A stretch of 51,284 nt of DNA, from positions 1-51,284 of the forward strand of contig JAZJZK010000019.1 in assembly GCA_040389905.1 (NCBI GenBank), given 5' to 3'. The DNA comes from Gemmatimonadota bacterium (lineage in GTDB: Bacteria; Gemmatimonadota; Gemmatimonadetes; Gemmatimonadales; Gemmatimonadaceae). Below, one piece after another: positions 1 through 51,284 of this stretch. The notes beneath the pieces were generated by a model that was given only the letters and a program-made list of their open reading frames with translations, did not search any database and was not told where the DNA came from. Every line of letters begins with the position of its first letter. Position 1 is the stretch's first letter. The position numbers and the translations under genes were made by a program.

Positions 1-109
1 CAGAGGACACAGAGGACACAGAGGACACAGAGGACACAGAGGACACAGAGGACACGGAGAACTGCATGAAAGCTCTGCAGTCCTCCGTGTCCTCTGTGTC
101 CTCTGTGGT
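1..109. repeat. Family B palindromic repeat (CAGAGGACA type), truncated by window start
   Basis: Six perfect tandem CAGAGGACA 9-mers (1-54), then inverted copies CTCCGTGTCCTCTGTGTCCTCTGTG (83-107). Confidence 0.9.
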
Positions 110-133
110 AAAAGCTCTTACAAAGAAACGTTC

Positions 134-1330
134 CTAGGGCTTCTCGTAGCGCTTTAAGGCTTTGGGGCCCACCTCAGCACCATACACATTCCCCTTCGCA
201 TCGACGGCTACACCCTCCGCCGCACTCGTGCTCGGCGGATTGACCGCCGGATCGGGAATGAACGCCGTAATAGAACCATCCTTTGCGCTCCCAATCCGAA
301 TGCCGCGCTTCCAGTCCTTGTGCGCCGGATTCACGGAGCCGGACTCGGAATCGGCCACGTAGATGTTGTCCTTCGCGTCGATGAAGATTCCACTCGGCCG
401 GCTGAACTGATACCACGTGTCCAGACGCTTCCCATCCTGATCGGTGATCACGATGCGGTCGTTGCCCCGGTCGCCAATGAACAGGCGCCCGCGCGAGTCC
501 ATTGCCAACGCGTGTGGCTGATTGAAGTCATCGGGACCGCTGCCGAGCTTGCCCCACGATTTGATCAGCGTGCCGTCGCTCTTGAACTTGAAAAGCCGCG
601 CCGTCGACCCCGCAGCCGATGAGTGACCCTCGGCGACAAAGATGTCGCCGTTCGGTGCGACGAGCACCGCGTTCGGCTGCCAGAAGAAACCCGGTTCACG
701 TCCCCCGCCGGCCGCGCCGAGGGTCATCAGCAGCTTACCGTCCGCACTGAACTTGTATATCTGGTGGCCTGCCTTTGGCCCCGTGGAATCCGGCATCGCG
801 ACACCAGCGGGCGGACGTGTGCACGAACAGTCCGTAACCCACACGTTGCCGTCACGATCGACGGTGAGTCCATGCGGCGCTTGAATCAGCCCTGATCCGA
901 ACGACGTGACCAGCTTGCCCGTCTCGTCAAACTTGAGCACCGAGGGCACCGATGAGCCGATACAGCTGTTGACGCCACACCGCTCGGCGACCCAGATGCT
1001 CTTACCATCCCGGTCGATTCCAACCCCACTCGTCGAGCCCCATGTTCTCGGCGCAGGGAGTTTTGCCCACCCCTCCACCGTCCGATAGGGATTGGGCGCG
1101 TCGTTGGTTGGCGTCTGGGCGTTGCCGACAACTCCAATCAGCAGCAGCGCCGCGCCGCTCAGCGTCCGTCGCAGAAGCTTGTCACCCCGAGCGAGCGCAG
1201 CAGCCTGCCCTCGAGGAGCGCAAGCGACGAAGGGACGGGTCTGTACCACGCAACCAGTCGAAAAGTGCAGATCCCTCGACTTCGCTCGGGATGACATCCC
1301 CGAGACCAGTCCTAGACGTTGATACCGCAC
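134..1330 (-). CDS. Secreted NHL-repeat beta-propeller (peptidyl-alpha-hydroxyglycine alpha-amidating lyase-like)
   Basis: Repeated NHL motifs (APHGLTVDRDGNVWVTD, FNQPHALAMDSRGRLFIGDRGN); signal-like LSGAALLLIGVVGNAQ; AGGAGG SD upstream of GTG 1330. Confidence 0.85.
   Translation of the reverse strand: MRYQRLGLVSGMSSRAKSRDLHFSTGCVVQTRPFVACAPRGQAAALARGDKLLRRTLSGAALLLIGVVGNAQTPTNDAPNPYRTVEGWAKLPAPRTWGSTSGVGIDRDGKSIWVAERCGVNSCIGSSVPSVLKFDETGKLVTSFGSGLIQAPHGLTVDRDGNVWVTDCSCTRPPAGVAMPDSTGPKAGHQIYKFSADGKLLMTLGAAGGGREPGFFWQPNAVLVAPNGDIFVAEGHSSAAGSTARLFKFKSDGTLIKSWGKLGSGPDDFNQPHALAMDSRGRLFIGDRGNDRIVITDQDGKRLDTWYQFSRPSGIFIDAKDNIYVADSESGSVNPAHKDWKRGIRIGSAKDGSITAFIPDPAVNPPSTSAAEGVAVDAKGNVYGAEVGPKALKRYEKP
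1180..1296. repeat. Family A REP/MITE-like element, full 117-bp copy, inside the NHL gene
   Basis: Terminal inverted repeats TGTCACCCCGAGCGA...TCGCTCGGGATGACA; closely similar, same-length copy at 21200-21316. Confidence 0.9.
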
Positions 1331-1343
1331 GAACCCTCCTCTG

Positions 1344-2327
1344 TTATCGCGAATTTGACAGCAGTTGATCCATCACCCACGACGTCCGCGCTGCGCTCTC
1401 ACCGGTACCAGGACACTCCCCCACGCCATTCAACTCGTTGACGATCGTCTGGATGAAGTCCTGCTGAATGTGCATCGGTGCGTGAAACGCCAACTGCCTC
1501 GTGCCGGTGTCTGTCGTGACCACGACCGGAGTGTAGTCAAAGGTCGAATAGGTCACCTTCCCTTTGGTGCCAACGATATCGGTGCGATCGAACTTGTCGA
1601 ACGCAGAGAAACACCATGTGCCGGTGCCCTGCACACCGGACTCGAAGACAAACGAACCGCTGACGATGTCCTCGGCAGGATACTGGCGCGCCTGATTTCC
1701 CGCGAAGCCGCATGCCTCGCGGATCGGGCCAAGCGTATAGTCCAGAAAATCGAGCATGTGCGACGCGAGATCGACGAAGCGTCCACCTCCCGCAATTTCC
1801 GGCACGACCCGCCATGGGAGCGTCGCAGCATTTGCTTCGTCCGCGGCGAGCGGTTGATGCAGCATGACATTGACGTAGCGGATATCGCCAATCGTTCCAT
1901 CCCGCACGAGCTTCCGGATCGCCACGAAGCGCTCGAGCGCGCGGCGGTAGTAGGCGACGAAGAGTGGCACCCCCACGTCGCGACACCCATCGATCATCGC
2001 TCGGCACTGGGCGAATGACATCGCCATTGGCTTCTCGACGTACACGGGCTTCCCCGCTGCCGCTGCGCGCAACACGTACTCCTGGTGCGACGATGGCGGC
2101 GTCGCCACATAGATGGCGTCTACCCCATCATCGTCGATCAGTGCCTGCGCGTCCGAATACCATCGAGGCACACCGTGACGCTCGGCGTAGTCACGAGCGA
2201 GGTCACCGTTGCGGCGCATGACCGCCGCCAGGGCGGAATGGTCGGCCTTCTGAAGGGCCGGCCCACTCTTCACCTCGGTGACGTCGCCGCAGCCAATGAT
2301 TCCCCAGCGAATCGTCCGCATAGCCAT
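1344..2327 (-). CDS. Gfo/Idh/MocA family NAD(P)-dependent oxidoreductase
   Basis: WGIIGCG Rossmann motif, VYVEKP motif, GGGRFVDLASH. Confidence 0.9.
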   Translation of the reverse strand: MAMRTIRWGIIGCGDVTEVKSGPALQKADHSALAAVMRRNGDLARDYAERHGVPRWYSDAQALIDDDGVDAIYVATPPSSHQEYVLRAAAAGKPVYVEKPMAMSFAQCRAMIDGCRDVGVPLFVAYYRRALERFVAIRKLVRDGTIGDIRYVNVMLHQPLAADEANAATLPWRVVPEIAGGGRFVDLASHMLDFLDYTLGPIREACGFAGNQARQYPAEDIVSGSFVFESGVQGTGTWCFSAFDKFDRTDIVGTKGKVTYSTFDYTPVVVTTDTGTRQLAFHAPMHIQQDFIQTIVNELNGVGECPGTGESAARTSWVMDQLLSNSR

Positions 2328-2836
2328 CAGGCCGGCACGATGTCAGCGGGCGTCTCCAACGCGACATCCGCGTAGGCGATGCCCAGGTACGTTGCGATCG
2401 CCTCGACGACCAACTCGTGATCGATACGCTCAGGGAGTCCCGATACGGCGATCGTCCCGATCATGCCCGTGCCGCGAATGACGATGGGAAAGCAACCGCC
2501 GGCGACGGCGTAGTCCCGAACGGGAAGTCCCTGTCGCTCCATGAGCGTGATGTTCTGCGCGCGGAGCCAGAGCGCGTACCCGAACGAGCTCCGGCGGAAT
2601 CGCGACGCAACGTTCTTCTTGCGCCTGATCCAGTCGATGTTGTCGAGGCCAGTGCCGGGCATCGCCGAGAAGAACATCGGGAGCCCGTTGATCTCGATGT
2701 CGATGGCCACGGCTTGACGACGTGATTCCGCAAGCGCGCGAATCTCCGAGCCGATTGTCCACGCCATCTGTTGGTCGAAGCGCTCGAACTGCAGGCGTTC
2801 TTCCTGCGCGAGGATTCGCGCGATGTCATTCGTCAT
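2327..2836 (-). CDS. Heme-degrading domain protein (UPF0303 / GlcG-HbpS-like)
   Basis: DNIDWIRRKKN, YAVAGGCFPI, AVSGLPERIDHELVV motifs; 1-nt overlap with downstream gene. Confidence 0.8.
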   Translation of the reverse strand: MTNDIARILAQEERLQFERFDQQMAWTIGSEIRALAESRRQAVAIDIEINGLPMFFSAMPGTGLDNIDWIRRKKNVASRFRRSSFGYALWLRAQNITLMERQGLPVRDYAVAGGCFPIVIRGTGMIGTIAVSGLPERIDHELVVEAIATYLGIAYADVALETPADIVPA

Positions 2837-2936
2837 CGGCTCGGTGTCTCGAGGTTCTCTTCACGCGCCAAAGTTGCGCGGCGCAGCGGGCGCCCGCCAG
2901 CACGGAAAGGGCGGACGTATAGGCCCCTCGTTCACA

Positions 2937-2968
2937 CCCTTCGTCGCTTGCGCTCCTCGAGGGCAGGC
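2937..2968. repeat. Family A internal fragment (inverted)
   Basis: Exact reverse complement of 1203-1234 (GCCTGCCCTCGAGGAGCGCAAGCGACGAAGGG), in the divergent promoter region. Confidence 0.85.
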
Positions 2969-2991
2969 AGGCGACAAGACACAGCATTCTC

Positions 2992-3026
2992 TTGACAACC
3001 CAAAGTGATATAGTGTTATATATCAC
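2992..3026 (+). promoter_or_regulatory. Promoter with palindromic operator for the GntR/YtrA regulator
   Basis: TTGACA at 2992-2997; perfect inverted repeat GTGATATA-N6-TATATCAC at 3005-3026, 5 nt before the ATG. Confidence 0.7.
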
Positions 3027-3031
3027 CACAT

Positions 3032-3445
3032 ATGCAACTCAGCGTGAATCCCGCCGACGATCTTCCGATCTACCGCCAGATCATGCGGCAGATCATGGAT
3101 GCCATCGCGGGCGGGCGGTTGCAGGTTGGAGACCGGCTCGCGTCGCACCGCGACCTGAGCGAGCAGCTGGTCATCGCTCCGCTCACGGTGAAGAAGGCGT
3201 ACGACGAGCTCGAAGCCCTCGGCTTCATCGAGTCGCAGCGCGGCCGCGGCACGTTCGTGTGTGCGCGGCTGCCACGCATCACGCACGCCGCCCAGATGGA
3301 GCAGGTTGAAAACGCTGCGCGCGAGTTGCTCAGCACTGCGTACCTCGCCGGGCTGCAGCTCCCCGACGTTCTCCGCATTCTCAAGGATGCGGATCGCGAC
3401 ATCACCGACGGCCCGCCCCGTCGCCAACGCAAGGAACGAGGATAG
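3032..3445 (+). CDS. GntR family regulator, YtrA subfamily
   Basis: PIYRQI...GDRLASHRDLSEQLVIAPLTVKKAYDELEALGFIESQRGRGTFV winged HTH; short C-terminus; heads an ABC operon. Confidence 0.9.
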   Translation: MQLSVNPADDLPIYRQIMRQIMDAIAGGRLQVGDRLASHRDLSEQLVIAPLTVKKAYDELEALGFIESQRGRGTFVCARLPRITHAAQMEQVENAARELLSTAYLAGLQLPDVLRILKDADRDITDGPPRRQRKERG

Positions 3446-3446
3446 G

Positions 3447-4355
3447 ATGACGGACATTCTCGCATTCAACGACATCGCTCGCTCATTCACAGTGGGCAAG
3501 CCGGTGCTCGACGGGGTCACCTTCTCGATGCGCCGCGAAGACATCGTCGGCCTCCTGGGGCGCAATGGTGCCGGCAAGACGACGCTCATTCACATCGCAA
3601 TGGGAATGCTGTATCCGCACCGCGGGTCGGTGCGCGTCTTCGGCATCGATCCCCTCAAGGACCCCGTCGCGGTGAAGAAGCGCATTGGCTATGTCGCCGA
3701 GGACCAGGTGCTCCCTCCGCGAAGTGGCATTGGGGAGATCCTCACCTTTCATCGGCATCTCTTCCCCGCGTGGGACGAGCGTCTCGAGCGTGAACTACTC
3801 GAGCGCTTCGGACTCGCCGGCAACACGTCGAGAATTGGGCAACTGAGCAAGGGACAGGCACGGCAGGTGGCACTGATGTGCGCGGTGTGTCACCGCCCCG
3901 ACCTCCTGATTCTCGACGAGCCGGCCGGCGGCCTCGACCCCGCTGCGCGACGTCAGTTCCTCGAGACATCCATTCAGCTGCTCAATCGCGAGGGTACGGC
4001 AATTCTCTTCTCCTCGCACCACATGAACGACGTCGAGCGCCTCGGTGGGCGCGTGGTCTTGCTCGACGGCGGCAAAGTTCGCATCGATCGAACAGTGGAC
4101 GCGCTCCGCGAAGAGCACTGTGTTGCGATGATTCCACAGCACGTCGCCGAGCTCGCGACAATCGAACGCCTTCCTGGCTGTCTGCGGGTGCGTGGCGTCC
4201 TCAAGGAATGGCATGCCGTGTTTCAGGCGGCACCATCGGAGGCGCAGAGTACCCTACATCACGCTGGCATCACAGCCGCGCGCTGCGTGAGTGTGCCGCT
4301 CGAAGAGTTGTTCATTGAATTGCTGGGAGGAGAACGGCTTTCGGAGGCATCATGA
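3447..4355 (+). CDS. ABC transporter ATP-binding protein (YtrB/CcmA-like)
   Basis: Walker A GRNGAGKT, signature LSKGQ, Walker B LLILDE, SSH switch. Start moved to ATG 3447 directly after the GntR stop. Confidence 0.9.
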   Translation: MTDILAFNDIARSFTVGKPVLDGVTFSMRREDIVGLLGRNGAGKTTLIHIAMGMLYPHRGSVRVFGIDPLKDPVAVKKRIGYVAEDQVLPPRSGIGEILTFHRHLFPAWDERLERELLERFGLAGNTSRIGQLSKGQARQVALMCAVCHRPDLLILDEPAGGLDPAARRQFLETSIQLLNREGTAILFSSHHMNDVERLGGRVVLLDGGKVRIDRTVDALREEHCVAMIPQHVAELATIERLPGCLRVRGVLKEWHAVFQAAPSEAQSTLHHAGITAARCVSVPLEELFIELLGGERLSEAS

Positions 4356-5947
4356 TCGCGCGACTCGTAAAGCGGCATTTGTTGTTTCCAACCGCGTTGC
4401 CGTTTTCCCTCATGGGGGCCGTGATCCTCGCCGCCGCGCCGCCGACGCTCGGCGTTCTGATCGCGCTTCCCTTTATCCTGCCAGTCGCGCCGATGCTGCT
4501 GCAGCGTCCAAGCGTGTTCGAGGCCGCACTCCCCATGCGAGGACGCGACATCTATGCGTCGCGCCTGATCGCGGCGCTGTTGCTCATCTGGTTCCCCGTG
4601 TTCGTTGCGATCGGGGCGGAACTCATCCGCGGCACTCGAGACGGTCCCTTCACCATGTGGCTGGGCATTGGAGGTGTCGCGACACTCGTTTGCATCATCC
4701 CGTATTCCATCAACTCGTCTCAGATCCGCCAGCCGCCCATCCCGCAACTGGCTGCCGCAGTCATCCTCCTTGCCGGCCTCCTCGCGCTCTCCGTGCGCTC
4801 TTTGCCGACCGAGACCACGGTCGTGATCGTGTTTCTCGCGATTGCTGCGCTCCTTTTCAAGACAATTCGGACGACGCAGGCATCGTATCAAACAGCGCCG
4901 ATCAGTGCGACGGCACCTGGTCGTCTCTCTGCCGTCGTAGTGAGCAAAGCGATCCGGCTCCGCGCTCCGGCCTGGTGGTGGTGGCCGGCGTTCCGGTCGG
5001 TGATTCGTCCAATGCTTGTGTTCAGCTTCGGCATGATGATCATGACGGGCGTCACTGGCAAGGTGGTGATCTACATCCTGTTGTTCGGCGCAACCGTTAT
5101 CGATGGGACGCGGCAGCGCACCAAGTGGCTCGCTGCGCTTCCAGTGTCATACCGGGCGCGATTGCTGATTCCATTGATACCTGTGTTGATCGCAATGCCA
5201 GGCGGGTTATTCATCGGCTATCACATCCCGTTTTCGCGTCGCTTTCTGCCGGACTACATCGAGCACGGGTCTCCATACCTGCCCGGAACACACAGTCAGT
5301 TCCCTTCGAATAAAACCAACATCGGGCTCGAATACTGGGAACGCTCGCAGAGAACCGCGATCCCGGTGATCACCGCTCCTTGGGGCGAGCGGTATCTCGC
5401 CGATACCGTCTCTGTCCTTGGCGTCGTCTTTTACAACCCGTACTCCACCGGGGCGGCAAGCAGCGCGCAATTCAGGGAATGGCAGTTTGGCCGCGCGACA
5501 ACGGCGATCTACGGCGCGCCGATGACGCTTGCGCAGTATGAGCGCGACCCCCTTCCGCTCCGTCATCGCATCACGAATTCGGCGCGCATGCAGATCCTCG
5601 ACGCAGCCGCGTTACTCATGCTGGTGCTTGGCATCGCGTACGTCTATGAGCTCACCTTGTGGGGTGGCTTCGCGAGGTGGCGTCGAGGGCTGGCCGTTGC
5701 TATGGCCTTGCGCTTCGTTCCTACGTTTGGGCTCATGTCGTTCGACATGTATCAGGAGTTTTTTCGAGGAACATTGATCGTCGCCCCGTTGACGCAGTGG
5801 CTCCTCCTGCGCCTCTCGCCATCGCTCCCGCACAACATCGTCGCCGTGGCGATCATCGCCATGCTACCAGTCGTGGCGTTGTACTTCCTGATCGAATGGC
5901 AGTTTGCGCGGTCCGAGTTATCTCGCGATATGAGGATGACGGTATGA
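4352..5947 (+). CDS. Multi-pass membrane protein, probable ABC permease 1
   Basis: Many hydrophobic segments; ATGA overlap with the ATPase; paralogous to the next gene. Confidence 0.75.
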   Translation: MIARLVKRHLLFPTALPFSLMGAVILAAAPPTLGVLIALPFILPVAPMLLQRPSVFEAALPMRGRDIYASRLIAALLLIWFPVFVAIGAELIRGTRDGPFTMWLGIGGVATLVCIIPYSINSSQIRQPPIPQLAAAVILLAGLLALSVRSLPTETTVVIVFLAIAALLFKTIRTTQASYQTAPISATAPGRLSAVVVSKAIRLRAPAWWWWPAFRSVIRPMLVFSFGMMIMTGVTGKVVIYILLFGATVIDGTRQRTKWLAALPVSYRARLLIPLIPVLIAMPGGLFIGYHIPFSRRFLPDYIEHGSPYLPGTHSQFPSNKTNIGLEYWERSQRTAIPVITAPWGERYLADTVSVLGVVFYNPYSTGAASSAQFREWQFGRATTAIYGAPMTLAQYERDPLPLRHRITNSARMQILDAAALLMLVLGIAYVYELTLWGGFARWRRGLAVAMALRFVPTFGLMSFDMYQEFFRGTLIVAPLTQWLLLRLSPSLPHNIVAVAIIAMLPVVALYFLIEWQFARSELSRDMRMTV

Positions 5948-7569
5948 CGATGCTCCGCCGGGAAGCCATCGTGATCCTGCACCTGGCGCGCAGCAACGGT
6001 ACCAACCGGATGGCGGTGGGGTTGTCGCTCTTCCTGACTGCCTCGTACGTGGCATGGCCCTCATCGTTCGGACTCTTGATGGGATTGGGGCTGGCCATAC
6101 CTCTGCTGCGCTTCGTCTATCAGCGACCGTCGCTCTTCGAAGCCGCGCTGCCCGTCACGGGACGGCACGTCTACCTGTCGCGCATCTCATCGGCGGCGGC
6201 GCTCCTGGGCAGCCCCGCAGTGGTCGCCCTCGTCGCGTCGCTTCTTCGCGGCGGTTCAGACATCCGACTGTCGCTGTGGTTTCAGGTCGTCGTTTCCACC
6301 ATCCTGCTGATCCTGCTTCCCTATGCCGTTCGCCCGTCGGAAATAAGCGAGCCGCCAGCGCCGATCCTGATCGGCGCACTTGGAACTGCAGCGGCTGGCT
6401 CCGCGCTCGCGATCTATTTTCTGACACCGACCGCGTCTGTCGTCGCGCTCGGCCTTTCAGCAATTGCCCTCTTCACGTGGACGTGGCACGCAATTCCTGC
6501 TTCCCCTCAGGTCGCACCGCGTACGCGACTCGCCACGATCGTTCCCAGGAAGGGCGACTCGGAGCGCAGATGGTTTACGTCGACGGTCGTACCGGAGTCC
6601 ATGCCACTGTTCCGATCGGCTGTATCGCGGACGGCAGTTATGTATTTCGCCTTGATGACGATGATGGGCTTTGCCAGCATGCCGTTGATCTACGTCCTGA
6701 TCTTCTTTGGCCCTCTTCTCGACGGCAACCGAGCGCGAATACGCTGGATGTCCGCGCTCCCCATCTCGCCGCGCAAGCTGTTGCTCACGATCTTGCTTCC
6801 CGCGGTCGTCGCGGTGCCGGGCGGCTTGTTTGTGGGAAGTCACATCCAATGGAATCGATTCACGGTCGGTGAACGCCTGACACGGAACGCACCTGACGTC
6901 TACGTCCCAGGCGTCTTTTTCAACAACCGAACGAACGTGGCGCTTCAGTTCTGGCAACGCGCCGCCGATCGCGCCCAACCGAACATCACGGCTCCGTGGG
7001 GTGAGACAAGGGCAGCTGACACCCTCAGCATCTTCGGTTCGACGTACTACAATCCATTCACGATCGGCGAGAAAAGCAGCGAGGCATTCGTCGAATGGCA
7101 GTTCGGCCGCGCAACCACCGCCGTGTATGGCCGGCCCTACACGATCGCCGAATATGAAGCCAATCGCCGCGCTCGGCGCGTGCGCGTCACCGACAGCGCT
7201 CGCATGCAAGTGCTGAGTGGTGCAGCGCTTCTCGTGCTCGTGCTTGGAATTGCACTGTTCGGCGAGCTTGCTCAGCAGCCTCGAATCTCACGCATGCGTC
7301 GCGGCGGTCTGATTGCCGCCGCGATCAAGCTCGCGCCCACGGCCGTACTGGCGAGCGTCGACCTCTACTATGACTTTCGCCATGGAACCGGCGTCCTTGC
7401 GCCTCTCGCACAGGCGCTTCTCCTCAAGGCGTCGGTGGCACTCGGCAGCATCGCGATGGTGCTCCTCGTCGCTACACTTTCAGTTGTCGCGCTGTACTTG
7501 CTCGTGGAGTGGCAGTTCCGCCGATCGGACGCGGCCGGGTCTCTCCGAGTGGTCCGAGCGCGCCACTAG
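5944..7569 (+). CDS. Multi-pass membrane protein, probable ABC permease 2
   Basis: Start moved to ATG 5944 (ATGA overlap); shares QRPSxFEAALP, ITAPWGE, EWQFGRATTAxYG and SARMQ with permease 1. Confidence 0.75.
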   Translation: MTMLRREAIVILHLARSNGTNRMAVGLSLFLTASYVAWPSSFGLLMGLGLAIPLLRFVYQRPSLFEAALPVTGRHVYLSRISSAAALLGSPAVVALVASLLRGGSDIRLSLWFQVVVSTILLILLPYAVRPSEISEPPAPILIGALGTAAAGSALAIYFLTPTASVVALGLSAIALFTWTWHAIPASPQVAPRTRLATIVPRKGDSERRWFTSTVVPESMPLFRSAVSRTAVMYFALMTMMGFASMPLIYVLIFFGPLLDGNRARIRWMSALPISPRKLLLTILLPAVVAVPGGLFVGSHIQWNRFTVGERLTRNAPDVYVPGVFFNNRTNVALQFWQRAADRAQPNITAPWGETRAADTLSIFGSTYYNPFTIGEKSSEAFVEWQFGRATTAVYGRPYTIAEYEANRRARRVRVTDSARMQVLSGAALLVLVLGIALFGELAQQPRISRMRRGGLIAAAIKLAPTAVLASVDLYYDFRHGTGVLAPLAQALLLKASVALGSIAMVLLVATLSVVALYLLVEWQFRRSDAAGSLRVVRARH

Positions 7570-7600
7570 CGCTCAATACTGTTCAGTTAGGAGCTCGCAG

Positions 7601-7811
7601 AAAAGCAAAAGCTTTACCGCAGAGGACGCAGAGAGGCCATGCGCACCATGAGCAACATCCGATGCGCCGGTCCGCAGAGGGTCGCAGAGGACTACGAGAG
7701 AGCCCCCCTCACACTCGTTCCGAACTCCTTTGCGCCACTCTGCGGTCCGGCGCACTAATGAGTGCACGGAGGGCAGAACCTCTGCGTCCTCTGCGGTAGG
7801 CTTTGCTTTTG
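7601..7811. repeat. Family B nested palindromic element between convergent genes
   Basis: Perfect 19-bp inverted repeat TACCGCAGAGGACGCAGAG (7615-7633 / 7780-7798) plus an inner imperfect IR (about 7662-7690 / 7726-7754). Confidence 0.85.
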
Positions 7812-7953
7812 CTGTTCGCCTGCCGACAAATCGAAAGCAACAGCGTGTCGGCAAGTTCTTACCTTGACTGAACGATATTGACGCTCGTGGAGCGTTTCGC
7901 AAACACGAATAGCAGCAGCAACACACGCTATCAGTAGTGAACAGCATTGTGCT

Positions 7954-9285
7954 TTAGAGCCGTGCGAGAATCTTCCTCGCCGCCGCCGCCCCCGTCTCGT
8001 ACGCGCCATGCACTGAACTGTGCGCGTAGAGCGACACCGCTTCGCCGGCGAAGTAGACCTGATCGTTGATCGGCGTCGCCAACTGCTTGCGAAACGGGAC
8101 GGCCCCCGGCGGCGCATACGACGTGCAGCCGCGAGCCCACTCGTCGTTCAGCCACGAATGGTGCGCCATCGCCACCACCATACTGCGATCCAGCGGCGTG
8201 TTGAAGATCGACGACATCGTCGCGAGCGCGAAGTCGATCACCGCATCCTCACCTTCACTCTCGAGACGCTCCGCAAGCTGGCCCACGGCGAGCATCATGG
8301 CGATGTTCTCGCCCCAGAGCCGCGCATTGATGAACGGGACTTCCACGCTCGTCGTGAGCGGCACGCACATGCTGTTGATGTTCGGGACGCCGAAGTTGAC
8401 GTCAGGCCCGAATTGAAAAAACACCTTGGACAGGGTCTCCATCTTCAAGCCGCTGAAGGCCGCCTCATACGCGGGATCGAGCCCCGGCGTGAACTTGATC
8501 GCACCTTGCGCGAGCACTCCGACCGACGACGTGATGATCGCGGTCTTTGCGCGGATCGGCGTATTGAACTTCGTCGTGACTTGTACACCCCACTTCTCTC
8601 CCCAACTGATCTCCTTTACCGGCGTCGACAGTTCGACGCACACGCCGTCGGCGAGATCCCTGATGAAGTTGCCCAGACCGCTCGGAATGAGGAATTCATC
8701 GCCAAGACCAGACCCCACAGGCAGCAGGGTCTTGTCATAGAAGTTGGCGAAGTCCAGCACCGAGAGCTCCTTCATGGCGGGAGCGAATGCGTTCACGACG
8801 CCCGATGCCATCGGGAAGTAGTCGAGGCCCTCGAATTCCGCGACCACGTCGGCACCTGAGCAATCTGGTAGGTTGCCCGCAGCGACCGATCCACCCGCGG
8901 CGTCGAGCATCGCGCCCATCGATGCCGCCAATCCGCTGAACTCCAACACCGCCGGATCATCGATCGCGAGTGCCCTGCCGTCCTTGTAGATGACGCGGGG
9001 AAAGGCGTCGTGGACGATCGTGTACCCCGCCTGTTGCGCGATGACCCGTAAGGGATTGGCCTGGCCCTGATGCAACCACTGTGCGCCGAGATCGACGGGG
9101 ACCGGGAAGGTAGTGTTGTCGCACGTCGCCCGCCCGCCGACGCGATTGCGGGCCTCGAGGACCAGCACATTCGCACCGTTGTTCATCAACGTCCGGGCGG
9201 CGCCCAACCCCGCGGCACCGGCACCGACAACAATTGCGTCAAGCTCTGCTGACATGGACGGAGTCCGACTCGGATGCTTCGGCAT
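7954..9285 (-). CDS. Flavin monoamine oxidase family FAD-dependent oxidoreductase
   Basis: GAGAAG, LEARNRVGGR, DLGAQW, YFAGEA, VHGAYETG; TAAGGAGGT SD places the start at ATG 9285. Confidence 0.88.
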   Translation of the reverse strand: MPKHPSRTPSMSAELDAIVVGAGAAGLGAARTLMNNGANVLVLEARNRVGGRATCDNTTFPVPVDLGAQWLHQGQANPLRVIAQQAGYTIVHDAFPRVIYKDGRALAIDDPAVLEFSGLAASMGAMLDAAGGSVAAGNLPDCSGADVVAEFEGLDYFPMASGVVNAFAPAMKELSVLDFANFYDKTLLPVGSGLGDEFLIPSGLGNFIRDLADGVCVELSTPVKEISWGEKWGVQVTTKFNTPIRAKTAIITSSVGVLAQGAIKFTPGLDPAYEAAFSGLKMETLSKVFFQFGPDVNFGVPNINSMCVPLTTSVEVPFINARLWGENIAMMLAVGQLAERLESEGEDAVIDFALATMSSIFNTPLDRSMVVAMAHHSWLNDEWARGCTSYAPPGAVPFRKQLATPINDQVYFAGEAVSLYAHSSVHGAYETGAAAARKILARL

Positions 9286-9458
9286 GGTGACCTCCTTACA
9301 GCGACGCGTACCCACGCTTCCCGGCTCCAGCGACGGAAACCGGCAGAAACTGCTACGCGCTATTTCGCTGATTCGTCGCGCGTGCGGTAACCAAAGGCCG
9401 CACTCTCGCGTGCGCCAAAGCTCGCTAAGGACTGCTCGGAATGCGAGAGTTCGACATA

Positions 9459-9516
9459 GTCATCCCGAGCAAAATCGAGGGATCCTGCACGCTTGTCCTG
9501 GGCGAAGGATCTGCAC
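9459..9516. repeat. Degenerate family A composite element
   Basis: GTCATCCCGAGCAAAATCGAGGGATCCTGCACGCTTGTCCTGGGCGAAGG resembles the reverse complement of 31201-31263. Confidence 0.75.
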
Positions 9517-9639
9517 TCATGAAAAAGTGCACACCCGCACACCCATCGACGGTGGCGTTATCGGGTGAGCACAACACGGGTAACATCAAACACCACAATA
9601 AGTTGTCATCCGCACGAGCGCAGCGAGTGTCCGGGGTCC

Positions 9640-9714
9640 GCGTACCATCTTTCAACGACTCCGAACCCACTGGTACGACCCCGCTGATAGCGTACCATTT
9701 TTCAACGACTCCGA
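9640..9714. repeat. Two 25-bp direct repeats at 50-bp period
   Basis: GCGTACCAT(C/T)TTTCAACGACTCCGA at 9640-9664 and 9690-9714, one mismatch. Confidence 0.85.
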
Positions 9715-9861
9715 CCCGCCGTCGATTTCGCCGAAACCACGGCGAGCGGCCAGACACGCACCGGTGCGCCTAAACTGGCAACAACTCCGCTAAGTGCAAG
9801 GGCAAAGCCTCAGCGAGGCTGCGACGTTCATCCCGCGGGACGTGGAGTCCAACGGCTATCG

Positions 9862-11025
9862 TCAACCGGCCGTTCGCGTCGCTCCGAACTGCGTGATCAC
9901 CTTGCCGCGAAGCTCTTCGAGCGTCAGTCCTTCGAGTCTCGTACCCTTCAATCTGCTCTGGATTTCGTCGCGATCGTTGAGATGGTGATTGAAGACGAGC
10001 CAGTATGTAAGTTCGATCCCTGCCTGATTCAATGCGAACACCTGCGAGAGCCGCTCCGCCTTCGCCGCCATTTCTTCAAAATCCCCGCGGCTTGCGTCAA
10101 GCCTTCCTGATTTGCACTCGACGGCGAGAACCTTTTGATGCGAGCGCACCAGAAGGTCAAAGTCACCGCGCACCTTCCGAAGACCCTCCGCCGTTTCATA
10201 CCCGACCTTGGAGTACACCTCAAAGTCAAAATCGTTACGCTCCAAATGGTCCGCAACGATTTTGAGCGACACAGCGGTGAGCCAGTCACCGCTGACGAGC
10301 GTGGTGAGTTGGGGGACTGGGGCAAGCGCGAACATCAGCCGCACTCTAAACTTCTCCAGCAGCGCGCGTGCCTTCTTATCATCGATAGCGGCCCACGTCG
10401 AATCCCGTTTGACAAAAACCTCGCACCGAAATGTCTCGAGGATTCCGCCCGCGCGCAGTAGCGTGGCAATCTGGACTGCGGGAGCGACCTCGAATGTGGG
10501 GCTAAACTTGATCCACGGTCTGTTTTGAGTGACAGCCGTTCTGAATTCGTCCCAGTACGGGTGTCGGGAATCAAAGAGCTCCGCAATGACGCTCGCTCGA
10601 TCGAGATCCTCCTTCGCGAAGCGACAAAAGTCGATAAAGTTGAGCCCACCCCGATACATCGTTGACAGCGTCGGAGACTTGTCGATGAGGCTCTTGACTG
10701 GTGGCTCCTTGGCGGGAAGCCGACCTGCTGGCAACGCTGCCCAGACTGCTCTGCAATCCGACAGCGGGCGATCTCTGCGGCGGAGCACCAAGGGAACGAA
10801 GTCGCGATCCACCTCTTCGAGGAGCGCGGCCGCTTCAGCAATCAGCTCTCGCGCCCTTTCCAGGTTTCCTTTGGGTTTGGCGCCTATTTGAAGTGTTGAG
10901 AGAAACTCTTCCACGCGTACCCCAATGCGTCGTGTCGCGGTCACGATGTCCAATGAGTCAAACATCGAAGCTTCACTCATCACGTCTCGCCTCAGGTATG
11001 CGTTGAAATCAACCCCGTCACTCAC
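9862..11025 (-). CDS. Hypothetical protein with C-terminal PD-(D/E)xK nuclease-like domain (Card1/DUF1887-like)
   Basis: GDFDLLV...VLAVECKSG D...ExK motif preceded by SGDWL; looks more AT-rich than neighbours (not computed). Confidence 0.6.
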   Translation of the reverse strand: MSDGVDFNAYLRRDVMSEASMFDSLDIVTATRRIGVRVEEFLSTLQIGAKPKGNLERARELIAEAAALLEEVDRDFVPLVLRRRDRPLSDCRAVWAALPAGRLPAKEPPVKSLIDKSPTLSTMYRGGLNFIDFCRFAKEDLDRASVIAELFDSRHPYWDEFRTAVTQNRPWIKFSPTFEVAPAVQIATLLRAGGILETFRCEVFVKRDSTWAAIDDKKARALLEKFRVRLMFALAPVPQLTTLVSGDWLTAVSLKIVADHLERNDFDFEVYSKVGYETAEGLRKVRGDFDLLVRSHQKVLAVECKSGRLDASRGDFEEMAAKAERLSQVFALNQAGIELTYWLVFNHHLNDRDEIQSRLKGTRLEGLTLEELRGKVITQFGATRTAG

Positions 11026-11114
11026 CCAGATAATTTAGAAGGATTGACGCATGTAAAGCGACAAGACTCCGGACTTCGTCTCGTGCGGCAGCTCCTGTTC
11101 CAGGACGCGAGCTC

Positions 11115-12914
11115 CTAACGCAGCCCCGCGCGCCGCCGCATCAGCCACTCAGCGCACAACAGCAGCACGGCGAGCACATAGACCCAACCTGAATCGCGAA
11201 GGCGAGGCGCATCACCGAGCGCCGGCTCACCGCCCACGGCACCCGACGCCACGTCCGCTCGGCGAGGAATCAGCTCGCGCGACTGGTTGACGACCAGCAC
11301 CGAACTGCCACCGGAGGTCTTCGCCAGATAGATACCGGCTGGCAACGGCGGCGTTTCGGACGTGACCGCACCGGCATCGAAACGCACGGTGAGCGTGCGC
11401 TCCTGCGCCGTGCCATCTCGCCGCGTGAGGAGGACCGTCGCAACCGTATCCGCCGGTGCGCCACGGCGCCAGCGGACGGGCATGCCGGCGCGCAGCGCTT
11501 CGCCGTCGGGCACCACCGCGCGACGATCGGTGCGCCCGGCCGCAAGCCAATCGTAGAGCGAGCCGAAAAGCGCCGAATACGCGTCTGACCGCACGCCACC
11601 GCGAAAGCGCCAGCGCCACAGCCCCGATGCACCAAGCACCGCAATTCGTCGCGGCGATTCCCATCCGACGAGCGCGGGCCGACGATCGTCTGGAGAACCG
11701 CCACGGCGCGTGAGTAATCCCTGCCACTCCGACTTCGGCAGCAGCGTCGACACCGCGAGGGGCGGCAAACTGTCGAATGCGATACCGGCGAGTAGTGGTG
11801 CAATGGGCGAGACGGGCGCGGCAAACGCGAACCACTCGCCCTCCTCGGCCGCAGGGGGGGCAAAGAGGAGGAGCGCCCCGCGCGTCACCTCGCGGGGCGC
11901 ACCAAACACACTCGTATCCCCATGCAGGACGACGACCGGCGCATCCCGCACCGCGTCGCGCACAGACTTCTCCTCGGCACGCTGGAGACCTGCGTCGCTC
12001 CTCCACGTGCCCGGGGCGACGCGATAATACGCGCGCGTGGGCAATGAGGTGACACCTCGCAATGCGGCGACGGCTTCGCGCGCGTCGTAGTCTGGCGCGG
12101 TCGACACGAACACGGCCGCGGGCGCGCTCGTCACGTCCACGCCCAGCGCCAGCGTGTCGTTGCGCGGTTCGCGATCACCAGCCGAGCGGATGACGGCGCG
12201 CAGGATTGCGCCGCGCTCGACGCCCGTGGCGACGCCGCGAAGCGCGAAAACGCGCTCGCTCAACGGAGGGAGATTGGACAGCGACAGGGTGTCGAGCAGC
12301 GATTCGTCGAGGCGTAACTCCAAACGTCCCGCGCCGCTGCCGCCGCTCCCGCTGGCGATCGTTATATGGACGGCGACCGTGTCGCCGCTCAGGATCGCAT
12401 GAGGCGCATCCATGGACGCAATCGCGGCGTCCTGCGAGGGGGGGCGCGGGATCACGAGGGTGCGGGACCCGCGCGGCAGACCACTCAAGAGTTCTGGCTC
12501 GTCGAGCTCACCATCCGTGACGACGACCACAGGGCGCCCGGAGCCCGTCGCTGCGTCAACGACGGCGCGCACGCCAGACGCGCGATCCGCCGGCAACGCT
12601 GCCCGATCGGCACGCAGCGAATCGCCAAAGCGACGAACGCTGCTGCCGCCGATCTTGGACGCGGAATCGACTGCTGCGCGCCAGGCAGCGGTGTCGCCAC
12701 CGCGTAGCCAACTCTCCGATCCGTCCAGTGCGACATCAGGCGTCGGCGTGCTCGCTCGGCCGGCATAGGCGTTGAGCACGAGTGCGATGATGAGGATTGC
12801 GGCGACGCCGCGCAGCACGGCGAGCGGCAGCACGCGCGGCGCAAGGAGGCCGCGCCCGTACTGGAAGGCGGCGACGAAAGCGCCGGCGAGGAGTGCGATG
12901 AACCAGACGATCAT
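11115..12914 (-). CDS. Membrane-anchored VWA-like / Ig-like domain hypothetical protein
   Basis: Two N-terminal TM segments, LDGSES and VVVVTDG MIDAS-like motifs, LWRWR, C-terminal TM ending AEWLMRRRAGL. Confidence 0.7.
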   Translation of the reverse strand: MIVWFIALLAGAFVAAFQYGRGLLAPRVLPLAVLRGVAAILIIALVLNAYAGRASTPTPDVALDGSESWLRGGDTAAWRAAVDSASKIGGSSVRRFGDSLRADRAALPADRASGVRAVVDAATGSGRPVVVVTDGELDEPELLSGLPRGSRTLVIPRPPSQDAAIASMDAPHAILSGDTVAVHITIASGSGGSGAGRLELRLDESLLDTLSLSNLPPLSERVFALRGVATGVERGAILRAVIRSAGDREPRNDTLALGVDVTSAPAAVFVSTAPDYDAREAVAALRGVTSLPTRAYYRVAPGTWRSDAGLQRAEEKSVRDAVRDAPVVVLHGDTSVFGAPREVTRGALLLFAPPAAEEGEWFAFAAPVSPIAPLLAGIAFDSLPPLAVSTLLPKSEWQGLLTRRGGSPDDRRPALVGWESPRRIAVLGASGLWRWRFRGGVRSDAYSALFGSLYDWLAAGRTDRRAVVPDGEALRAGMPVRWRRGAPADTVATVLLTRRDGTAQERTLTVRFDAGAVTSETPPLPAGIYLAKTSGGSSVLVVNQSRELIPRRADVASGAVGGEPALGDAPRLRDSGWVYVLAVLLLCAEWLMRRRAGLR

Positions 12915-13039
12915 CGTGGGAAACTACGCGGTACGCGCGTTGCTATCAGCGGTCCGCTTCGCGCCGAATGCCGATACCGCGTCATTCGCCGAAACGCCCT
13001 GTCGTCGGAGTGCGGACGGCGGATTGCGGAAGGCTGCGT

Positions 13040-14320
13040 TCAGCGCTGCGCCAGGCGAACGATGCCAGAATTCCCCGTGAGCATGGCGAGCATCTTCTCA
13101 CGTTGGCCTTCGAAGGCCACGCGCTGATTTCGTTCGATGGGGTCGCCGCCGGTGGACTTGAGCGCCGTGCGCGAGTCGCGCTGCACGCCACCGACGAGCA
13201 CCTCGAAATGCAGGTGAGGCGCGGTGCTCAATCCCGTTGTACCAACGTACGCGACGGTCTGGCCAATGCCGACGCGCGAACCGGCGTGGATCCCCTTGGC
13301 GAATGCGCGCAGATGGCCGTACCGCGTGACGAATCCATTCCGGTGACGCAGTTCCAGGAGGTTGCCGTAGCCGCTCGACCACGTGGCGCGCATGACGACC
13401 GCGTCGCCAATGGCGCGCACGGGGGTCCCTGCGTTCGCCGCGTAATCGGTACCCTTGTGCGCGCGCCAGGTGCCGAGGATCGGGTGGAACCGATTGCCGA
13501 AGGTGCCGGAGATACGGCGGAATTCGAGAGGAGCGCGCAGGAACGCGGCACGCAGGGACTTGCCGGCCGAGTCGAAATACGATGCGGAGCCTCCGCCATT
13601 CTCGAAGCGAATGGCAGAGAGATTGGAGCCCGACAACATGAACGACGCGGCGAGCACCTTTCCGACTTTCGTCACGCCCTCCGGACCGACCGACCGTTCC
13701 ACGAGGGCATGAAATTCATCGCCATCCTGGAGGTCGCGGCTCATATCGACCTTGTAGTCGAAGATGTCCGCGAGTGCCCACGCCAGCTCGTCCTTTGCGT
13801 GGTCCGGAAAGAACGCCGCCGCACTCGAGTCCATCGCCTGATAGAGATTGGCGTGAATCGTTCCGCCGACGACCACGGTGTCGGTTGCCCAGGGCAGCCG
13901 CTCTTCCGTACCCGTCCACCCCTGCGCCGACCGCTTCATCCGAAGCAGGCGATCGATGCCGAGATGAAAAACCAATTCGTGAGGGGACTGCCCCTCGCTC
14001 TCGGAGGTCAGCTCGACCGGCATCCCCGCGCGCAGGTAGCGCGTGTTGACGGCGGACGCGGTGGCGGCGCGCACGACTTCCTGCGCCGCCTCGTTGCTGA
14101 CACCGGCCCGCTTGAGCAGCCCGATGAGCGTCTCACCCCGATTGAGCTCCACGCGGCGGCGTGAGAGCGGTTTCGGCGCTGACGATTCGAGGGCCGCGCC
14201 CTGCTGAAGGACCTGGGCCGCGGGACGTTCCTGCACTTCCGGCGTGAAGCGGAGTGCGATGACGAGCAGCAGCGCCACGACGACGTAGGTCGTGGCGCGC
14301 GCATAACTACGGGGCTTCAT
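13040..14320 (-). CDS. M23 family peptidoglycan DD-endopeptidase (MepM-like)
   Basis: HKGTD (HxxxD), YGHL, STAPHLHFE (HxH); N-terminal TM segment. Confidence 0.9.
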   Translation of the reverse strand: MKPRSYARATTYVVVALLLVIALRFTPEVQERPAAQVLQQGAALESSAPKPLSRRRVELNRGETLIGLLKRAGVSNEAAQEVVRAATASAVNTRYLRAGMPVELTSESEGQSPHELVFHLGIDRLLRMKRSAQGWTGTEERLPWATDTVVVGGTIHANLYQAMDSSAAAFFPDHAKDELAWALADIFDYKVDMSRDLQDGDEFHALVERSVGPEGVTKVGKVLAASFMLSGSNLSAIRFENGGGSASYFDSAGKSLRAAFLRAPLEFRRISGTFGNRFHPILGTWRAHKGTDYAANAGTPVRAIGDAVVMRATWSSGYGNLLELRHRNGFVTRYGHLRAFAKGIHAGSRVGIGQTVAYVGTTGLSTAPHLHFEVLVGGVQRDSRTALKSTGGDPIERNQRVAFEGQREKMLAMLTGNSGIVRLAQR

Positions 14321-15534
14321 CAGTCCATCTGTCTCCGAATGAAGGTCGGGATCTCCATATCGCTGAGATCCGACCCGCCACTCGGTGCCGGCGGTGGCGC
14401 GGCAGGGCGAGGAGCTCGAGGGATGTCGTTGTTCGGCCGCGAAACGATGGGCGTCGGCGGAGGGACAGCGACGCGCGACGTGCGGTTGGGGAATGGAATG
14501 ACTGGCGCGCCTTTCGGCAGCGCGACGTTCGTCGGCGTGTCGTGAGCGGGCGTGACGAGGCCGGGCTGTACAGCCTTGTCGAAGCCCGTCGCGATGACCG
14601 TGACGCGAATCTCGCCCTGCATTGCCGGCTCGTGCACCGCGCCGAAAATGATTTCGGCGTCGTCACCGACCGCGTCGTGAATGATTTCGTTGATCTGGTG
14701 CACTTCACCAAGCGTGAGGTCCGCTCCGCCGGTGATGTTGACCAATACGCCCATGGCGCCCGAGATGCTGATGTTGTCGAGCAGCGGGCTCGAAATGGCC
14801 TGCTGCGCCGCTTCCATCGCGCGATTCTCGCCGCGGCCGATACCGGTGCCCATGAGCGCGGAACCGCCGCTTTCCATGACCGTGCGCACGTCGGCGAAAT
14901 CGACGTTCACGAGACCCGTGACGCTGATGAGCGACGAGATACCCTGCGTCGCATGCAGCAGCACCTCATCGGCCTTCTTGAGCGCATCCTGGAATGGGAT
15001 GCCTTTGCCGACGACGGCGAGCAGACGCTCGTTCGGCACGACGATCATCGTATCCACGTGCTTCCGCATTTCGGCAATGCCCTGCTCCGCCTGCCGCATG
15101 CGCTTACGGCCTTCGAAGAGGAAGGGCCGCGTGACGATGCCGACCGTGAGCGCGCCCTGCTCCTTCGCGATCGCGCAGATTTCCGGCGCAGCGCCCGTTC
15201 CGGTGCCGCCGCCCATTCCGCACGTGATGAACACGAGGTCGGCGCCGGCGACGGCTTTCGCCATCTCCTCGCGACTCTCGTCGATGGCCTGCTTGCCGAC
15301 TTCCGGCCGCGCACCGGCGCCGAGGCCGCGCGTAAGCTTCTTGCCGATCTGGATCTTGAGATCGGACTTCGAACTCAGGAGCGCCTGCGCGTCCGTATTG
15401 ACCGAGATGAACTCGACCCCCTCGAGACGCTCGTCGATCATGCGGTTGACGGCATTGCCGCCACCACCACCGACGCCAACAACCTTCATGCGAGCGTTCT
15501 GCTGGGCGCTCTCTTCGTCGAATTCGAAGATCAT
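14320..15534 (-). CDS. ftsZ: Cell division protein FtsZ
   Basis: [18 protein letters not shown] tubulin signature, NVDFAD, C-terminal [13 protein letters not shown]. Start moved to ATG 15534 after SD AAGGGGAG. Confidence 0.98.
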
Positions 15535-15720
15535 GTCGTACGACACTCCCTTGCTACGTAGTGTCAGATTGGAAGGCGCATCGACGCGCACATTGCGTCG
15601 GCACAGATCGCCCGAAGCGATGGGGCAATATAAGTCTTCGGATGGCTCAGGCCAGCCCTTTTCTCTGCAAAAGATTGACGATCGAACAGCAAAAAGAGTA
15701 CGCGCGATTTTCGAGGTGAG

Positions 15721-15729
15721 TTGTCCACA
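15721..15729 (+). promoter_or_regulatory. Possible DnaA box upstream of ftsZ
   Basis: TTGTCCACA, one mismatch to TTATCCACA, in the ftsA-ftsZ spacer; single copy. Confidence 0.35.
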
Positions 15730-15805
15730 AATTCAACGCTACATCACTTTTATGATGTCCGCCTTCCGGCGTCGCGTGAATCCCTCGAAAAAGCGAAACC
15801 GATCA

Positions 15806-15905
15806 AGGAGCGGATCACTCGGATGCAACGGAAACAACCTGACGATGACGTGAGAGAAGCCGTTTGATCCGGCCGTTTCCGTCGCATCCGTTCCAATCCG
15901 CTCCT
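15806..15905. repeat. Long bipartite hairpin in the ftsA-ftsZ spacer
   Basis: AGGAGCGGAT (15806-15815) pairs with 15896-15905; CGGATGCAACGGAAAC (15820-15835) pairs with 15875-15890, one mismatch. Confidence 0.8.
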
Positions 15906-15966
15906 CAAATCTCTCGAGCAATGAATACGCGCGTCTGCTCGACGCGGCATCCGTACGACTGAAGAC

Positions 15967-17232
15967 TCAGAAAAAATCTTGAAGCCAAAATTTTATGCGC
16001 TCGATGATCTTGTCCATTCCCGCGCCGCTGCCCGGCATCTTTCGCCGGCGCGCGCTCGCGGAGGCGCCGCCGAGTGCCATGCGACTCGCACCGTACTGCG
16101 CCAGCCCCACCACAGTCCCGAACTGCGGCGCGTCGACGGAATCGCTCAACCCTCCAATCGATTCAGAGGGAGATCCCACGCGGACCCCAGTGCCGAACAC
16201 GTCGCTGGCAAGCTCAGCGCTTCCCTGCATCTGCGCCGCACCACCCGTGAGCACCACGCCCGCCGCGAGCTTGTTGGCGAAACCCGCCGAGGATACCTCG
16301 CGCTGCACCATATCGAAAATCTCGTCCATCCGCTGATGGATGATGTGCGCCAGCAACTCTCGCGGAATCTGGCGGTCGCCCTGCGCCACAGTGCTCGGCA
16401 GCGGAATGATCTCACTCGGGTCGACGAGGGACTCGAACGCGCAGCCGTGCCGTTCCTTGAGCCGCTCGGCGTCGGCCTGTGTGACGCCCAGGCCGTGTAC
16501 GATATCCGACGTGACGTTATTCCCCCCGAACGCGATCGTCCCGAGATGTCGAATCTTCCCCTCATGGAAGACGGCGAGGTCCGTGGTCCCTGCACCCATT
16601 TCCACGAGCGCCACACCCAGCTCTTTCTCGTCTTCCGTCAGGACGGCGAGCGCGCTGGCGAGTGGCTCCAGTACCAATTCCCGAACCTTGTACCCCGCCT
16701 TCTCCACGCTCTTCCGCAGGTTGATCGCGGGGGATGAACCAATCGTGACGAGGTACATCTCCGTCTCGAGCCGCGTTCCGCTCATGCCGATCGGATCGCG
16801 AATGCCGGTATCCTTGTCGACGGTGTATTCCTGCGGAATAGCGTGCAGCAGTTCGCGATCCTGCGGAATGGCCTGCGCGCGGGCGACTTCGTTGGCACGA
16901 TCGACGTCGGACTTGTTGATCTCGTCGTTGCTCACCGCGACGATGCCCTTCGATGTCATCGCTCGCACATGCTCGCCGGCGATGCCGCAGTACACCTCCG
17001 TGATCTCGGCGCCCGCCATGCGTTCGGCATCCTGCAGCGCCTTCCTGATCGATCGCGTCGTTTCCTCGATGTCGGAGACGACGCCCCGCCGCATCCCCGT
17101 GGTTCGTGCCTGGCCGACGCCAAGCACCTTGATGGTGGGGTGCTTGGGCAGGTCACCGACGACTTCGGCGATGATGGCGGTCGTCTTGGCCGAGCCGATG
17201 TCCAAGCCGGCAACGAGGCGGTCCGAGTTCAT
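15967..17232 (-). CDS. ftsA: Cell division protein FtsA
   Basis: GLDIGSAK, EMGAGTTD, GVVLTGG actin-fold motifs; position in dcw cluster. Confidence 0.97.
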   Translation of the reverse strand: MNSDRLVAGLDIGSAKTTAIIAEVVGDLPKHPTIKVLGVGQARTTGMRRGVVSDIEETTRSIRKALQDAERMAGAEITEVYCGIAGEHVRAMTSKGIVAVSNDEINKSDVDRANEVARAQAIPQDRELLHAIPQEYTVDKDTGIRDPIGMSGTRLETEMYLVTIGSSPAINLRKSVEKAGYKVRELVLEPLASALAVLTEDEKELGVALVEMGAGTTDLAVFHEGKIRHLGTIAFGGNNVTSDIVHGLGVTQADAERLKERHGCAFESLVDPSEIIPLPSTVAQGDRQIPRELLAHIIHQRMDEIFDMVQREVSSAGFANKLAAGVVLTGGAAQMQGSAELASDVFGTGVRVGSPSESIGGLSDSVDAPQFGTVVGLAQYGASRMALGGASASARRRKMPGSGAGMDKIIERIKFWLQDFF

Positions 17233-17960
17233 GGCAGTCTGGCGATCACTTGGTCGCGGTAGCGGAGATCGAGCTCGACGACGCGTTGTTGGCGACGCGC
17301 GATGTCGTGCTCGACGGGTTCGATGTCGGAGAGACGCGCGAGAGTGACAGAGGTCATCGCTCGCACGCGAAAGCCGGCGAGGTGAAAGATGATCTCATCC
17401 GCTCCCGCGCGAGAGATGCTGCTGATCCTGGCATACAGGCGAGGCGCCTCACGCTGCATGGCGCCTAGCAAATGATACACCGCGGTATCGCTCGTCGTAC
17501 TCATGACGATGGGCGCGTCGAGCGGGGTGCGGCTCGGGTCGAGCGGCAGGAGACGCCCGGTCTCATCCACGGCAGTCAGTCCACCGCGTGCGGATACCAG
17601 CGCCACGGGTCGGCGCTCCAGCAATTCCACGACGAGCGTTCCCGGGAATTTTCGCGTAATGATCACGCTTGCGACTTGCGGGTGCGTCTCGACCCGCGCG
17701 ATGAGTGGACCGAGCGGATCCCACATACTGCGCATGGTATCGACCTGCAATCGCGCAAGCACCTCGGCGGCAGGTGTGTATCGTGCCCCGAGGACCTCGA
17801 TCTTTCGCACGCGAAAAAAGGCCAGCGGGCGAAGGGCCATCGGGCCCCACAGCGGGGACGAGAGCAGTGCCGCGAACACCACCGTGCCGACGATCATCGT
17901 CCAACGCGGGCGTTTCGGTTGCGCCGGGGCAACGGCCGCCGCGGTCTCGGTGTCCGTCAC
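17229..17960 (-). CDS. ftsQ: Cell division protein FtsQ/DivIB
   Basis: Single TM, POTRA-like region (RKFPGTLVVELLER), C-terminal LDLRYRDQV; lies between murC and ftsA. Confidence 0.9.
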   Translation of the reverse strand: MTDTETAAAVAPAQPKRPRWTMIVGTVVFAALLSSPLWGPMALRPLAFFRVRKIEVLGARYTPAAEVLARLQVDTMRSMWDPLGPLIARVETHPQVASVIITRKFPGTLVVELLERRPVALVSARGGLTAVDETGRLLPLDPSRTPLDAPIVMSTTSDTAVYHLLGAMQREAPRLYARISSISRAGADEIIFHLAGFRVRAMTSVTLARLSDIEPVEHDIARRQQRVVELDLRYRDQVIARLP

Positions 17961-19342
17961 GCGTGCGCCGCACGAAGTGCAGCGAGGAGCTCCGGGCCAG
18001 AGCGTGTAACGTCTCCCGCCCCCATGGTGATGATGAGGTCCGCCGGCCGCGCCAGCGCCGCAAGCGTCGACGCAAGCGCCTCTCGGCCGCCGTGCCAGTA
18101 CGGCGCTTTGCCGATCAGGGACATCGCGTCGGCGATGAGATCACTCGTCACTCCGGCGATCGGCTGCTCGCGCGCTGGATAGATATCGAGGAGGCACACG
18201 ACGTCCGCCTCGGCGAGCGCTTCCGCAAAGTCGCGCGCGAAGTCACGTGTTCGGGAAAAGAGATGAGGCTGGAAGGCCACGATGAGCCGTCGATCCGGAG
18301 CCGCGGCGCGCGCCGCCTGGAGGGACGCACGAACTTCGGTCGGGTGATGGGCATAGTCGTCGACGACGATGATGTCGCCGCACTCACCCAGATACTGGAA
18401 GCGCCGCTCGACCCCCTTGAATGCCGCGATGCCGCGCGCGAGGTCGGGCAGCGTGAATCCGAGTGCGAGACCGACGCCGACCGCCGCGAGCGCATTGCGC
18501 ACACTGTGCTCTCCCGGCACGTTGAGCGACACATCGCCGAGCGTTTCACCGTCGAAGGTCACGGTGAAGTGAGTGCCCACGCCCTCGCGCACGAGGTTGG
18601 TCGCACAGAGACGCGCGTCCGCCGAGGAAATGCCGTAGCGGATGACCTCCGCGCTCGCCGGCGTGGCCAGGACGTTGGCTTCCGCATCATCGGCACAGAG
18701 TACGACATAGCGCGCACCGCGAATGTACTGTGCGAAGGTGCGACGCAAATCGTCCAGATCGGCGTAGATATCGAGGTGGTCGGCTTCGAGATTCGTGACG
18801 ACAGCGACGGTCGGGTCGAGCGCGAGAAATGACCGGTCGTATTCGTCGGCCTCCACGACGAACCGGTCGTCCCGCCCTGGACGAAGATTGCCGTTCCACG
18901 ACGTGATCCGGGCGCCGACATATCCCGTGGGGTCGAAGCCCGCGGCCACAAGCGCTTCCGTCGTCAGAACGGTGGTCGTGGATTTTCCGTGCGTGCCGGC
19001 GACACCGACGAGGGTTGTGCCTCGCGTCGCCTCACCGAGCGCCTCGGCGCGACGGACAACGGGCACGCCGAGCTCATCGGCACGCATGAGCTCCGGATGG
19101 TTCTTCGGCATTGCCGATGTGACCACGAGCGCGCGCGCCTCTGCAACGTGCGCCGGGTCGTGCCCCTGCATCACCTCGATACCGCGCTCGCGGAGGCCCC
19201 GCGCATTCTCGGCGTGCGCGTCACACCCGGACACGCGAACGCCACGCAGCACGAATAATTCCGCCAATGCGCTCATTCCCGCGCCGGCGATGCCGACGAA
19301 GTGGATTGGCCGCGGATCAGTGGAGTCGAGAAGTGAAGTCAT
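17957..19342 (-). CDS. murC: UDP-N-acetylmuramate--L-alanine ligase
   Basis: HFVGIAGAGMS, GTHGKSTT, VEADEYD, DDYAHHPTE, FQPHLFSRT. Confidence 0.97.
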   Translation of the reverse strand: MTSLLDSTDPRPIHFVGIAGAGMSALAELFVLRGVRVSGCDAHAENARGLRERGIEVMQGHDPAHVAEARALVVTSAMPKNHPELMRADELGVPVVRRAEALGEATRGTTLVGVAGTHGKSTTTVLTTEALVAAGFDPTGYVGARITSWNGNLRPGRDDRFVVEADEYDRSFLALDPTVAVVTNLEADHLDIYADLDDLRRTFAQYIRGARYVVLCADDAEANVLATPASAEVIRYGISSADARLCATNLVREGVGTHFTVTFDGETLGDVSLNVPGEHSVRNALAAVGVGLALGFTLPDLARGIAAFKGVERRFQYLGECGDIIVVDDYAHHPTEVRASLQAARAAAPDRRLIVAFQPHLFSRTRDFARDFAEALAEADVVCLLDIYPAREQPIAGVTSDLIADAMSLIGKAPYWHGGREALASTLAALARPADLIITMGAGDVTRSGPELLAALRAAHA

Positions 19343-19391
19343 TGCGCGCGCGGAATATACGTCGCGTGCTATCTCCGTGCCGACGAGCGAG

Positions 19392-19458
19392 TGTCACCCC
19401 GAGCGAGCGAAGCAGCCTGCCCTCGAGGAGCGCAAGGGACGAAGGGAGGGATGTGCAC
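19392..19458. repeat. Family A left half-element
   Basis: TGTCACCCCGAGCGAGCGAAGCAGCCTGCCCTCGAGGAGCGCAAGGGACGAAGGG matches 1180-1234. Confidence 0.88.
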
Positions 19459-19614
19459 CTTTGGTCCGATCCGGCTCGCGCGTTGGACGGGATCGACCGC
19501 CAACGCGAGCCAAAACGACCCAGGCCTCGAAACCCTTCGTCATTGGGGCCTGCCTGGGAGCAACTCGCGTGCGCGGCGCTTGACCATGTCGGGACACGCG
19601 CGCAAGTATCAACC

Positions 19615-20085
19615 ATGAATCGCGCTGCGCTCACACTCGTTGCCGGGCTCGCACTTGCCTCGGCTGGATCTGCGTCAGCGGCAGCGCAATGCCCATCTCC
19701 TCCGGAGATCTTCGGCAAGGATGCCGTGCTCCTGAGCTGCCAGGTCACGAAACCGGTGGAGTGGAACTATCCATTGCGGTTGCCGAAGTATCCGTTCGGC
19801 GTGAAGGACCCCACCGCGGAGGGGAACGTCCTGCTCAGCTTCATCGTGGATACGGCGGGCCAGATCGAGCCCGCGACGATTCGCGTGCTCCGGACGACGA
19901 ACGACATGTATTCGATAGCGGCAAGGACCGCGATCGGCAACTGGAGGGGAAAGCCGGCCCGCATGGATGCAACACCCGTGAGGGTGTACGTCCAGCAGGA
20001 ATTCCTCTTTCGCATCCGTGCCGCCGCGTCGTGTGAATGGACGGGCGCGCGGGAGGCACCCGCCGGGCTATTGGCCTGTCGTTAA
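19615..20085 (+). CDS. Secreted TonB C-terminal domain protein
   Basis: Signal peptide MNRAALTLVAGLALASAGSASAAAQ; PKYP...EGNVLLSFIVDTAGQI...WRGKPA...PVRVYVQQEF TonB_C pattern. Start moved to ATG 19615. Confidence 0.8.
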   Translation: MNRAALTLVAGLALASAGSASAAAQCPSPPEIFGKDAVLLSCQVTKPVEWNYPLRLPKYPFGVKDPTAEGNVLLSFIVDTAGQIEPATIRVLRTTNDMYSIAARTAIGNWRGKPARMDATPVRVYVQQEFLFRIRAAASCEWTGAREAPAGLLACR

Positions 20086-21177
20086 CGCGAGCCTCGAAAG
20101 GATTCGCCGGGCAATGACCTCCGCGGCATCGGGTCTCGCTCGCGCGTTCGCAGCGGCCGAGAGCTGGGCCATCGCACCCGGGTCGCCGAGCAGCGTGCGA
20201 ACGGCGTCGTCGAGACGGTCGGCGCTGAGCTCGGACTGTGGCAGGTGAATGGCGGCGCCGGCGGCTTCGAGGGCACGTGCATTCGCGGACTGATGGTCTG
20301 CCGCCGCGGTAGGGAGCGGAACGAGGATCGCGGGAATCTGCCAGGCGAACAGCTCGGAGGTGGTCATCGCACCGGCGCGCACCAGTGCGAGATCCGTTGC
20401 AGCATACGCATCCGCAATCGGTGAGAGATACTCGCGCACCTTGACGCGCTCTCCGTCGAGTCCCGCAAACTCCGCGTAGGTCGCCTTACCGGTCATCCAG
20501 ATGAGGTGCACATCGTCCGGGAGACCGCGCTTCACCCACTCTGCGACGACGACGTTGATGGCGCGCGACCCCTGGCTGCCACCGTACACGAGGAGCACTT
20601 TGCCCGTCGTCGGCGGGAACCCCCACGCGACGCGCGCCGCTGCACGATCCGGACGCGGTGAGGGGGGCGGCTCGATCGGCGCTCCGGTGTCGATATAGCG
20701 CGACGGGTTCCCGCCGAGGACACGCGCGGCCTCTGGGAATGCGAGATAGTACTCGCGCGTCCACCGCTTGAACGCGCGCGCGGTGAGCCCTGGAAAGCTG
20801 TCGCCCGCCTGCTGAACGATGGGAATATGGTGCACGACGCCGTACGCCATGGCGAGTCCGGCTGCGTAGCCACCTGTGCCGACGATGAGGTGCGGACGCT
20901 CCCGTGCGACGAGTTGCTTCAACTCCCCCCAGGCGCTGATCGCACCACGGATCGTCTTCCAGTTCTCGAGCGGGTTGGAGCGGTAAAGTGGGTGCAGATC
21001 GAGCAACACATGGGGAAATTCCGTTCCGGGTAAGACCGTTCGCTCGATCCCGCGCTGCGCGCCGACAAAAACAGGCCGAATGTCGGGTTCCAGACGCACG
21101 AGCGTACGCGCGATGGCGAGGCCGGGATACAGATGCCCGCCCGTCCCTCCGCCGGCAAACAGGATCGTTCTACTCAT
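20068..21177 (-). CDS. murG: Lipid II GlcNAc transferase MurG
   Basis: GGGTGGH, GTGGY, GGSQG, RAGAMT, HQSANA. Confidence 0.97.
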   Translation of the reverse strand: MSRTILFAGGGTGGHLYPGLAIARTLVRLEPDIRPVFVGAQRGIERTVLPGTEFPHVLLDLHPLYRSNPLENWKTIRGAISAWGELKQLVARERPHLIVGTGGYAAGLAMAYGVVHHIPIVQQAGDSFPGLTARAFKRWTREYYLAFPEAARVLGGNPSRYIDTGAPIEPPPSPRPDRAAARVAWGFPPTTGKVLLVYGGSQGSRAINVVVAEWVKRGLPDDVHLIWMTGKATYAEFAGLDGERVKVREYLSPIADAYAATDLALVRAGAMTTSELFAWQIPAILVPLPTAAADHQSANARALEAAGAAIHLPQSELSADRLDDAVRTLLGDPGAMAQLSAAANARARPDAAEVIARRILSRLALTTGQ

Positions 21178-21346
21178 GGCACACAGGCGTAGCCTGAGTT
21201 GTCACCCCGAGCGAGCGGAGCAGCCTGCCCTCGAGGAGCGCAAGCGGCGAAGGGCGGGGTCTGCACCTGACCTCCAGGCTGAACGTGCAGATCCCTCGAC
21301 TTCGCTCGGGATGACGTCCATGCCGACGCACTCCAGAAGGGTTCAT
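21170..21346 (-). CDS. Possible 58-aa ORF bridging ftsW and murG, mostly encoded by a family A element
   Basis: ATG overlaps the ftsW stop (ATGA); no internal stop; TAG lies just inside the murG start (ATGAGTAG). Not in the ORF track. Confidence 0.3.
   Translation of the reverse strand: MNPSGVRRHGRHPERSRGICTFSLEVRCRPRPSPLALLEGRLLRSLGVTTQATPVCHE
21200..21316. repeat. Family A element, full 117-bp copy
   Basis: Same ends and length as 1180-1296; differences are concentrated in a central segment of about 25 nt. Confidence 0.92.
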
Positions 21347-22530
21347 GAGAGCGGATCCGTCGCCCCGCTGCCAATCACGCGCTCCTTTTGACTCCCGATG
21401 TTCACGAGCATTCCCGTCATCAGCATGGACAAGATGATGTTCGACCGCCCATACGAGACGAACGGCAGCGTCAGTCCCGTGGTTGGCAAGAGTCCGACCA
21501 CGACGCCGATGTGGAGATATGCCGTGAGTACCGTGACAAAGGTGAGCCCTACGGCAACGAGCTGGAGGAATGGGCTACGAGCCTTGCGCGCGATTCGGAA
21601 TCCCAACAGGCCGTACGCCGCGAAGGCCAGCGTGATCGCGGCGAGCCCAACGAACCCCCACTCCTCGCCAATATTGCTCGCGATGAAGTCGCTGTATGGA
21701 AACGGAAGAAATCCGTACTGCTGTCTGCCCTGTCCGAACCCGACACCGAAGGCGCCACCCGATCCGACGGCGATGAGCGATTGCTTGAGTTGATAGTTGA
21801 CCTGCGCGACTTGCGGACCGTTGTCGAAAAACCCGGTGAGACGCAACAGCGCATACTGCACCTTCTGGATCTTCGACCAGAGCAGTGGGATCGCGAGCGC
21901 GCAGATCACCACGAAGTGCGCGATCCGCACGCCGCCAGCGAAGAGCAGCACGGCCAGCAACAGCGTGTAGAGCATTGCCACGGACAGGTCCGGCTCGAGT
22001 GCCGCGAGCACATCGAGCAGCCCGATCACCACGAAAAACGGCATCACCCCTTTCGTGAGCCGCCGCAACTGGCTGCCCTTCTTCACAATGAGCATCGACG
22101 TCCAGACGATCACCGCAAGCTTGCCCAGCTCCGAGGGCTGGAGGGACCCACCGAACAGAAAGCGGCGCGAGCCATTGATCGTTGGCGCGATCGACTGCGG
22201 CAGCGTGAGACAGAGCAGCAGCGAGACGATCGTCGCCCACATCAGCGGCCAGGCGAGGCTGTACAGCTTCTGCGCATCCAGCTTGGCGGCGATGGCGAAG
22301 AGGACGGCGCCGGCGAGCACTCCCGACGCTTGTCGCGCCACGTAAAACCAGCTGTTACGATTCTCCTGGACAGCGATGATCGAGCTCGCGCTGTAGAGCA
22401 CGGCAAGACCGAAGACGAGCACGAGCACCATGATCAGCGTAATGCCGCGGGCCTCCGAACCCATTCGCCAGCGCTCGCGCACACGGGCGGCCGGAACCGC
22501 GCGTTCGCGAGGGAGTGCCGCGACCGTCAC
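21343..22530 (-). CDS. ftsW: SEDS peptidoglycan glycosyltransferase FtsW
   Basis: LQPSELGK, SDFIASNIGEEWG, PTTGLTLPFVSYGRS. Confidence 0.96.
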   Translation of the reverse strand: MTVAALPRERAVPAARVRERWRMGSEARGITLIMVLVLVFGLAVLYSASSIIAVQENRNSWFYVARQASGVLAGAVLFAIAAKLDAQKLYSLAWPLMWATIVSLLLCLTLPQSIAPTINGSRRFLFGGSLQPSELGKLAVIVWTSMLIVKKGSQLRRLTKGVMPFFVVIGLLDVLAALEPDLSVAMLYTLLLAVLLFAGGVRIAHFVVICALAIPLLWSKIQKVQYALLRLTGFFDNGPQVAQVNYQLKQSLIAVGSGGAFGVGFGQGRQQYGFLPFPYSDFIASNIGEEWGFVGLAAITLAFAAYGLLGFRIARKARSPFLQLVAVGLTFVTVLTAYLHIGVVVGLLPTTGLTLPFVSYGRSNIILSMLMTGMLVNIGSQKERVIGSGATDPLS

Positions 22531-23936
22531 GCCCGCGCTGCTCCGAGCTCCGCGGCGAGTTGCTTGAACACGCGACCACGCTCCTCATAGTTGTCGAACA
22601 TGTCATAGCTCGAGCAGGCCGGCGAGAGGAGCACCGCGTCACCGGGCTCGCCGATCTCTCGCGCGCGCGCGAGCACTTCCTCGAACGACGACCCGAGCAC
22701 TTCGACGCGTGCGCTGCGCGACAGGTCCGCCGCAATGACCGACGCGGCCTCGCCATACGCGAGCACCACCTTGACCGTGCGCCGGATCTCGTCGAGCAAC
22801 GCGCCGTAAGGCTCCCCTTTGTGGCGGCCGCCGAGCAGGAGAACCGTGGGCCCGCGCATTCCCTTGAGCGCGACGAGTGTCGACGCGACGTTCGTCGACT
22901 TGGAATCGTTGATCCAGGTCACATCGCCGTAGCGACCGGCGGGCTCGATACGATGCTCCAGCGCCCGAAACGCCCGCAACGCGTCCGCGATCTGCGAGCG
23001 CGACGCCTGCGTGGCATGCAGCTCGTCGGCGCCGATGACCGCCAACGACGCGGCCAATGCATTGGCAACATTGTGATCGCCTAATAACGACAACTCGCCG
23101 CGGGCGAGCAACGGCGCCCCGAGGACGACGAGCGAATCGGTGGCTCGGTCGTAGTAGCCGTCCGCCGCCCCGTTGCGGATGGTAAATCGCAACTGGCGAC
23201 CGGTGACCCCGCGGACCATCGCCTGGACGACATCGTCGTCCGCATTGCTGACCCACACCGAGCGGTCGCTCGCGTTCCTGAAGAGGTTCGCCTTGTCCGC
23301 ATAGTACGCGTCGACGCTCTCGTACCGATCGAGGTGATTCGCCGACAGATTGGTCAGGATCCCCACCGCGGGATTGATGCTCGGCGAGTCGTGCAACTGG
23401 AACGACGACGCTTCGAGCGCGATCCAGTCCGGCTGTTTGGCGCGAAGCGCAATCTCGGAGAGTGGCGTGCCAATGTTGCCTGCGGCCACGGAGTCGTAGC
23501 CAAGTCCCTGAAGGAGCTTGTGCACGAGCGCCGTCGTCGTCGTCTTCCCGTTCGTTCCCGTGACCGCGATGTAGCGCTGTCCCGGTAGGAACTGCAGGGC
23601 GACTTCGAGCTCTCCAACGATTGGAACCCCTGCCTCGCGGGCCGCGCGGAGGGGCGGCGCGTTCGGCGGAACGCCGGGGCTCGCCACGACCAGAACGCTC
23701 TTCGCAATGCGCGCGAGATCGTGTCCTCCGTGCTCCACCATCACACCAAAGGGCGCAAGGGAAATCGTTGCGCGCAGCACGGCGTGGCCCGCACCAGCAT
23801 CGCTCGCATAGACCTTGGCGCCGGCACGGCTCAATAACTCCGCGACCGCACGCCCACTGCGTGCGAGGCCAATGACACTGATCTCGCCCCGCGTCCAGGC
23901 CGCGGGCAGCGCTTCCGTGAGCGAGCGAACCGGCAT
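22527..23936 (-). CDS. murD: UDP-MurNAc-L-Ala--D-glutamate ligase
   Basis: GTNGKTT, EASSFQL, NHLDRY, NDSKSTN, LSPACSSYD. Confidence 0.97.
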   Translation of the reverse strand: MPVRSLTEALPAAWTRGEISVIGLARSGRAVAELLSRAGAKVYASDAGAGHAVLRATISLAPFGVMVEHGGHDLARIAKSVLVVASPGVPPNAPPLRAAREAGVPIVGELEVALQFLPGQRYIAVTGTNGKTTTTALVHKLLQGLGYDSVAAGNIGTPLSEIALRAKQPDWIALEASSFQLHDSPSINPAVGILTNLSANHLDRYESVDAYYADKANLFRNASDRSVWVSNADDDVVQAMVRGVTGRQLRFTIRNGAADGYYDRATDSLVVLGAPLLARGELSLLGDHNVANALAASLAVIGADELHATQASRSQIADALRAFRALEHRIEPAGRYGDVTWINDSKSTNVASTLVALKGMRGPTVLLLGGRHKGEPYGALLDEIRRTVKVVLAYGEAASVIAADLSRSARVEVLGSSFEEVLARAREIGEPGDAVLLSPACSSYDMFDNYEERGRVFKQLAAELGAARA

Positions 23937-23937
23937 G

Positions 23938-25071
23938 TTACCTCACCTTCAGCGTGGTCAGGGCGATGAACGCGCCCATGATGGCGATGATCCAGAAGCG
24001 TACCACGACCTGTTGTTCGCTCCAGCCCTTCACCTCGAAATGGTGATGGAGTGGCGCACGCAGGAACAGTCGATTCTGCTGCGCGTATTCCTTTCCGTAC
24101 CGTTTCCTGCGGTACTTGAACACGAATCGCTGGAGGACCACGGAAATGATCTCAGCGAATGGAACGCAGGCAACGAAGACGAGCAGGAACTCTGACTTGA
24201 GCAGAATCGCCACCGCACCGATCGCGCCTCCCAGCGCGAGTGATCCAGTGTCGCCCATGAAGACCTGCGCCGGATAGGTGTTGTACCAGAGAAAACCGAT
24301 CAATGCACCCGCCATCGCGAGGCAATAGATCGTGAGCTCGCCCGAGTTGCGGAGATAGAAGATACCGAGATAGGTGCTGGCATCCGTTCGCCCGATCAGG
24401 TAGGCGAAGATCGCCAGCGTCGCGAAGGAAATGGCGCTCGTACCTGCGGCGAGTCCATCGAGTCCATCGGTAAAGTTCACCGCCGTGCTCACGCCAGTGA
24501 GGACGAACGTCGTGAAGAAGACGTACAATACGGGATAGGTGAAGACCAGCAGTTTGTACTTGTAAAACGGCAGGGTGATGGAATCACCAGGCAAATTCGA
24601 CAGCGGATGCATCACCAGGTAGGTGCCGAGTGCGATCCCGATACCGATGTGCCCCAGCAATTTGTTGCGCTCGACCAGGCCCTCGTTCTTCAAGCCGAGG
24701 CGCTTCTGCTTGAGCTTGAGCATGTCGTCGATGAGGCCGATGCCGCCCATCCACGCCGTCGTGAACAGGGCGAGCCATACGTAGTGACTGAACACGCGCG
24801 CCCAGAGCAGCGTCGAAACGATGCCCGAGAACAGGAAGATCAAGCCGCCCATCGTGGGCGTCTTGGCCTTGAGCGCATGCGAGTCAGGCGTACCTTCCCG
24901 GACGACCTGATAGTTGGCCGCAACGTTCAGACGCCGAAGAATTGCCGGCCCGACGAGGAAGCTGAGCACAATGGCCGTCACCGCCGCGCCAGCCGCGCGG
25001 AAGGTGATGTACGTGAAGACGTTGAGCGCGTGGTAGCGCGTGACGTAATGCTGCGCGAGGTAGAAGAGCAA
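23938..25071 (-). CDS. mraY: Phospho-MurNAc-pentapeptide transferase
   Basis: KTPTMGG, NFTDGLDGL, VFMGDTGS, APLHHHFE. Confidence 0.97.
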   Translation of the reverse strand: MLFYLAQHYVTRYHALNVFTYITFRAAGAAVTAIVLSFLVGPAILRRLNVAANYQVVREGTPDSHALKAKTPTMGGLIFLFSGIVSTLLWARVFSHYVWLALFTTAWMGGIGLIDDMLKLKQKRLGLKNEGLVERNKLLGHIGIGIALGTYLVMHPLSNLPGDSITLPFYKYKLLVFTYPVLYVFFTTFVLTGVSTAVNFTDGLDGLAAGTSAISFATLAIFAYLIGRTDASTYLGIFYLRNSGELTIYCLAMAGALIGFLWYNTYPAQVFMGDTGSLALGGAIGAVAILLKSEFLLVFVACVPFAEIISVVLQRFVFKYRRKRYGKEYAQQNRLFLRAPLHHHFEVKGWSEQQVVVRFWIIAIMGAFIALTTLKVR

Positions 25072-25078
25072 TTGCGGG

Positions 25079-26476
25079 TCAGAGAGATGTGGGTGGTGCT
25101 GCCCAGGCGTCGATCAACGGCACGACTCGCTCGAGCCGAACACCGCGCGATCCCTTCAGCAGAATAACGGCATCCTTCGACAGGCGCGAACGAATGGCCG
25201 CAAACGCCGCGTCGGCATCGGACGCGCCGATCACTCGGGGATCACCCGCGGCAACGCGCTCGAACGCGGCAGAGAACGCTCCGACTCCGACGAGCAACTC
25301 GAGCGGCGTCGCAATCGCGGCTCGCGCAACCTCATCATGCAGCCGGTCCTCGTGCGGACCGAGCTCGAGCATCGTGCCAAGGATTGCCACGCGCTGCCGT
25401 CCTTTGCCGGCATGCTCGAGAAGCTCCAGTGCGACATGCGCCGATCCCGGATTGGAGTTATAGGCGTCGTTGATCACGGTCGCCGCCCCATGCGTCTCGA
25501 AGTTCACGCGCATCGGCGGCGCGGGCATGTCGGCGATCCCGCGCGCCACGGCATCGAGCGACACTCCGCACTCCAGCGCGACGGTAATCGCCAACATCGC
25601 ATTCCGAAGATTGTGGACGCCCCGCAACGGCACGCGCACCCTCGACCCATCGAAGTCGAGCCAACCTTGCCCGTCATCACCGATGCCCCAACTCGTCGGC
25701 CGCAGGTCACCCGCGTCCAGGCCGGCGACCACCGTGCGCCGCGCGAGTGGGCGAGTGGCATCGCCAATCTCTGGTTGCGAAGACGGTACAACGGCGAGCG
25801 GCGCGTCCAGGCACGCGGATACCTCCTCCCGCAGCACGCCCGCCAAGTCACCGAGTCCCTCCAGATGCTCCTCGGCGATCGAGGTCACGACGACCACGTC
25901 CGGCTCCACGATCAGGCGAAGCGCCTCGACCTCGCCAGGATAGTTGGTTCCCATCTCGATGACCGCGATATCCGCGTCGTCGCGCAGTGCGAACAGCGTC
26001 AGCGGCACACCGATGAGATTATTGTAGTTGCCGATTGTCGCATGCACGCTGAGCGCCCCACCGAGCGCTGCGCGCAGCAGCTCCTTCGTGCTCGTCTTGC
26101 CATTGGTCCCGACGACACCAACGACGGGTCGCCCCCAGGCTCGCCGCCGGTAGCGAGCGAGCGCTCCCAGGGCCGCGAGGGTATCGCCCACCGCGTACAC
26201 CGGCACACCGACGTTGGCCGCGCGGCGCGCGTCATCGACGATGAGTGCCCGGGCGCCCTTCGCGACGGCATCCGCGAGGAAATCGTGTCCGTCGAACGTC
26301 TCGCCACGAAGCGCGACGAAACAACTCTCGGGACCGAGATGTCGCGTATCGGTCGAAATCCGTGAAATGGATTGCGAGCCACGCGGCCCGTCGCCCAAGG
26401 CGTCAGCGATCCGGTCCATCGTCCAGAAGACCGGTTGCTCCATTGCACTCGCCTGCGGTGTTTCCCGTCCGGCCAT
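25079..26476 (-). CDS. murF: UDP-MurNAc-tripeptide--D-Ala-D-Ala ligase
   Basis: GTNGKTSTK, NYNNLIG, NDAYNSNP, MLELG, LKGSRG. Confidence 0.96.
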   Translation of the reverse strand: MAGRETPQASAMEQPVFWTMDRIADALGDGPRGSQSISRISTDTRHLGPESCFVALRGETFDGHDFLADAVAKGARALIVDDARRAANVGVPVYAVGDTLAALGALARYRRRAWGRPVVGVVGTNGKTSTKELLRAALGGALSVHATIGNYNNLIGVPLTLFALRDDADIAVIEMGTNYPGEVEALRLIVEPDVVVVTSIAEEHLEGLGDLAGVLREEVSACLDAPLAVVPSSQPEIGDATRPLARRTVVAGLDAGDLRPTSWGIGDDGQGWLDFDGSRVRVPLRGVHNLRNAMLAITVALECGVSLDAVARGIADMPAPPMRVNFETHGAATVINDAYNSNPGSAHVALELLEHAGKGRQRVAILGTMLELGPHEDRLHDEVARAAIATPLELLVGVGAFSAAFERVAAGDPRVIGASDADAAFAAIRSRLSKDAVILLKGSRGVRLERVVPLIDAWAAPPTSL

Positions 26477-27948
26477 CAGGCCCTGCCCGCGGAGATGATG
26501 TCGCGCACGATGTCTCGCTCGTCGAATGGATACTTCACGGTGCCGCGAATCTGATAGGTCTCGTGTCCCTTGCCGGCGAGCAGCACGACATCCCCGGCCC
26601 CGGCGGACAATTGAATCGCGCGCGCAATTGCCGCGTGGCGATCCTCGATGCGCTCGTGGCGTCCCGCCGTCATCCCGGCTTCAATATCGTCGAGGATGCG
26701 TTCCGGATCTTCGGTACGCGGATTGTCACTTGTCACGATCACGCGGTCTGCCCTCGCTTCGGCAATCCGTCCCATCTCTGGCCGCTTGCCTCGATCGCGG
26801 TCACCGCCGCAGCCGACGACCACGGTGAGCGTTCCGACCGTGAACGGCCTCACGGCGTCGAGTGCACGCTCCAGCGCGTCGGGCGTATGGGCGTAGTCCC
26901 GAAGCACCGTCGGCGAATCGGCGATGATCTCGAGCCGTCCGGGCACTTGCGGCAGTGTCGACAAACGTCGGGCAATCTCCTCGATCGAGCGTCCCATCGC
27001 GTAGGCCGCAGCCGCGGCACCAAGCGCGTTGGCCACGTTGAAGTCCCCGATCAATGGCAGCGTGACGGAGTGCCGTTCTCCCGCGGCGCTCAGCGTCCAG
27101 TTGCTGCCGCGCGACGAAAACCGGAGGTCGACCGCACGCACGTCCGCGCCGTGCACCATCCCGAAGGAAATGGAGCGCGGGGCCGGCGGAAGCGCGTTCC
27201 ACGCCGGGTCATCGGCGTTCGTGACCGCGGCACCATTCGAATCGAGCAGCGAAACAAGCAGCGCCTTCGCGGCCAGGTACGCGTCCATCGTGACGTGATA
27301 GTCCAGGTGATCACGCGTGAGGTTCGTGAAGACACCCGCTTCGAACACGAGCCCATCGAGCCGGCGTTGATGCAGCGCGTGCGAGGACGTCTCCATCGCG
27401 ACCGCATGCACGCCGGCATCGACCAGCGCACGCAGGACGCGTTGTAACTCCACCGGCCCCGGTGTGGTCAGCCCGCTCCCGCCGTCGAGCGGCGTACCCT
27501 CCGACCCAATGAGCACTCCTAGGGTTCCAATGGACGCACAAGGTCGGTCGGGCTCGTCCAGCAAGTGCCGCAGCATCCCGACGGTCGTGGTTTTTCCGTT
27601 GGTGCCGGTGACCGCGGCCAGGCGAAGCGCGCGCGCCGGCTCGCCGTAGAATGCAGCCGCCGCCAACGCGGCTGCACGACGAGTGTCACTCACAACCAGC
27701 GCGGGCAGCGTAGTTCGCGACGCGTCGTCCACCACGGCCGCCACGGCGCCACTCTCGAGTGCTCGCGGCAGGTAGACGTGACCGTCACGCTCGCTGCCGC
27801 GGACGGCGAGAAAGAGCGATCCCGCGTGCACGGCGCGGCTATCGTCGGTAATCGAGGCGACGGTCTCTGGGAGCACACCCTTCCGCCCAACGAGCAGTCC
27901 GGCGCGCTCCAACGCAGCAGCGATGGATTCGAGGGCGACGACGGTCAT
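26476..27948 (-). CDS. murE: UDP-MurNAc-dipeptide--meso-DAP ligase
   Basis: GTNGKTT, DHLDYH, DYAHTPD, DNPR (DAP-type motif), AGKGHE. Confidence 0.97.
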   Translation of the reverse strand: MTVVALESIAAALERAGLLVGRKGVLPETVASITDDSRAVHAGSLFLAVRGSERDGHVYLPRALESGAVAAVVDDASRTTLPALVVSDTRRAAALAAAAFYGEPARALRLAAVTGTNGKTTTVGMLRHLLDEPDRPCASIGTLGVLIGSEGTPLDGGSGLTTPGPVELQRVLRALVDAGVHAVAMETSSHALHQRRLDGLVFEAGVFTNLTRDHLDYHVTMDAYLAAKALLVSLLDSNGAAVTNADDPAWNALPPAPRSISFGMVHGADVRAVDLRFSSRGSNWTLSAAGERHSVTLPLIGDFNVANALGAAAAAYAMGRSIEEIARRLSTLPQVPGRLEIIADSPTVLRDYAHTPDALERALDAVRPFTVGTLTVVVGCGGDRDRGKRPEMGRIAEARADRVIVTSDNPRTEDPERILDDIEAGMTAGRHERIEDRHAAIARAIQLSAGAGDVVLLAGKGHETYQIRGTVKYPFDERDIVRDIISAGRA

Positions 27949-29966
27949 GGAACTCCGGAAAGGCGCACGACGGAACCGGCGGCAGCGATCGTTCCCGACG
28001 CAGGCTGCGTATCGCCCGCGGGTCCAGCCGATACCTGCACGCGGAAACCCGCCGCGTGCAGCGCATGCACGCTTTCCCTGAGAGAAAGACCGCGCACGTC
28101 CGGCACCGCTCGCGGTGGCAATGGCGGTGGCGCCACACTCGGACGAATGGGCAGCGTCGCTACAACGGGCGTGGACGCCGCACTATCGTCCGCTGCAGCG
28201 GCCGCGGCGATTCGCCGTGCCTCGCGTTGGGCGGTGGTCGTGGTTTCCGCCGAAGCCGCCGCAGCAACGGAGAGCGCGAGCGGCGGCGCAACCGAATCCC
28301 GCAGTGGCTCCCGGCGGCTTGCGGCGAGCGAACGACGGTCGAGCGACGCGCTCCGCGCCGCGACGGCCGCCTCGAGCACCGCCTTCGTCACGGGCGCCGC
28401 TGTGAGCCCGCCCATGTATGCGCCTTTCGGATTGTCGATCTTCACCAGGATGACGAACTGTGGGTTGTCCGCGGGAAAGAGACCGACGAAGGTCGGGATA
28501 TGGCCCTGATCGTACCGGCCATTGACCGTGCGGCGCGCGGTACCGGTCTTTCCCGCCAGCGCGAAGGTACCGAGATCGGCCCGTTTGGCCGTCCCACCAC
28601 CTTCCACGACGCCGAGCAGCATCTCACGCACGCGGCGAGCCACGACCGGCGTGAGCACGCGTCTCACGACGCGCCGCTCGTGTCGATACAGGACTCGACC
28701 GTCCGGTGACCGAACTTCCTTCACGAGCGCCGGTTCGAGCAGTTCACCATCGTTTGCCAACGCGACGTACGCCGCCGCGAGTTGCAGCGGAGTCACCGCC
28801 ACCTCATAGCCCATGGCAAGCGACCCGGCGGATTGTTTGGACCACCGCGCCGGCTCGCGCAGTGTCCCCGCTGCCTCCACCGGATACGGAACTCCGGTCG
28901 GCGTCCCGAACCCGAAATCACGCAGCGCTTCGAACTCCTCGCGCGGCGACAACCGCTCGGCGAATTGTACGATTCCGACATTGCTCGAGTAGCGCAGAAC
29001 GTCCGCAAGGCTGAACTGATCGCCGATATGCTCGTCGGTGATCAGACGGCCATTGTTCATCATCTTCCCGCCGAACGTCGGCACGATGTCCGTTTCCCGC
29101 GCCTTGCCCTGTTGAAGAAGCGTCGCGGCGATGAACGGCTTGAGCGTCGACCCCGGCTCGTACGGCTCCGTGAGTGCGGTGCTCGCGGTGCTGCGCGGGT
29201 CCAAACGCTGGCTTGCCATCGCAAGCACTTCCCCGTTCGCGGGGTCGACGACGACGACGTCTCCTCCCTCCGCTTCCATGCGCTCCACGGCGTCAGCGAG
29301 CGCACGCTCTGCGATCTCCTGCAACTCCTGGTTGATCGTCAGGACGACGCTGTTCCCAGGCGTTGGCGGCGTCGCCGGAACCGAAGGAGACTCGAAGCGG
29401 CGTCCGTGCGCGTCTTTCATCACCGTCGCGCGACCCGGGATGCCTTCGAGCAGCGAGTCCAGCGCGAGTTCGAGCCCGTCGACGGCGTTGCCGTCCTGAT
29501 CGACGCGGCCCACGATGCGTCGCGTGCCCGCGGAGAACGCGTAGGACCGTTCGATGATGGGCGTCGAATAGACGCCACGCATCGCCGTGATGGCCGCAAC
29601 ATCGATGGCGAGGTATCGGCCAGGCAGCGATACCCATCGGCGCGAGGTGTCCGTGGCGCGCAGGACCCATTCCTTCGGGACGCGAGCGCGCGTCAGTGCG
29701 ACCGCCAGTTTTCGCGGGTCGCGCAACTCCTTCGGCGCAACGTCGAGCTTTACCGTCTCTCGGCTCTGCGCGAGCATCTCACCGCGTGAGTCGAGAATCT
29801 CGCCGCGCGCCGCCGGAATTTCGCTCGCCGTGCTCTGTTGATGCACGGCGCTTGCCGTCAGCCGGCGCCCTTCGACGAACTGGATCTCTCCCGCCTTCAC
29901 CAGAATGGCGACGACGAACAGCGCGAGACCGAGATGGATGGCACCGACTCGGCTAGGGAGTTTCAT
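27945..29966 (-). CDS. ftsI: Class B penicillin-binding protein FtsI with C-terminal PASTA domain
   Basis: STLK (SxxK), SSN (SxN), KTG; VPDVRGLSLRE PASTA. Start moved to ATG 29966. Confidence 0.93.
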   Translation of the reverse strand: MKLPSRVGAIHLGLALFVVAILVKAGEIQFVEGRRLTASAVHQQSTASEIPAARGEILDSRGEMLAQSRETVKLDVAPKELRDPRKLAVALTRARVPKEWVLRATDTSRRWVSLPGRYLAIDVAAITAMRGVYSTPIIERSYAFSAGTRRIVGRVDQDGNAVDGLELALDSLLEGIPGRATVMKDAHGRRFESPSVPATPPTPGNSVVLTINQELQEIAERALADAVERMEAEGGDVVVVDPANGEVLAMASQRLDPRSTASTALTEPYEPGSTLKPFIAATLLQQGKARETDIVPTFGGKMMNNGRLITDEHIGDQFSLADVLRYSSNVGIVQFAERLSPREEFEALRDFGFGTPTGVPYPVEAAGTLREPARWSKQSAGSLAMGYEVAVTPLQLAAAYVALANDGELLEPALVKEVRSPDGRVLYRHERRVVRRVLTPVVARRVREMLLGVVEGGGTAKRADLGTFALAGKTGTARRTVNGRYDQGHIPTFVGLFPADNPQFVILVKIDNPKGAYMGGLTAAPVTKAVLEAAVAARSASLDRRSLAASRREPLRDSVAPPLALSVAAAASAETTTTAQREARRIAAAAAADDSAASTPVVATLPIRPSVAPPPLPPRAVPDVRGLSLRESVHALHAAGFRVQVSAGPAGDTQPASGTIAAAGSVVRLSGVP

Positions 29967-30255
29967 GAGTCCGCGGCACGAGAATGACCTGGCTATCGGC
30001 GGGGACATGCATCTGCAACCTTTGCTCCGCGATCGGCTGGAGTCGCGCTCGGCTCGACGCCGCGCGAATCTCGGCCTCCAGCCGCAGTCGCTCGGCAACC
30101 AGCGCGGAGCGCCGCGCGTCGAGCTCCGTGATTTCGCGCGCGGTACGAATGCCGAGCGAGCGGCGGAGGATGATGATGCCACTGATCGCGAGAAACGCGA
30201 CCAGGATCAGCGGCAGACGCCAGCGTCCCCCCTTTGCTACGCGGCGCGTTGCCAT
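29953..30255 (-). CDS. ftsL: Cell division protein FtsL-like
   Basis: 100 aa from ATG 30255: basic N-terminus, one TM, leucine heptads; lies between rsmH and ftsI. Confidence 0.8.
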   Translation of the reverse strand: MATRRVAKGGRWRLPLILVAFLAISGIIILRRSLGIRTAREITELDARRSALVAERLRLEAEIRAASSRARLQPIAEQRLQMHVPADSQVILVPRTHETP

Positions 30256-31175
30256 GCCCTGAGCTTCGCACTCCGAGAGCGCGGATTGCGTGCGACTTCG
30301 TCGGGCTGTGCAACCACCGCCCGACGGGTGATCACTGCGCCGAGTGCATGGTCTCCGCCGCAGGTACACATGGGATGACGCGGCGGGCAGATGCATGCCT
30401 CACTCCACGAGCGGAAGGCATGTTTGACCAAACGGTCCTCGCCGGAGTGATACGCGATGATGGCGAGCGTGCCGCCGGGCGCGAGACGATCGCGGAGGTC
30501 TGGCAGCGCGCGTTCGATACCGCCGATCTCGTCGTTCACCGCGATGCGGATGGCCTGGAAGAGCCGCGCGAATTCCGGGGCGCCGGTTCGGGGACCGAAC
30601 GCACCACGAATAGCCCCCACGAGGTCGTCGCTCGTGATGAAGGGACGCGTCGCACGGCGCTTCACCACTTCGCGCACGAGCCGGGCCGCGCGCGGCTCGT
30701 CGCCGAACTCGCGGAAGATCGTCACCAACGCCTGCTCCTCGCTTCCATTGAGCAGGTCGGCAGCGCTCTCGATGGCGTCGTCGCCCATGCGCATGTCGAG
30801 CGGCGCGCCCTCCCTGAACGAGAAGCCGCGCGACGCGTCGTCGATCTGATGAGAGGAGATGCCAAGGTCGAGCAGGATTCCGGTGAAGCGCACGCCATTC
30901 AATTCCGCAATGCGATCGAGATTCGCGTAGTTGCCACGATATGCAGTAAAGCGCCCAGCCTGTTCGCCATCGAGCCGCGCCGACGCCGCAACCAGGGCGT
31001 CGGCGTCTCGGTCGATCCCGATCACGCGTGCGACGCCTGCATCGAGCAATGCCGCGCTGTGTCCACCGCCGCCGAGCGTGCCATCGAGGACGAGTGTCCC
31101 CTTGCCGAGCAACTCGACAACAGCGTCGACGAGTGCGGGAGCATGATAATCAGTGTCCCACTGATGCGTGGCCAT
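30237..31175 (-). CDS. rsmH: 16S rRNA m4C1402 methyltransferase
   Basis: DGTLGGGGHS, DLGISSHQID, PLDMRM, FQAIRIAVN, NPRSRSAKLR. Confidence 0.97.
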   Translation of the reverse strand: MATHQWDTDYHAPALVDAVVELLGKGTLVLDGTLGGGGHSAALLDAGVARVIGIDRDADALVAASARLDGEQAGRFTAYRGNYANLDRIAELNGVRFTGILLDLGISSHQIDDASRGFSFREGAPLDMRMGDDAIESAADLLNGSEEQALVTIFREFGDEPRAARLVREVVKRRATRPFITSDDLVGAIRGAFGPRTGAPEFARLFQAIRIAVNDEIGGIERALPDLRDRLAPGGTLAIIAYHSGEDRLVKHAFRSWSEACICPPRHPMCTCGGDHALGAVITRRAVVAQPDEVARNPRSRSAKLRAWQRAA

Positions 31176-31200
31176 ATTATTGCCCCACGGAACTGCGTGC

Positions 31201-31263
31201 GTGCACGTCCTTCGCTTCGCTCAGGACAAGCGTGCAGATCCCTCGACTTCGCTCGGGGTGACA
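31201..31263. repeat. Family A composite / right half-element in the rsmH-yegS divergent promoter region
   Basis: GTGCAGATCCCTCGACTTCGCTCGGGGTGACA matches 1265-1296; preceded by CTTCGCTTCGCTCAGGACAAG. Confidence 0.88.
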
Positions 31264-31296
31264 TCCAAGGCGGCGCGCTCCAACCAACCTCCAATC

Positions 31297-32199
31297 ATGC
31301 CAATCCGTAAACATCTCACATTCGTCGTGCACGGCGCGCGCGCGGACCGCGAAGACCTCCGGCAGATGGTGTCGTGGGTGCGCGACCGCGGTCACGCCGT
31401 GGATGTGCGCATTACATGGAACAGTGGCGACGCCGAAGTCCTGACCGCCGCGGCCGCGGACGCCGGAACGGACGTTGTCATCGCATGTGGGGGAGACGGC
31501 ACGCTCAACGAGGTCGTGAATGGTCTCGACGGGCGGGACGTGCCGCTCGGCGTGGTGCCGTTGGGTACGGCCAACGACTTCGCGCGACAGACGGGCATTC
31601 CGGAGGAGGCAGATCATGCCATGGATGTTATCCTGCGCCGCAAGCCCGTGCGCATCGATACGGCATCGATGAATGGGCGTCGCTTCCTCAATGTGTCGAC
31701 GGGGGGAGTGGGAGCGGAGGCGACAGCCGAGACGCCCGCAGATGCCAAGGCGTCGCTCGGCCCGCTGGCGTACGCGATTACCGCGGTGCGCAAATGGGCC
31801 GAGAATTCGCTGCGGCACGCGACGTTCACGAGTGCGGGCTTCGGCCTCGATGTGGACTTCATGGCATTCGCGGTAGGCAGCGCGCGCGTGACCGGCGGCG
31901 GGACGATGATGACGCCTGAGGCGAGTGTCACGGACGGGCTGCTGGACTTGTGCGTCATCGAAGCAATGTCGCGCCGCGATTTCGCAAGGTTGTCGCTCAG
32001 CGTGAAAAACGGCGACCATGTCGGCCTGCCCGGTGTCCACTACGCGCAGCTTCCGTGGCTCAAGGTCGTTGGCGCCGAGCCGTTGAGCGTGAATCTCGAT
32101 GGCGAGAGCGGCGAATCTCAGATTTGTGACTATCGCGCCCGGAAGGCGGATCTGCTGGTCCATGTACAGCACCTGCCGGGCGAAGAACGAATTGCTTGA
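31297..32199 (+). CDS. YegS/DAGK family lipid kinase
   Basis: GGDGTLNEVVNG, PLGTANDF, FLNV, DGLLD, NLDGE. Start moved to ATG 31297 because the upstream extension is repeat-derived. Confidence 0.92.
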   Translation: MPIRKHLTFVVHGARADREDLRQMVSWVRDRGHAVDVRITWNSGDAEVLTAAAADAGTDVVIACGGDGTLNEVVNGLDGRDVPLGVVPLGTANDFARQTGIPEEADHAMDVILRRKPVRIDTASMNGRRFLNVSTGGVGAEATAETPADAKASLGPLAYAITAVRKWAENSLRHATFTSAGFGLDVDFMAFAVGSARVTGGGTMMTPEASVTDGLLDLCVIEAMSRRDFARLSLSVKNGDHVGLPGVHYAQLPWLKVVGAEPLSVNLDGESGESQICDYRARKADLLVHVQHLPGEERIA

Positions 32200-32205
32200 A
32201 CGACG

Positions 32206-32237
32206 ACGGGGTGGCCACTCGAAAGCGGCCACCCCGT
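32206..32237. terminator. Hairpin between convergent genes, probable bidirectional terminator
   Basis: Perfect 11-bp stem ACGGGGTGGCC / GGCCACCCCGT with a 10-nt loop; U-tracts weak. Confidence 0.65.
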
Positions 32238-32254
32238 ATTCACGTTCTCAGCGC

Positions 32255-33979
32255 CTACTTGCAGAATTTCTTGATGGAGCCATCGACAAACGGCCCGAAC
32301 TGCGTCGCCCACTGAAGAACTGAGGTGGCCGTCCCACGGTCGATCGCGCCGCCCGCAGGCATGTTGATGTTGATCATCGTCACCAAGTCATTCGCGGCCT
32401 TGAAGTCATCGCAGCTCTTCGAAGCCTGAAGCGCCGTCTGGGTACCGGACAGAATCTGATAAGCCGAGACACCGAGGAGGAACTTGGCCAGTGGCGTCGG
32501 AGACATCTCCTCAGCGGCGGTCAGCACTGGAAGCGCCTTTCTGAAGTCGTCAGGCTGGTGCGACGTGTTGCCTGCTTCATACAACTTACGCCCAACGCTT
32601 ACGAGTACCGCGACAGCGCGAGACTTGTTCGCGGGATCCTGCGCTGCGTCGGCGTGGGCGTACTTCACTGCGTCGTCGAAATTGCCCTGATCGAGTGATA
32701 TCTGCGCGAGCAGGTAGTTCGCGAAATTTACCTTCGGATCGATTCTCAGTGCTGCCTCAAAGCTCGCCTTCGCCGCTGGGAGCTGCCCGGCTTTGCGCTC
32801 GTGGTTTCCCTTCTGCATGAGGTAGCGCGTATTCGCCGGGTACTTCTTTACCGCAAGCGCGCCAAATTCCGCCGCCTTGGCAAACAGGCTGTCCGCCTCG
32901 AGATCCGAAATCTGGCGATCGAAGTACCCTGAATCGGCCGCCGTCGTGTCGATGGACACGTACGCAACGCCGGCGGGAACTGCTTCCTTGAACATCTTTG
33001 CTGCGCGAAGCACATACCAGTACGTCTTGGCGTACTGCGGATCACCGGGGTTGTCCGCGACGAGTTGCTTCGCCGTGGGAACCGCGATCTCCGCCTTGCC
33101 CGACGTCACCAGCGTCGCAATGACCTGCTCGCGAAGGGTCTGGTTGGTCGGATCGGCGTTCATCATGCCAATCAGCGCCTGCAGGGCGTTCGCCGTGTCC
33201 TTCTTCAGGTTGTACGCATCGTACATCAGGTTGAACGCGATACGGCTGCCCTTGTCGAGATCGAGGATGCTCTTGCTTACTGCAATGACCGAGTCCTTCC
33301 AGGGACCCGTGGAGTCTGCCGTCGCCTTCATTGCCGAGTAGGCGCTGGCCATGCAGAGCCGAAGCAGCGTGCTCTTCGGGTAGCTGATCATTCCCTTCCG
33401 TGCCGCGGCGATGGCGACGGCGGGGGTGTTGGCGCGAATACCGTTCTCGCACGCCTGATTATCGGGAATGGTCTTGCGCGCTCTGTCGTACTCGTCGACG
33501 ACCTTCTTCGCGAGCTCGCCCATGTCCTTGACGTCGCCGTCGAAGATGGGCTGCGAGAGCGACACATCGCGCGGCAGGAACATGCGGACCGACGCGTGGA
33601 AACCCGTCGCGATCTTGTTGATGCTGCCGTCGATCACCTCGTCGGCGTGCACGAGCTTTGCGAGTTCCTTGATATCGTTCGGGCTCAGCGCGGAATCCGG
33701 GCGATAGCCCGATTGCATGAGCGTGGCGTCGATGTCCTTTTTCGGGTTCGGCATGAGCGTGCGAATACTGTATTCGCCCTCGATGCGGTTGCGGATTTCG
33801 TCCGCCGCCTGAATGCCGAACGCGGGATCGCCGCGGAACGTGGTGACGAGGACCCTCTTCGTCTCAGGGCCAGGTCCCTGACGATTCCGCTGGGCGCCAG
33901 CGACCGATGGAACGACCGTCGCGACGAGTGCCGCGGCCAATCCGACAGCCTGAAGCGCAGAGCGATGCGGAGCCTTCAC
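32255..33979 (-). CDS. Secreted TPR-containing protein
   Basis: GGAGG SD before GTG 33979; signal peptide ending VAGAQ; TPR-like helical repeats (FEAALRIDPKVNFANYLLAQI). Confidence 0.8.
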   Translation of the reverse strand: MKAPHRSALQAVGLAAALVATVVPSVAGAQRNRQGPGPETKRVLVTTFRGDPAFGIQAADEIRNRIEGEYSIRTLMPNPKKDIDATLMQSGYRPDSALSPNDIKELAKLVHADEVIDGSINKIATGFHASVRMFLPRDVSLSQPIFDGDVKDMGELAKKVVDEYDRARKTIPDNQACENGIRANTPAVAIAAARKGMISYPKSTLLRLCMASAYSAMKATADSTGPWKDSVIAVSKSILDLDKGSRIAFNLMYDAYNLKKDTANALQALIGMMNADPTNQTLREQVIATLVTSGKAEIAVPTAKQLVADNPGDPQYAKTYWYVLRAAKMFKEAVPAGVAYVSIDTTAADSGYFDRQISDLEADSLFAKAAEFGALAVKKYPANTRYLMQKGNHERKAGQLPAAKASFEAALRIDPKVNFANYLLAQISLDQGNFDDAVKYAHADAAQDPANKSRAVAVLVSVGRKLYEAGNTSHQPDDFRKALPVLTAAEEMSPTPLAKFLLGVSAYQILSGTQTALQASKSCDDFKAANDLVTMININMPAGGAIDRGTATSVLQWATQFGPFVDGSIKKFCK

Positions 33980-34070
33980 AGTCGTAACCTCCAAAGCGTT
34001 AAACAGACGTACACCATATGAGCCGCGCTGGGTCCGCATGGCGATCACGGAATGAAAACACATCACAAAA

Positions 34071-34144
34071 TGGGCGAAGAGGGACTCGAACCCCCGACAT
34101 CCTGTGTGTAAGACAGGCGCTCTAACCAGCTGAGCTATTCGCCC
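34071..34144 (-). tRNA. tRNA-Val (TAC)
   Basis: Acceptor GGGCGAA/TTCGCCC, D arm TAGCTCAGCTGGTTAGAGC, anticodon arm CCTGT-CTTACAC-ACAGG, T loop GGTTCGAGTCC; CCA not encoded. Confidence 0.97.
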
Positions 34145-34229
34145 GGCGAAACGCTCGCACGAGCGAGGCCTCCGCCGGCCGCGCTCGCCAGGTTGCCTTC
34201 AATTGTTGGTACAGCCCTGGAATGTTCTG

Positions 34230-34403
34230 CTACGACCTGAGAATTGCCATCGGCACCAGCACACAATAGCCCGCCACCAGCAAAATAGGTGCAATCGTCG
34301 TCCCGCCACGCGCCAAATCCGCATACCCGAGAAGGATCGTCGCCGCGGCGATTCCCCACCAGAGCTTCGGACGATCCTGCAACGTCGTATCTGTTTGTGC
34401 CAT
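34230..34403 (-). CDS. 57-aa two-TM small membrane protein (DUF3098-like), absent from ORF track
   Basis: MAQTDTTLQDRPKLWWGIAAATILLGYADLARGGTTIAPILLVAGYCVLVPMAILRS*, directly downstream of a consensus promoter. Confidence 0.8.
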   Translation of the reverse strand: MAQTDTTLQDRPKLWWGIAAATILLGYADLARGGTTIAPILLVAGYCVLVPMAILRS

Positions 34404-34412
34404 AGGCGATTG

Positions 34413-34441
34413 AGTGTATTCCGGCCGTTTAGGGGTGTCAA
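34413..34441 (-). promoter_or_regulatory. Sigma70 promoter
   Basis: TTGACA (34441-34436), 17 nt, TACACT (34418-34413) on the minus strand. Confidence 0.85.
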
Positions 34442-34505
34442 GCGACAGACCCCACGATTAATCGTATCGTAACTTCCGAGTCCCTCGTACCCGTTGCCTC
34501 GGCCT

Positions 34506-34677
34506 CGGCAAAAGCGCACCGCAGAGGACGCAGAGAAAAGATACAGCCGCGGAGGTCGCAGAGGACTACGATGACGGGGTCACATGCTTTGTCTGCGGCT
34601 TTCCTTTGTCCTTGCTTTCCTTAGCGACCTTTGCGGCTGTTGCAGTTCCTCTGCGACCTCTGCGTGAGGCTTTGCCG
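34506..34677. repeat. Family B nested palindromic element
   Basis: Outer IR ACCGCAGAGGACGCAGAG...CTCTGCGACCTCTGCG, inner IR about 34543-34565 / 34618-34640; shares GTCGCAGAGGACTACGA with 7681-7697. Confidence 0.85.
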
Positions 34678-34678
34678 T

Positions 34679-35767
34679 TCACTTGGTCGAATTGTCCTGA
34701 TCCGAAGTATCGGTCGGATTGTCCGAATTCTCGCCCCCTTCGCCAATCAGCATCGCCAGCGCACTCTCCCGCTCCTCGCGCTCGGCCTTTTCGTCCGCGA
34801 CGAGCATCGCATCCAGTCGCCGCCGATTGCGCGCGCGCCGCGCGAAGGCGAACGGTGTGATCAGGATGCCGACCACCAGCATCGCGAGTGAGAAATCCGC
34901 GAACAGTGCGAGCCCGCCGTACCGCCGGCGCGTGCGCTCCTGAAAGAGGCGCTCGAAACCGTCCAGCGTGAGGCCGAATGCCTTTCGCATCGCCGCATCG
35001 AGCGCATGGCCGTGCCGCCAGTAATCGAAGAAGAGCGTCAGGCCACGCTCCCGGTCGAGTGACGCGAGCTCGATCACCGCGCGGTAGCTCAGCGCATATG
35101 AGGATTGTGCTGCCTGGGAGCCACGCTGAAAGCCCTCATCGAGGCGCGCAAGCGACGGGGTCCCGACGAGCGCCAGCCCGATATTGGCGGCGAGGACGTC
35201 CTCCCGTCGCCACTCCCGGGCAACCACGCTCGCGTAGCCTTCGTCGAACCACCGCGGCGGCTTGTTGCCGAGAAATTCGTGGAGCGCGAGGTGGGCGAGC
35301 TCGTGCCGAAGGACCTCGATCGGGTCCCCAGCCTCCGACGTCGCAACGCGCCCCTGCATGATGATCCGCCGCGATTCCGGGAACGCGATCGCGGCGCCCC
35401 ACTCGGGGGCACCGGGGCCAACCCAGGCACGAAAGCGCGACGCGTCCGGTGCGATCGCAATCAGGACCCGCTGGGAGGGGCGCGGCAACCAGGGAAAGCT
35501 GTCGTTGGCCACGGCGGCCTTGAGGAGCGAGCTCGCAAGCAAGTCGTCCTGTGGATAGAACACCGCCGTGAACCGGCCGGAGTCGAGCCGTCGCGGCGCA
35601 TCGTCCTGCGCAGCGACGGGGTGCGCAAGCAACGCGACCAGCAGCGCGACGCAAGCGAATGTGCGTCGCAGTGCTACGGCTCCCCGCCCTCTTCCACCGT
35701 CTTGAGCACCTCGGCGCACTTCTTTCCCCACGGATTGAACTTGTTGGCCGCGTACCCTTCGTGCCAC
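34679..35767 (-). CDS. Peptidase MA family zinc metallohydrolase (start uncertain)
   Basis: HELAH (HExxH), PRWFDEGYA, signal-like LLVALLAHPVAAQ, C-terminal TM. True start is probably near 35670-35720. Confidence 0.8.
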   Translation of the reverse strand: MARRVRGQQVQSVGKEVRRGAQDGGRGRGAVALRRTFACVALLVALLAHPVAAQDDAPRRLDSGRFTAVFYPQDDLLASSLLKAAVANDSFPWLPRPSQRVLIAIAPDASRFRAWVGPGAPEWGAAIAFPESRRIIMQGRVATSEAGDPIEVLRHELAHLALHEFLGNKPPRWFDEGYASVVAREWRREDVLAANIGLALVGTPSLARLDEGFQRGSQAAQSSYALSYRAVIELASLDRERGLTLFFDYWRHGHALDAAMRKAFGLTLDGFERLFQERTRRRYGGLALFADFSLAMLVVGILITPFAFARRARNRRRLDAMLVADEKAEREERESALAMLIGEGGENSDNPTDTSDQDNSTK

Positions 35768-36510
35768 GTCTGCAGCGCCTCGTCACGCTGCCCGTTGAAC
35801 CAGTAGGCGCGTCCGAGCTCGTAGTACGCTTCGATCAGGTTGGGGCCAAGGGCGAGCGTCTTCTGGAAGAAGGTTTGTGCGTCCTCGAACATGTCCCGCT
35901 CGAGATACACGAGCCCGAGGTAAAAGTGCGCGTACAGTGTGGCCTTCCGGTCGCTGTCCAACCGGATCGCGCGCGACAAGTGCTCGATCGCCTCACCGAA
36001 GATCCGCTTCTTGAGGCAGATGTAGCCCACGTTGATGCGCGCCAGGGCGTTCGCCGGCTCGCGCATCAGCACCTGCTGGAATTGCATGAGTGCTTCGTCG
36101 TACTTCTCCTGGAGCATCTGTGCCCAACCGAGGAGCGACACGGCCTGCGGGTCGTTCGGCACGAGCTGCAATGCCTTGGTCAGGCTCTCTTCAGCCCCTG
36201 GGTAGTCGCCGAGGGAAATCCGGCTCCAGCCCTTTTCGATGAACGTCGACGCGCCGATGTGATCGACGACGACGGGCCGCTCGGCGCTGAAGGCGGGCGC
36301 CAGATTCGCCTGCAACCCCTTCCAGCGCTCGACGAGCGCTTTCGCCTCATCCTTGAGCGCATTGAGATCCGCGAGATCCACCTCGAGCGCCTTGCCGAGG
36401 GCAATCAGGTCACCACGAATGGAGTCGCGGTCTGCCGCCGCATTGGGCGCATCAAGGCGCGCCGTCAGCGCAGCAATCCGTGCCCGGTGGGCGTCCACGA
36501 TCTCACCCAT
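35674..36510 (-). CDS. TPR protein with N-terminal coiled coil
   Basis: About five TPR repeats (KALQLVPNDPQAVSLLGWA, KTLALGPNLIEAYYELGRAY). Confidence 0.88.
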   Translation of the reverse strand: MGEIVDAHRARIAALTARLDAPNAAADRDSIRGDLIALGKALEVDLADLNALKDEAKALVERWKGLQANLAPAFSAERPVVVDHIGASTFIEKGWSRISLGDYPGAEESLTKALQLVPNDPQAVSLLGWAQMLQEKYDEALMQFQQVLMREPANALARINVGYICLKKRIFGEAIEHLSRAIRLDSDRKATLYAHFYLGLVYLERDMFEDAQTFFQKTLALGPNLIEAYYELGRAYWFNGQRDEALQTWHEGYAANKFNPWGKKCAEVLKTVEEGGEP

Positions 36511-36979
36511 GTGCCAGGGCCTCCGCTCCGGTATGCTGGAGCGCGATGCGCTCGGTCGATGTGAGCAGCTCGTCGACGTTGAGATAGATGACGAGACGCG
36601 AGCCGTGACGGACGATGCCTTTCAGGTACTCGCCGGCGAGCCCATGGAACATCTTCGGCGGCGGCTGCACGGCGGCGGGATCGAAGGAAGCGACTTCGGT
36701 GACCGAGTCCACGACCAGCGCGACCCATTCTCCACTGACGTTGAGGATGAGGATGCGCGTGTCATTGCCCGCATCGCGGGCGGGGAGCTCGAGCCGGCGG
36801 CGCAGATTCACCACCGGCACGACGCGGCCCTGGTAGTCCATGACGCCTTCGATGTACGGCGGGGTGTCCGGCACCGGTGTGGGTGCCGCGTAACGAAGCA
36901 CGCGCTCCACCGCCTGCACGTCCGCGGCGAAGTGATCGTCGCCAAGTCGGAACGCCACCAGCTTGTCTTTCTCGCTCAT
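36503..36979 (-). CDS. cheW: Chemotaxis adaptor CheW
   Basis: LVAFRLG, VPDTPPYIEGVMDYQGRVVPVVNLR, LVVDSVTEV. Start moved to ATG 36979 (ATGA overlap). Confidence 0.93.
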   Translation of the reverse strand: MSEKDKLVAFRLGDDHFAADVQAVERVLRYAAPTPVPDTPPYIEGVMDYQGRVVPVVNLRRRLELPARDAGNDTRILILNVSGEWVALVVDSVTEVASFDPAAVQPPPKMFHGLAGEYLKGIVRHGSRLVIYLNVDELLTSTERIALQHTGAEALAHG

Positions 36980-37671
36980 GCAATCTCCAGTAGAACCGCG
37001 GTCTGGCACGCCGAAACGAGCGCAGCGCCCGACAGCACCGTCACCAATGCGTCGCCCACCTGCGCGACACCCAGAACGAGCCCTTCATGCACCTCGACAC
37101 CCGGCGAACGGCGCACGTCGCGCATGTCGATGCTGATGGCATCCTCCACATCGTCGATGAGCACACCGACGAGCGCGCGTCCCTCTCGAAAGATGAGCAC
37201 TGCGTCGCGCAATGCGAGAGGCAACCCGAGCGCACCATGCGGTGAATAGACGGGCGTCAGGGCGCCGCGAACGGATACGACGCCGAGCATGGCCGGCGGC
37301 ATTTCCGGAACATGATGAATGACGGGGAGATCGATGACCTCCTCGACGTCCGACAGCGCAAGCGCGAAGCGTTCGCTGCCGACGCGGAACATCAGCAGGT
37401 CGGCGGTGCGCTTGATGGGGGCTGGTGGCGCAACACGCGGGGGCGGCGCTTCGCGAACCTTCTTCGCGAACGCGACGACGGGAACGGCGGGAGGTACAAC
37501 GACGGGAGGTGCAGACCCCTCGACTTCGCTCGGGGTGACAACCGCTTCGCCCGGGGTGACGACAACTTCGGGAACAGCGTGCGGTGCAGACCCCTCGACT
37601 TCGCTCGGGGTGACAACCGCTTCGCTCGGGGTGACAGCCAGTTCGCTATACCGAATCCGTTTTTTCTTCAT
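36976..37671 (-). CDS. cheW: CheW with Pro/Val-rich, repeat-derived N-terminal extension
   Basis: LLMFRVGSERFAL, VPEMPPAMLGVVSVRG, GVLIDDV; ATGA-coupled to the upstream gene. Confidence 0.88.
   Translation of the reverse strand: MKKKRIRYSELAVTPSEAVVTPSEVEGSAPHAVPEVVVTPGEAVVTPSEVEGSAPPVVVPPAVPVVAFAKKVREAPPPRVAPPAPIKRTADLLMFRVGSERFALALSDVEEVIDLPVIHHVPEMPPAMLGVVSVRGALTPVYSPHGALGLPLALRDAVLIFREGRALVGVLIDDVEDAISIDMRDVRRSPGVEVHEGLVLGVAQVGDALVTVLSGAALVSACQTAVLLEIA
37508..37636. repeat. Two 53-bp direct repeats derived from family A, inside cheW
   Basis: GGTGCAGACCCCTCGACTTCGCTCGGGGTGACAACCGCTTCGC(C/T)CGGGGTGAC at 37508 and 37583, 75-bp period. Confidence 0.92.
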
Positions 37672-38468
37672 TCCTGATCGTCCGCCACGTCGAACATCAG
37701 TTCCCCATCGATCGACGCCAGTTTGCGCATCGCACCCACGAAGAGCGCCTGCGTCGCGAGGGTATTGATCCGACGCGGAATTCCGGCGCTCCGCGCCGCC
37801 AGCGCCGTAAACGCGTCATCCGTGAAAATACGCACCCCGTTCCACCCGGCGACGGTGAGCCGATGCTCGACATAGCCGCGCACTTCGTCCGCCTCCATCG
37901 GCTCGACGTGGAAGCGCAGGCTCACCCGCTGATCGATCTGCGGTCGCTTTCGAATGCGATCGCGCAACTCCGGCTGGCCGAGCAGGATGACGTGCAGGTG
38001 CTTGTCCTGCCGGCCCTCGTAGTTGCTGAACAGGCGGATCTCCTCCAGCAAGGAAGGACTCGCGAGCTGCGCCTCATCCACGATCAACACCGGCCTCCGC
38101 CCCGCGTCATGCAACTCACCGAGACGCACGCCGAGCGCCTCGACCAAGGCGAGCTTGCCGCGTGGTGCCTTGTCCAGCCCGACACCGGCCGCAACGGTCG
38201 CGAGGAGCTGGGTCGGAGTGACCTTGGGGTACGACAAGACGATGACGTCGCACGATGTTCCTGACAGACGATCGGCCAACGCACGCGCCAGCATCGTCTT
38301 GCCGCAGCCGATTTCGCCAGTAATGAGCGACAGCCCGCCGCGTAGGTCCGTCGCGTCGTACAGCAGCCGCGCGTATCCCTCTGCGAACGTGGGCGATTGA
38401 TACACGAAATCCGGATCGGGCGTGTTCGCAAAGGCCCGGCGGGAGAGCTTCCAGTGCGCTTCGATCAT
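37668..38468 (-). CDS. ExeA/GspA/MshM-like AAA ATPase
   Basis: FANTPDP, TGEIGCGKT, LIVDEAQ, LLGQPEL, GIPRRIN. Start moved to ATG 38468 (ATGA overlap with cheB). Confidence 0.9.
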   Translation of the reverse strand: MIEAHWKLSRRAFANTPDPDFVYQSPTFAEGYARLLYDATDLRGGLSLITGEIGCGKTMLARALADRLSGTSCDVIVLSYPKVTPTQLLATVAAGVGLDKAPRGKLALVEALGVRLGELHDAGRRPVLIVDEAQLASPSLLEEIRLFSNYEGRQDKHLHVILLGQPELRDRIRKRPQIDQRVSLRFHVEPMEADEVRGYVEHRLTVAGWNGVRIFTDDAFTALAARSAGIPRRINTLATQALFVGAMRKLASIDGELMFDVADDQE

Positions 38469-39544
38469 CCGAGGGCGCTCCGCCGCGTGACGAGCAACTG
38501 GAGAATGGACGGCGCGACGTCCCCAAGGTTGCACACGCGATCGGCGCCGGCACGCTGGAAGGCCGCCAGCGGCATTCCGTATATGGTCGACGTCTCCCTG
38601 TCTTGAACGACGCCACTGCCACCAGCGTCCCGGATGGCGTGGAGCCCTTCTGATCCGTCGCGCCCCATCCCCGTCAGCACCACGCCGATCGACTGACGCC
38701 CGAATGCGGCGGCCACCGAAGTGAAAAGCGGGTCCGCAGCTGGGCGTACACCCCACATGGTGGGCCCTTCATCCAATACAATCTGGTGCGCTCCAGCAGA
38801 CTTGTGACGGACGCGCATGTGTTGGCCGCCTGGCGCCAGATAGACGCGATTCGCCTGCACGGCCTCTCCTTCCTGCGCTTCCGCCACGCGGAGGTGGCTC
38901 ATCGAGTCCAGACGGCTGGCGAGGCTGCGCGTGAAGCCAGCCGGCATATGCTGTACGACGAAGACGGCCGCATCGAGGTCCGCCGGCAAGTTCGGAATCA
39001 CCTCTGCCAGCGCGCGCGGACCACCCGTCGATGCCGCGATCGCGACTGCCCACGTCGCACCTGTACCGGTCGATTGCCGTGCACTGGTATCCACGAAGCG
39101 GGGACGCGCCAGCAACTGGACGCCGCCGAGATTGACCTGCGTCGCCGCGTGTAGCGCCGCGATGAGCGTCTCACCCACGCGCTCCAGATCCAGACTGATC
39201 GGTCCCGATGGCTTGCGAACGAAATCGATGGCGCCGATCTCGAGGCAGCGGAGCGTCAGGTCGGCGCCGCCGTCGGATCCCGCCGCGCTCAGCATGACCA
39301 CGGGACGCGGCGTCTCGCTCATGATGTAGCCGAGCGTCTGAAGCCCGTCCAACTCGGGCATCTCCACATCGAGCGTGACGATCTGCGGATCGAGGGAGTG
39401 AATCTGACGGAGCGCGTCGAGCCCGTTGCGCGCTGTCCCCACGACCCGAAAGTCCGGCGAAGCATCGATAATCTGGCTGATCATGCGCCGCATGAAGGCG
39501 CTGTCATCAACCACGAGTACCGACGCCGGCCGGCTAGATGACAC
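38465..39544 (-). CDS. cheB: Chemotaxis methylesterase CheB (REC + methylesterase)
   Basis: VVDDS, LDVEMP; catalytic motifs ASTGGP, QHMP, LTGMGRDG. Confidence 0.97.
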   Translation of the reverse strand: MSSSRPASVLVVDDSAFMRRMISQIIDASPDFRVVGTARNGLDALRQIHSLDPQIVTLDVEMPELDGLQTLGYIMSETPRPVVMLSAAGSDGGADLTLRCLEIGAIDFVRKPSGPISLDLERVGETLIAALHAATQVNLGGVQLLARPRFVDTSARQSTGTGATWAVAIAASTGGPRALAEVIPNLPADLDAAVFVVQHMPAGFTRSLASRLDSMSHLRVAEAQEGEAVQANRVYLAPGGQHMRVRHKSAGAHQIVLDEGPTMWGVRPAADPLFTSVAAAFGRQSIGVVLTGMGRDGSEGLHAIRDAGGSGVVQDRETSTIYGMPLAAFQRAGADRVCNLGDVAPSILQLLVTRRSALG

Positions 39545-40034
39545 GGTCGCCCTTCTTCAGCGAACGCACTTCGACGCGTCCGTCGTCGAGAAAGAAGTAC
39601 ACACTGCGACCGTAGTCCAGCCCGGTATCTTCGGCGAGCAGGGGAATCCCCGCACTGGCGAGCACTTCGCGCGTTGCCGCGACGTTCCGCTCGCCGACGT
39701 TGATGCCGTTGCCGGAAACCAGCGTGCCGAACATGCTTGCACCTCCCACGATCTTGGCGCTGATCCGCGCCGCGGGTGACGAGCCCAGCTTCCGCATCTC
39801 TGCGAGCATGACTGGGACGATCGTCTCCGGAAACTTGGCAGGATTGGCTGTCTCCCGCGACATGGCCTGGTTGGGAAGCAGGATGTGCGCGAGCCCGCCG
39901 ACCTTCGCCTCACGGTCATATAGCGCAATCGCCACGCAGGACCCCAGTCCGATCGTGGCGAGGACATGCTCCCCACGACGGACCGCGTAGTCCGCCACCT
40001 TCACGCGCACGTCCATCACCGGTGGAGCGCTCAC
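39534..40034 (-). CDS. cheD: Chemoreceptor glutamine deamidase CheD
   Basis: GLGSCV, GGLAHILLP, KIVGGASMF, NVGERN. Confidence 0.95.
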   Translation of the reverse strand: MSAPPVMDVRVKVADYAVRRGEHVLATIGLGSCVAIALYDREAKVGGLAHILLPNQAMSRETANPAKFPETIVPVMLAEMRKLGSSPAARISAKIVGGASMFGTLVSGNGINVGERNVAATREVLASAGIPLLAEDTGLDYGRSVYFFLDDGRVEVRSLKKGDRVI

Positions 40035-40849
40035 AGGGGCCGGAACACGCGTTCACGTCCGTCCACGGCCACGAAGCGCGTGCGTGCCGCGCCAAGCAGC
40101 GTCTCCACCTTGCCCAGCACGAGGAAGCCATTCGGCGCCAGCGCCGAGTGGAATTTCTCGAACAACCGTTCCTGTGTTTCCCGATCGAAGTAGATGAGCA
40201 CGTTGCGGCAGCAGATCAGATGGTGCACGCCGGGCGGCGGAGACTCGGCGAGGAGGTCGCGACGCTCGAAGCGGACGAGACGTCGCACGTCGGCGTCGAT
40301 CGTGAACGGCGCCGCCGGAGCAAAGTATCGGCGCCGGAGCTCGTCTGGTGTATCGGCGAAATCGCCCTCCTCGAAGGTGCCCGTCTCCGCCGCCGCCAGG
40401 CATCGGGCATCGATATCGCTCCCGAGCACGCGCACCCGGCGCGCGACGGCATCGAGCTGCCCGATCTTTTCCGCGTGACGGTGAAACAGGGCGGCGAGGG
40501 AATAGGGCTCTTCGCCGGAAGAGCAGCCGGCGCTCCAGACGTTGATCGTCGGAATGGGACGCTCCCACAGCGCCGGCACGACCTTCTCGGCGATGACGGC
40601 GTAGGTCTCCCAGTTCCGAAAGAGCTTGGTGACGTTGATCGTGAGCGCGTCGAGCAGGCGCTCATACTCTGCGCTGTCAGCGTCGAGCACTCGCGCGTAG
40701 TCCGCATAGGTATGGACGCCGCGCGCGCGCATTCTTACGGCAATGCGGCGACGCAAGCACTTTTCCTTGTAGCTCGCGCAGCCAAACCCTTTGTCGCGCG
40801 AAATCTTGTCGGTCAACTCGAGAAAGCCGGCGTCCGTCAGGTCGCTCAC
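40031..40849 (-). CDS. cheR: Chemotaxis methyltransferase CheR
   Basis: TINVTKLFR, WSAGCSSGEEPYS, CRNVLIYFD. Confidence 0.97.
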   Translation of the reverse strand: MSDLTDAGFLELTDKISRDKGFGCASYKEKCLRRRIAVRMRARGVHTYADYARVLDADSAEYERLLDALTINVTKLFRNWETYAVIAEKVVPALWERPIPTINVWSAGCSSGEEPYSLAALFHRHAEKIGQLDAVARRVRVLGSDIDARCLAAAETGTFEEGDFADTPDELRRRYFAPAAPFTIDADVRRLVRFERRDLLAESPPPGVHHLICCRNVLIYFDRETQERLFEKFHSALAPNGFLVLGKVETLLGAARTRFVAVDGRERVFRPL

Positions 40850-42469
40850 CTAGAGCACCTGCCGGACAGCTTCGAGGTTGGTCCGTACGATCGCATTGCC
40901 CGGGTCGAGGACGAGCGCCTGCTCCCAGCACCGAACGGCTTCTTCACGCTCCTGCCGCTTGAAGCGAATGTTGCCGAGCTTGAGGTACACGTCGTCTCCG
41001 AGAGATGCGTTGAGCTTGATGGCGCGTTGGTAACATTCGAGCGCCTCATCATAGCGTGCAGCGCGATAATGCTGATCACCGAGATTTTTGTGGAGCTGCG
41101 GCAAGCCGGTGTCTTCCTGCACGCCACGCTCCGCCGCCTGCATTGCTTCCGGATGATACCCACGGCGCTCCTGCACGGCCGCCATGTTGTTGTGCAATGG
41201 CGCGGCGTGCGGATGCGCCGCAATCCCTTCGAGCAGCAGCGAGTGCGCACGCTCCAGGTCACCGAGCAGCGCGGCGGTCAGCGCCGAATAGTGGAACCAC
41301 GGTGCCGTGGGCGGTCGCGTACCGAACAATGGACGCGCCGCGAGGAGTGCGGAGTCCGCAGTCATGACGTCGCCAGCCCGCAACGCGACGACGCCCAGTG
41401 ACGTCTGGATGCGGGGATCCTTGGCGCCACCGCGGCGCACCGCACCGTCGAGCGCGGCCTTCGCCTCTTCGTAGCGACCGAGCCGCTCGAGCGCGTGCGC
41501 GAGATTGTGGTACGCTGCCGGCCGCGCACCAGGCTGACCGACGCAATCGCGGAAGGCGGCCACTGCTTCGTTCCATTTCGCCTGGCGCATGAGCGCGAGA
41601 CCAATGTAGAAGCGCGCTTCAGCGTCGTGCTCGCGGAGCTCCGTGACGCGGCGAAACTCGCGCATCGCCTCGTCGAGCATACCCGTCTTGTAAAACGCGA
41701 TGCCGAGGTTGCGGTGCTCGTCGACGCGCGCGTCGCTCACGGCGGGCTCCACCGCCTTGCTCTTCCCGATTCGGTGTGCGAAGCCGGCGGTGACGAGGCC
41801 ATAAATCGCCTTACCGACGTCGAACTCGCCGAGGCCGGAGTCCTCGATGACGGCGGTGACATCACGCCGGCCGTCGAGCAACTCCATGACGGCCTGCTGG
41901 TCTTTCGTCAGCTCGACGCCGCTCTCATCGAGCTTGGTGTGATCGACGTCGAAGACGAGATCGAGGCTCGAGATTTTCTTCTCGATCAGGCTCCATTCGT
42001 CCACGCGACGCGCACCCTCGAGCAGGAGCGACTCGGGATTGATCGACACGAGGAGGTCCTGCTCTTCCGGGCGGACGTCCGCCTCGAAGTTGAACGTCCC
42101 CTGCGTCCACGTGAACAGATAGTAGACGGCTTCCTCGATCTGGAGACGGATCTGCGCATACAGGATTTCGCGGGTGACCGCGCCCTGCGCGATGAGCAGT
42201 TCGCCGATGCGCTTGTCGCGGTGCAGCGACTGCGCGCTGATCGCCGAGTCGAGCTGCGCCTGCGTAATCGCGCCGCCCTTCAGCAGAATGTCGCCGAGCC
42301 GATCGCGACGATTCACGATCGACGCGTACGAGATCAAGCCCTTGTCGAAATAGACATAGCCGAAGTTGTTCCTGTGCGTAACGGCCAGGCACCCCGACTT
42401 CTTCCCCATCGAGAGAAGCTGGAGGACATCGGGAAGACTCGCTTCCTTGAGGCTGCCCTTGATCGCCAT
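40850..42469 (-). CDS. DUF4388 (PATAN-like) + MshEN-like + TPR protein
   Basis: GSLKEASLPDVLQLL, WTQGTFNFE, LLLEGARRVDEW; tandem RLG/RIG motifs; C-terminal TPRs. Start moved to ATG 42469 (TAATG overlap). Confidence 0.85.
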   Translation of the reverse strand: MAIKGSLKEASLPDVLQLLSMGKKSGCLAVTHRNNFGYVYFDKGLISYASIVNRRDRLGDILLKGGAITQAQLDSAISAQSLHRDKRIGELLIAQGAVTREILYAQIRLQIEEAVYYLFTWTQGTFNFEADVRPEEQDLLVSINPESLLLEGARRVDEWSLIEKKISSLDLVFDVDHTKLDESGVELTKDQQAVMELLDGRRDVTAVIEDSGLGEFDVGKAIYGLVTAGFAHRIGKSKAVEPAVSDARVDEHRNLGIAFYKTGMLDEAMREFRRVTELREHDAEARFYIGLALMRQAKWNEAVAAFRDCVGQPGARPAAYHNLAHALERLGRYEEAKAALDGAVRRGGAKDPRIQTSLGVVALRAGDVMTADSALLAARPLFGTRPPTAPWFHYSALTAALLGDLERAHSLLLEGIAAHPHAAPLHNNMAAVQERRGYHPEAMQAAERGVQEDTGLPQLHKNLGDQHYRAARYDEALECYQRAIKLNASLGDDVYLKLGNIRFKRQEREEAVRCWEQALVLDPGNAIVRTNLEAVRQVL

Positions 42470-44391
42470 TAGCGGAGCTCCTCGACGAGACGCCCAGCGA
42501 CGTCGGGCCACTCCCAGACGATCTTCTCATCATCGAGGAAGAAGGTATCGGCGGCTTGTCGCACGCTCAGTGGCGCGGTCGAGGGTGTGAGCCCCGATGG
42601 CTCGAGCACCTTCCGCGCGGCCAGCAGGTTGAGCGGGCCGCCGGTGACCTCGAGTCCCGCGCGCAGCCGCTGCACCGTTCCCATCAACTCGCGCACGCTC
42701 GCGGCCGGCCGGTCGGCGAGGTAGGCAACGAGCTCGGTCGGCGCGTCGAGTCGTGCGTCGGCGAGAAAACGCACGAAGAGTTTCTCGCGCAGCGCGCGGT
42801 CCGGAAGGCTCAGCTCCGCGACGAGCCCGCCCTCGAAGCGCGAGCGCAGGCGATCCTCGAGACCGTTCATCGCCTTCGGCGACACGTCGCTCGCAAAGAC
42901 CAGTTGCTTGCCGGCGGCGTGAAAGTGATTGAAGACGTGAAACAGCTCTTCCTGCGTGCGCTCCTTCGACGCGACGAACTGCACATCGTCGATGAGCAGC
43001 GCATCCGCGGCGCGATAGCGGGCCCGGAAGCGCTCGATCGTGCCGTCCTGGAGCGACGCAATCAGTTCGTCGATGAAGAGTTGCGCGCTGACGCACGCGA
43101 TCCGCCCGGGCACATCCGACCTGGCCGCCAGTTCATTGCCGATCGCGTTGAGGAGGTGCGTCTTCCCCACCCCGCTCGGACCAAGCAGGAACAGGGGATT
43201 GTATCGGTGCCCTGGCTCCGAAATGACGGCGTCGGCTGCGCGCACCGCCATCTGATTCGAGCTTCCTTCCTCGAAGGCGGCACGCGCAAAGGCGGGTTGC
43301 GGTCCACCAGGAGGCACAGCGCCGGCAAGCGCGTGTTCGACGAACGCCATTGCTTCGCTCAGACGTGCCGGATCGCGAAACAGCTCATGCCCGCCGAGCC
43401 GAGGATCGACGGTCGTGATTTGCCGTTCGAGCTCGCGCAACTGCTCCACCGCCTGGCCGAAGCCGCGCAGCACGGACTCGTAGTTCGGCGGCGGCGCAGC
43501 CTGCGCCATCATGTGGTCGAGCACGCCGGTCTTGTACCCTTCGCCCCCCCAGAAGGCGATCGCCTCACCGATGTGCACCTTCCACGGCTCGACATGTGCC
43601 GCGACAGCGCTTGCGATGTCCGTGAGAAAGTTGAAAAACTCGTCGGTCTCGATCGACGTGCGGGCGGGTGGCGGCGCCGGTTCCGGGATGCCCGCGAGCG
43701 CGCGCACCTGTGCGGGCGTGAGCGTACCGTCGAGTGCCTGATGCGCGCTCAGCTTGTTCATGGCGCCTTGCAGCTCGCGGATGTTCGCGAACTCGACGCG
43801 GGCCAACTCCTCGATGACGCCAGGCGCGAAGGAGATTTTCCGCTCTTCGCACTTGCCGCGCAGGATGGCAACGCGCGTCTCGAAATCGGGCGCCCCGATG
43901 TCGACGATCAGGCCGCCGCTCAGGCGGCTGATCAGCCGCTCGTCCACGTCGGAGATCTCCGCCGGCGGACGGTCGCTCGTCATGATGATCTGGCGGCCGC
44001 TTCCCTGCAGCGAGTTCAGGAGCCGCAGGAGCTCGCTCTGCGTCTCACGGCGGCCGGTGAGGAACTGGACATCATCGACGAGCAGAATGTCCACGCGCCC
44101 ATAGCGCTGCTTGAAGCGCTCCATCTCGCCCGAGGCGATGGCGGCGTGCAACTGCTGGACGAAGTCTTCGAGCGCCACGTATTCGACGCTCAACTCCGGC
44201 GCGCGCTGAATCGCGTGATTGCCAATGGCACCGATCAGGTGCGTCTTGCCGAGCCCCGAACTGCTGTAGATGAAGAGCGGGTTATACACCTGGCCCGGAG
44301 ACTCCGACACCGCGCGCGCCGCCGCGACGGCAAGCCTGTTGGCCGTGCCGACAACGTAATTATCGAAGCGCGCGCGCGGATCGACCTGCAT
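42469..44391 (-). CDS. Tandem DnaA/Hda-type AAA+ protein (two ATPase domains, no DnaA domain I or IV)
   Basis: Copy 1: YNPLFIYSSSGLGKTHL, LVDDVQF, RLISRL, NIRELQG. Copy 2: YNPLFLLGPSGVGKTHL, LIDDVQF, RLRSRF, SVRELMG. Start moved to ATG 44391 after the mglA stop. Confidence 0.9.
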   Translation of the reverse strand: MQVDPRARFDNYVVGTANRLAVAAARAVSESPGQVYNPLFIYSSSGLGKTHLIGAIGNHAIQRAPELSVEYVALEDFVQQLHAAIASGEMERFKQRYGRVDILLVDDVQFLTGRRETQSELLRLLNSLQGSGRQIIMTSDRPPAEISDVDERLISRLSGGLIVDIGAPDFETRVAILRGKCEERKISFAPGVIEELARVEFANIRELQGAMNKLSAHQALDGTLTPAQVRALAGIPEPAPPPARTSIETDEFFNFLTDIASAVAAHVEPWKVHIGEAIAFWGGEGYKTGVLDHMMAQAAPPPNYESVLRGFGQAVEQLRELERQITTVDPRLGGHELFRDPARLSEAMAFVEHALAGAVPPGGPQPAFARAAFEEGSSNQMAVRAADAVISEPGHRYNPLFLLGPSGVGKTHLLNAIGNELAARSDVPGRIACVSAQLFIDELIASLQDGTIERFRARYRAADALLIDDVQFVASKERTQEELFHVFNHFHAAGKQLVFASDVSPKAMNGLEDRLRSRFEGGLVAELSLPDRALREKLFVRFLADARLDAPTELVAYLADRPAASVRELMGTVQRLRAGLEVTGGPLNLLAARKVLEPSGLTPSTAPLSVRQAADTFFLDDEKIVWEWPDVAGRLVEELR

Positions 44392-44393
44392 GC

Positions 44394-45008
44394 CTACTTC
44401 GTCGCCCCCGCGGGTGCGGAACCCGCACTGAGGCGGCGCAGCACGATTTCCGATATGCCGCGCAGGGTTTCGAACACCCCAGGTCCGTGGAGCGCGTCCG
44501 CAGGAAACTCGGGAACGTCCCGAAAATTGATGGCGTCGGACAATTCGCTCACCGGAAGAATCAGGTCGGCGGGAAGGTCCTGCTTGTTGTACTGGACAAC
44601 GAGCGGCATCACGCGTGGATCGATGCCCTGATCGGACAGATTGGCGTGGAGATCCTGAAAGCTCTCGATGTTCTCCTCGAGCTGGCGCGCCTGGCTGTCG
44701 GCAACGAAGACCACGCCGTCCGCACCTTGCAGCACCAGCCGGCGGGTCGTCTGGTAGTACACCTGGCCGGGCACCGTGTAGAGCTGGAATTTCGTGGTGA
44801 AGCCGGAGATCGAGCCGAGGTCGAGGGGAAGGAAGTCGAAGAACAGTGTCCGGTCGGTCTGCGTCGCCAGGGACACCATTTTCCCTTTCCGCTCCTCCGG
44901 AACCTGACTGTAGATATAGTGCAAATTCGTCGTTTTCCCCGAGCGACCAGGCCCGTAGTAGACGATCTTGCAAGTAATCTCGCGCGTGGCGTAGTTGACG
45001 AGCGACAC
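44394..45008 (-). CDS. mglA: MglA small GTPase
   Basis: KIVYYGPGRSGKTTNL, TDRTLFFDFLP, YTVPGQ, YNKQDL; closely follows the myxobacterial MglA pattern. Confidence 0.96.
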   Translation of the reverse strand: MSLVNYATREITCKIVYYGPGRSGKTTNLHYIYSQVPEERKGKMVSLATQTDRTLFFDFLPLDLGSISGFTTKFQLYTVPGQVYYQTTRRLVLQGADGVVFVADSQARQLEENIESFQDLHANLSDQGIDPRVMPLVVQYNKQDLPADLILPVSELSDAINFRDVPEFPADALHGPGVFETLRGISEIVLRRLSAGSAPAGATK

Positions 45009-45035
45009 GAGGTAGTCGGGTAGCGCGGTTGCGGC

Positions 45036-45509
45036 CTAAGCGCGGCCGAAAAGGACAGCGAGGTTGCGATTCAGATCCCGCTCGAAATGCTCCGCGAGCG
45101 CCGGAGCGGGCGCGGGACCATCCGGCGGTGCGGCTGCCGCCAATCCTGCGACCAACTCGTCAAAATACAGTCGAACCAGCCCGAGCGAGCTTTCGTGCCC
45201 GAACACCGTCAGGAAAATGTACGCGCCGCGCGGCGACCGTGCTTCTGCAATGAATATTTGGCGGACGCGGCCCGCATGGTGCAACCCCCCGAACGGCCGG
45301 TCATCGACGAGTCGTCCCAGCGCCACGCTCGTGGCATGAATGCCAGCCGCGAGCGCGCATGCCGACATGACATCGACGGAGCGGGTGAAGCCATGCTGCG
45401 CAAGCACGTGCCCGCTGGGGTGCAGCAGCAGTGCGAGGTGCACGCCCGCATCATCCACAAACTGGCGGAGGGGCGCCTCGATCCACGACTCGACGACGGT
45501 GGTATTCAC
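45036..45509 (-). CDS. mglB: MglB-like roadblock/LC7 protein (GAP)
   Basis: ALAAGIHATSVALGRLV...F...HHAG...SSLGLVRL resembles MglB; immediately upstream of mglA. Confidence 0.8.
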   Translation of the reverse strand: MNTTVVESWIEAPLRQFVDDAGVHLALLLHPSGHVLAQHGFTRSVDVMSACALAAGIHATSVALGRLVDDRPFGGLHHAGRVRQIFIAEARSPRGAYIFLTVFGHESSLGLVRLYFDELVAGLAAAAPPDGPAPAPALAEHFERDLNRNLAVLFGRA

Positions 45510-45880
45510 CGTTCCGCACCTCGAGCAATGACCGCGAGCTCGGAGATCGCACGCAACATTTCCACTCGCACCATGCCCACATTGACCGCGGTCTTTGCCA
45601 CGACGACGAGCACCAGTTCACCCGACCCCACTGCGCAAATACGGCCCACCGGCGCCTCGAGCTGCATGAATGAGACGGCGCCCATTCCCGCGGCGCGGGC
45701 GGACAGCCGCGCCTTGCGGTACAGCGACGCAGCCAGCGCAGCGACGCGATCCTCGGCAAGGCCGATGTGCAGATTGCCGTCGATCACGATGCCGTCCTGC
45801 TCGCTGACGACCAGCGCGGCCGTTACGCCACGCTGCCGGGAAAGCGTCTGTAGCATCCCGGCGAACGGGCTCGCCATCAT
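45506..45880 (-). CDS. Roadblock/LC7 domain protein
   Basis: GVTAALVVSEQDGIVI, VAALAASL, NVGMVRVEM; start ATG 45880 (GGAGG SD, ATGA overlap). Confidence 0.85.
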   Translation of the reverse strand: MMASPFAGMLQTLSRQRGVTAALVVSEQDGIVIDGNLHIGLAEDRVAALAASLYRKARLSARAAGMGAVSFMQLEAPVGRICAVGSGELVLVVVAKTAVNVGMVRVEMLRAISELAVIARGAER

Positions 45881-46692
45881 ACCCCACCTCCAAGCCAGGC
45901 AGCGGCGCGCGCTGCGCACCGGTCGCTCAGCCGGCGCACCAGGCCGAGCGGGGTGGCACGCGACGTTGCGAGCAGCAACAAGCCGTCCTGTCCAGCCGGC
46001 GCCATGGCGACAACTGCGACCTCCGTCTCGAAGATGATCGACGTCCAATCGCCCATCGCCAGGTGACGCGTGGCACGGCGCGCGGCATCGGTGACGCCAC
46101 TCAACTCGGCGCCGATATCCTGACCCACGTCCGTTCCGTCCGCATCGTAGTACGCGCCGGCAAGCACAAAACCCTGGCTGTCGAGCAGGAGCGCCGTCTG
46201 CCCTTCTTCATTCAGGACGTCGGCGAACAGGTAGCGACTGTCCTTGGCGAGCGAGGCAGGTACGACGGAGGCCGGCGCGCGGGGTGGAGTGGCACGCTGC
46301 TCTCGCAGGTGCTCGAGGGCGCTTGCCAGCTCTCGGTCGAGCGGATCCGCTGTCGCAGCGGCGGCAAGGTACCGTTCCGCGTCGGCAAATCGCCCTCCGT
46401 GAAAACAGAGAAAGCCCATGCCCTTGAGCGCGCCGAGATGCGCGGGCGCGAGGCGAAGGACCATGTCCCACTCATCGAACGCGCGCTCGAGTTCGCCCCG
46501 ATCCGCACTGATCCGCGCGAGCAAATCATGCCCGTCGGCGAAGTGCGGATGCCGCTCCAGTCCACGAAGCGCCACCTTGAGCGCCAGATCGGTCTGCCCC
46601 TGACGACGGAGGGCGTCACCCAAGGGCACGAATACGCGACTCCCTGGATCGCGCGCCAGCTCTTCGCTCATTCGCGTGATCTCGTCAGCCAT
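45877..46692 (-). CDS. TPR + roadblock/LC7 fusion protein
   Basis: DPGSRVFVPLGDALRRQG TPR N-terminus; ALLLDSQGFVLAG...PLGLVRR roadblock C-terminus. Confidence 0.82.
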   Translation of the reverse strand: MADEITRMSEELARDPGSRVFVPLGDALRRQGQTDLALKVALRGLERHPHFADGHDLLARISADRGELERAFDEWDMVLRLAPAHLGALKGMGFLCFHGGRFADAERYLAAAATADPLDRELASALEHLREQRATPPRAPASVVPASLAKDSRYLFADVLNEEGQTALLLDSQGFVLAGAYYDADGTDVGQDIGAELSGVTDAARRATRHLAMGDWTSIIFETEVAVVAMAPAGQDGLLLLATSRATPLGLVRRLSDRCAARAAAWLGGGV

Positions 46693-47818
46693 CCGCGTGC
46701 GCCTCGAGCATGTGCTGGAGCCGCGTGAGCAGTTCCAACGCGGCGTTCACGCGAGAAACCTGCGGCGACGCCGGCGCGAGCCGGATAAAGTGCTCCCAAC
46801 TCGCGCGCGCGTTCGCGAAATCGCCAACTCGAAGCGCGGCGAAACCCAGATCGAGGTGGACCTCGGGCGTGATGGGATCGGCCTGCACCGCGCGCCGAAG
46901 CTCCTCGACCGCCTCGACAGCGCGCGAGAGGCGGCCTAGCGCCCGCGCCACGAGCAATCGGGCGTCAGTCGAATCGCGTCCGGTCTCGATGGCGGCACGA
47001 GCGCGCGCAATCGCCTCCTCGTAGTGCCCCGCGTCGAACGCCTCCTGCGCTTCGAGGATGACCTTGGTTTCCAAGTCCACGACACGCGTGCGTGTGGACG
47101 CGTGCTCGTGGGCCCGGACCGTCGCGACACCGGTGCTGATCAGACCATACGCAATCCTCGCGATGTCGAACTCGCTCGAGCCGAGCGCGCCGGCGATGTC
47201 CCGGAGGTCCCGTTCGCCATCGATCATCATGAGGACCTGCCACTCATGCGGCAGGAGATCCAGCATCGCCGACCGATCGTCGTCAACGGGTGCCAGCATC
47301 GGCACGATGCCCAGGCTCGGTACCTTGTCCGCGATGCGCGACCACTCGTCGATGCGGCGGGCACCTTCCATCAGCAACGATTCGGTCGAGATACGAATCC
47401 GTGCATCGAGCGGCACATCATTGACGGGACGCTCTTCGAACGAAAAGAATCCCTCGCGCCACGACATCAGCTCGAAGATCACGTTCTCGATCGCCAGCCT
47501 GAGCTGCCGCTCGAGCTCGCGTTGCGTGATGACGCGCGCCATGACGAGCCGGTCGCCCAAGCCAGGACCATCGCCGAGCGCCGCGGCCGCCGCGAGTTCG
47601 GCGTCGTTGATCCGTCCAGCCTGGCGAAGGATCCGCTCGATCGAGGTGGGATTGCTCTGGATGCTCGCGTGAATGACGCGGCCACCGTCGAACAGCACGA
47701 TGCCCTCGTCATCGCGCAGCTCCGACGTGACACGCAGCGCGCCCGTCTTCCGGCTCAGGTCGAGCAGCTGAAAGACGTCGTGGATTCCGAGCTCGCGCAG
47801 CGGCCCTTCGATCGCCAT
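46685..47818 (-). CDS. DUF4388 + TPR protein
   Basis: GPLRELGIHDVFQLL, WREGFFSFE, LLMEGARRIDEW; paralogous to 40850-42469. Confidence 0.85.
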   Translation of the reverse strand: MAIEGPLRELGIHDVFQLLDLSRKTGALRVTSELRDDEGIVLFDGGRVIHASIQSNPTSIERILRQAGRINDAELAAAAALGDGPGLGDRLVMARVITQRELERQLRLAIENVIFELMSWREGFFSFEERPVNDVPLDARIRISTESLLMEGARRIDEWSRIADKVPSLGIVPMLAPVDDDRSAMLDLLPHEWQVLMMIDGERDLRDIAGALGSSEFDIARIAYGLISTGVATVRAHEHASTRTRVVDLETKVILEAQEAFDAGHYEEAIARARAAIETGRDSTDARLLVARALGRLSRAVEAVEELRRAVQADPITPEVHLDLGFAALRVGDFANARASWEHFIRLAPASPQVSRVNAALELLTRLQHMLEAHADG

Positions 47819-47820
47819 GC

Positions 47821-50529
47821 TCAGCCCCCCTTGGCGGCGAAGATCGCCTGGAGGTCGGACGCGGTCCGCACATCACGACGGGCCCTGCGCGCAAACTCGC
47901 CTGCGGGATCGAGATCGATCACGCGCTCCCACCGCGCAATCGCGTCGCGGAAGCGCTTGCGTTCATTGAGAATCATTCCGTCGTAGTACAGCGCCCCGAC
48001 GTGCGATGGGTCGAATCGCAGAATACGCCGGAACGCCTTCATCGCGTCGCGCGGATTCCCCAACATCAAGAGCGTTTCGCCGAGCGCCAACAGGGCCTCG
48101 AAATGATAGGGATCGCGTTCGAGCAAGGCGATCAACTGCTCCAGGGCAGACTCGGCGCGGCCGGCCGCGCGACGCATGGACGCGAGTTCGAGCGTGGCTT
48201 CCGCGTACGTGGGCACGGCATCCAACGCCGCTTCCAATTCGTTTTCCGCTTCCCGCAACTGCCCCTTCGCGCGCAGCAGCCGCGCGAGCTGGAAGCGCAC
48301 GACGGCAAACTCACTATCGAGCTCCAACGCATGCCGATACGCCGTCATCGCCCCTTCGTTGTCACCGAGCGCGCGCGCGATGTCGCCGATGCGCTGATGC
48401 ACGTCAGGGCGGTGTGGCGCCAGCTTGCGCGCCGACTCGAGCGCGTCGAGCGCGCCGGCGGGATTCCCCGTATCTGCGCGCGCCCCTGCGACGAGCATGA
48501 CCGCCTCGACCATACCTGGCTGTGCAGCGGCGATCTCTTCGGCGATCGGAAGTGACTCGCGGGCGCGCCCCATCGCCAGAAGCGCCAGCGCTTCGCCAAT
48601 ACGTGGGCGTATCGCGCTGGGATCGGCGCTCCGTGCCTCACGGTAGCGCTCGATGGCTTCGCCGTGGACGCCCTGTCGCGCGTAGATGTCGCCGAGCAGC
48701 GTGTAGCCCTCCGCGGGCGACGCACCGCGCGACAGGGCGCGACTTACCTCTGCGGCCGCACGGTCGACGAGCCCCATGCCGAGATAGTCGACGGCCATGG
48801 CGTATGGATCGCTCGAGTCCTTCGCTGCACCCGACGCGGCGTCCGCCGCAGCCTCCGTCGGCGCCAGCGAGGTGAAGAGCGTATCGAGCACCGCGGAGTC
48901 GAACGAAAAATCCTCCACGGAATCATCGAGGCGGTGCACGGCGCCGAGATCGGGCTTGATCGAGAGGTCAGGATCCTCGTACTCGAGATCGATCGCAAGC
49001 TCGAACTTCTGCGCGACGTAATACGGGTCGAGCTCGAGCGCGCGCTTGGTCTCGCGGAGCGCACCTTCGAAATCACCGAGATGTGAGAGCGCAAAGCTCA
49101 GGTTGTAATGCGCCTCGGCCAGATCGGGGTTGGATTGCACGGCGCGCGCGAATGCATTGCGCGCATCCTCGAATCGCCGGAGCTCGTTGAGCACGAGACC
49201 GACGCCGTTCCACGCGGCCGCATCCTCGGGCACGCGCTCGAGGACGCTCCGGTACGCTTCGAGCGCAAGCTGAAATCGCTTTCCCTTCGCGAGCAGCAAC
49301 GCCAGATTCAATCGCGCTTTGACGAAGCCAGGCTGCGCTTTTAGCGCGTCCCAGAATGCCTCGATGGCGCCGTCCGTTTCTCCACAGTGATAGAGCGCGA
49401 CTCCGAGGTTGTTGAGCGCGAGTGAATAGCCGGGCTCCGCCTGCGTCGCGCGCCGGTAACTGTCGCGCGCCTCGGGAAAATTTCCGTCCTGATGGAGCGC
49501 GACGCCCCGTTCGTTCCAGAGCTTTGGGCTGATTGGCGCGAGCGCGAGCAGTTCGTCGTACAGCGCGACGGCCGCCTTTGGCTCTCGGCGCAGCAAATGG
49601 ACTTCCGCCATCGCTTGAAGGACGAGCGGACGATCTTCTCCCCGTTCGAGCGCCTTCGCATACTCGCGCAGGGCTTCGCCGTAATACCCCTTTTGCCGGA
49701 AGGCCAGACCGAGGTTGAACTGCGCGAGTTGTCCTTCGGCCAGCGATTCCATGGGCACGCGCATCGAGCCGCGGCTCGGCGTGTCCGTCGTTCTCCGCTG
49801 CGCCCGTCGCTCGTCGATCGCGAGATTCGCCTGCGCACGCGAGAGTGTGGGGTTGAGCTGGATCGCTCGTCTCGTGACGTCGCGCGCCTCTTCATGCAAG
49901 CCGAGGTCGCCGAGCACGAAGCCCATCAGGTAATAGGCATCCGGATTGGACGGATTGAGCTCGATGGCGCGGCGCAAGGCGGACAGGGCACCTTCGTTCA
50001 CGCCGCGATTGTACAGCACCTCGCCGATGTAGAAGTTGACGACCGACGATGACGGGTCGAGCGTCAGCGCGCGTTCGAGGTAGCCCAGCGCCTTATCCAG
50101 GTCCCCGTTCGTGCGCTCGGCCAGTGCGAGCTGCACCATGGCTCCGGTGTCACCAGGGTGATATCGAAGCAACTCGCCGAATGACTCCGCGGCTTCTGCC
50201 GCCTGACCGAGCAAGGCGTGGATCCGGCCGAGTTCCCAACGTGTATCGCGGTCGTCGGGTTTTGCGCGGAGGCGCTCCATGAGCTCGCCGACGCGTTTGT
50301 CGTAATACCCTGTGTTGAAGTACGCGATCTCGAGGTTGCGCTGGGCCACCTGCATCTTCGCGTCCAGCTCCAACGCGCGCATGAAGGCGGCAACGGACTC
50401 CTCATAGAGTCCCTTGTTGTAATAGAGAACGCCCAGGTTGTTGTGCGCGCCGGCATCCGATGGATCGATGCGCCGCGCGAACGACCGGAGTACGTCGCGA
50501 TCCCGTTCAGATGTGAGAGGCGTATCCAT
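47821..50529 (-). CDS. Large multi-TPR protein (902 aa)
   Basis: Numerous canonical TPRs (AHNNLGVLYY, RAIELNP, AHYNLSFAL) in about three arrays. Confidence 0.92.
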   Translation of the reverse strand: MDTPLTSERDRDVLRSFARRIDPSDAGAHNNLGVLYYNKGLYEESVAAFMRALELDAKMQVAQRNLEIAYFNTGYYDKRVGELMERLRAKPDDRDTRWELGRIHALLGQAAEAAESFGELLRYHPGDTGAMVQLALAERTNGDLDKALGYLERALTLDPSSSVVNFYIGEVLYNRGVNEGALSALRRAIELNPSNPDAYYLMGFVLGDLGLHEEARDVTRRAIQLNPTLSRAQANLAIDERRAQRRTTDTPSRGSMRVPMESLAEGQLAQFNLGLAFRQKGYYGEALREYAKALERGEDRPLVLQAMAEVHLLRREPKAAVALYDELLALAPISPKLWNERGVALHQDGNFPEARDSYRRATQAEPGYSLALNNLGVALYHCGETDGAIEAFWDALKAQPGFVKARLNLALLLAKGKRFQLALEAYRSVLERVPEDAAAWNGVGLVLNELRRFEDARNAFARAVQSNPDLAEAHYNLSFALSHLGDFEGALRETKRALELDPYYVAQKFELAIDLEYEDPDLSIKPDLGAVHRLDDSVEDFSFDSAVLDTLFTSLAPTEAAADAASGAAKDSSDPYAMAVDYLGMGLVDRAAAEVSRALSRGASPAEGYTLLGDIYARQGVHGEAIERYREARSADPSAIRPRIGEALALLAMGRARESLPIAEEIAAAQPGMVEAVMLVAGARADTGNPAGALDALESARKLAPHRPDVHQRIGDIARALGDNEGAMTAYRHALELDSEFAVVRFQLARLLRAKGQLREAENELEAALDAVPTYAEATLELASMRRAAGRAESALEQLIALLERDPYHFEALLALGETLLMLGNPRDAMKAFRRILRFDPSHVGALYYDGMILNERKRFRDAIARWERVIDLDPAGEFARRARRDVRTASDLQAIFAAKGG

Positions 50530-50570
50530 TTTACTGGACCCGACTCCGCGGCAAGAGGCGAACGGACTTT

Positions 50571-50686
50571 ACCGCAGAGGGCGCAGAGGAGCAGAGGACC
50601 GCAGAGGAAAAGCGGAAAAGCCAAATGGCCTCCTGGCTCTTTCTGGTCTCCTTTGCGTTCCTCTGCTCCTCTGCGCCCTCTGCGGT
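50571..50686. repeat. Family B hairpin inside the che operon
   Basis: Perfect 28-bp inverted repeat ACCGCAGAGGGCGCAGAGGAGCAGAGGA (50571-50598 / 50659-50686). Confidence 0.92.
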
Positions 50687-50736
50687 CAAAACGAGACGCA
50701 TCGCCGACTGAAACAGACTGCCTCCTACGGACATAC

Positions 50737-51284
50737 CTACGCGACCCGCACTGCCCGAAGAATGGCCTGCAACGACGCAGGATCGGGAAGCAACAAGAAG
50801 AATCCGCGCAGTTTCTCCCCCACATCATGCATGAAGAATTCGCTCTCGACGCAGAAGACATAGTCCTTGTCGGAGCCGAATTGCAGGTAGGCCGTCGTGA
50901 GCACCGCGTCGCTCATGTCGATCGCCAGTGACGGTGGCGATGGGAGGAGCATCATCCCCATGAAATCGCTCAACGCGTTCATGTACGCGCTGCTGAGGAT
51001 GTTTCCCGCCTCCTTGATCGCGGACTGTTCCATCTCCCCGAGATCATGGCTCGTGCCCACGGGGCGGCGGAGCATCAACTCCGCCAGGCGCATCGCGGTG
51101 CCTTTGGGAAAGACGAGGAGCGTACGCCCGGTCAAGTCGCCCATCATGTGCATCAAGACCGCAGCCACCGGCTCTTCCGGTGCCGAGATTTGCGGAGGAA
51201 CCTCCTCCAGCCGCGAGATGTTGATCGTCGGCACGCTGATCATGATGGTGCTGTTGATCATCTGCGAGAGCGCCGTCGCCGCGT
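50737..51284 (-). CDS. cheC: CheY-P phosphatase CheC (5' end outside window)
   Basis: Frame is open to the window edge (AATALSQMI...SVP); SAIKEAGNILSSAYMNALS ExxN motif; PSPPSLAIDM. Confidence 0.92.
   Translation of the reverse strand, partial: AATALSQMINSTIMISVPTINISRLEEVPPQISAPEEPVAAVLMHMMGDLTGRTLLVFPKGTAMRLAELMLRRPVGTSHDLGEMEQSAIKEAGNILSSAYMNALSDFMGMMLLPSPPSLAIDMSDAVLTTAYLQFGSDKDYVFCVESEFFMHDVGEKLRGFFLLLPDPASLQAILRAVRVA

Follow-up and report, generated by a model that had tools for sequence, protein, structure and literature searches.

What does a locus do that packs chemotaxis-type genes, an MglA/MglB polarity switch and a doubled DnaA-like ATPase into one array? The question is raised by one end of the window, a 51,284-nucleotide stretch of DNA from a Gemmatimonadota bacterium (GCA_040389905.1; source genome 84.6% complete), where 17 co-oriented ORFs run on the minus strand from 34679 to 51282. 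These had been described from the letters alone as genes that mostly overlap or abut, and the ORFs, together with Pfam and NCBIfam searches that found a named domain in each, bear this out. The 17 genes are the tail end of a full cluster of 20: cheW, cheY and cheA lie just beyond the window end on contig C30, which is joined through a unique 55-nt overlap and also bears the 5' start of cheC. The supposition that CheA, CheY and a receptor (MCP) might lie upstream is thus right for the first two, directly upstream on C30, and wrong for the receptor: no MCP gene was found upstream on C30 or in any of the 36 clusters read. From the C30 side, the features are:

C30:83062-83538, cheW, beyond the window end
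C30:83550-83912, cheY, beyond the window end
C30:83977-85944, cheA (Hpt-P2-dimer-HATPase-CheW, no receiver), beyond the window end
50737..51282, minus, cheC phosphatase, 3' part (Pfam, NCBIfam), start on C30
50568..50689, unstranded, palindromic repeat with 56-nt arms, a multi-copy genomic element outside the system
47821..50529, minus, TPR900, a 902-residue all-TPR protein (Pfam; 33/36 clusters)
46685..47818, minus, DUF4388/PATAN-TPR protein a (33/36 clusters), paralogue of protein b without an MshEN match
45877..46692, minus, TPR-roadblock fusion (Pfam; 30/36 clusters)
45506..45880, minus, stand-alone roadblock/LC7 protein (Pfam; 29/36 clusters)
45036..45509, minus, MglB-like roadblock protein (NCBIfam, PDB match; 30/36 clusters)
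44394..45008, minus, MglA-family small GTPase, second paralogue (33/36 clusters)
42469..44391, minus, tandem DnaA-domain-III AAA+ ATPase, 640 residues, with a helical middle domain and no DnaA DNA-binding domain
43585..43650, minus, ATPase motif 1, an amphipathic helix that follows AAA+ domain 1, retained in the mini-protein
42472..42549, minus, ATPase motif 2, tryptophan-rich C-terminal tail, retained in the mini-protein
40850..42469, minus, DUF4388/PATAN-MshEN-TPR protein b (Pfam, NCBIfam; 36/36 clusters)
42155..42301, minus, MshEN-type motif in the PATAN domain of protein b, predicted to bind c-di-GMP (NF053729)
40031..40849, minus, cheR (Pfam, alignment)
39534..40034, minus, cheD (Pfam, NCBIfam, alignment)
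38465..39544, minus, cheB, receiver and methylesterase (Pfam, NCBIfam, alignment)
37668..38468, minus, ExeA-like AAA_22 ATPase (Pfam, NCBIfam), lineage-specific accessory
36976..37671, minus, cheW (Pfam), N-terminal part over two genomic-repeat copies, 37498-37645
36503..36979, minus, cheW (Pfam)
35674..36510, minus, TPR278, a 278-residue TPR protein of the conserved core (32/36 clusters)
34679..35677, minus, zinc peptidase (Peptidase_MA_2), hydrophobic at its ends; final gene, with an approximate start (29/36 clusters)

From TPR900 to the peptidase, whose start is approximate, junctions range from -11 to +27 nt. Only cheC and TPR900 are widely separated, by 207 nt. An operon break at this point was considered and rejected: the space is filled by the palindromic repeat, which has about 83 genomic sites, and 30 orthologous clusters have a median of 6 nt there. 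The repeat that overlaps the N-terminal part of the cheW at 36976..37671 is likewise multi-copy. Scans for promoters and terminators stayed at chance level (3 against 2.2 expected and 11 against 11.8 expected). The catalytic motifs of CheR, CheB, CheD and MglA, previously called intact, are so; these positions, and those of both AAA+ domains, are conserved across 23-34 aligned rows.

The cluster is conserved in Gemmatimonadales bacteria and their close kin. Gene order is the same in 36 clusters from six families, and CheA lies less than 10 kb upstream of the cluster-type MglA in 82 of the 98 genomes that have this MglA. In all six families, the MglA block is flanked by che genes on both sides rather than appended to them. 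The ExeA-like gene, present in two of the 36 broadly sampled clusters and in 23 of 72 loci from a set enriched for close relatives, is accessory and not core. As to the tandem ATPase, among 20 divergent representatives both tandem forms with a taxon name belong to Gemmatimonadota, and atlas clusters of this form are commonest there.

Chemosensory systems of the F1 class have a CheA built as Hpt-P2-dimer-HATPase-CheW without a receiver, together with CheC, CheD and 44H receptors. The cluster CheA has this architecture, and CheC and CheD are present. The best NCBIfam match of CheA is CheA_Halo (487 bits, with PRK10547 at 379 bits), and those of CheC and CheD are Thermotogales models, all below their cut-offs. 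Nine MCPs are encoded elsewhere in this genome, six as orphans and three in other che clusters. Beyond the tip block, all six orphans extend for 170 residues or more and the other three for 156-158, which by a length proxy only places the orphans with 44H receptors. In five single-CheA genomes, 11 of 12 receptors are likewise long, and no long-class orphan was found in G105, G108, G145, G066 or G035, the five genomes that have lost or truncated their cluster che genes. The Dif system of Myxococcus xanthus and the Dif-like clusters of Geobacter, which we take to belong to F1, share with the cluster the order cheW-cheY-cheA-cheC (a match that presumes a position for difG), the P2-containing, receiver-less CheA, CheC and CheD, and long 44H-like receptors. 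The cluster differs from Dif in that it lacks a receptor gene, has CheR, CheB and three CheW proteins, and carries MglA, roadblock, PATAN and ATPase genes as insertions. By its sequence features, the chemosensory part thus resembles F1/Dif and not Frz, with which the sequence-only reading had compared it; the Frz kinase FrzE carries a receiver but lacks P2 (PMC3945109), the reverse of the cluster CheA.

The MglA of the cluster is the second paralogue in this genome, the other being encoded in the dnaX-ybaB-recR region (C7:262256). It matches MglA at E 1e-73, keeps the P-loop, the intrinsic arginine and the switch II glutamine, and is adjoined by a roadblock gene. That roadblock protein is weakly called as MglB in Pfam (E 0.009) and matches PDB chains of MglB at E 1e-7; it is likely the GAP. 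TPR900 is a candidate effector or scaffold of MglA. In M. xanthus, the MglA/MglB polarity module works under Frz. There mglA is distant from the genes of its partners (PMC4316618), and pili are activated when MglA-GTP binds the TPR protein SgmX (PMC7668184). The cluster resembles that system in its large TPR proteins and in having MglA and MglB side by side, here with extra roadblocks; it differs in using the second MglA paralogue, and protein b, at 19 bits, falls far below the SgmX model cut-off of 1800.

Protein b is the only gene kept in every one of the 36 clusters, including variants without che genes or MglA. Its PATAN domain matches the MshEN model NF053729 at 43-47 bits (cut-off 38) over a 53-residue tandem motif that is seen in 33 of 37 aligned rows and is predicted to bind c-di-GMP; in this genome, only PilB and protein b carry it. 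Cyanobacterial PatA-type proteins (PixE, PixG, LsiR) likewise have a PATAN/DUF4388 domain with a helical insert and are encoded with chemosensory genes, but they have a receiver domain where protein b has TPR repeats. In Synechocystis two-hybrid assays, PATAN domains bound PilB1 and PilC (10.1101/2021.06.11.447907). A pilus output, which the sequence alone had suggested as an alternative to polar development, agrees with the presence of PilB (C9:41017), PilT and PilM in this genome. PilM, however, occurs in 143 of 151 genomes, lineages without the cluster included, and this near-universality makes its co-occurrence uninformative; the pilus link rests on analogy.

By that analogy, the cluster is likely a signalling hub that steers surface pili rather than flagella. 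The specific reading that we prefer, to which we give about an even chance, is that an F1/Dif-like pathway, interleaved with a second MglA module, governs the place and timing of type IVa pilus extension. It is possible, albeit unlikely, that the cluster instead performs a Dif-like control of EPS or adhesion downstream of pili, the MglA, TPR and PATAN parts positioning or gating the pathway. There are parallels, since the order cheW-cheY-cheA-cheC mirrors difC-difD-difE (locus tags 6694-6692), DifE also contains P2 and lacks a receiver, and DifA is a 44H receptor (PMC3945109); Geobacter Dif-like clusters have the same gene set (PMC2577667). However, dif includes a receptor, found in 0 of 36 clusters here, polysaccharide genes are absent among the conserved cluster members, and the PATAN and MglA precedents favour the pilus motor.

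Patterns of loss bear on whether the two halves are wired together. Three genomes (G105, G108, G145) lack all cluster che genes, two (G068, G070) lack everything from TPR900 through mglA, three (G063, G090, G099) have MglA without roadblocks, and in three others (G033, G034, G103; 3 of 34 aligned rows) the nucleotide-binding positions of MglA have decayed. The che and MglA halves have been lost independently in several lineages, and a linear relay from the chemosensory genes to MglA is therefore not to be taken as given. Of the integrated system proposed from the sequence, the conserved, packed array joining both halves stands, and the linear relay is put in doubt. The halves might even be functionally separate, sharing one transcript without direct wiring, as their separate loss and the position of the array, with little or no gap downstream of the housekeeping genes ileS-dksA-lspA-rluA, would allow. 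This is quite improbable given the nesting of the MglA block and the fact that both reduced forms retain a common core: the motif pair of the ATPase, protein b and TPR278.

The ATPase itself consists of two AAA+ domains in tandem, both of which keep the Walker A, Walker B and arginine-finger positions. A single-sequence fold was poor (pLDDT 45), and an alignment-based model was used instead; this is confident except in motifs 1 and 2. The AAA+ fold is that of DnaA domain III; in a comparison with the B. subtilis structure 8bv3, identity is 42% and the TM value, taken over the target, is 0.93. Unlike DnaA and Hda, it has tandem AAA+ domains, a helical middle domain and the two motifs, lacks a DNA-binding domain (Bac_DnaA_C matched neither the ATPase nor any cluster position) and can be reduced to its motifs; on the Hda model TIGR03420, it scores 167.9 against a cut-off of 194.8. 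A canonical dnaA with Bac_DnaA_C is a separate gene in 146 of 151 genomes, which rules out the ATPase as a DnaA substitute, an idea prompted by the lack of dnaA in this incomplete genome. In six of 151 genomes, the ATPase is reduced to a mini-protein of 60-86 residues that retains only motifs 1 and 2; because it keeps these alone, they are likely the docking site. A 60-residue example is encoded on the minus strand at L128:11744-11926. MshEN and the ATPase domains have been lost together in one clade of a quick tree, so this counts as one event and not as repeated co-evolution.

The conserved ATPase positions and DnaA-like fold, and the location of most clusters between divIVA-ileS and the dcw genes, would suit a role in cell-cycle or budding polarity, in which the ATPase regulates replication initiation (e.g., by binding DnaA filaments) or the division site under MglA. 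This is very unlikely: the six mini-protein genomes dispense with the ATPase domains, canonical dnaA is nearly always present, most genomes of families f6, f7 and f9-f12 have no DUF4388 match, and the flanking order is perhaps just ancestral. Least probable of all is a flagellar chemotaxis pathway of ancestral origin that goes on steering flagella in the genomes that have them. Its F1-like components speak for it, as does a cluster CheA that, among up to eight scored candidates per genome, is the sole match at E 1e-40 in 10 of the 28 genomes with both flagella and the cluster. These points are outweighed by the absence of FliG from 62 of the 82 genomes with CheA-MglA linkage, by CheY proteins 77-99% identical across clusters with or without flagella, and by a second CheA 19-45 kb from fliG in many flagellated genomes.

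Under the preferred pilus-control reading, CheW would relay signals from long-class orphan receptors to CheA and CheY, and CheR, CheB, CheD and CheC would provide adaptation. MglA-GTP, restrained by up to three roadblock proteins, would bind the TPR proteins and mark one pole. Protein b and TPR278 would be the point where these two inputs converge with c-di-GMP bound at the MshEN insert, and would in turn drive the response of the PilB/PilC motor; the tandem ATPase would dock on this hub via motifs 1 and 2 as an optional nucleotide-dependent oligomer or timer. More tentatively, the cluster may represent a new chemosensory class, in which a DnaA-derived double AAA+ scaffold uses its two motifs to dock on a PATAN-TPR hub that binds c-di-GMP. 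At this hub, inputs from the kinase, the Ras-like GTPase and the second messenger would together set polarity for pili and possibly budding division, with the mini-protein family (60-78 residues) as a stripped adaptor.

Gemmatimonadota are abundant in soil, and a literature search found no study on the control of their surface motility. Nor did it find support for a link between SofG and the dif locus, or any description of the che-MglA-tandem ATPase arrangement, in keeping with the initial impression that it is uncharacterised. One locus here gathers kinds of parts that are scattered over the Myxococcus genome and thereby suggests which proteins may connect a chemosensory kinase to the MglA switch. 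A replication-initiator ATPase has apparently been reused for signalling, and the variants that arose by natural deletion point to a core of three parts (the motif pair, protein b and TPR278), compact enough for in vitro tests.

The 17 co-oriented genes, and the domains named for them in the sequence-only reading, were confirmed by ORF listing and by Pfam and NCBIfam scans. They are tightly packed, with junctions of -11 to +27 nt from the TPR900 gene to the peptidase gene. The single large gap (207 nt, after cheC) is occupied by a palindromic repeat that recurs genome-wide, in about 83 copies; across 30 orthologous clusters, the gap after cheC has a median of 6 nt. MglA, CheB, CheD and CheR, whose catalytic motifs that reading had called intact, have conserved catalytic positions in alignments (23 to 37 rows), and so do CheY, CheC, both AAA+ domains and the peptidase. 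The features of the window are:

34679-51282, minus strand: the 17 cluster genes
50568-50689: palindromic repeat
42469-44391, minus strand: tandem DnaA-domain-III AAA+ protein (the ATPase)
40850-42469, minus strand: DUF4388/PATAN-MshEN-TPR protein (protein b)
37498-37645: second, different multi-copy repeat (about 137 genomic sites); it opens a cheW ORF in frame, and the gene may really begin further downstream
34413-34441, minus strand: top-scoring sigma-70-like site in the region (10 of 12), lying ahead of the 603-residue TPR gene rather than of the cluster
32255-34066: conserved 603-residue TPR protein, preceding the dcw cluster
31168-32199, plus strand: YegS-like lipid kinase, opposed to its neighbours, recurring in just 2 of the other regions compared
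14320-31175, same strand as the chemosensory cluster and downstream of it: ordinary dcw cluster (rsmH to ftsZ)
4352-5947, 6054-6872, 7573-7947, 9862-11025, 11115-12914: five ORFs lacking a Pfam match at E 1e-5

The window makes up the whole of contig C19. The last 55 nt of this contig are identical to the end of another contig of the same genome, C30, and the word is unique to these two places. The end of C30 reads ileS-dksA-lspA-rluA-cheW-cheY-cheA, followed by the start of cheC. Joining the contigs by this match supplies cheW, cheY, cheA and the start of cheC, and the cluster therefore has 20 genes. CheA and CheY are thus upstream, as had been guessed; the MCP guessed with them is not in the cluster.

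Relatives bearing names are Gemmatimonadota. Among 151 genomes of the phylum, a close, full-length MglA is listed in 98 besides the source genome; 82 of these encode CheA on the same strand, less than 10 kb upstream, 9 have it on another contig, and 7 have no cluster CheA listed. A second mglA is located in the dnaX-ybaB-recR region. DUF4388 was found in 109/151 genomes; families f6 and f7 account for 1 (23 genomes), families f9-f12 for none (16 genomes). The proposed synteny check gave one gene order throughout 36 clusters of six families (26 picked by MglA and 10 as likely variants). Both cheA and mglA are present in 28 of the 36, and a receptor gene in none.

The cluster CheA is built of Hpt, P2, dimerisation, kinase and CheW domains, with no receiver. 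Its best NCBIfam match is a haloarchaeal model, and those of CheC and CheD are Thermotogales models, all under cut-off. The source genome encodes nine receptors, three short ones within other che clusters and six orphans. In the orphans, each arm of the signalling domain is longer by about 14 residues; such a difference is expected between the 40H and 44H receptor classes. Five genomes with a single CheA match have 12 receptors, 11 of them of the long kind. Each of the three other che clusters (C30:55141-63568, whose CheA carries a receiver domain; C20:78454-85745; C9:21888-28036) has its own short receptor. One orphan receptor (C10:82210-84294), which has orthologues in G016, G023 and G123, combines a GAF domain with about six predicted membrane helices. 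The sequence-only reading drew a parallel with Frz of Myxococcus; according to excerpts of PMC3945109, it is M. xanthus Dif and not Frz that shares the kinase architecture (P2, no receiver) and the cheW-cheY-cheA order, and that has 44H receptors. Dif-like control of EPS is an unlikely role.

Natural deletions divide the cluster. All che genes are lost in G105, G108 and G145, remnants alone are left in G066, and CheA is short in G035; no receptor match was obtained in any of the five genomes. TPR900 through mglA is lost in G068 and G070. In G034, G103 and G033 (loci L125, L126 and L127), cheR, cheD and cheB are lost and the nucleotide-binding positions of MglA have decayed, making it possibly a pseudo-GTPase judging by its sequence; its gene is retained, next to those of MglB and of a shortened TPR protein. 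In G063, G090 and G099 (L077, L080 and L118), the roadblocks are lost and the cluster MglA has no adjoining roadblock gene. The gene for protein b is kept in 36/36 clusters and that for TPR278, a TPR protein, in 32; of the four absences, one is a true loss, one a contig end and two not resolved. Since the che and MglA halves are lost independently, they are separable, with a common core. The integrated system once proposed holds as a common array, but a linear relay is weakened. Co-transcription without wiring would be improbable.

The ATPase model (alignment-based, pLDDT 91) has two DnaA domain III folds flanking a helical domain, and lacks a DNA-binding domain. In 146/151 genomes, canonical dnaA is found as a gene of its own. 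In G032, G048, G068, G070 and G110, an ORF of 60-86 residues directly before protein b takes the place of the ATPase gene. This mini-protein corresponds to the two best conserved non-ATPase stretches of the ATPase (residues 250-271 and 617-642 in the source genome). A profile of the five matches 103/151 genomes; the hit is unbroken only in the same five and in G043, and elsewhere lies mostly within long frames. Searching a database gave 953 short matches, of which the best 120 have 60-78 residues and no Pfam domain; those beyond may include fragments. A profile of the short matches found both motifs in 26/32 ATPases and, in the source genome's six-frame ORFs, nothing besides the ATPase motifs. 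Both lie in the lowest-confidence parts of the model, where binding motifs often fall, and their placement is consistent with such a function.

Across 164 scored loci (of which 10, at contig edges, and 4, with a wrongly picked paralogue, were set aside), the full ATPase accompanies an MshEN-bearing protein b in 125, and the mini-protein an MshEN-less protein b in 24 and an MshEN-bearing one in 1 (G110). A quick tree built on 90 de-duplicated rows puts all MshEN-less forms in one clade and G110 outside it; the co-loss therefore counts as one event and is weak evidence. The mini-protein may have a single origin. Three shorter ATPases (L110, L113 and L115, from G045, G102 and G093) keep both motifs, with the second AAA+ domain missing or divergent; two representative proteins, P0175 (1876 aa) and P0180 (1990 aa), have two DnaA-like stretches each and are possibly assembly fusions.

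The role of the cluster is probably not mainly flagellar. FliG occurs in 39/151 genomes, and no FliG or rod protein match was found in the source genome (84.6% complete), which has PilM, PilB and PilT. The suggested test of co-occurrence with pil genes found PilM in 143/151 genomes, too widespread to discriminate. A role in cell-cycle polarity is more improbable still than co-transcription alone. Flagellar steering is the least probable: the cluster CheA is the sole CheA match in 10 of 28 flagellated cluster-bearing genomes, but FliG is missing from 62 of the 82 linked genomes, and many flagellated genomes have another CheA near fliG.

According to excerpts of PMC4316618, Gemmatimonadetes have Group 1 MglA, and some mglA genes have PATAN genes as neighbours. 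Dif-like clusters are described in PMC2577667, whose main text does not mention MglA, GTPase, PATAN or TPR. No description of the cluster occurs in the portions consulted of PMC13747009, PMC10782961 (where Gemmatimonad is not mentioned) and PMC9862903. As the earlier reading supposed, no description of the arrangement turned up in full-text searches of literature outside subscription journals, although table S2 of PMC4316618 may list the neighbourhood.

The cluster is real and conserved, and its arrangement is not described in the literature searched; its parts are of known kinds, and its output we infer. By analogy, since PATAN domains bind PilB1 and PilC (10.1101/2021.06.11.447907, in part), MglA-GTP binds the TPR protein SgmX (PMC7668184, in part) and the MshEN motif occurs in the source genome only in PilB and protein b, the likeliest reading, with about an even chance, is that protein b and TPR278 would be the meeting point of the che pathway, MglA and c-di-GMP and would control the motor of type IVa pili, and that the ATPase would dock through its two short motifs.
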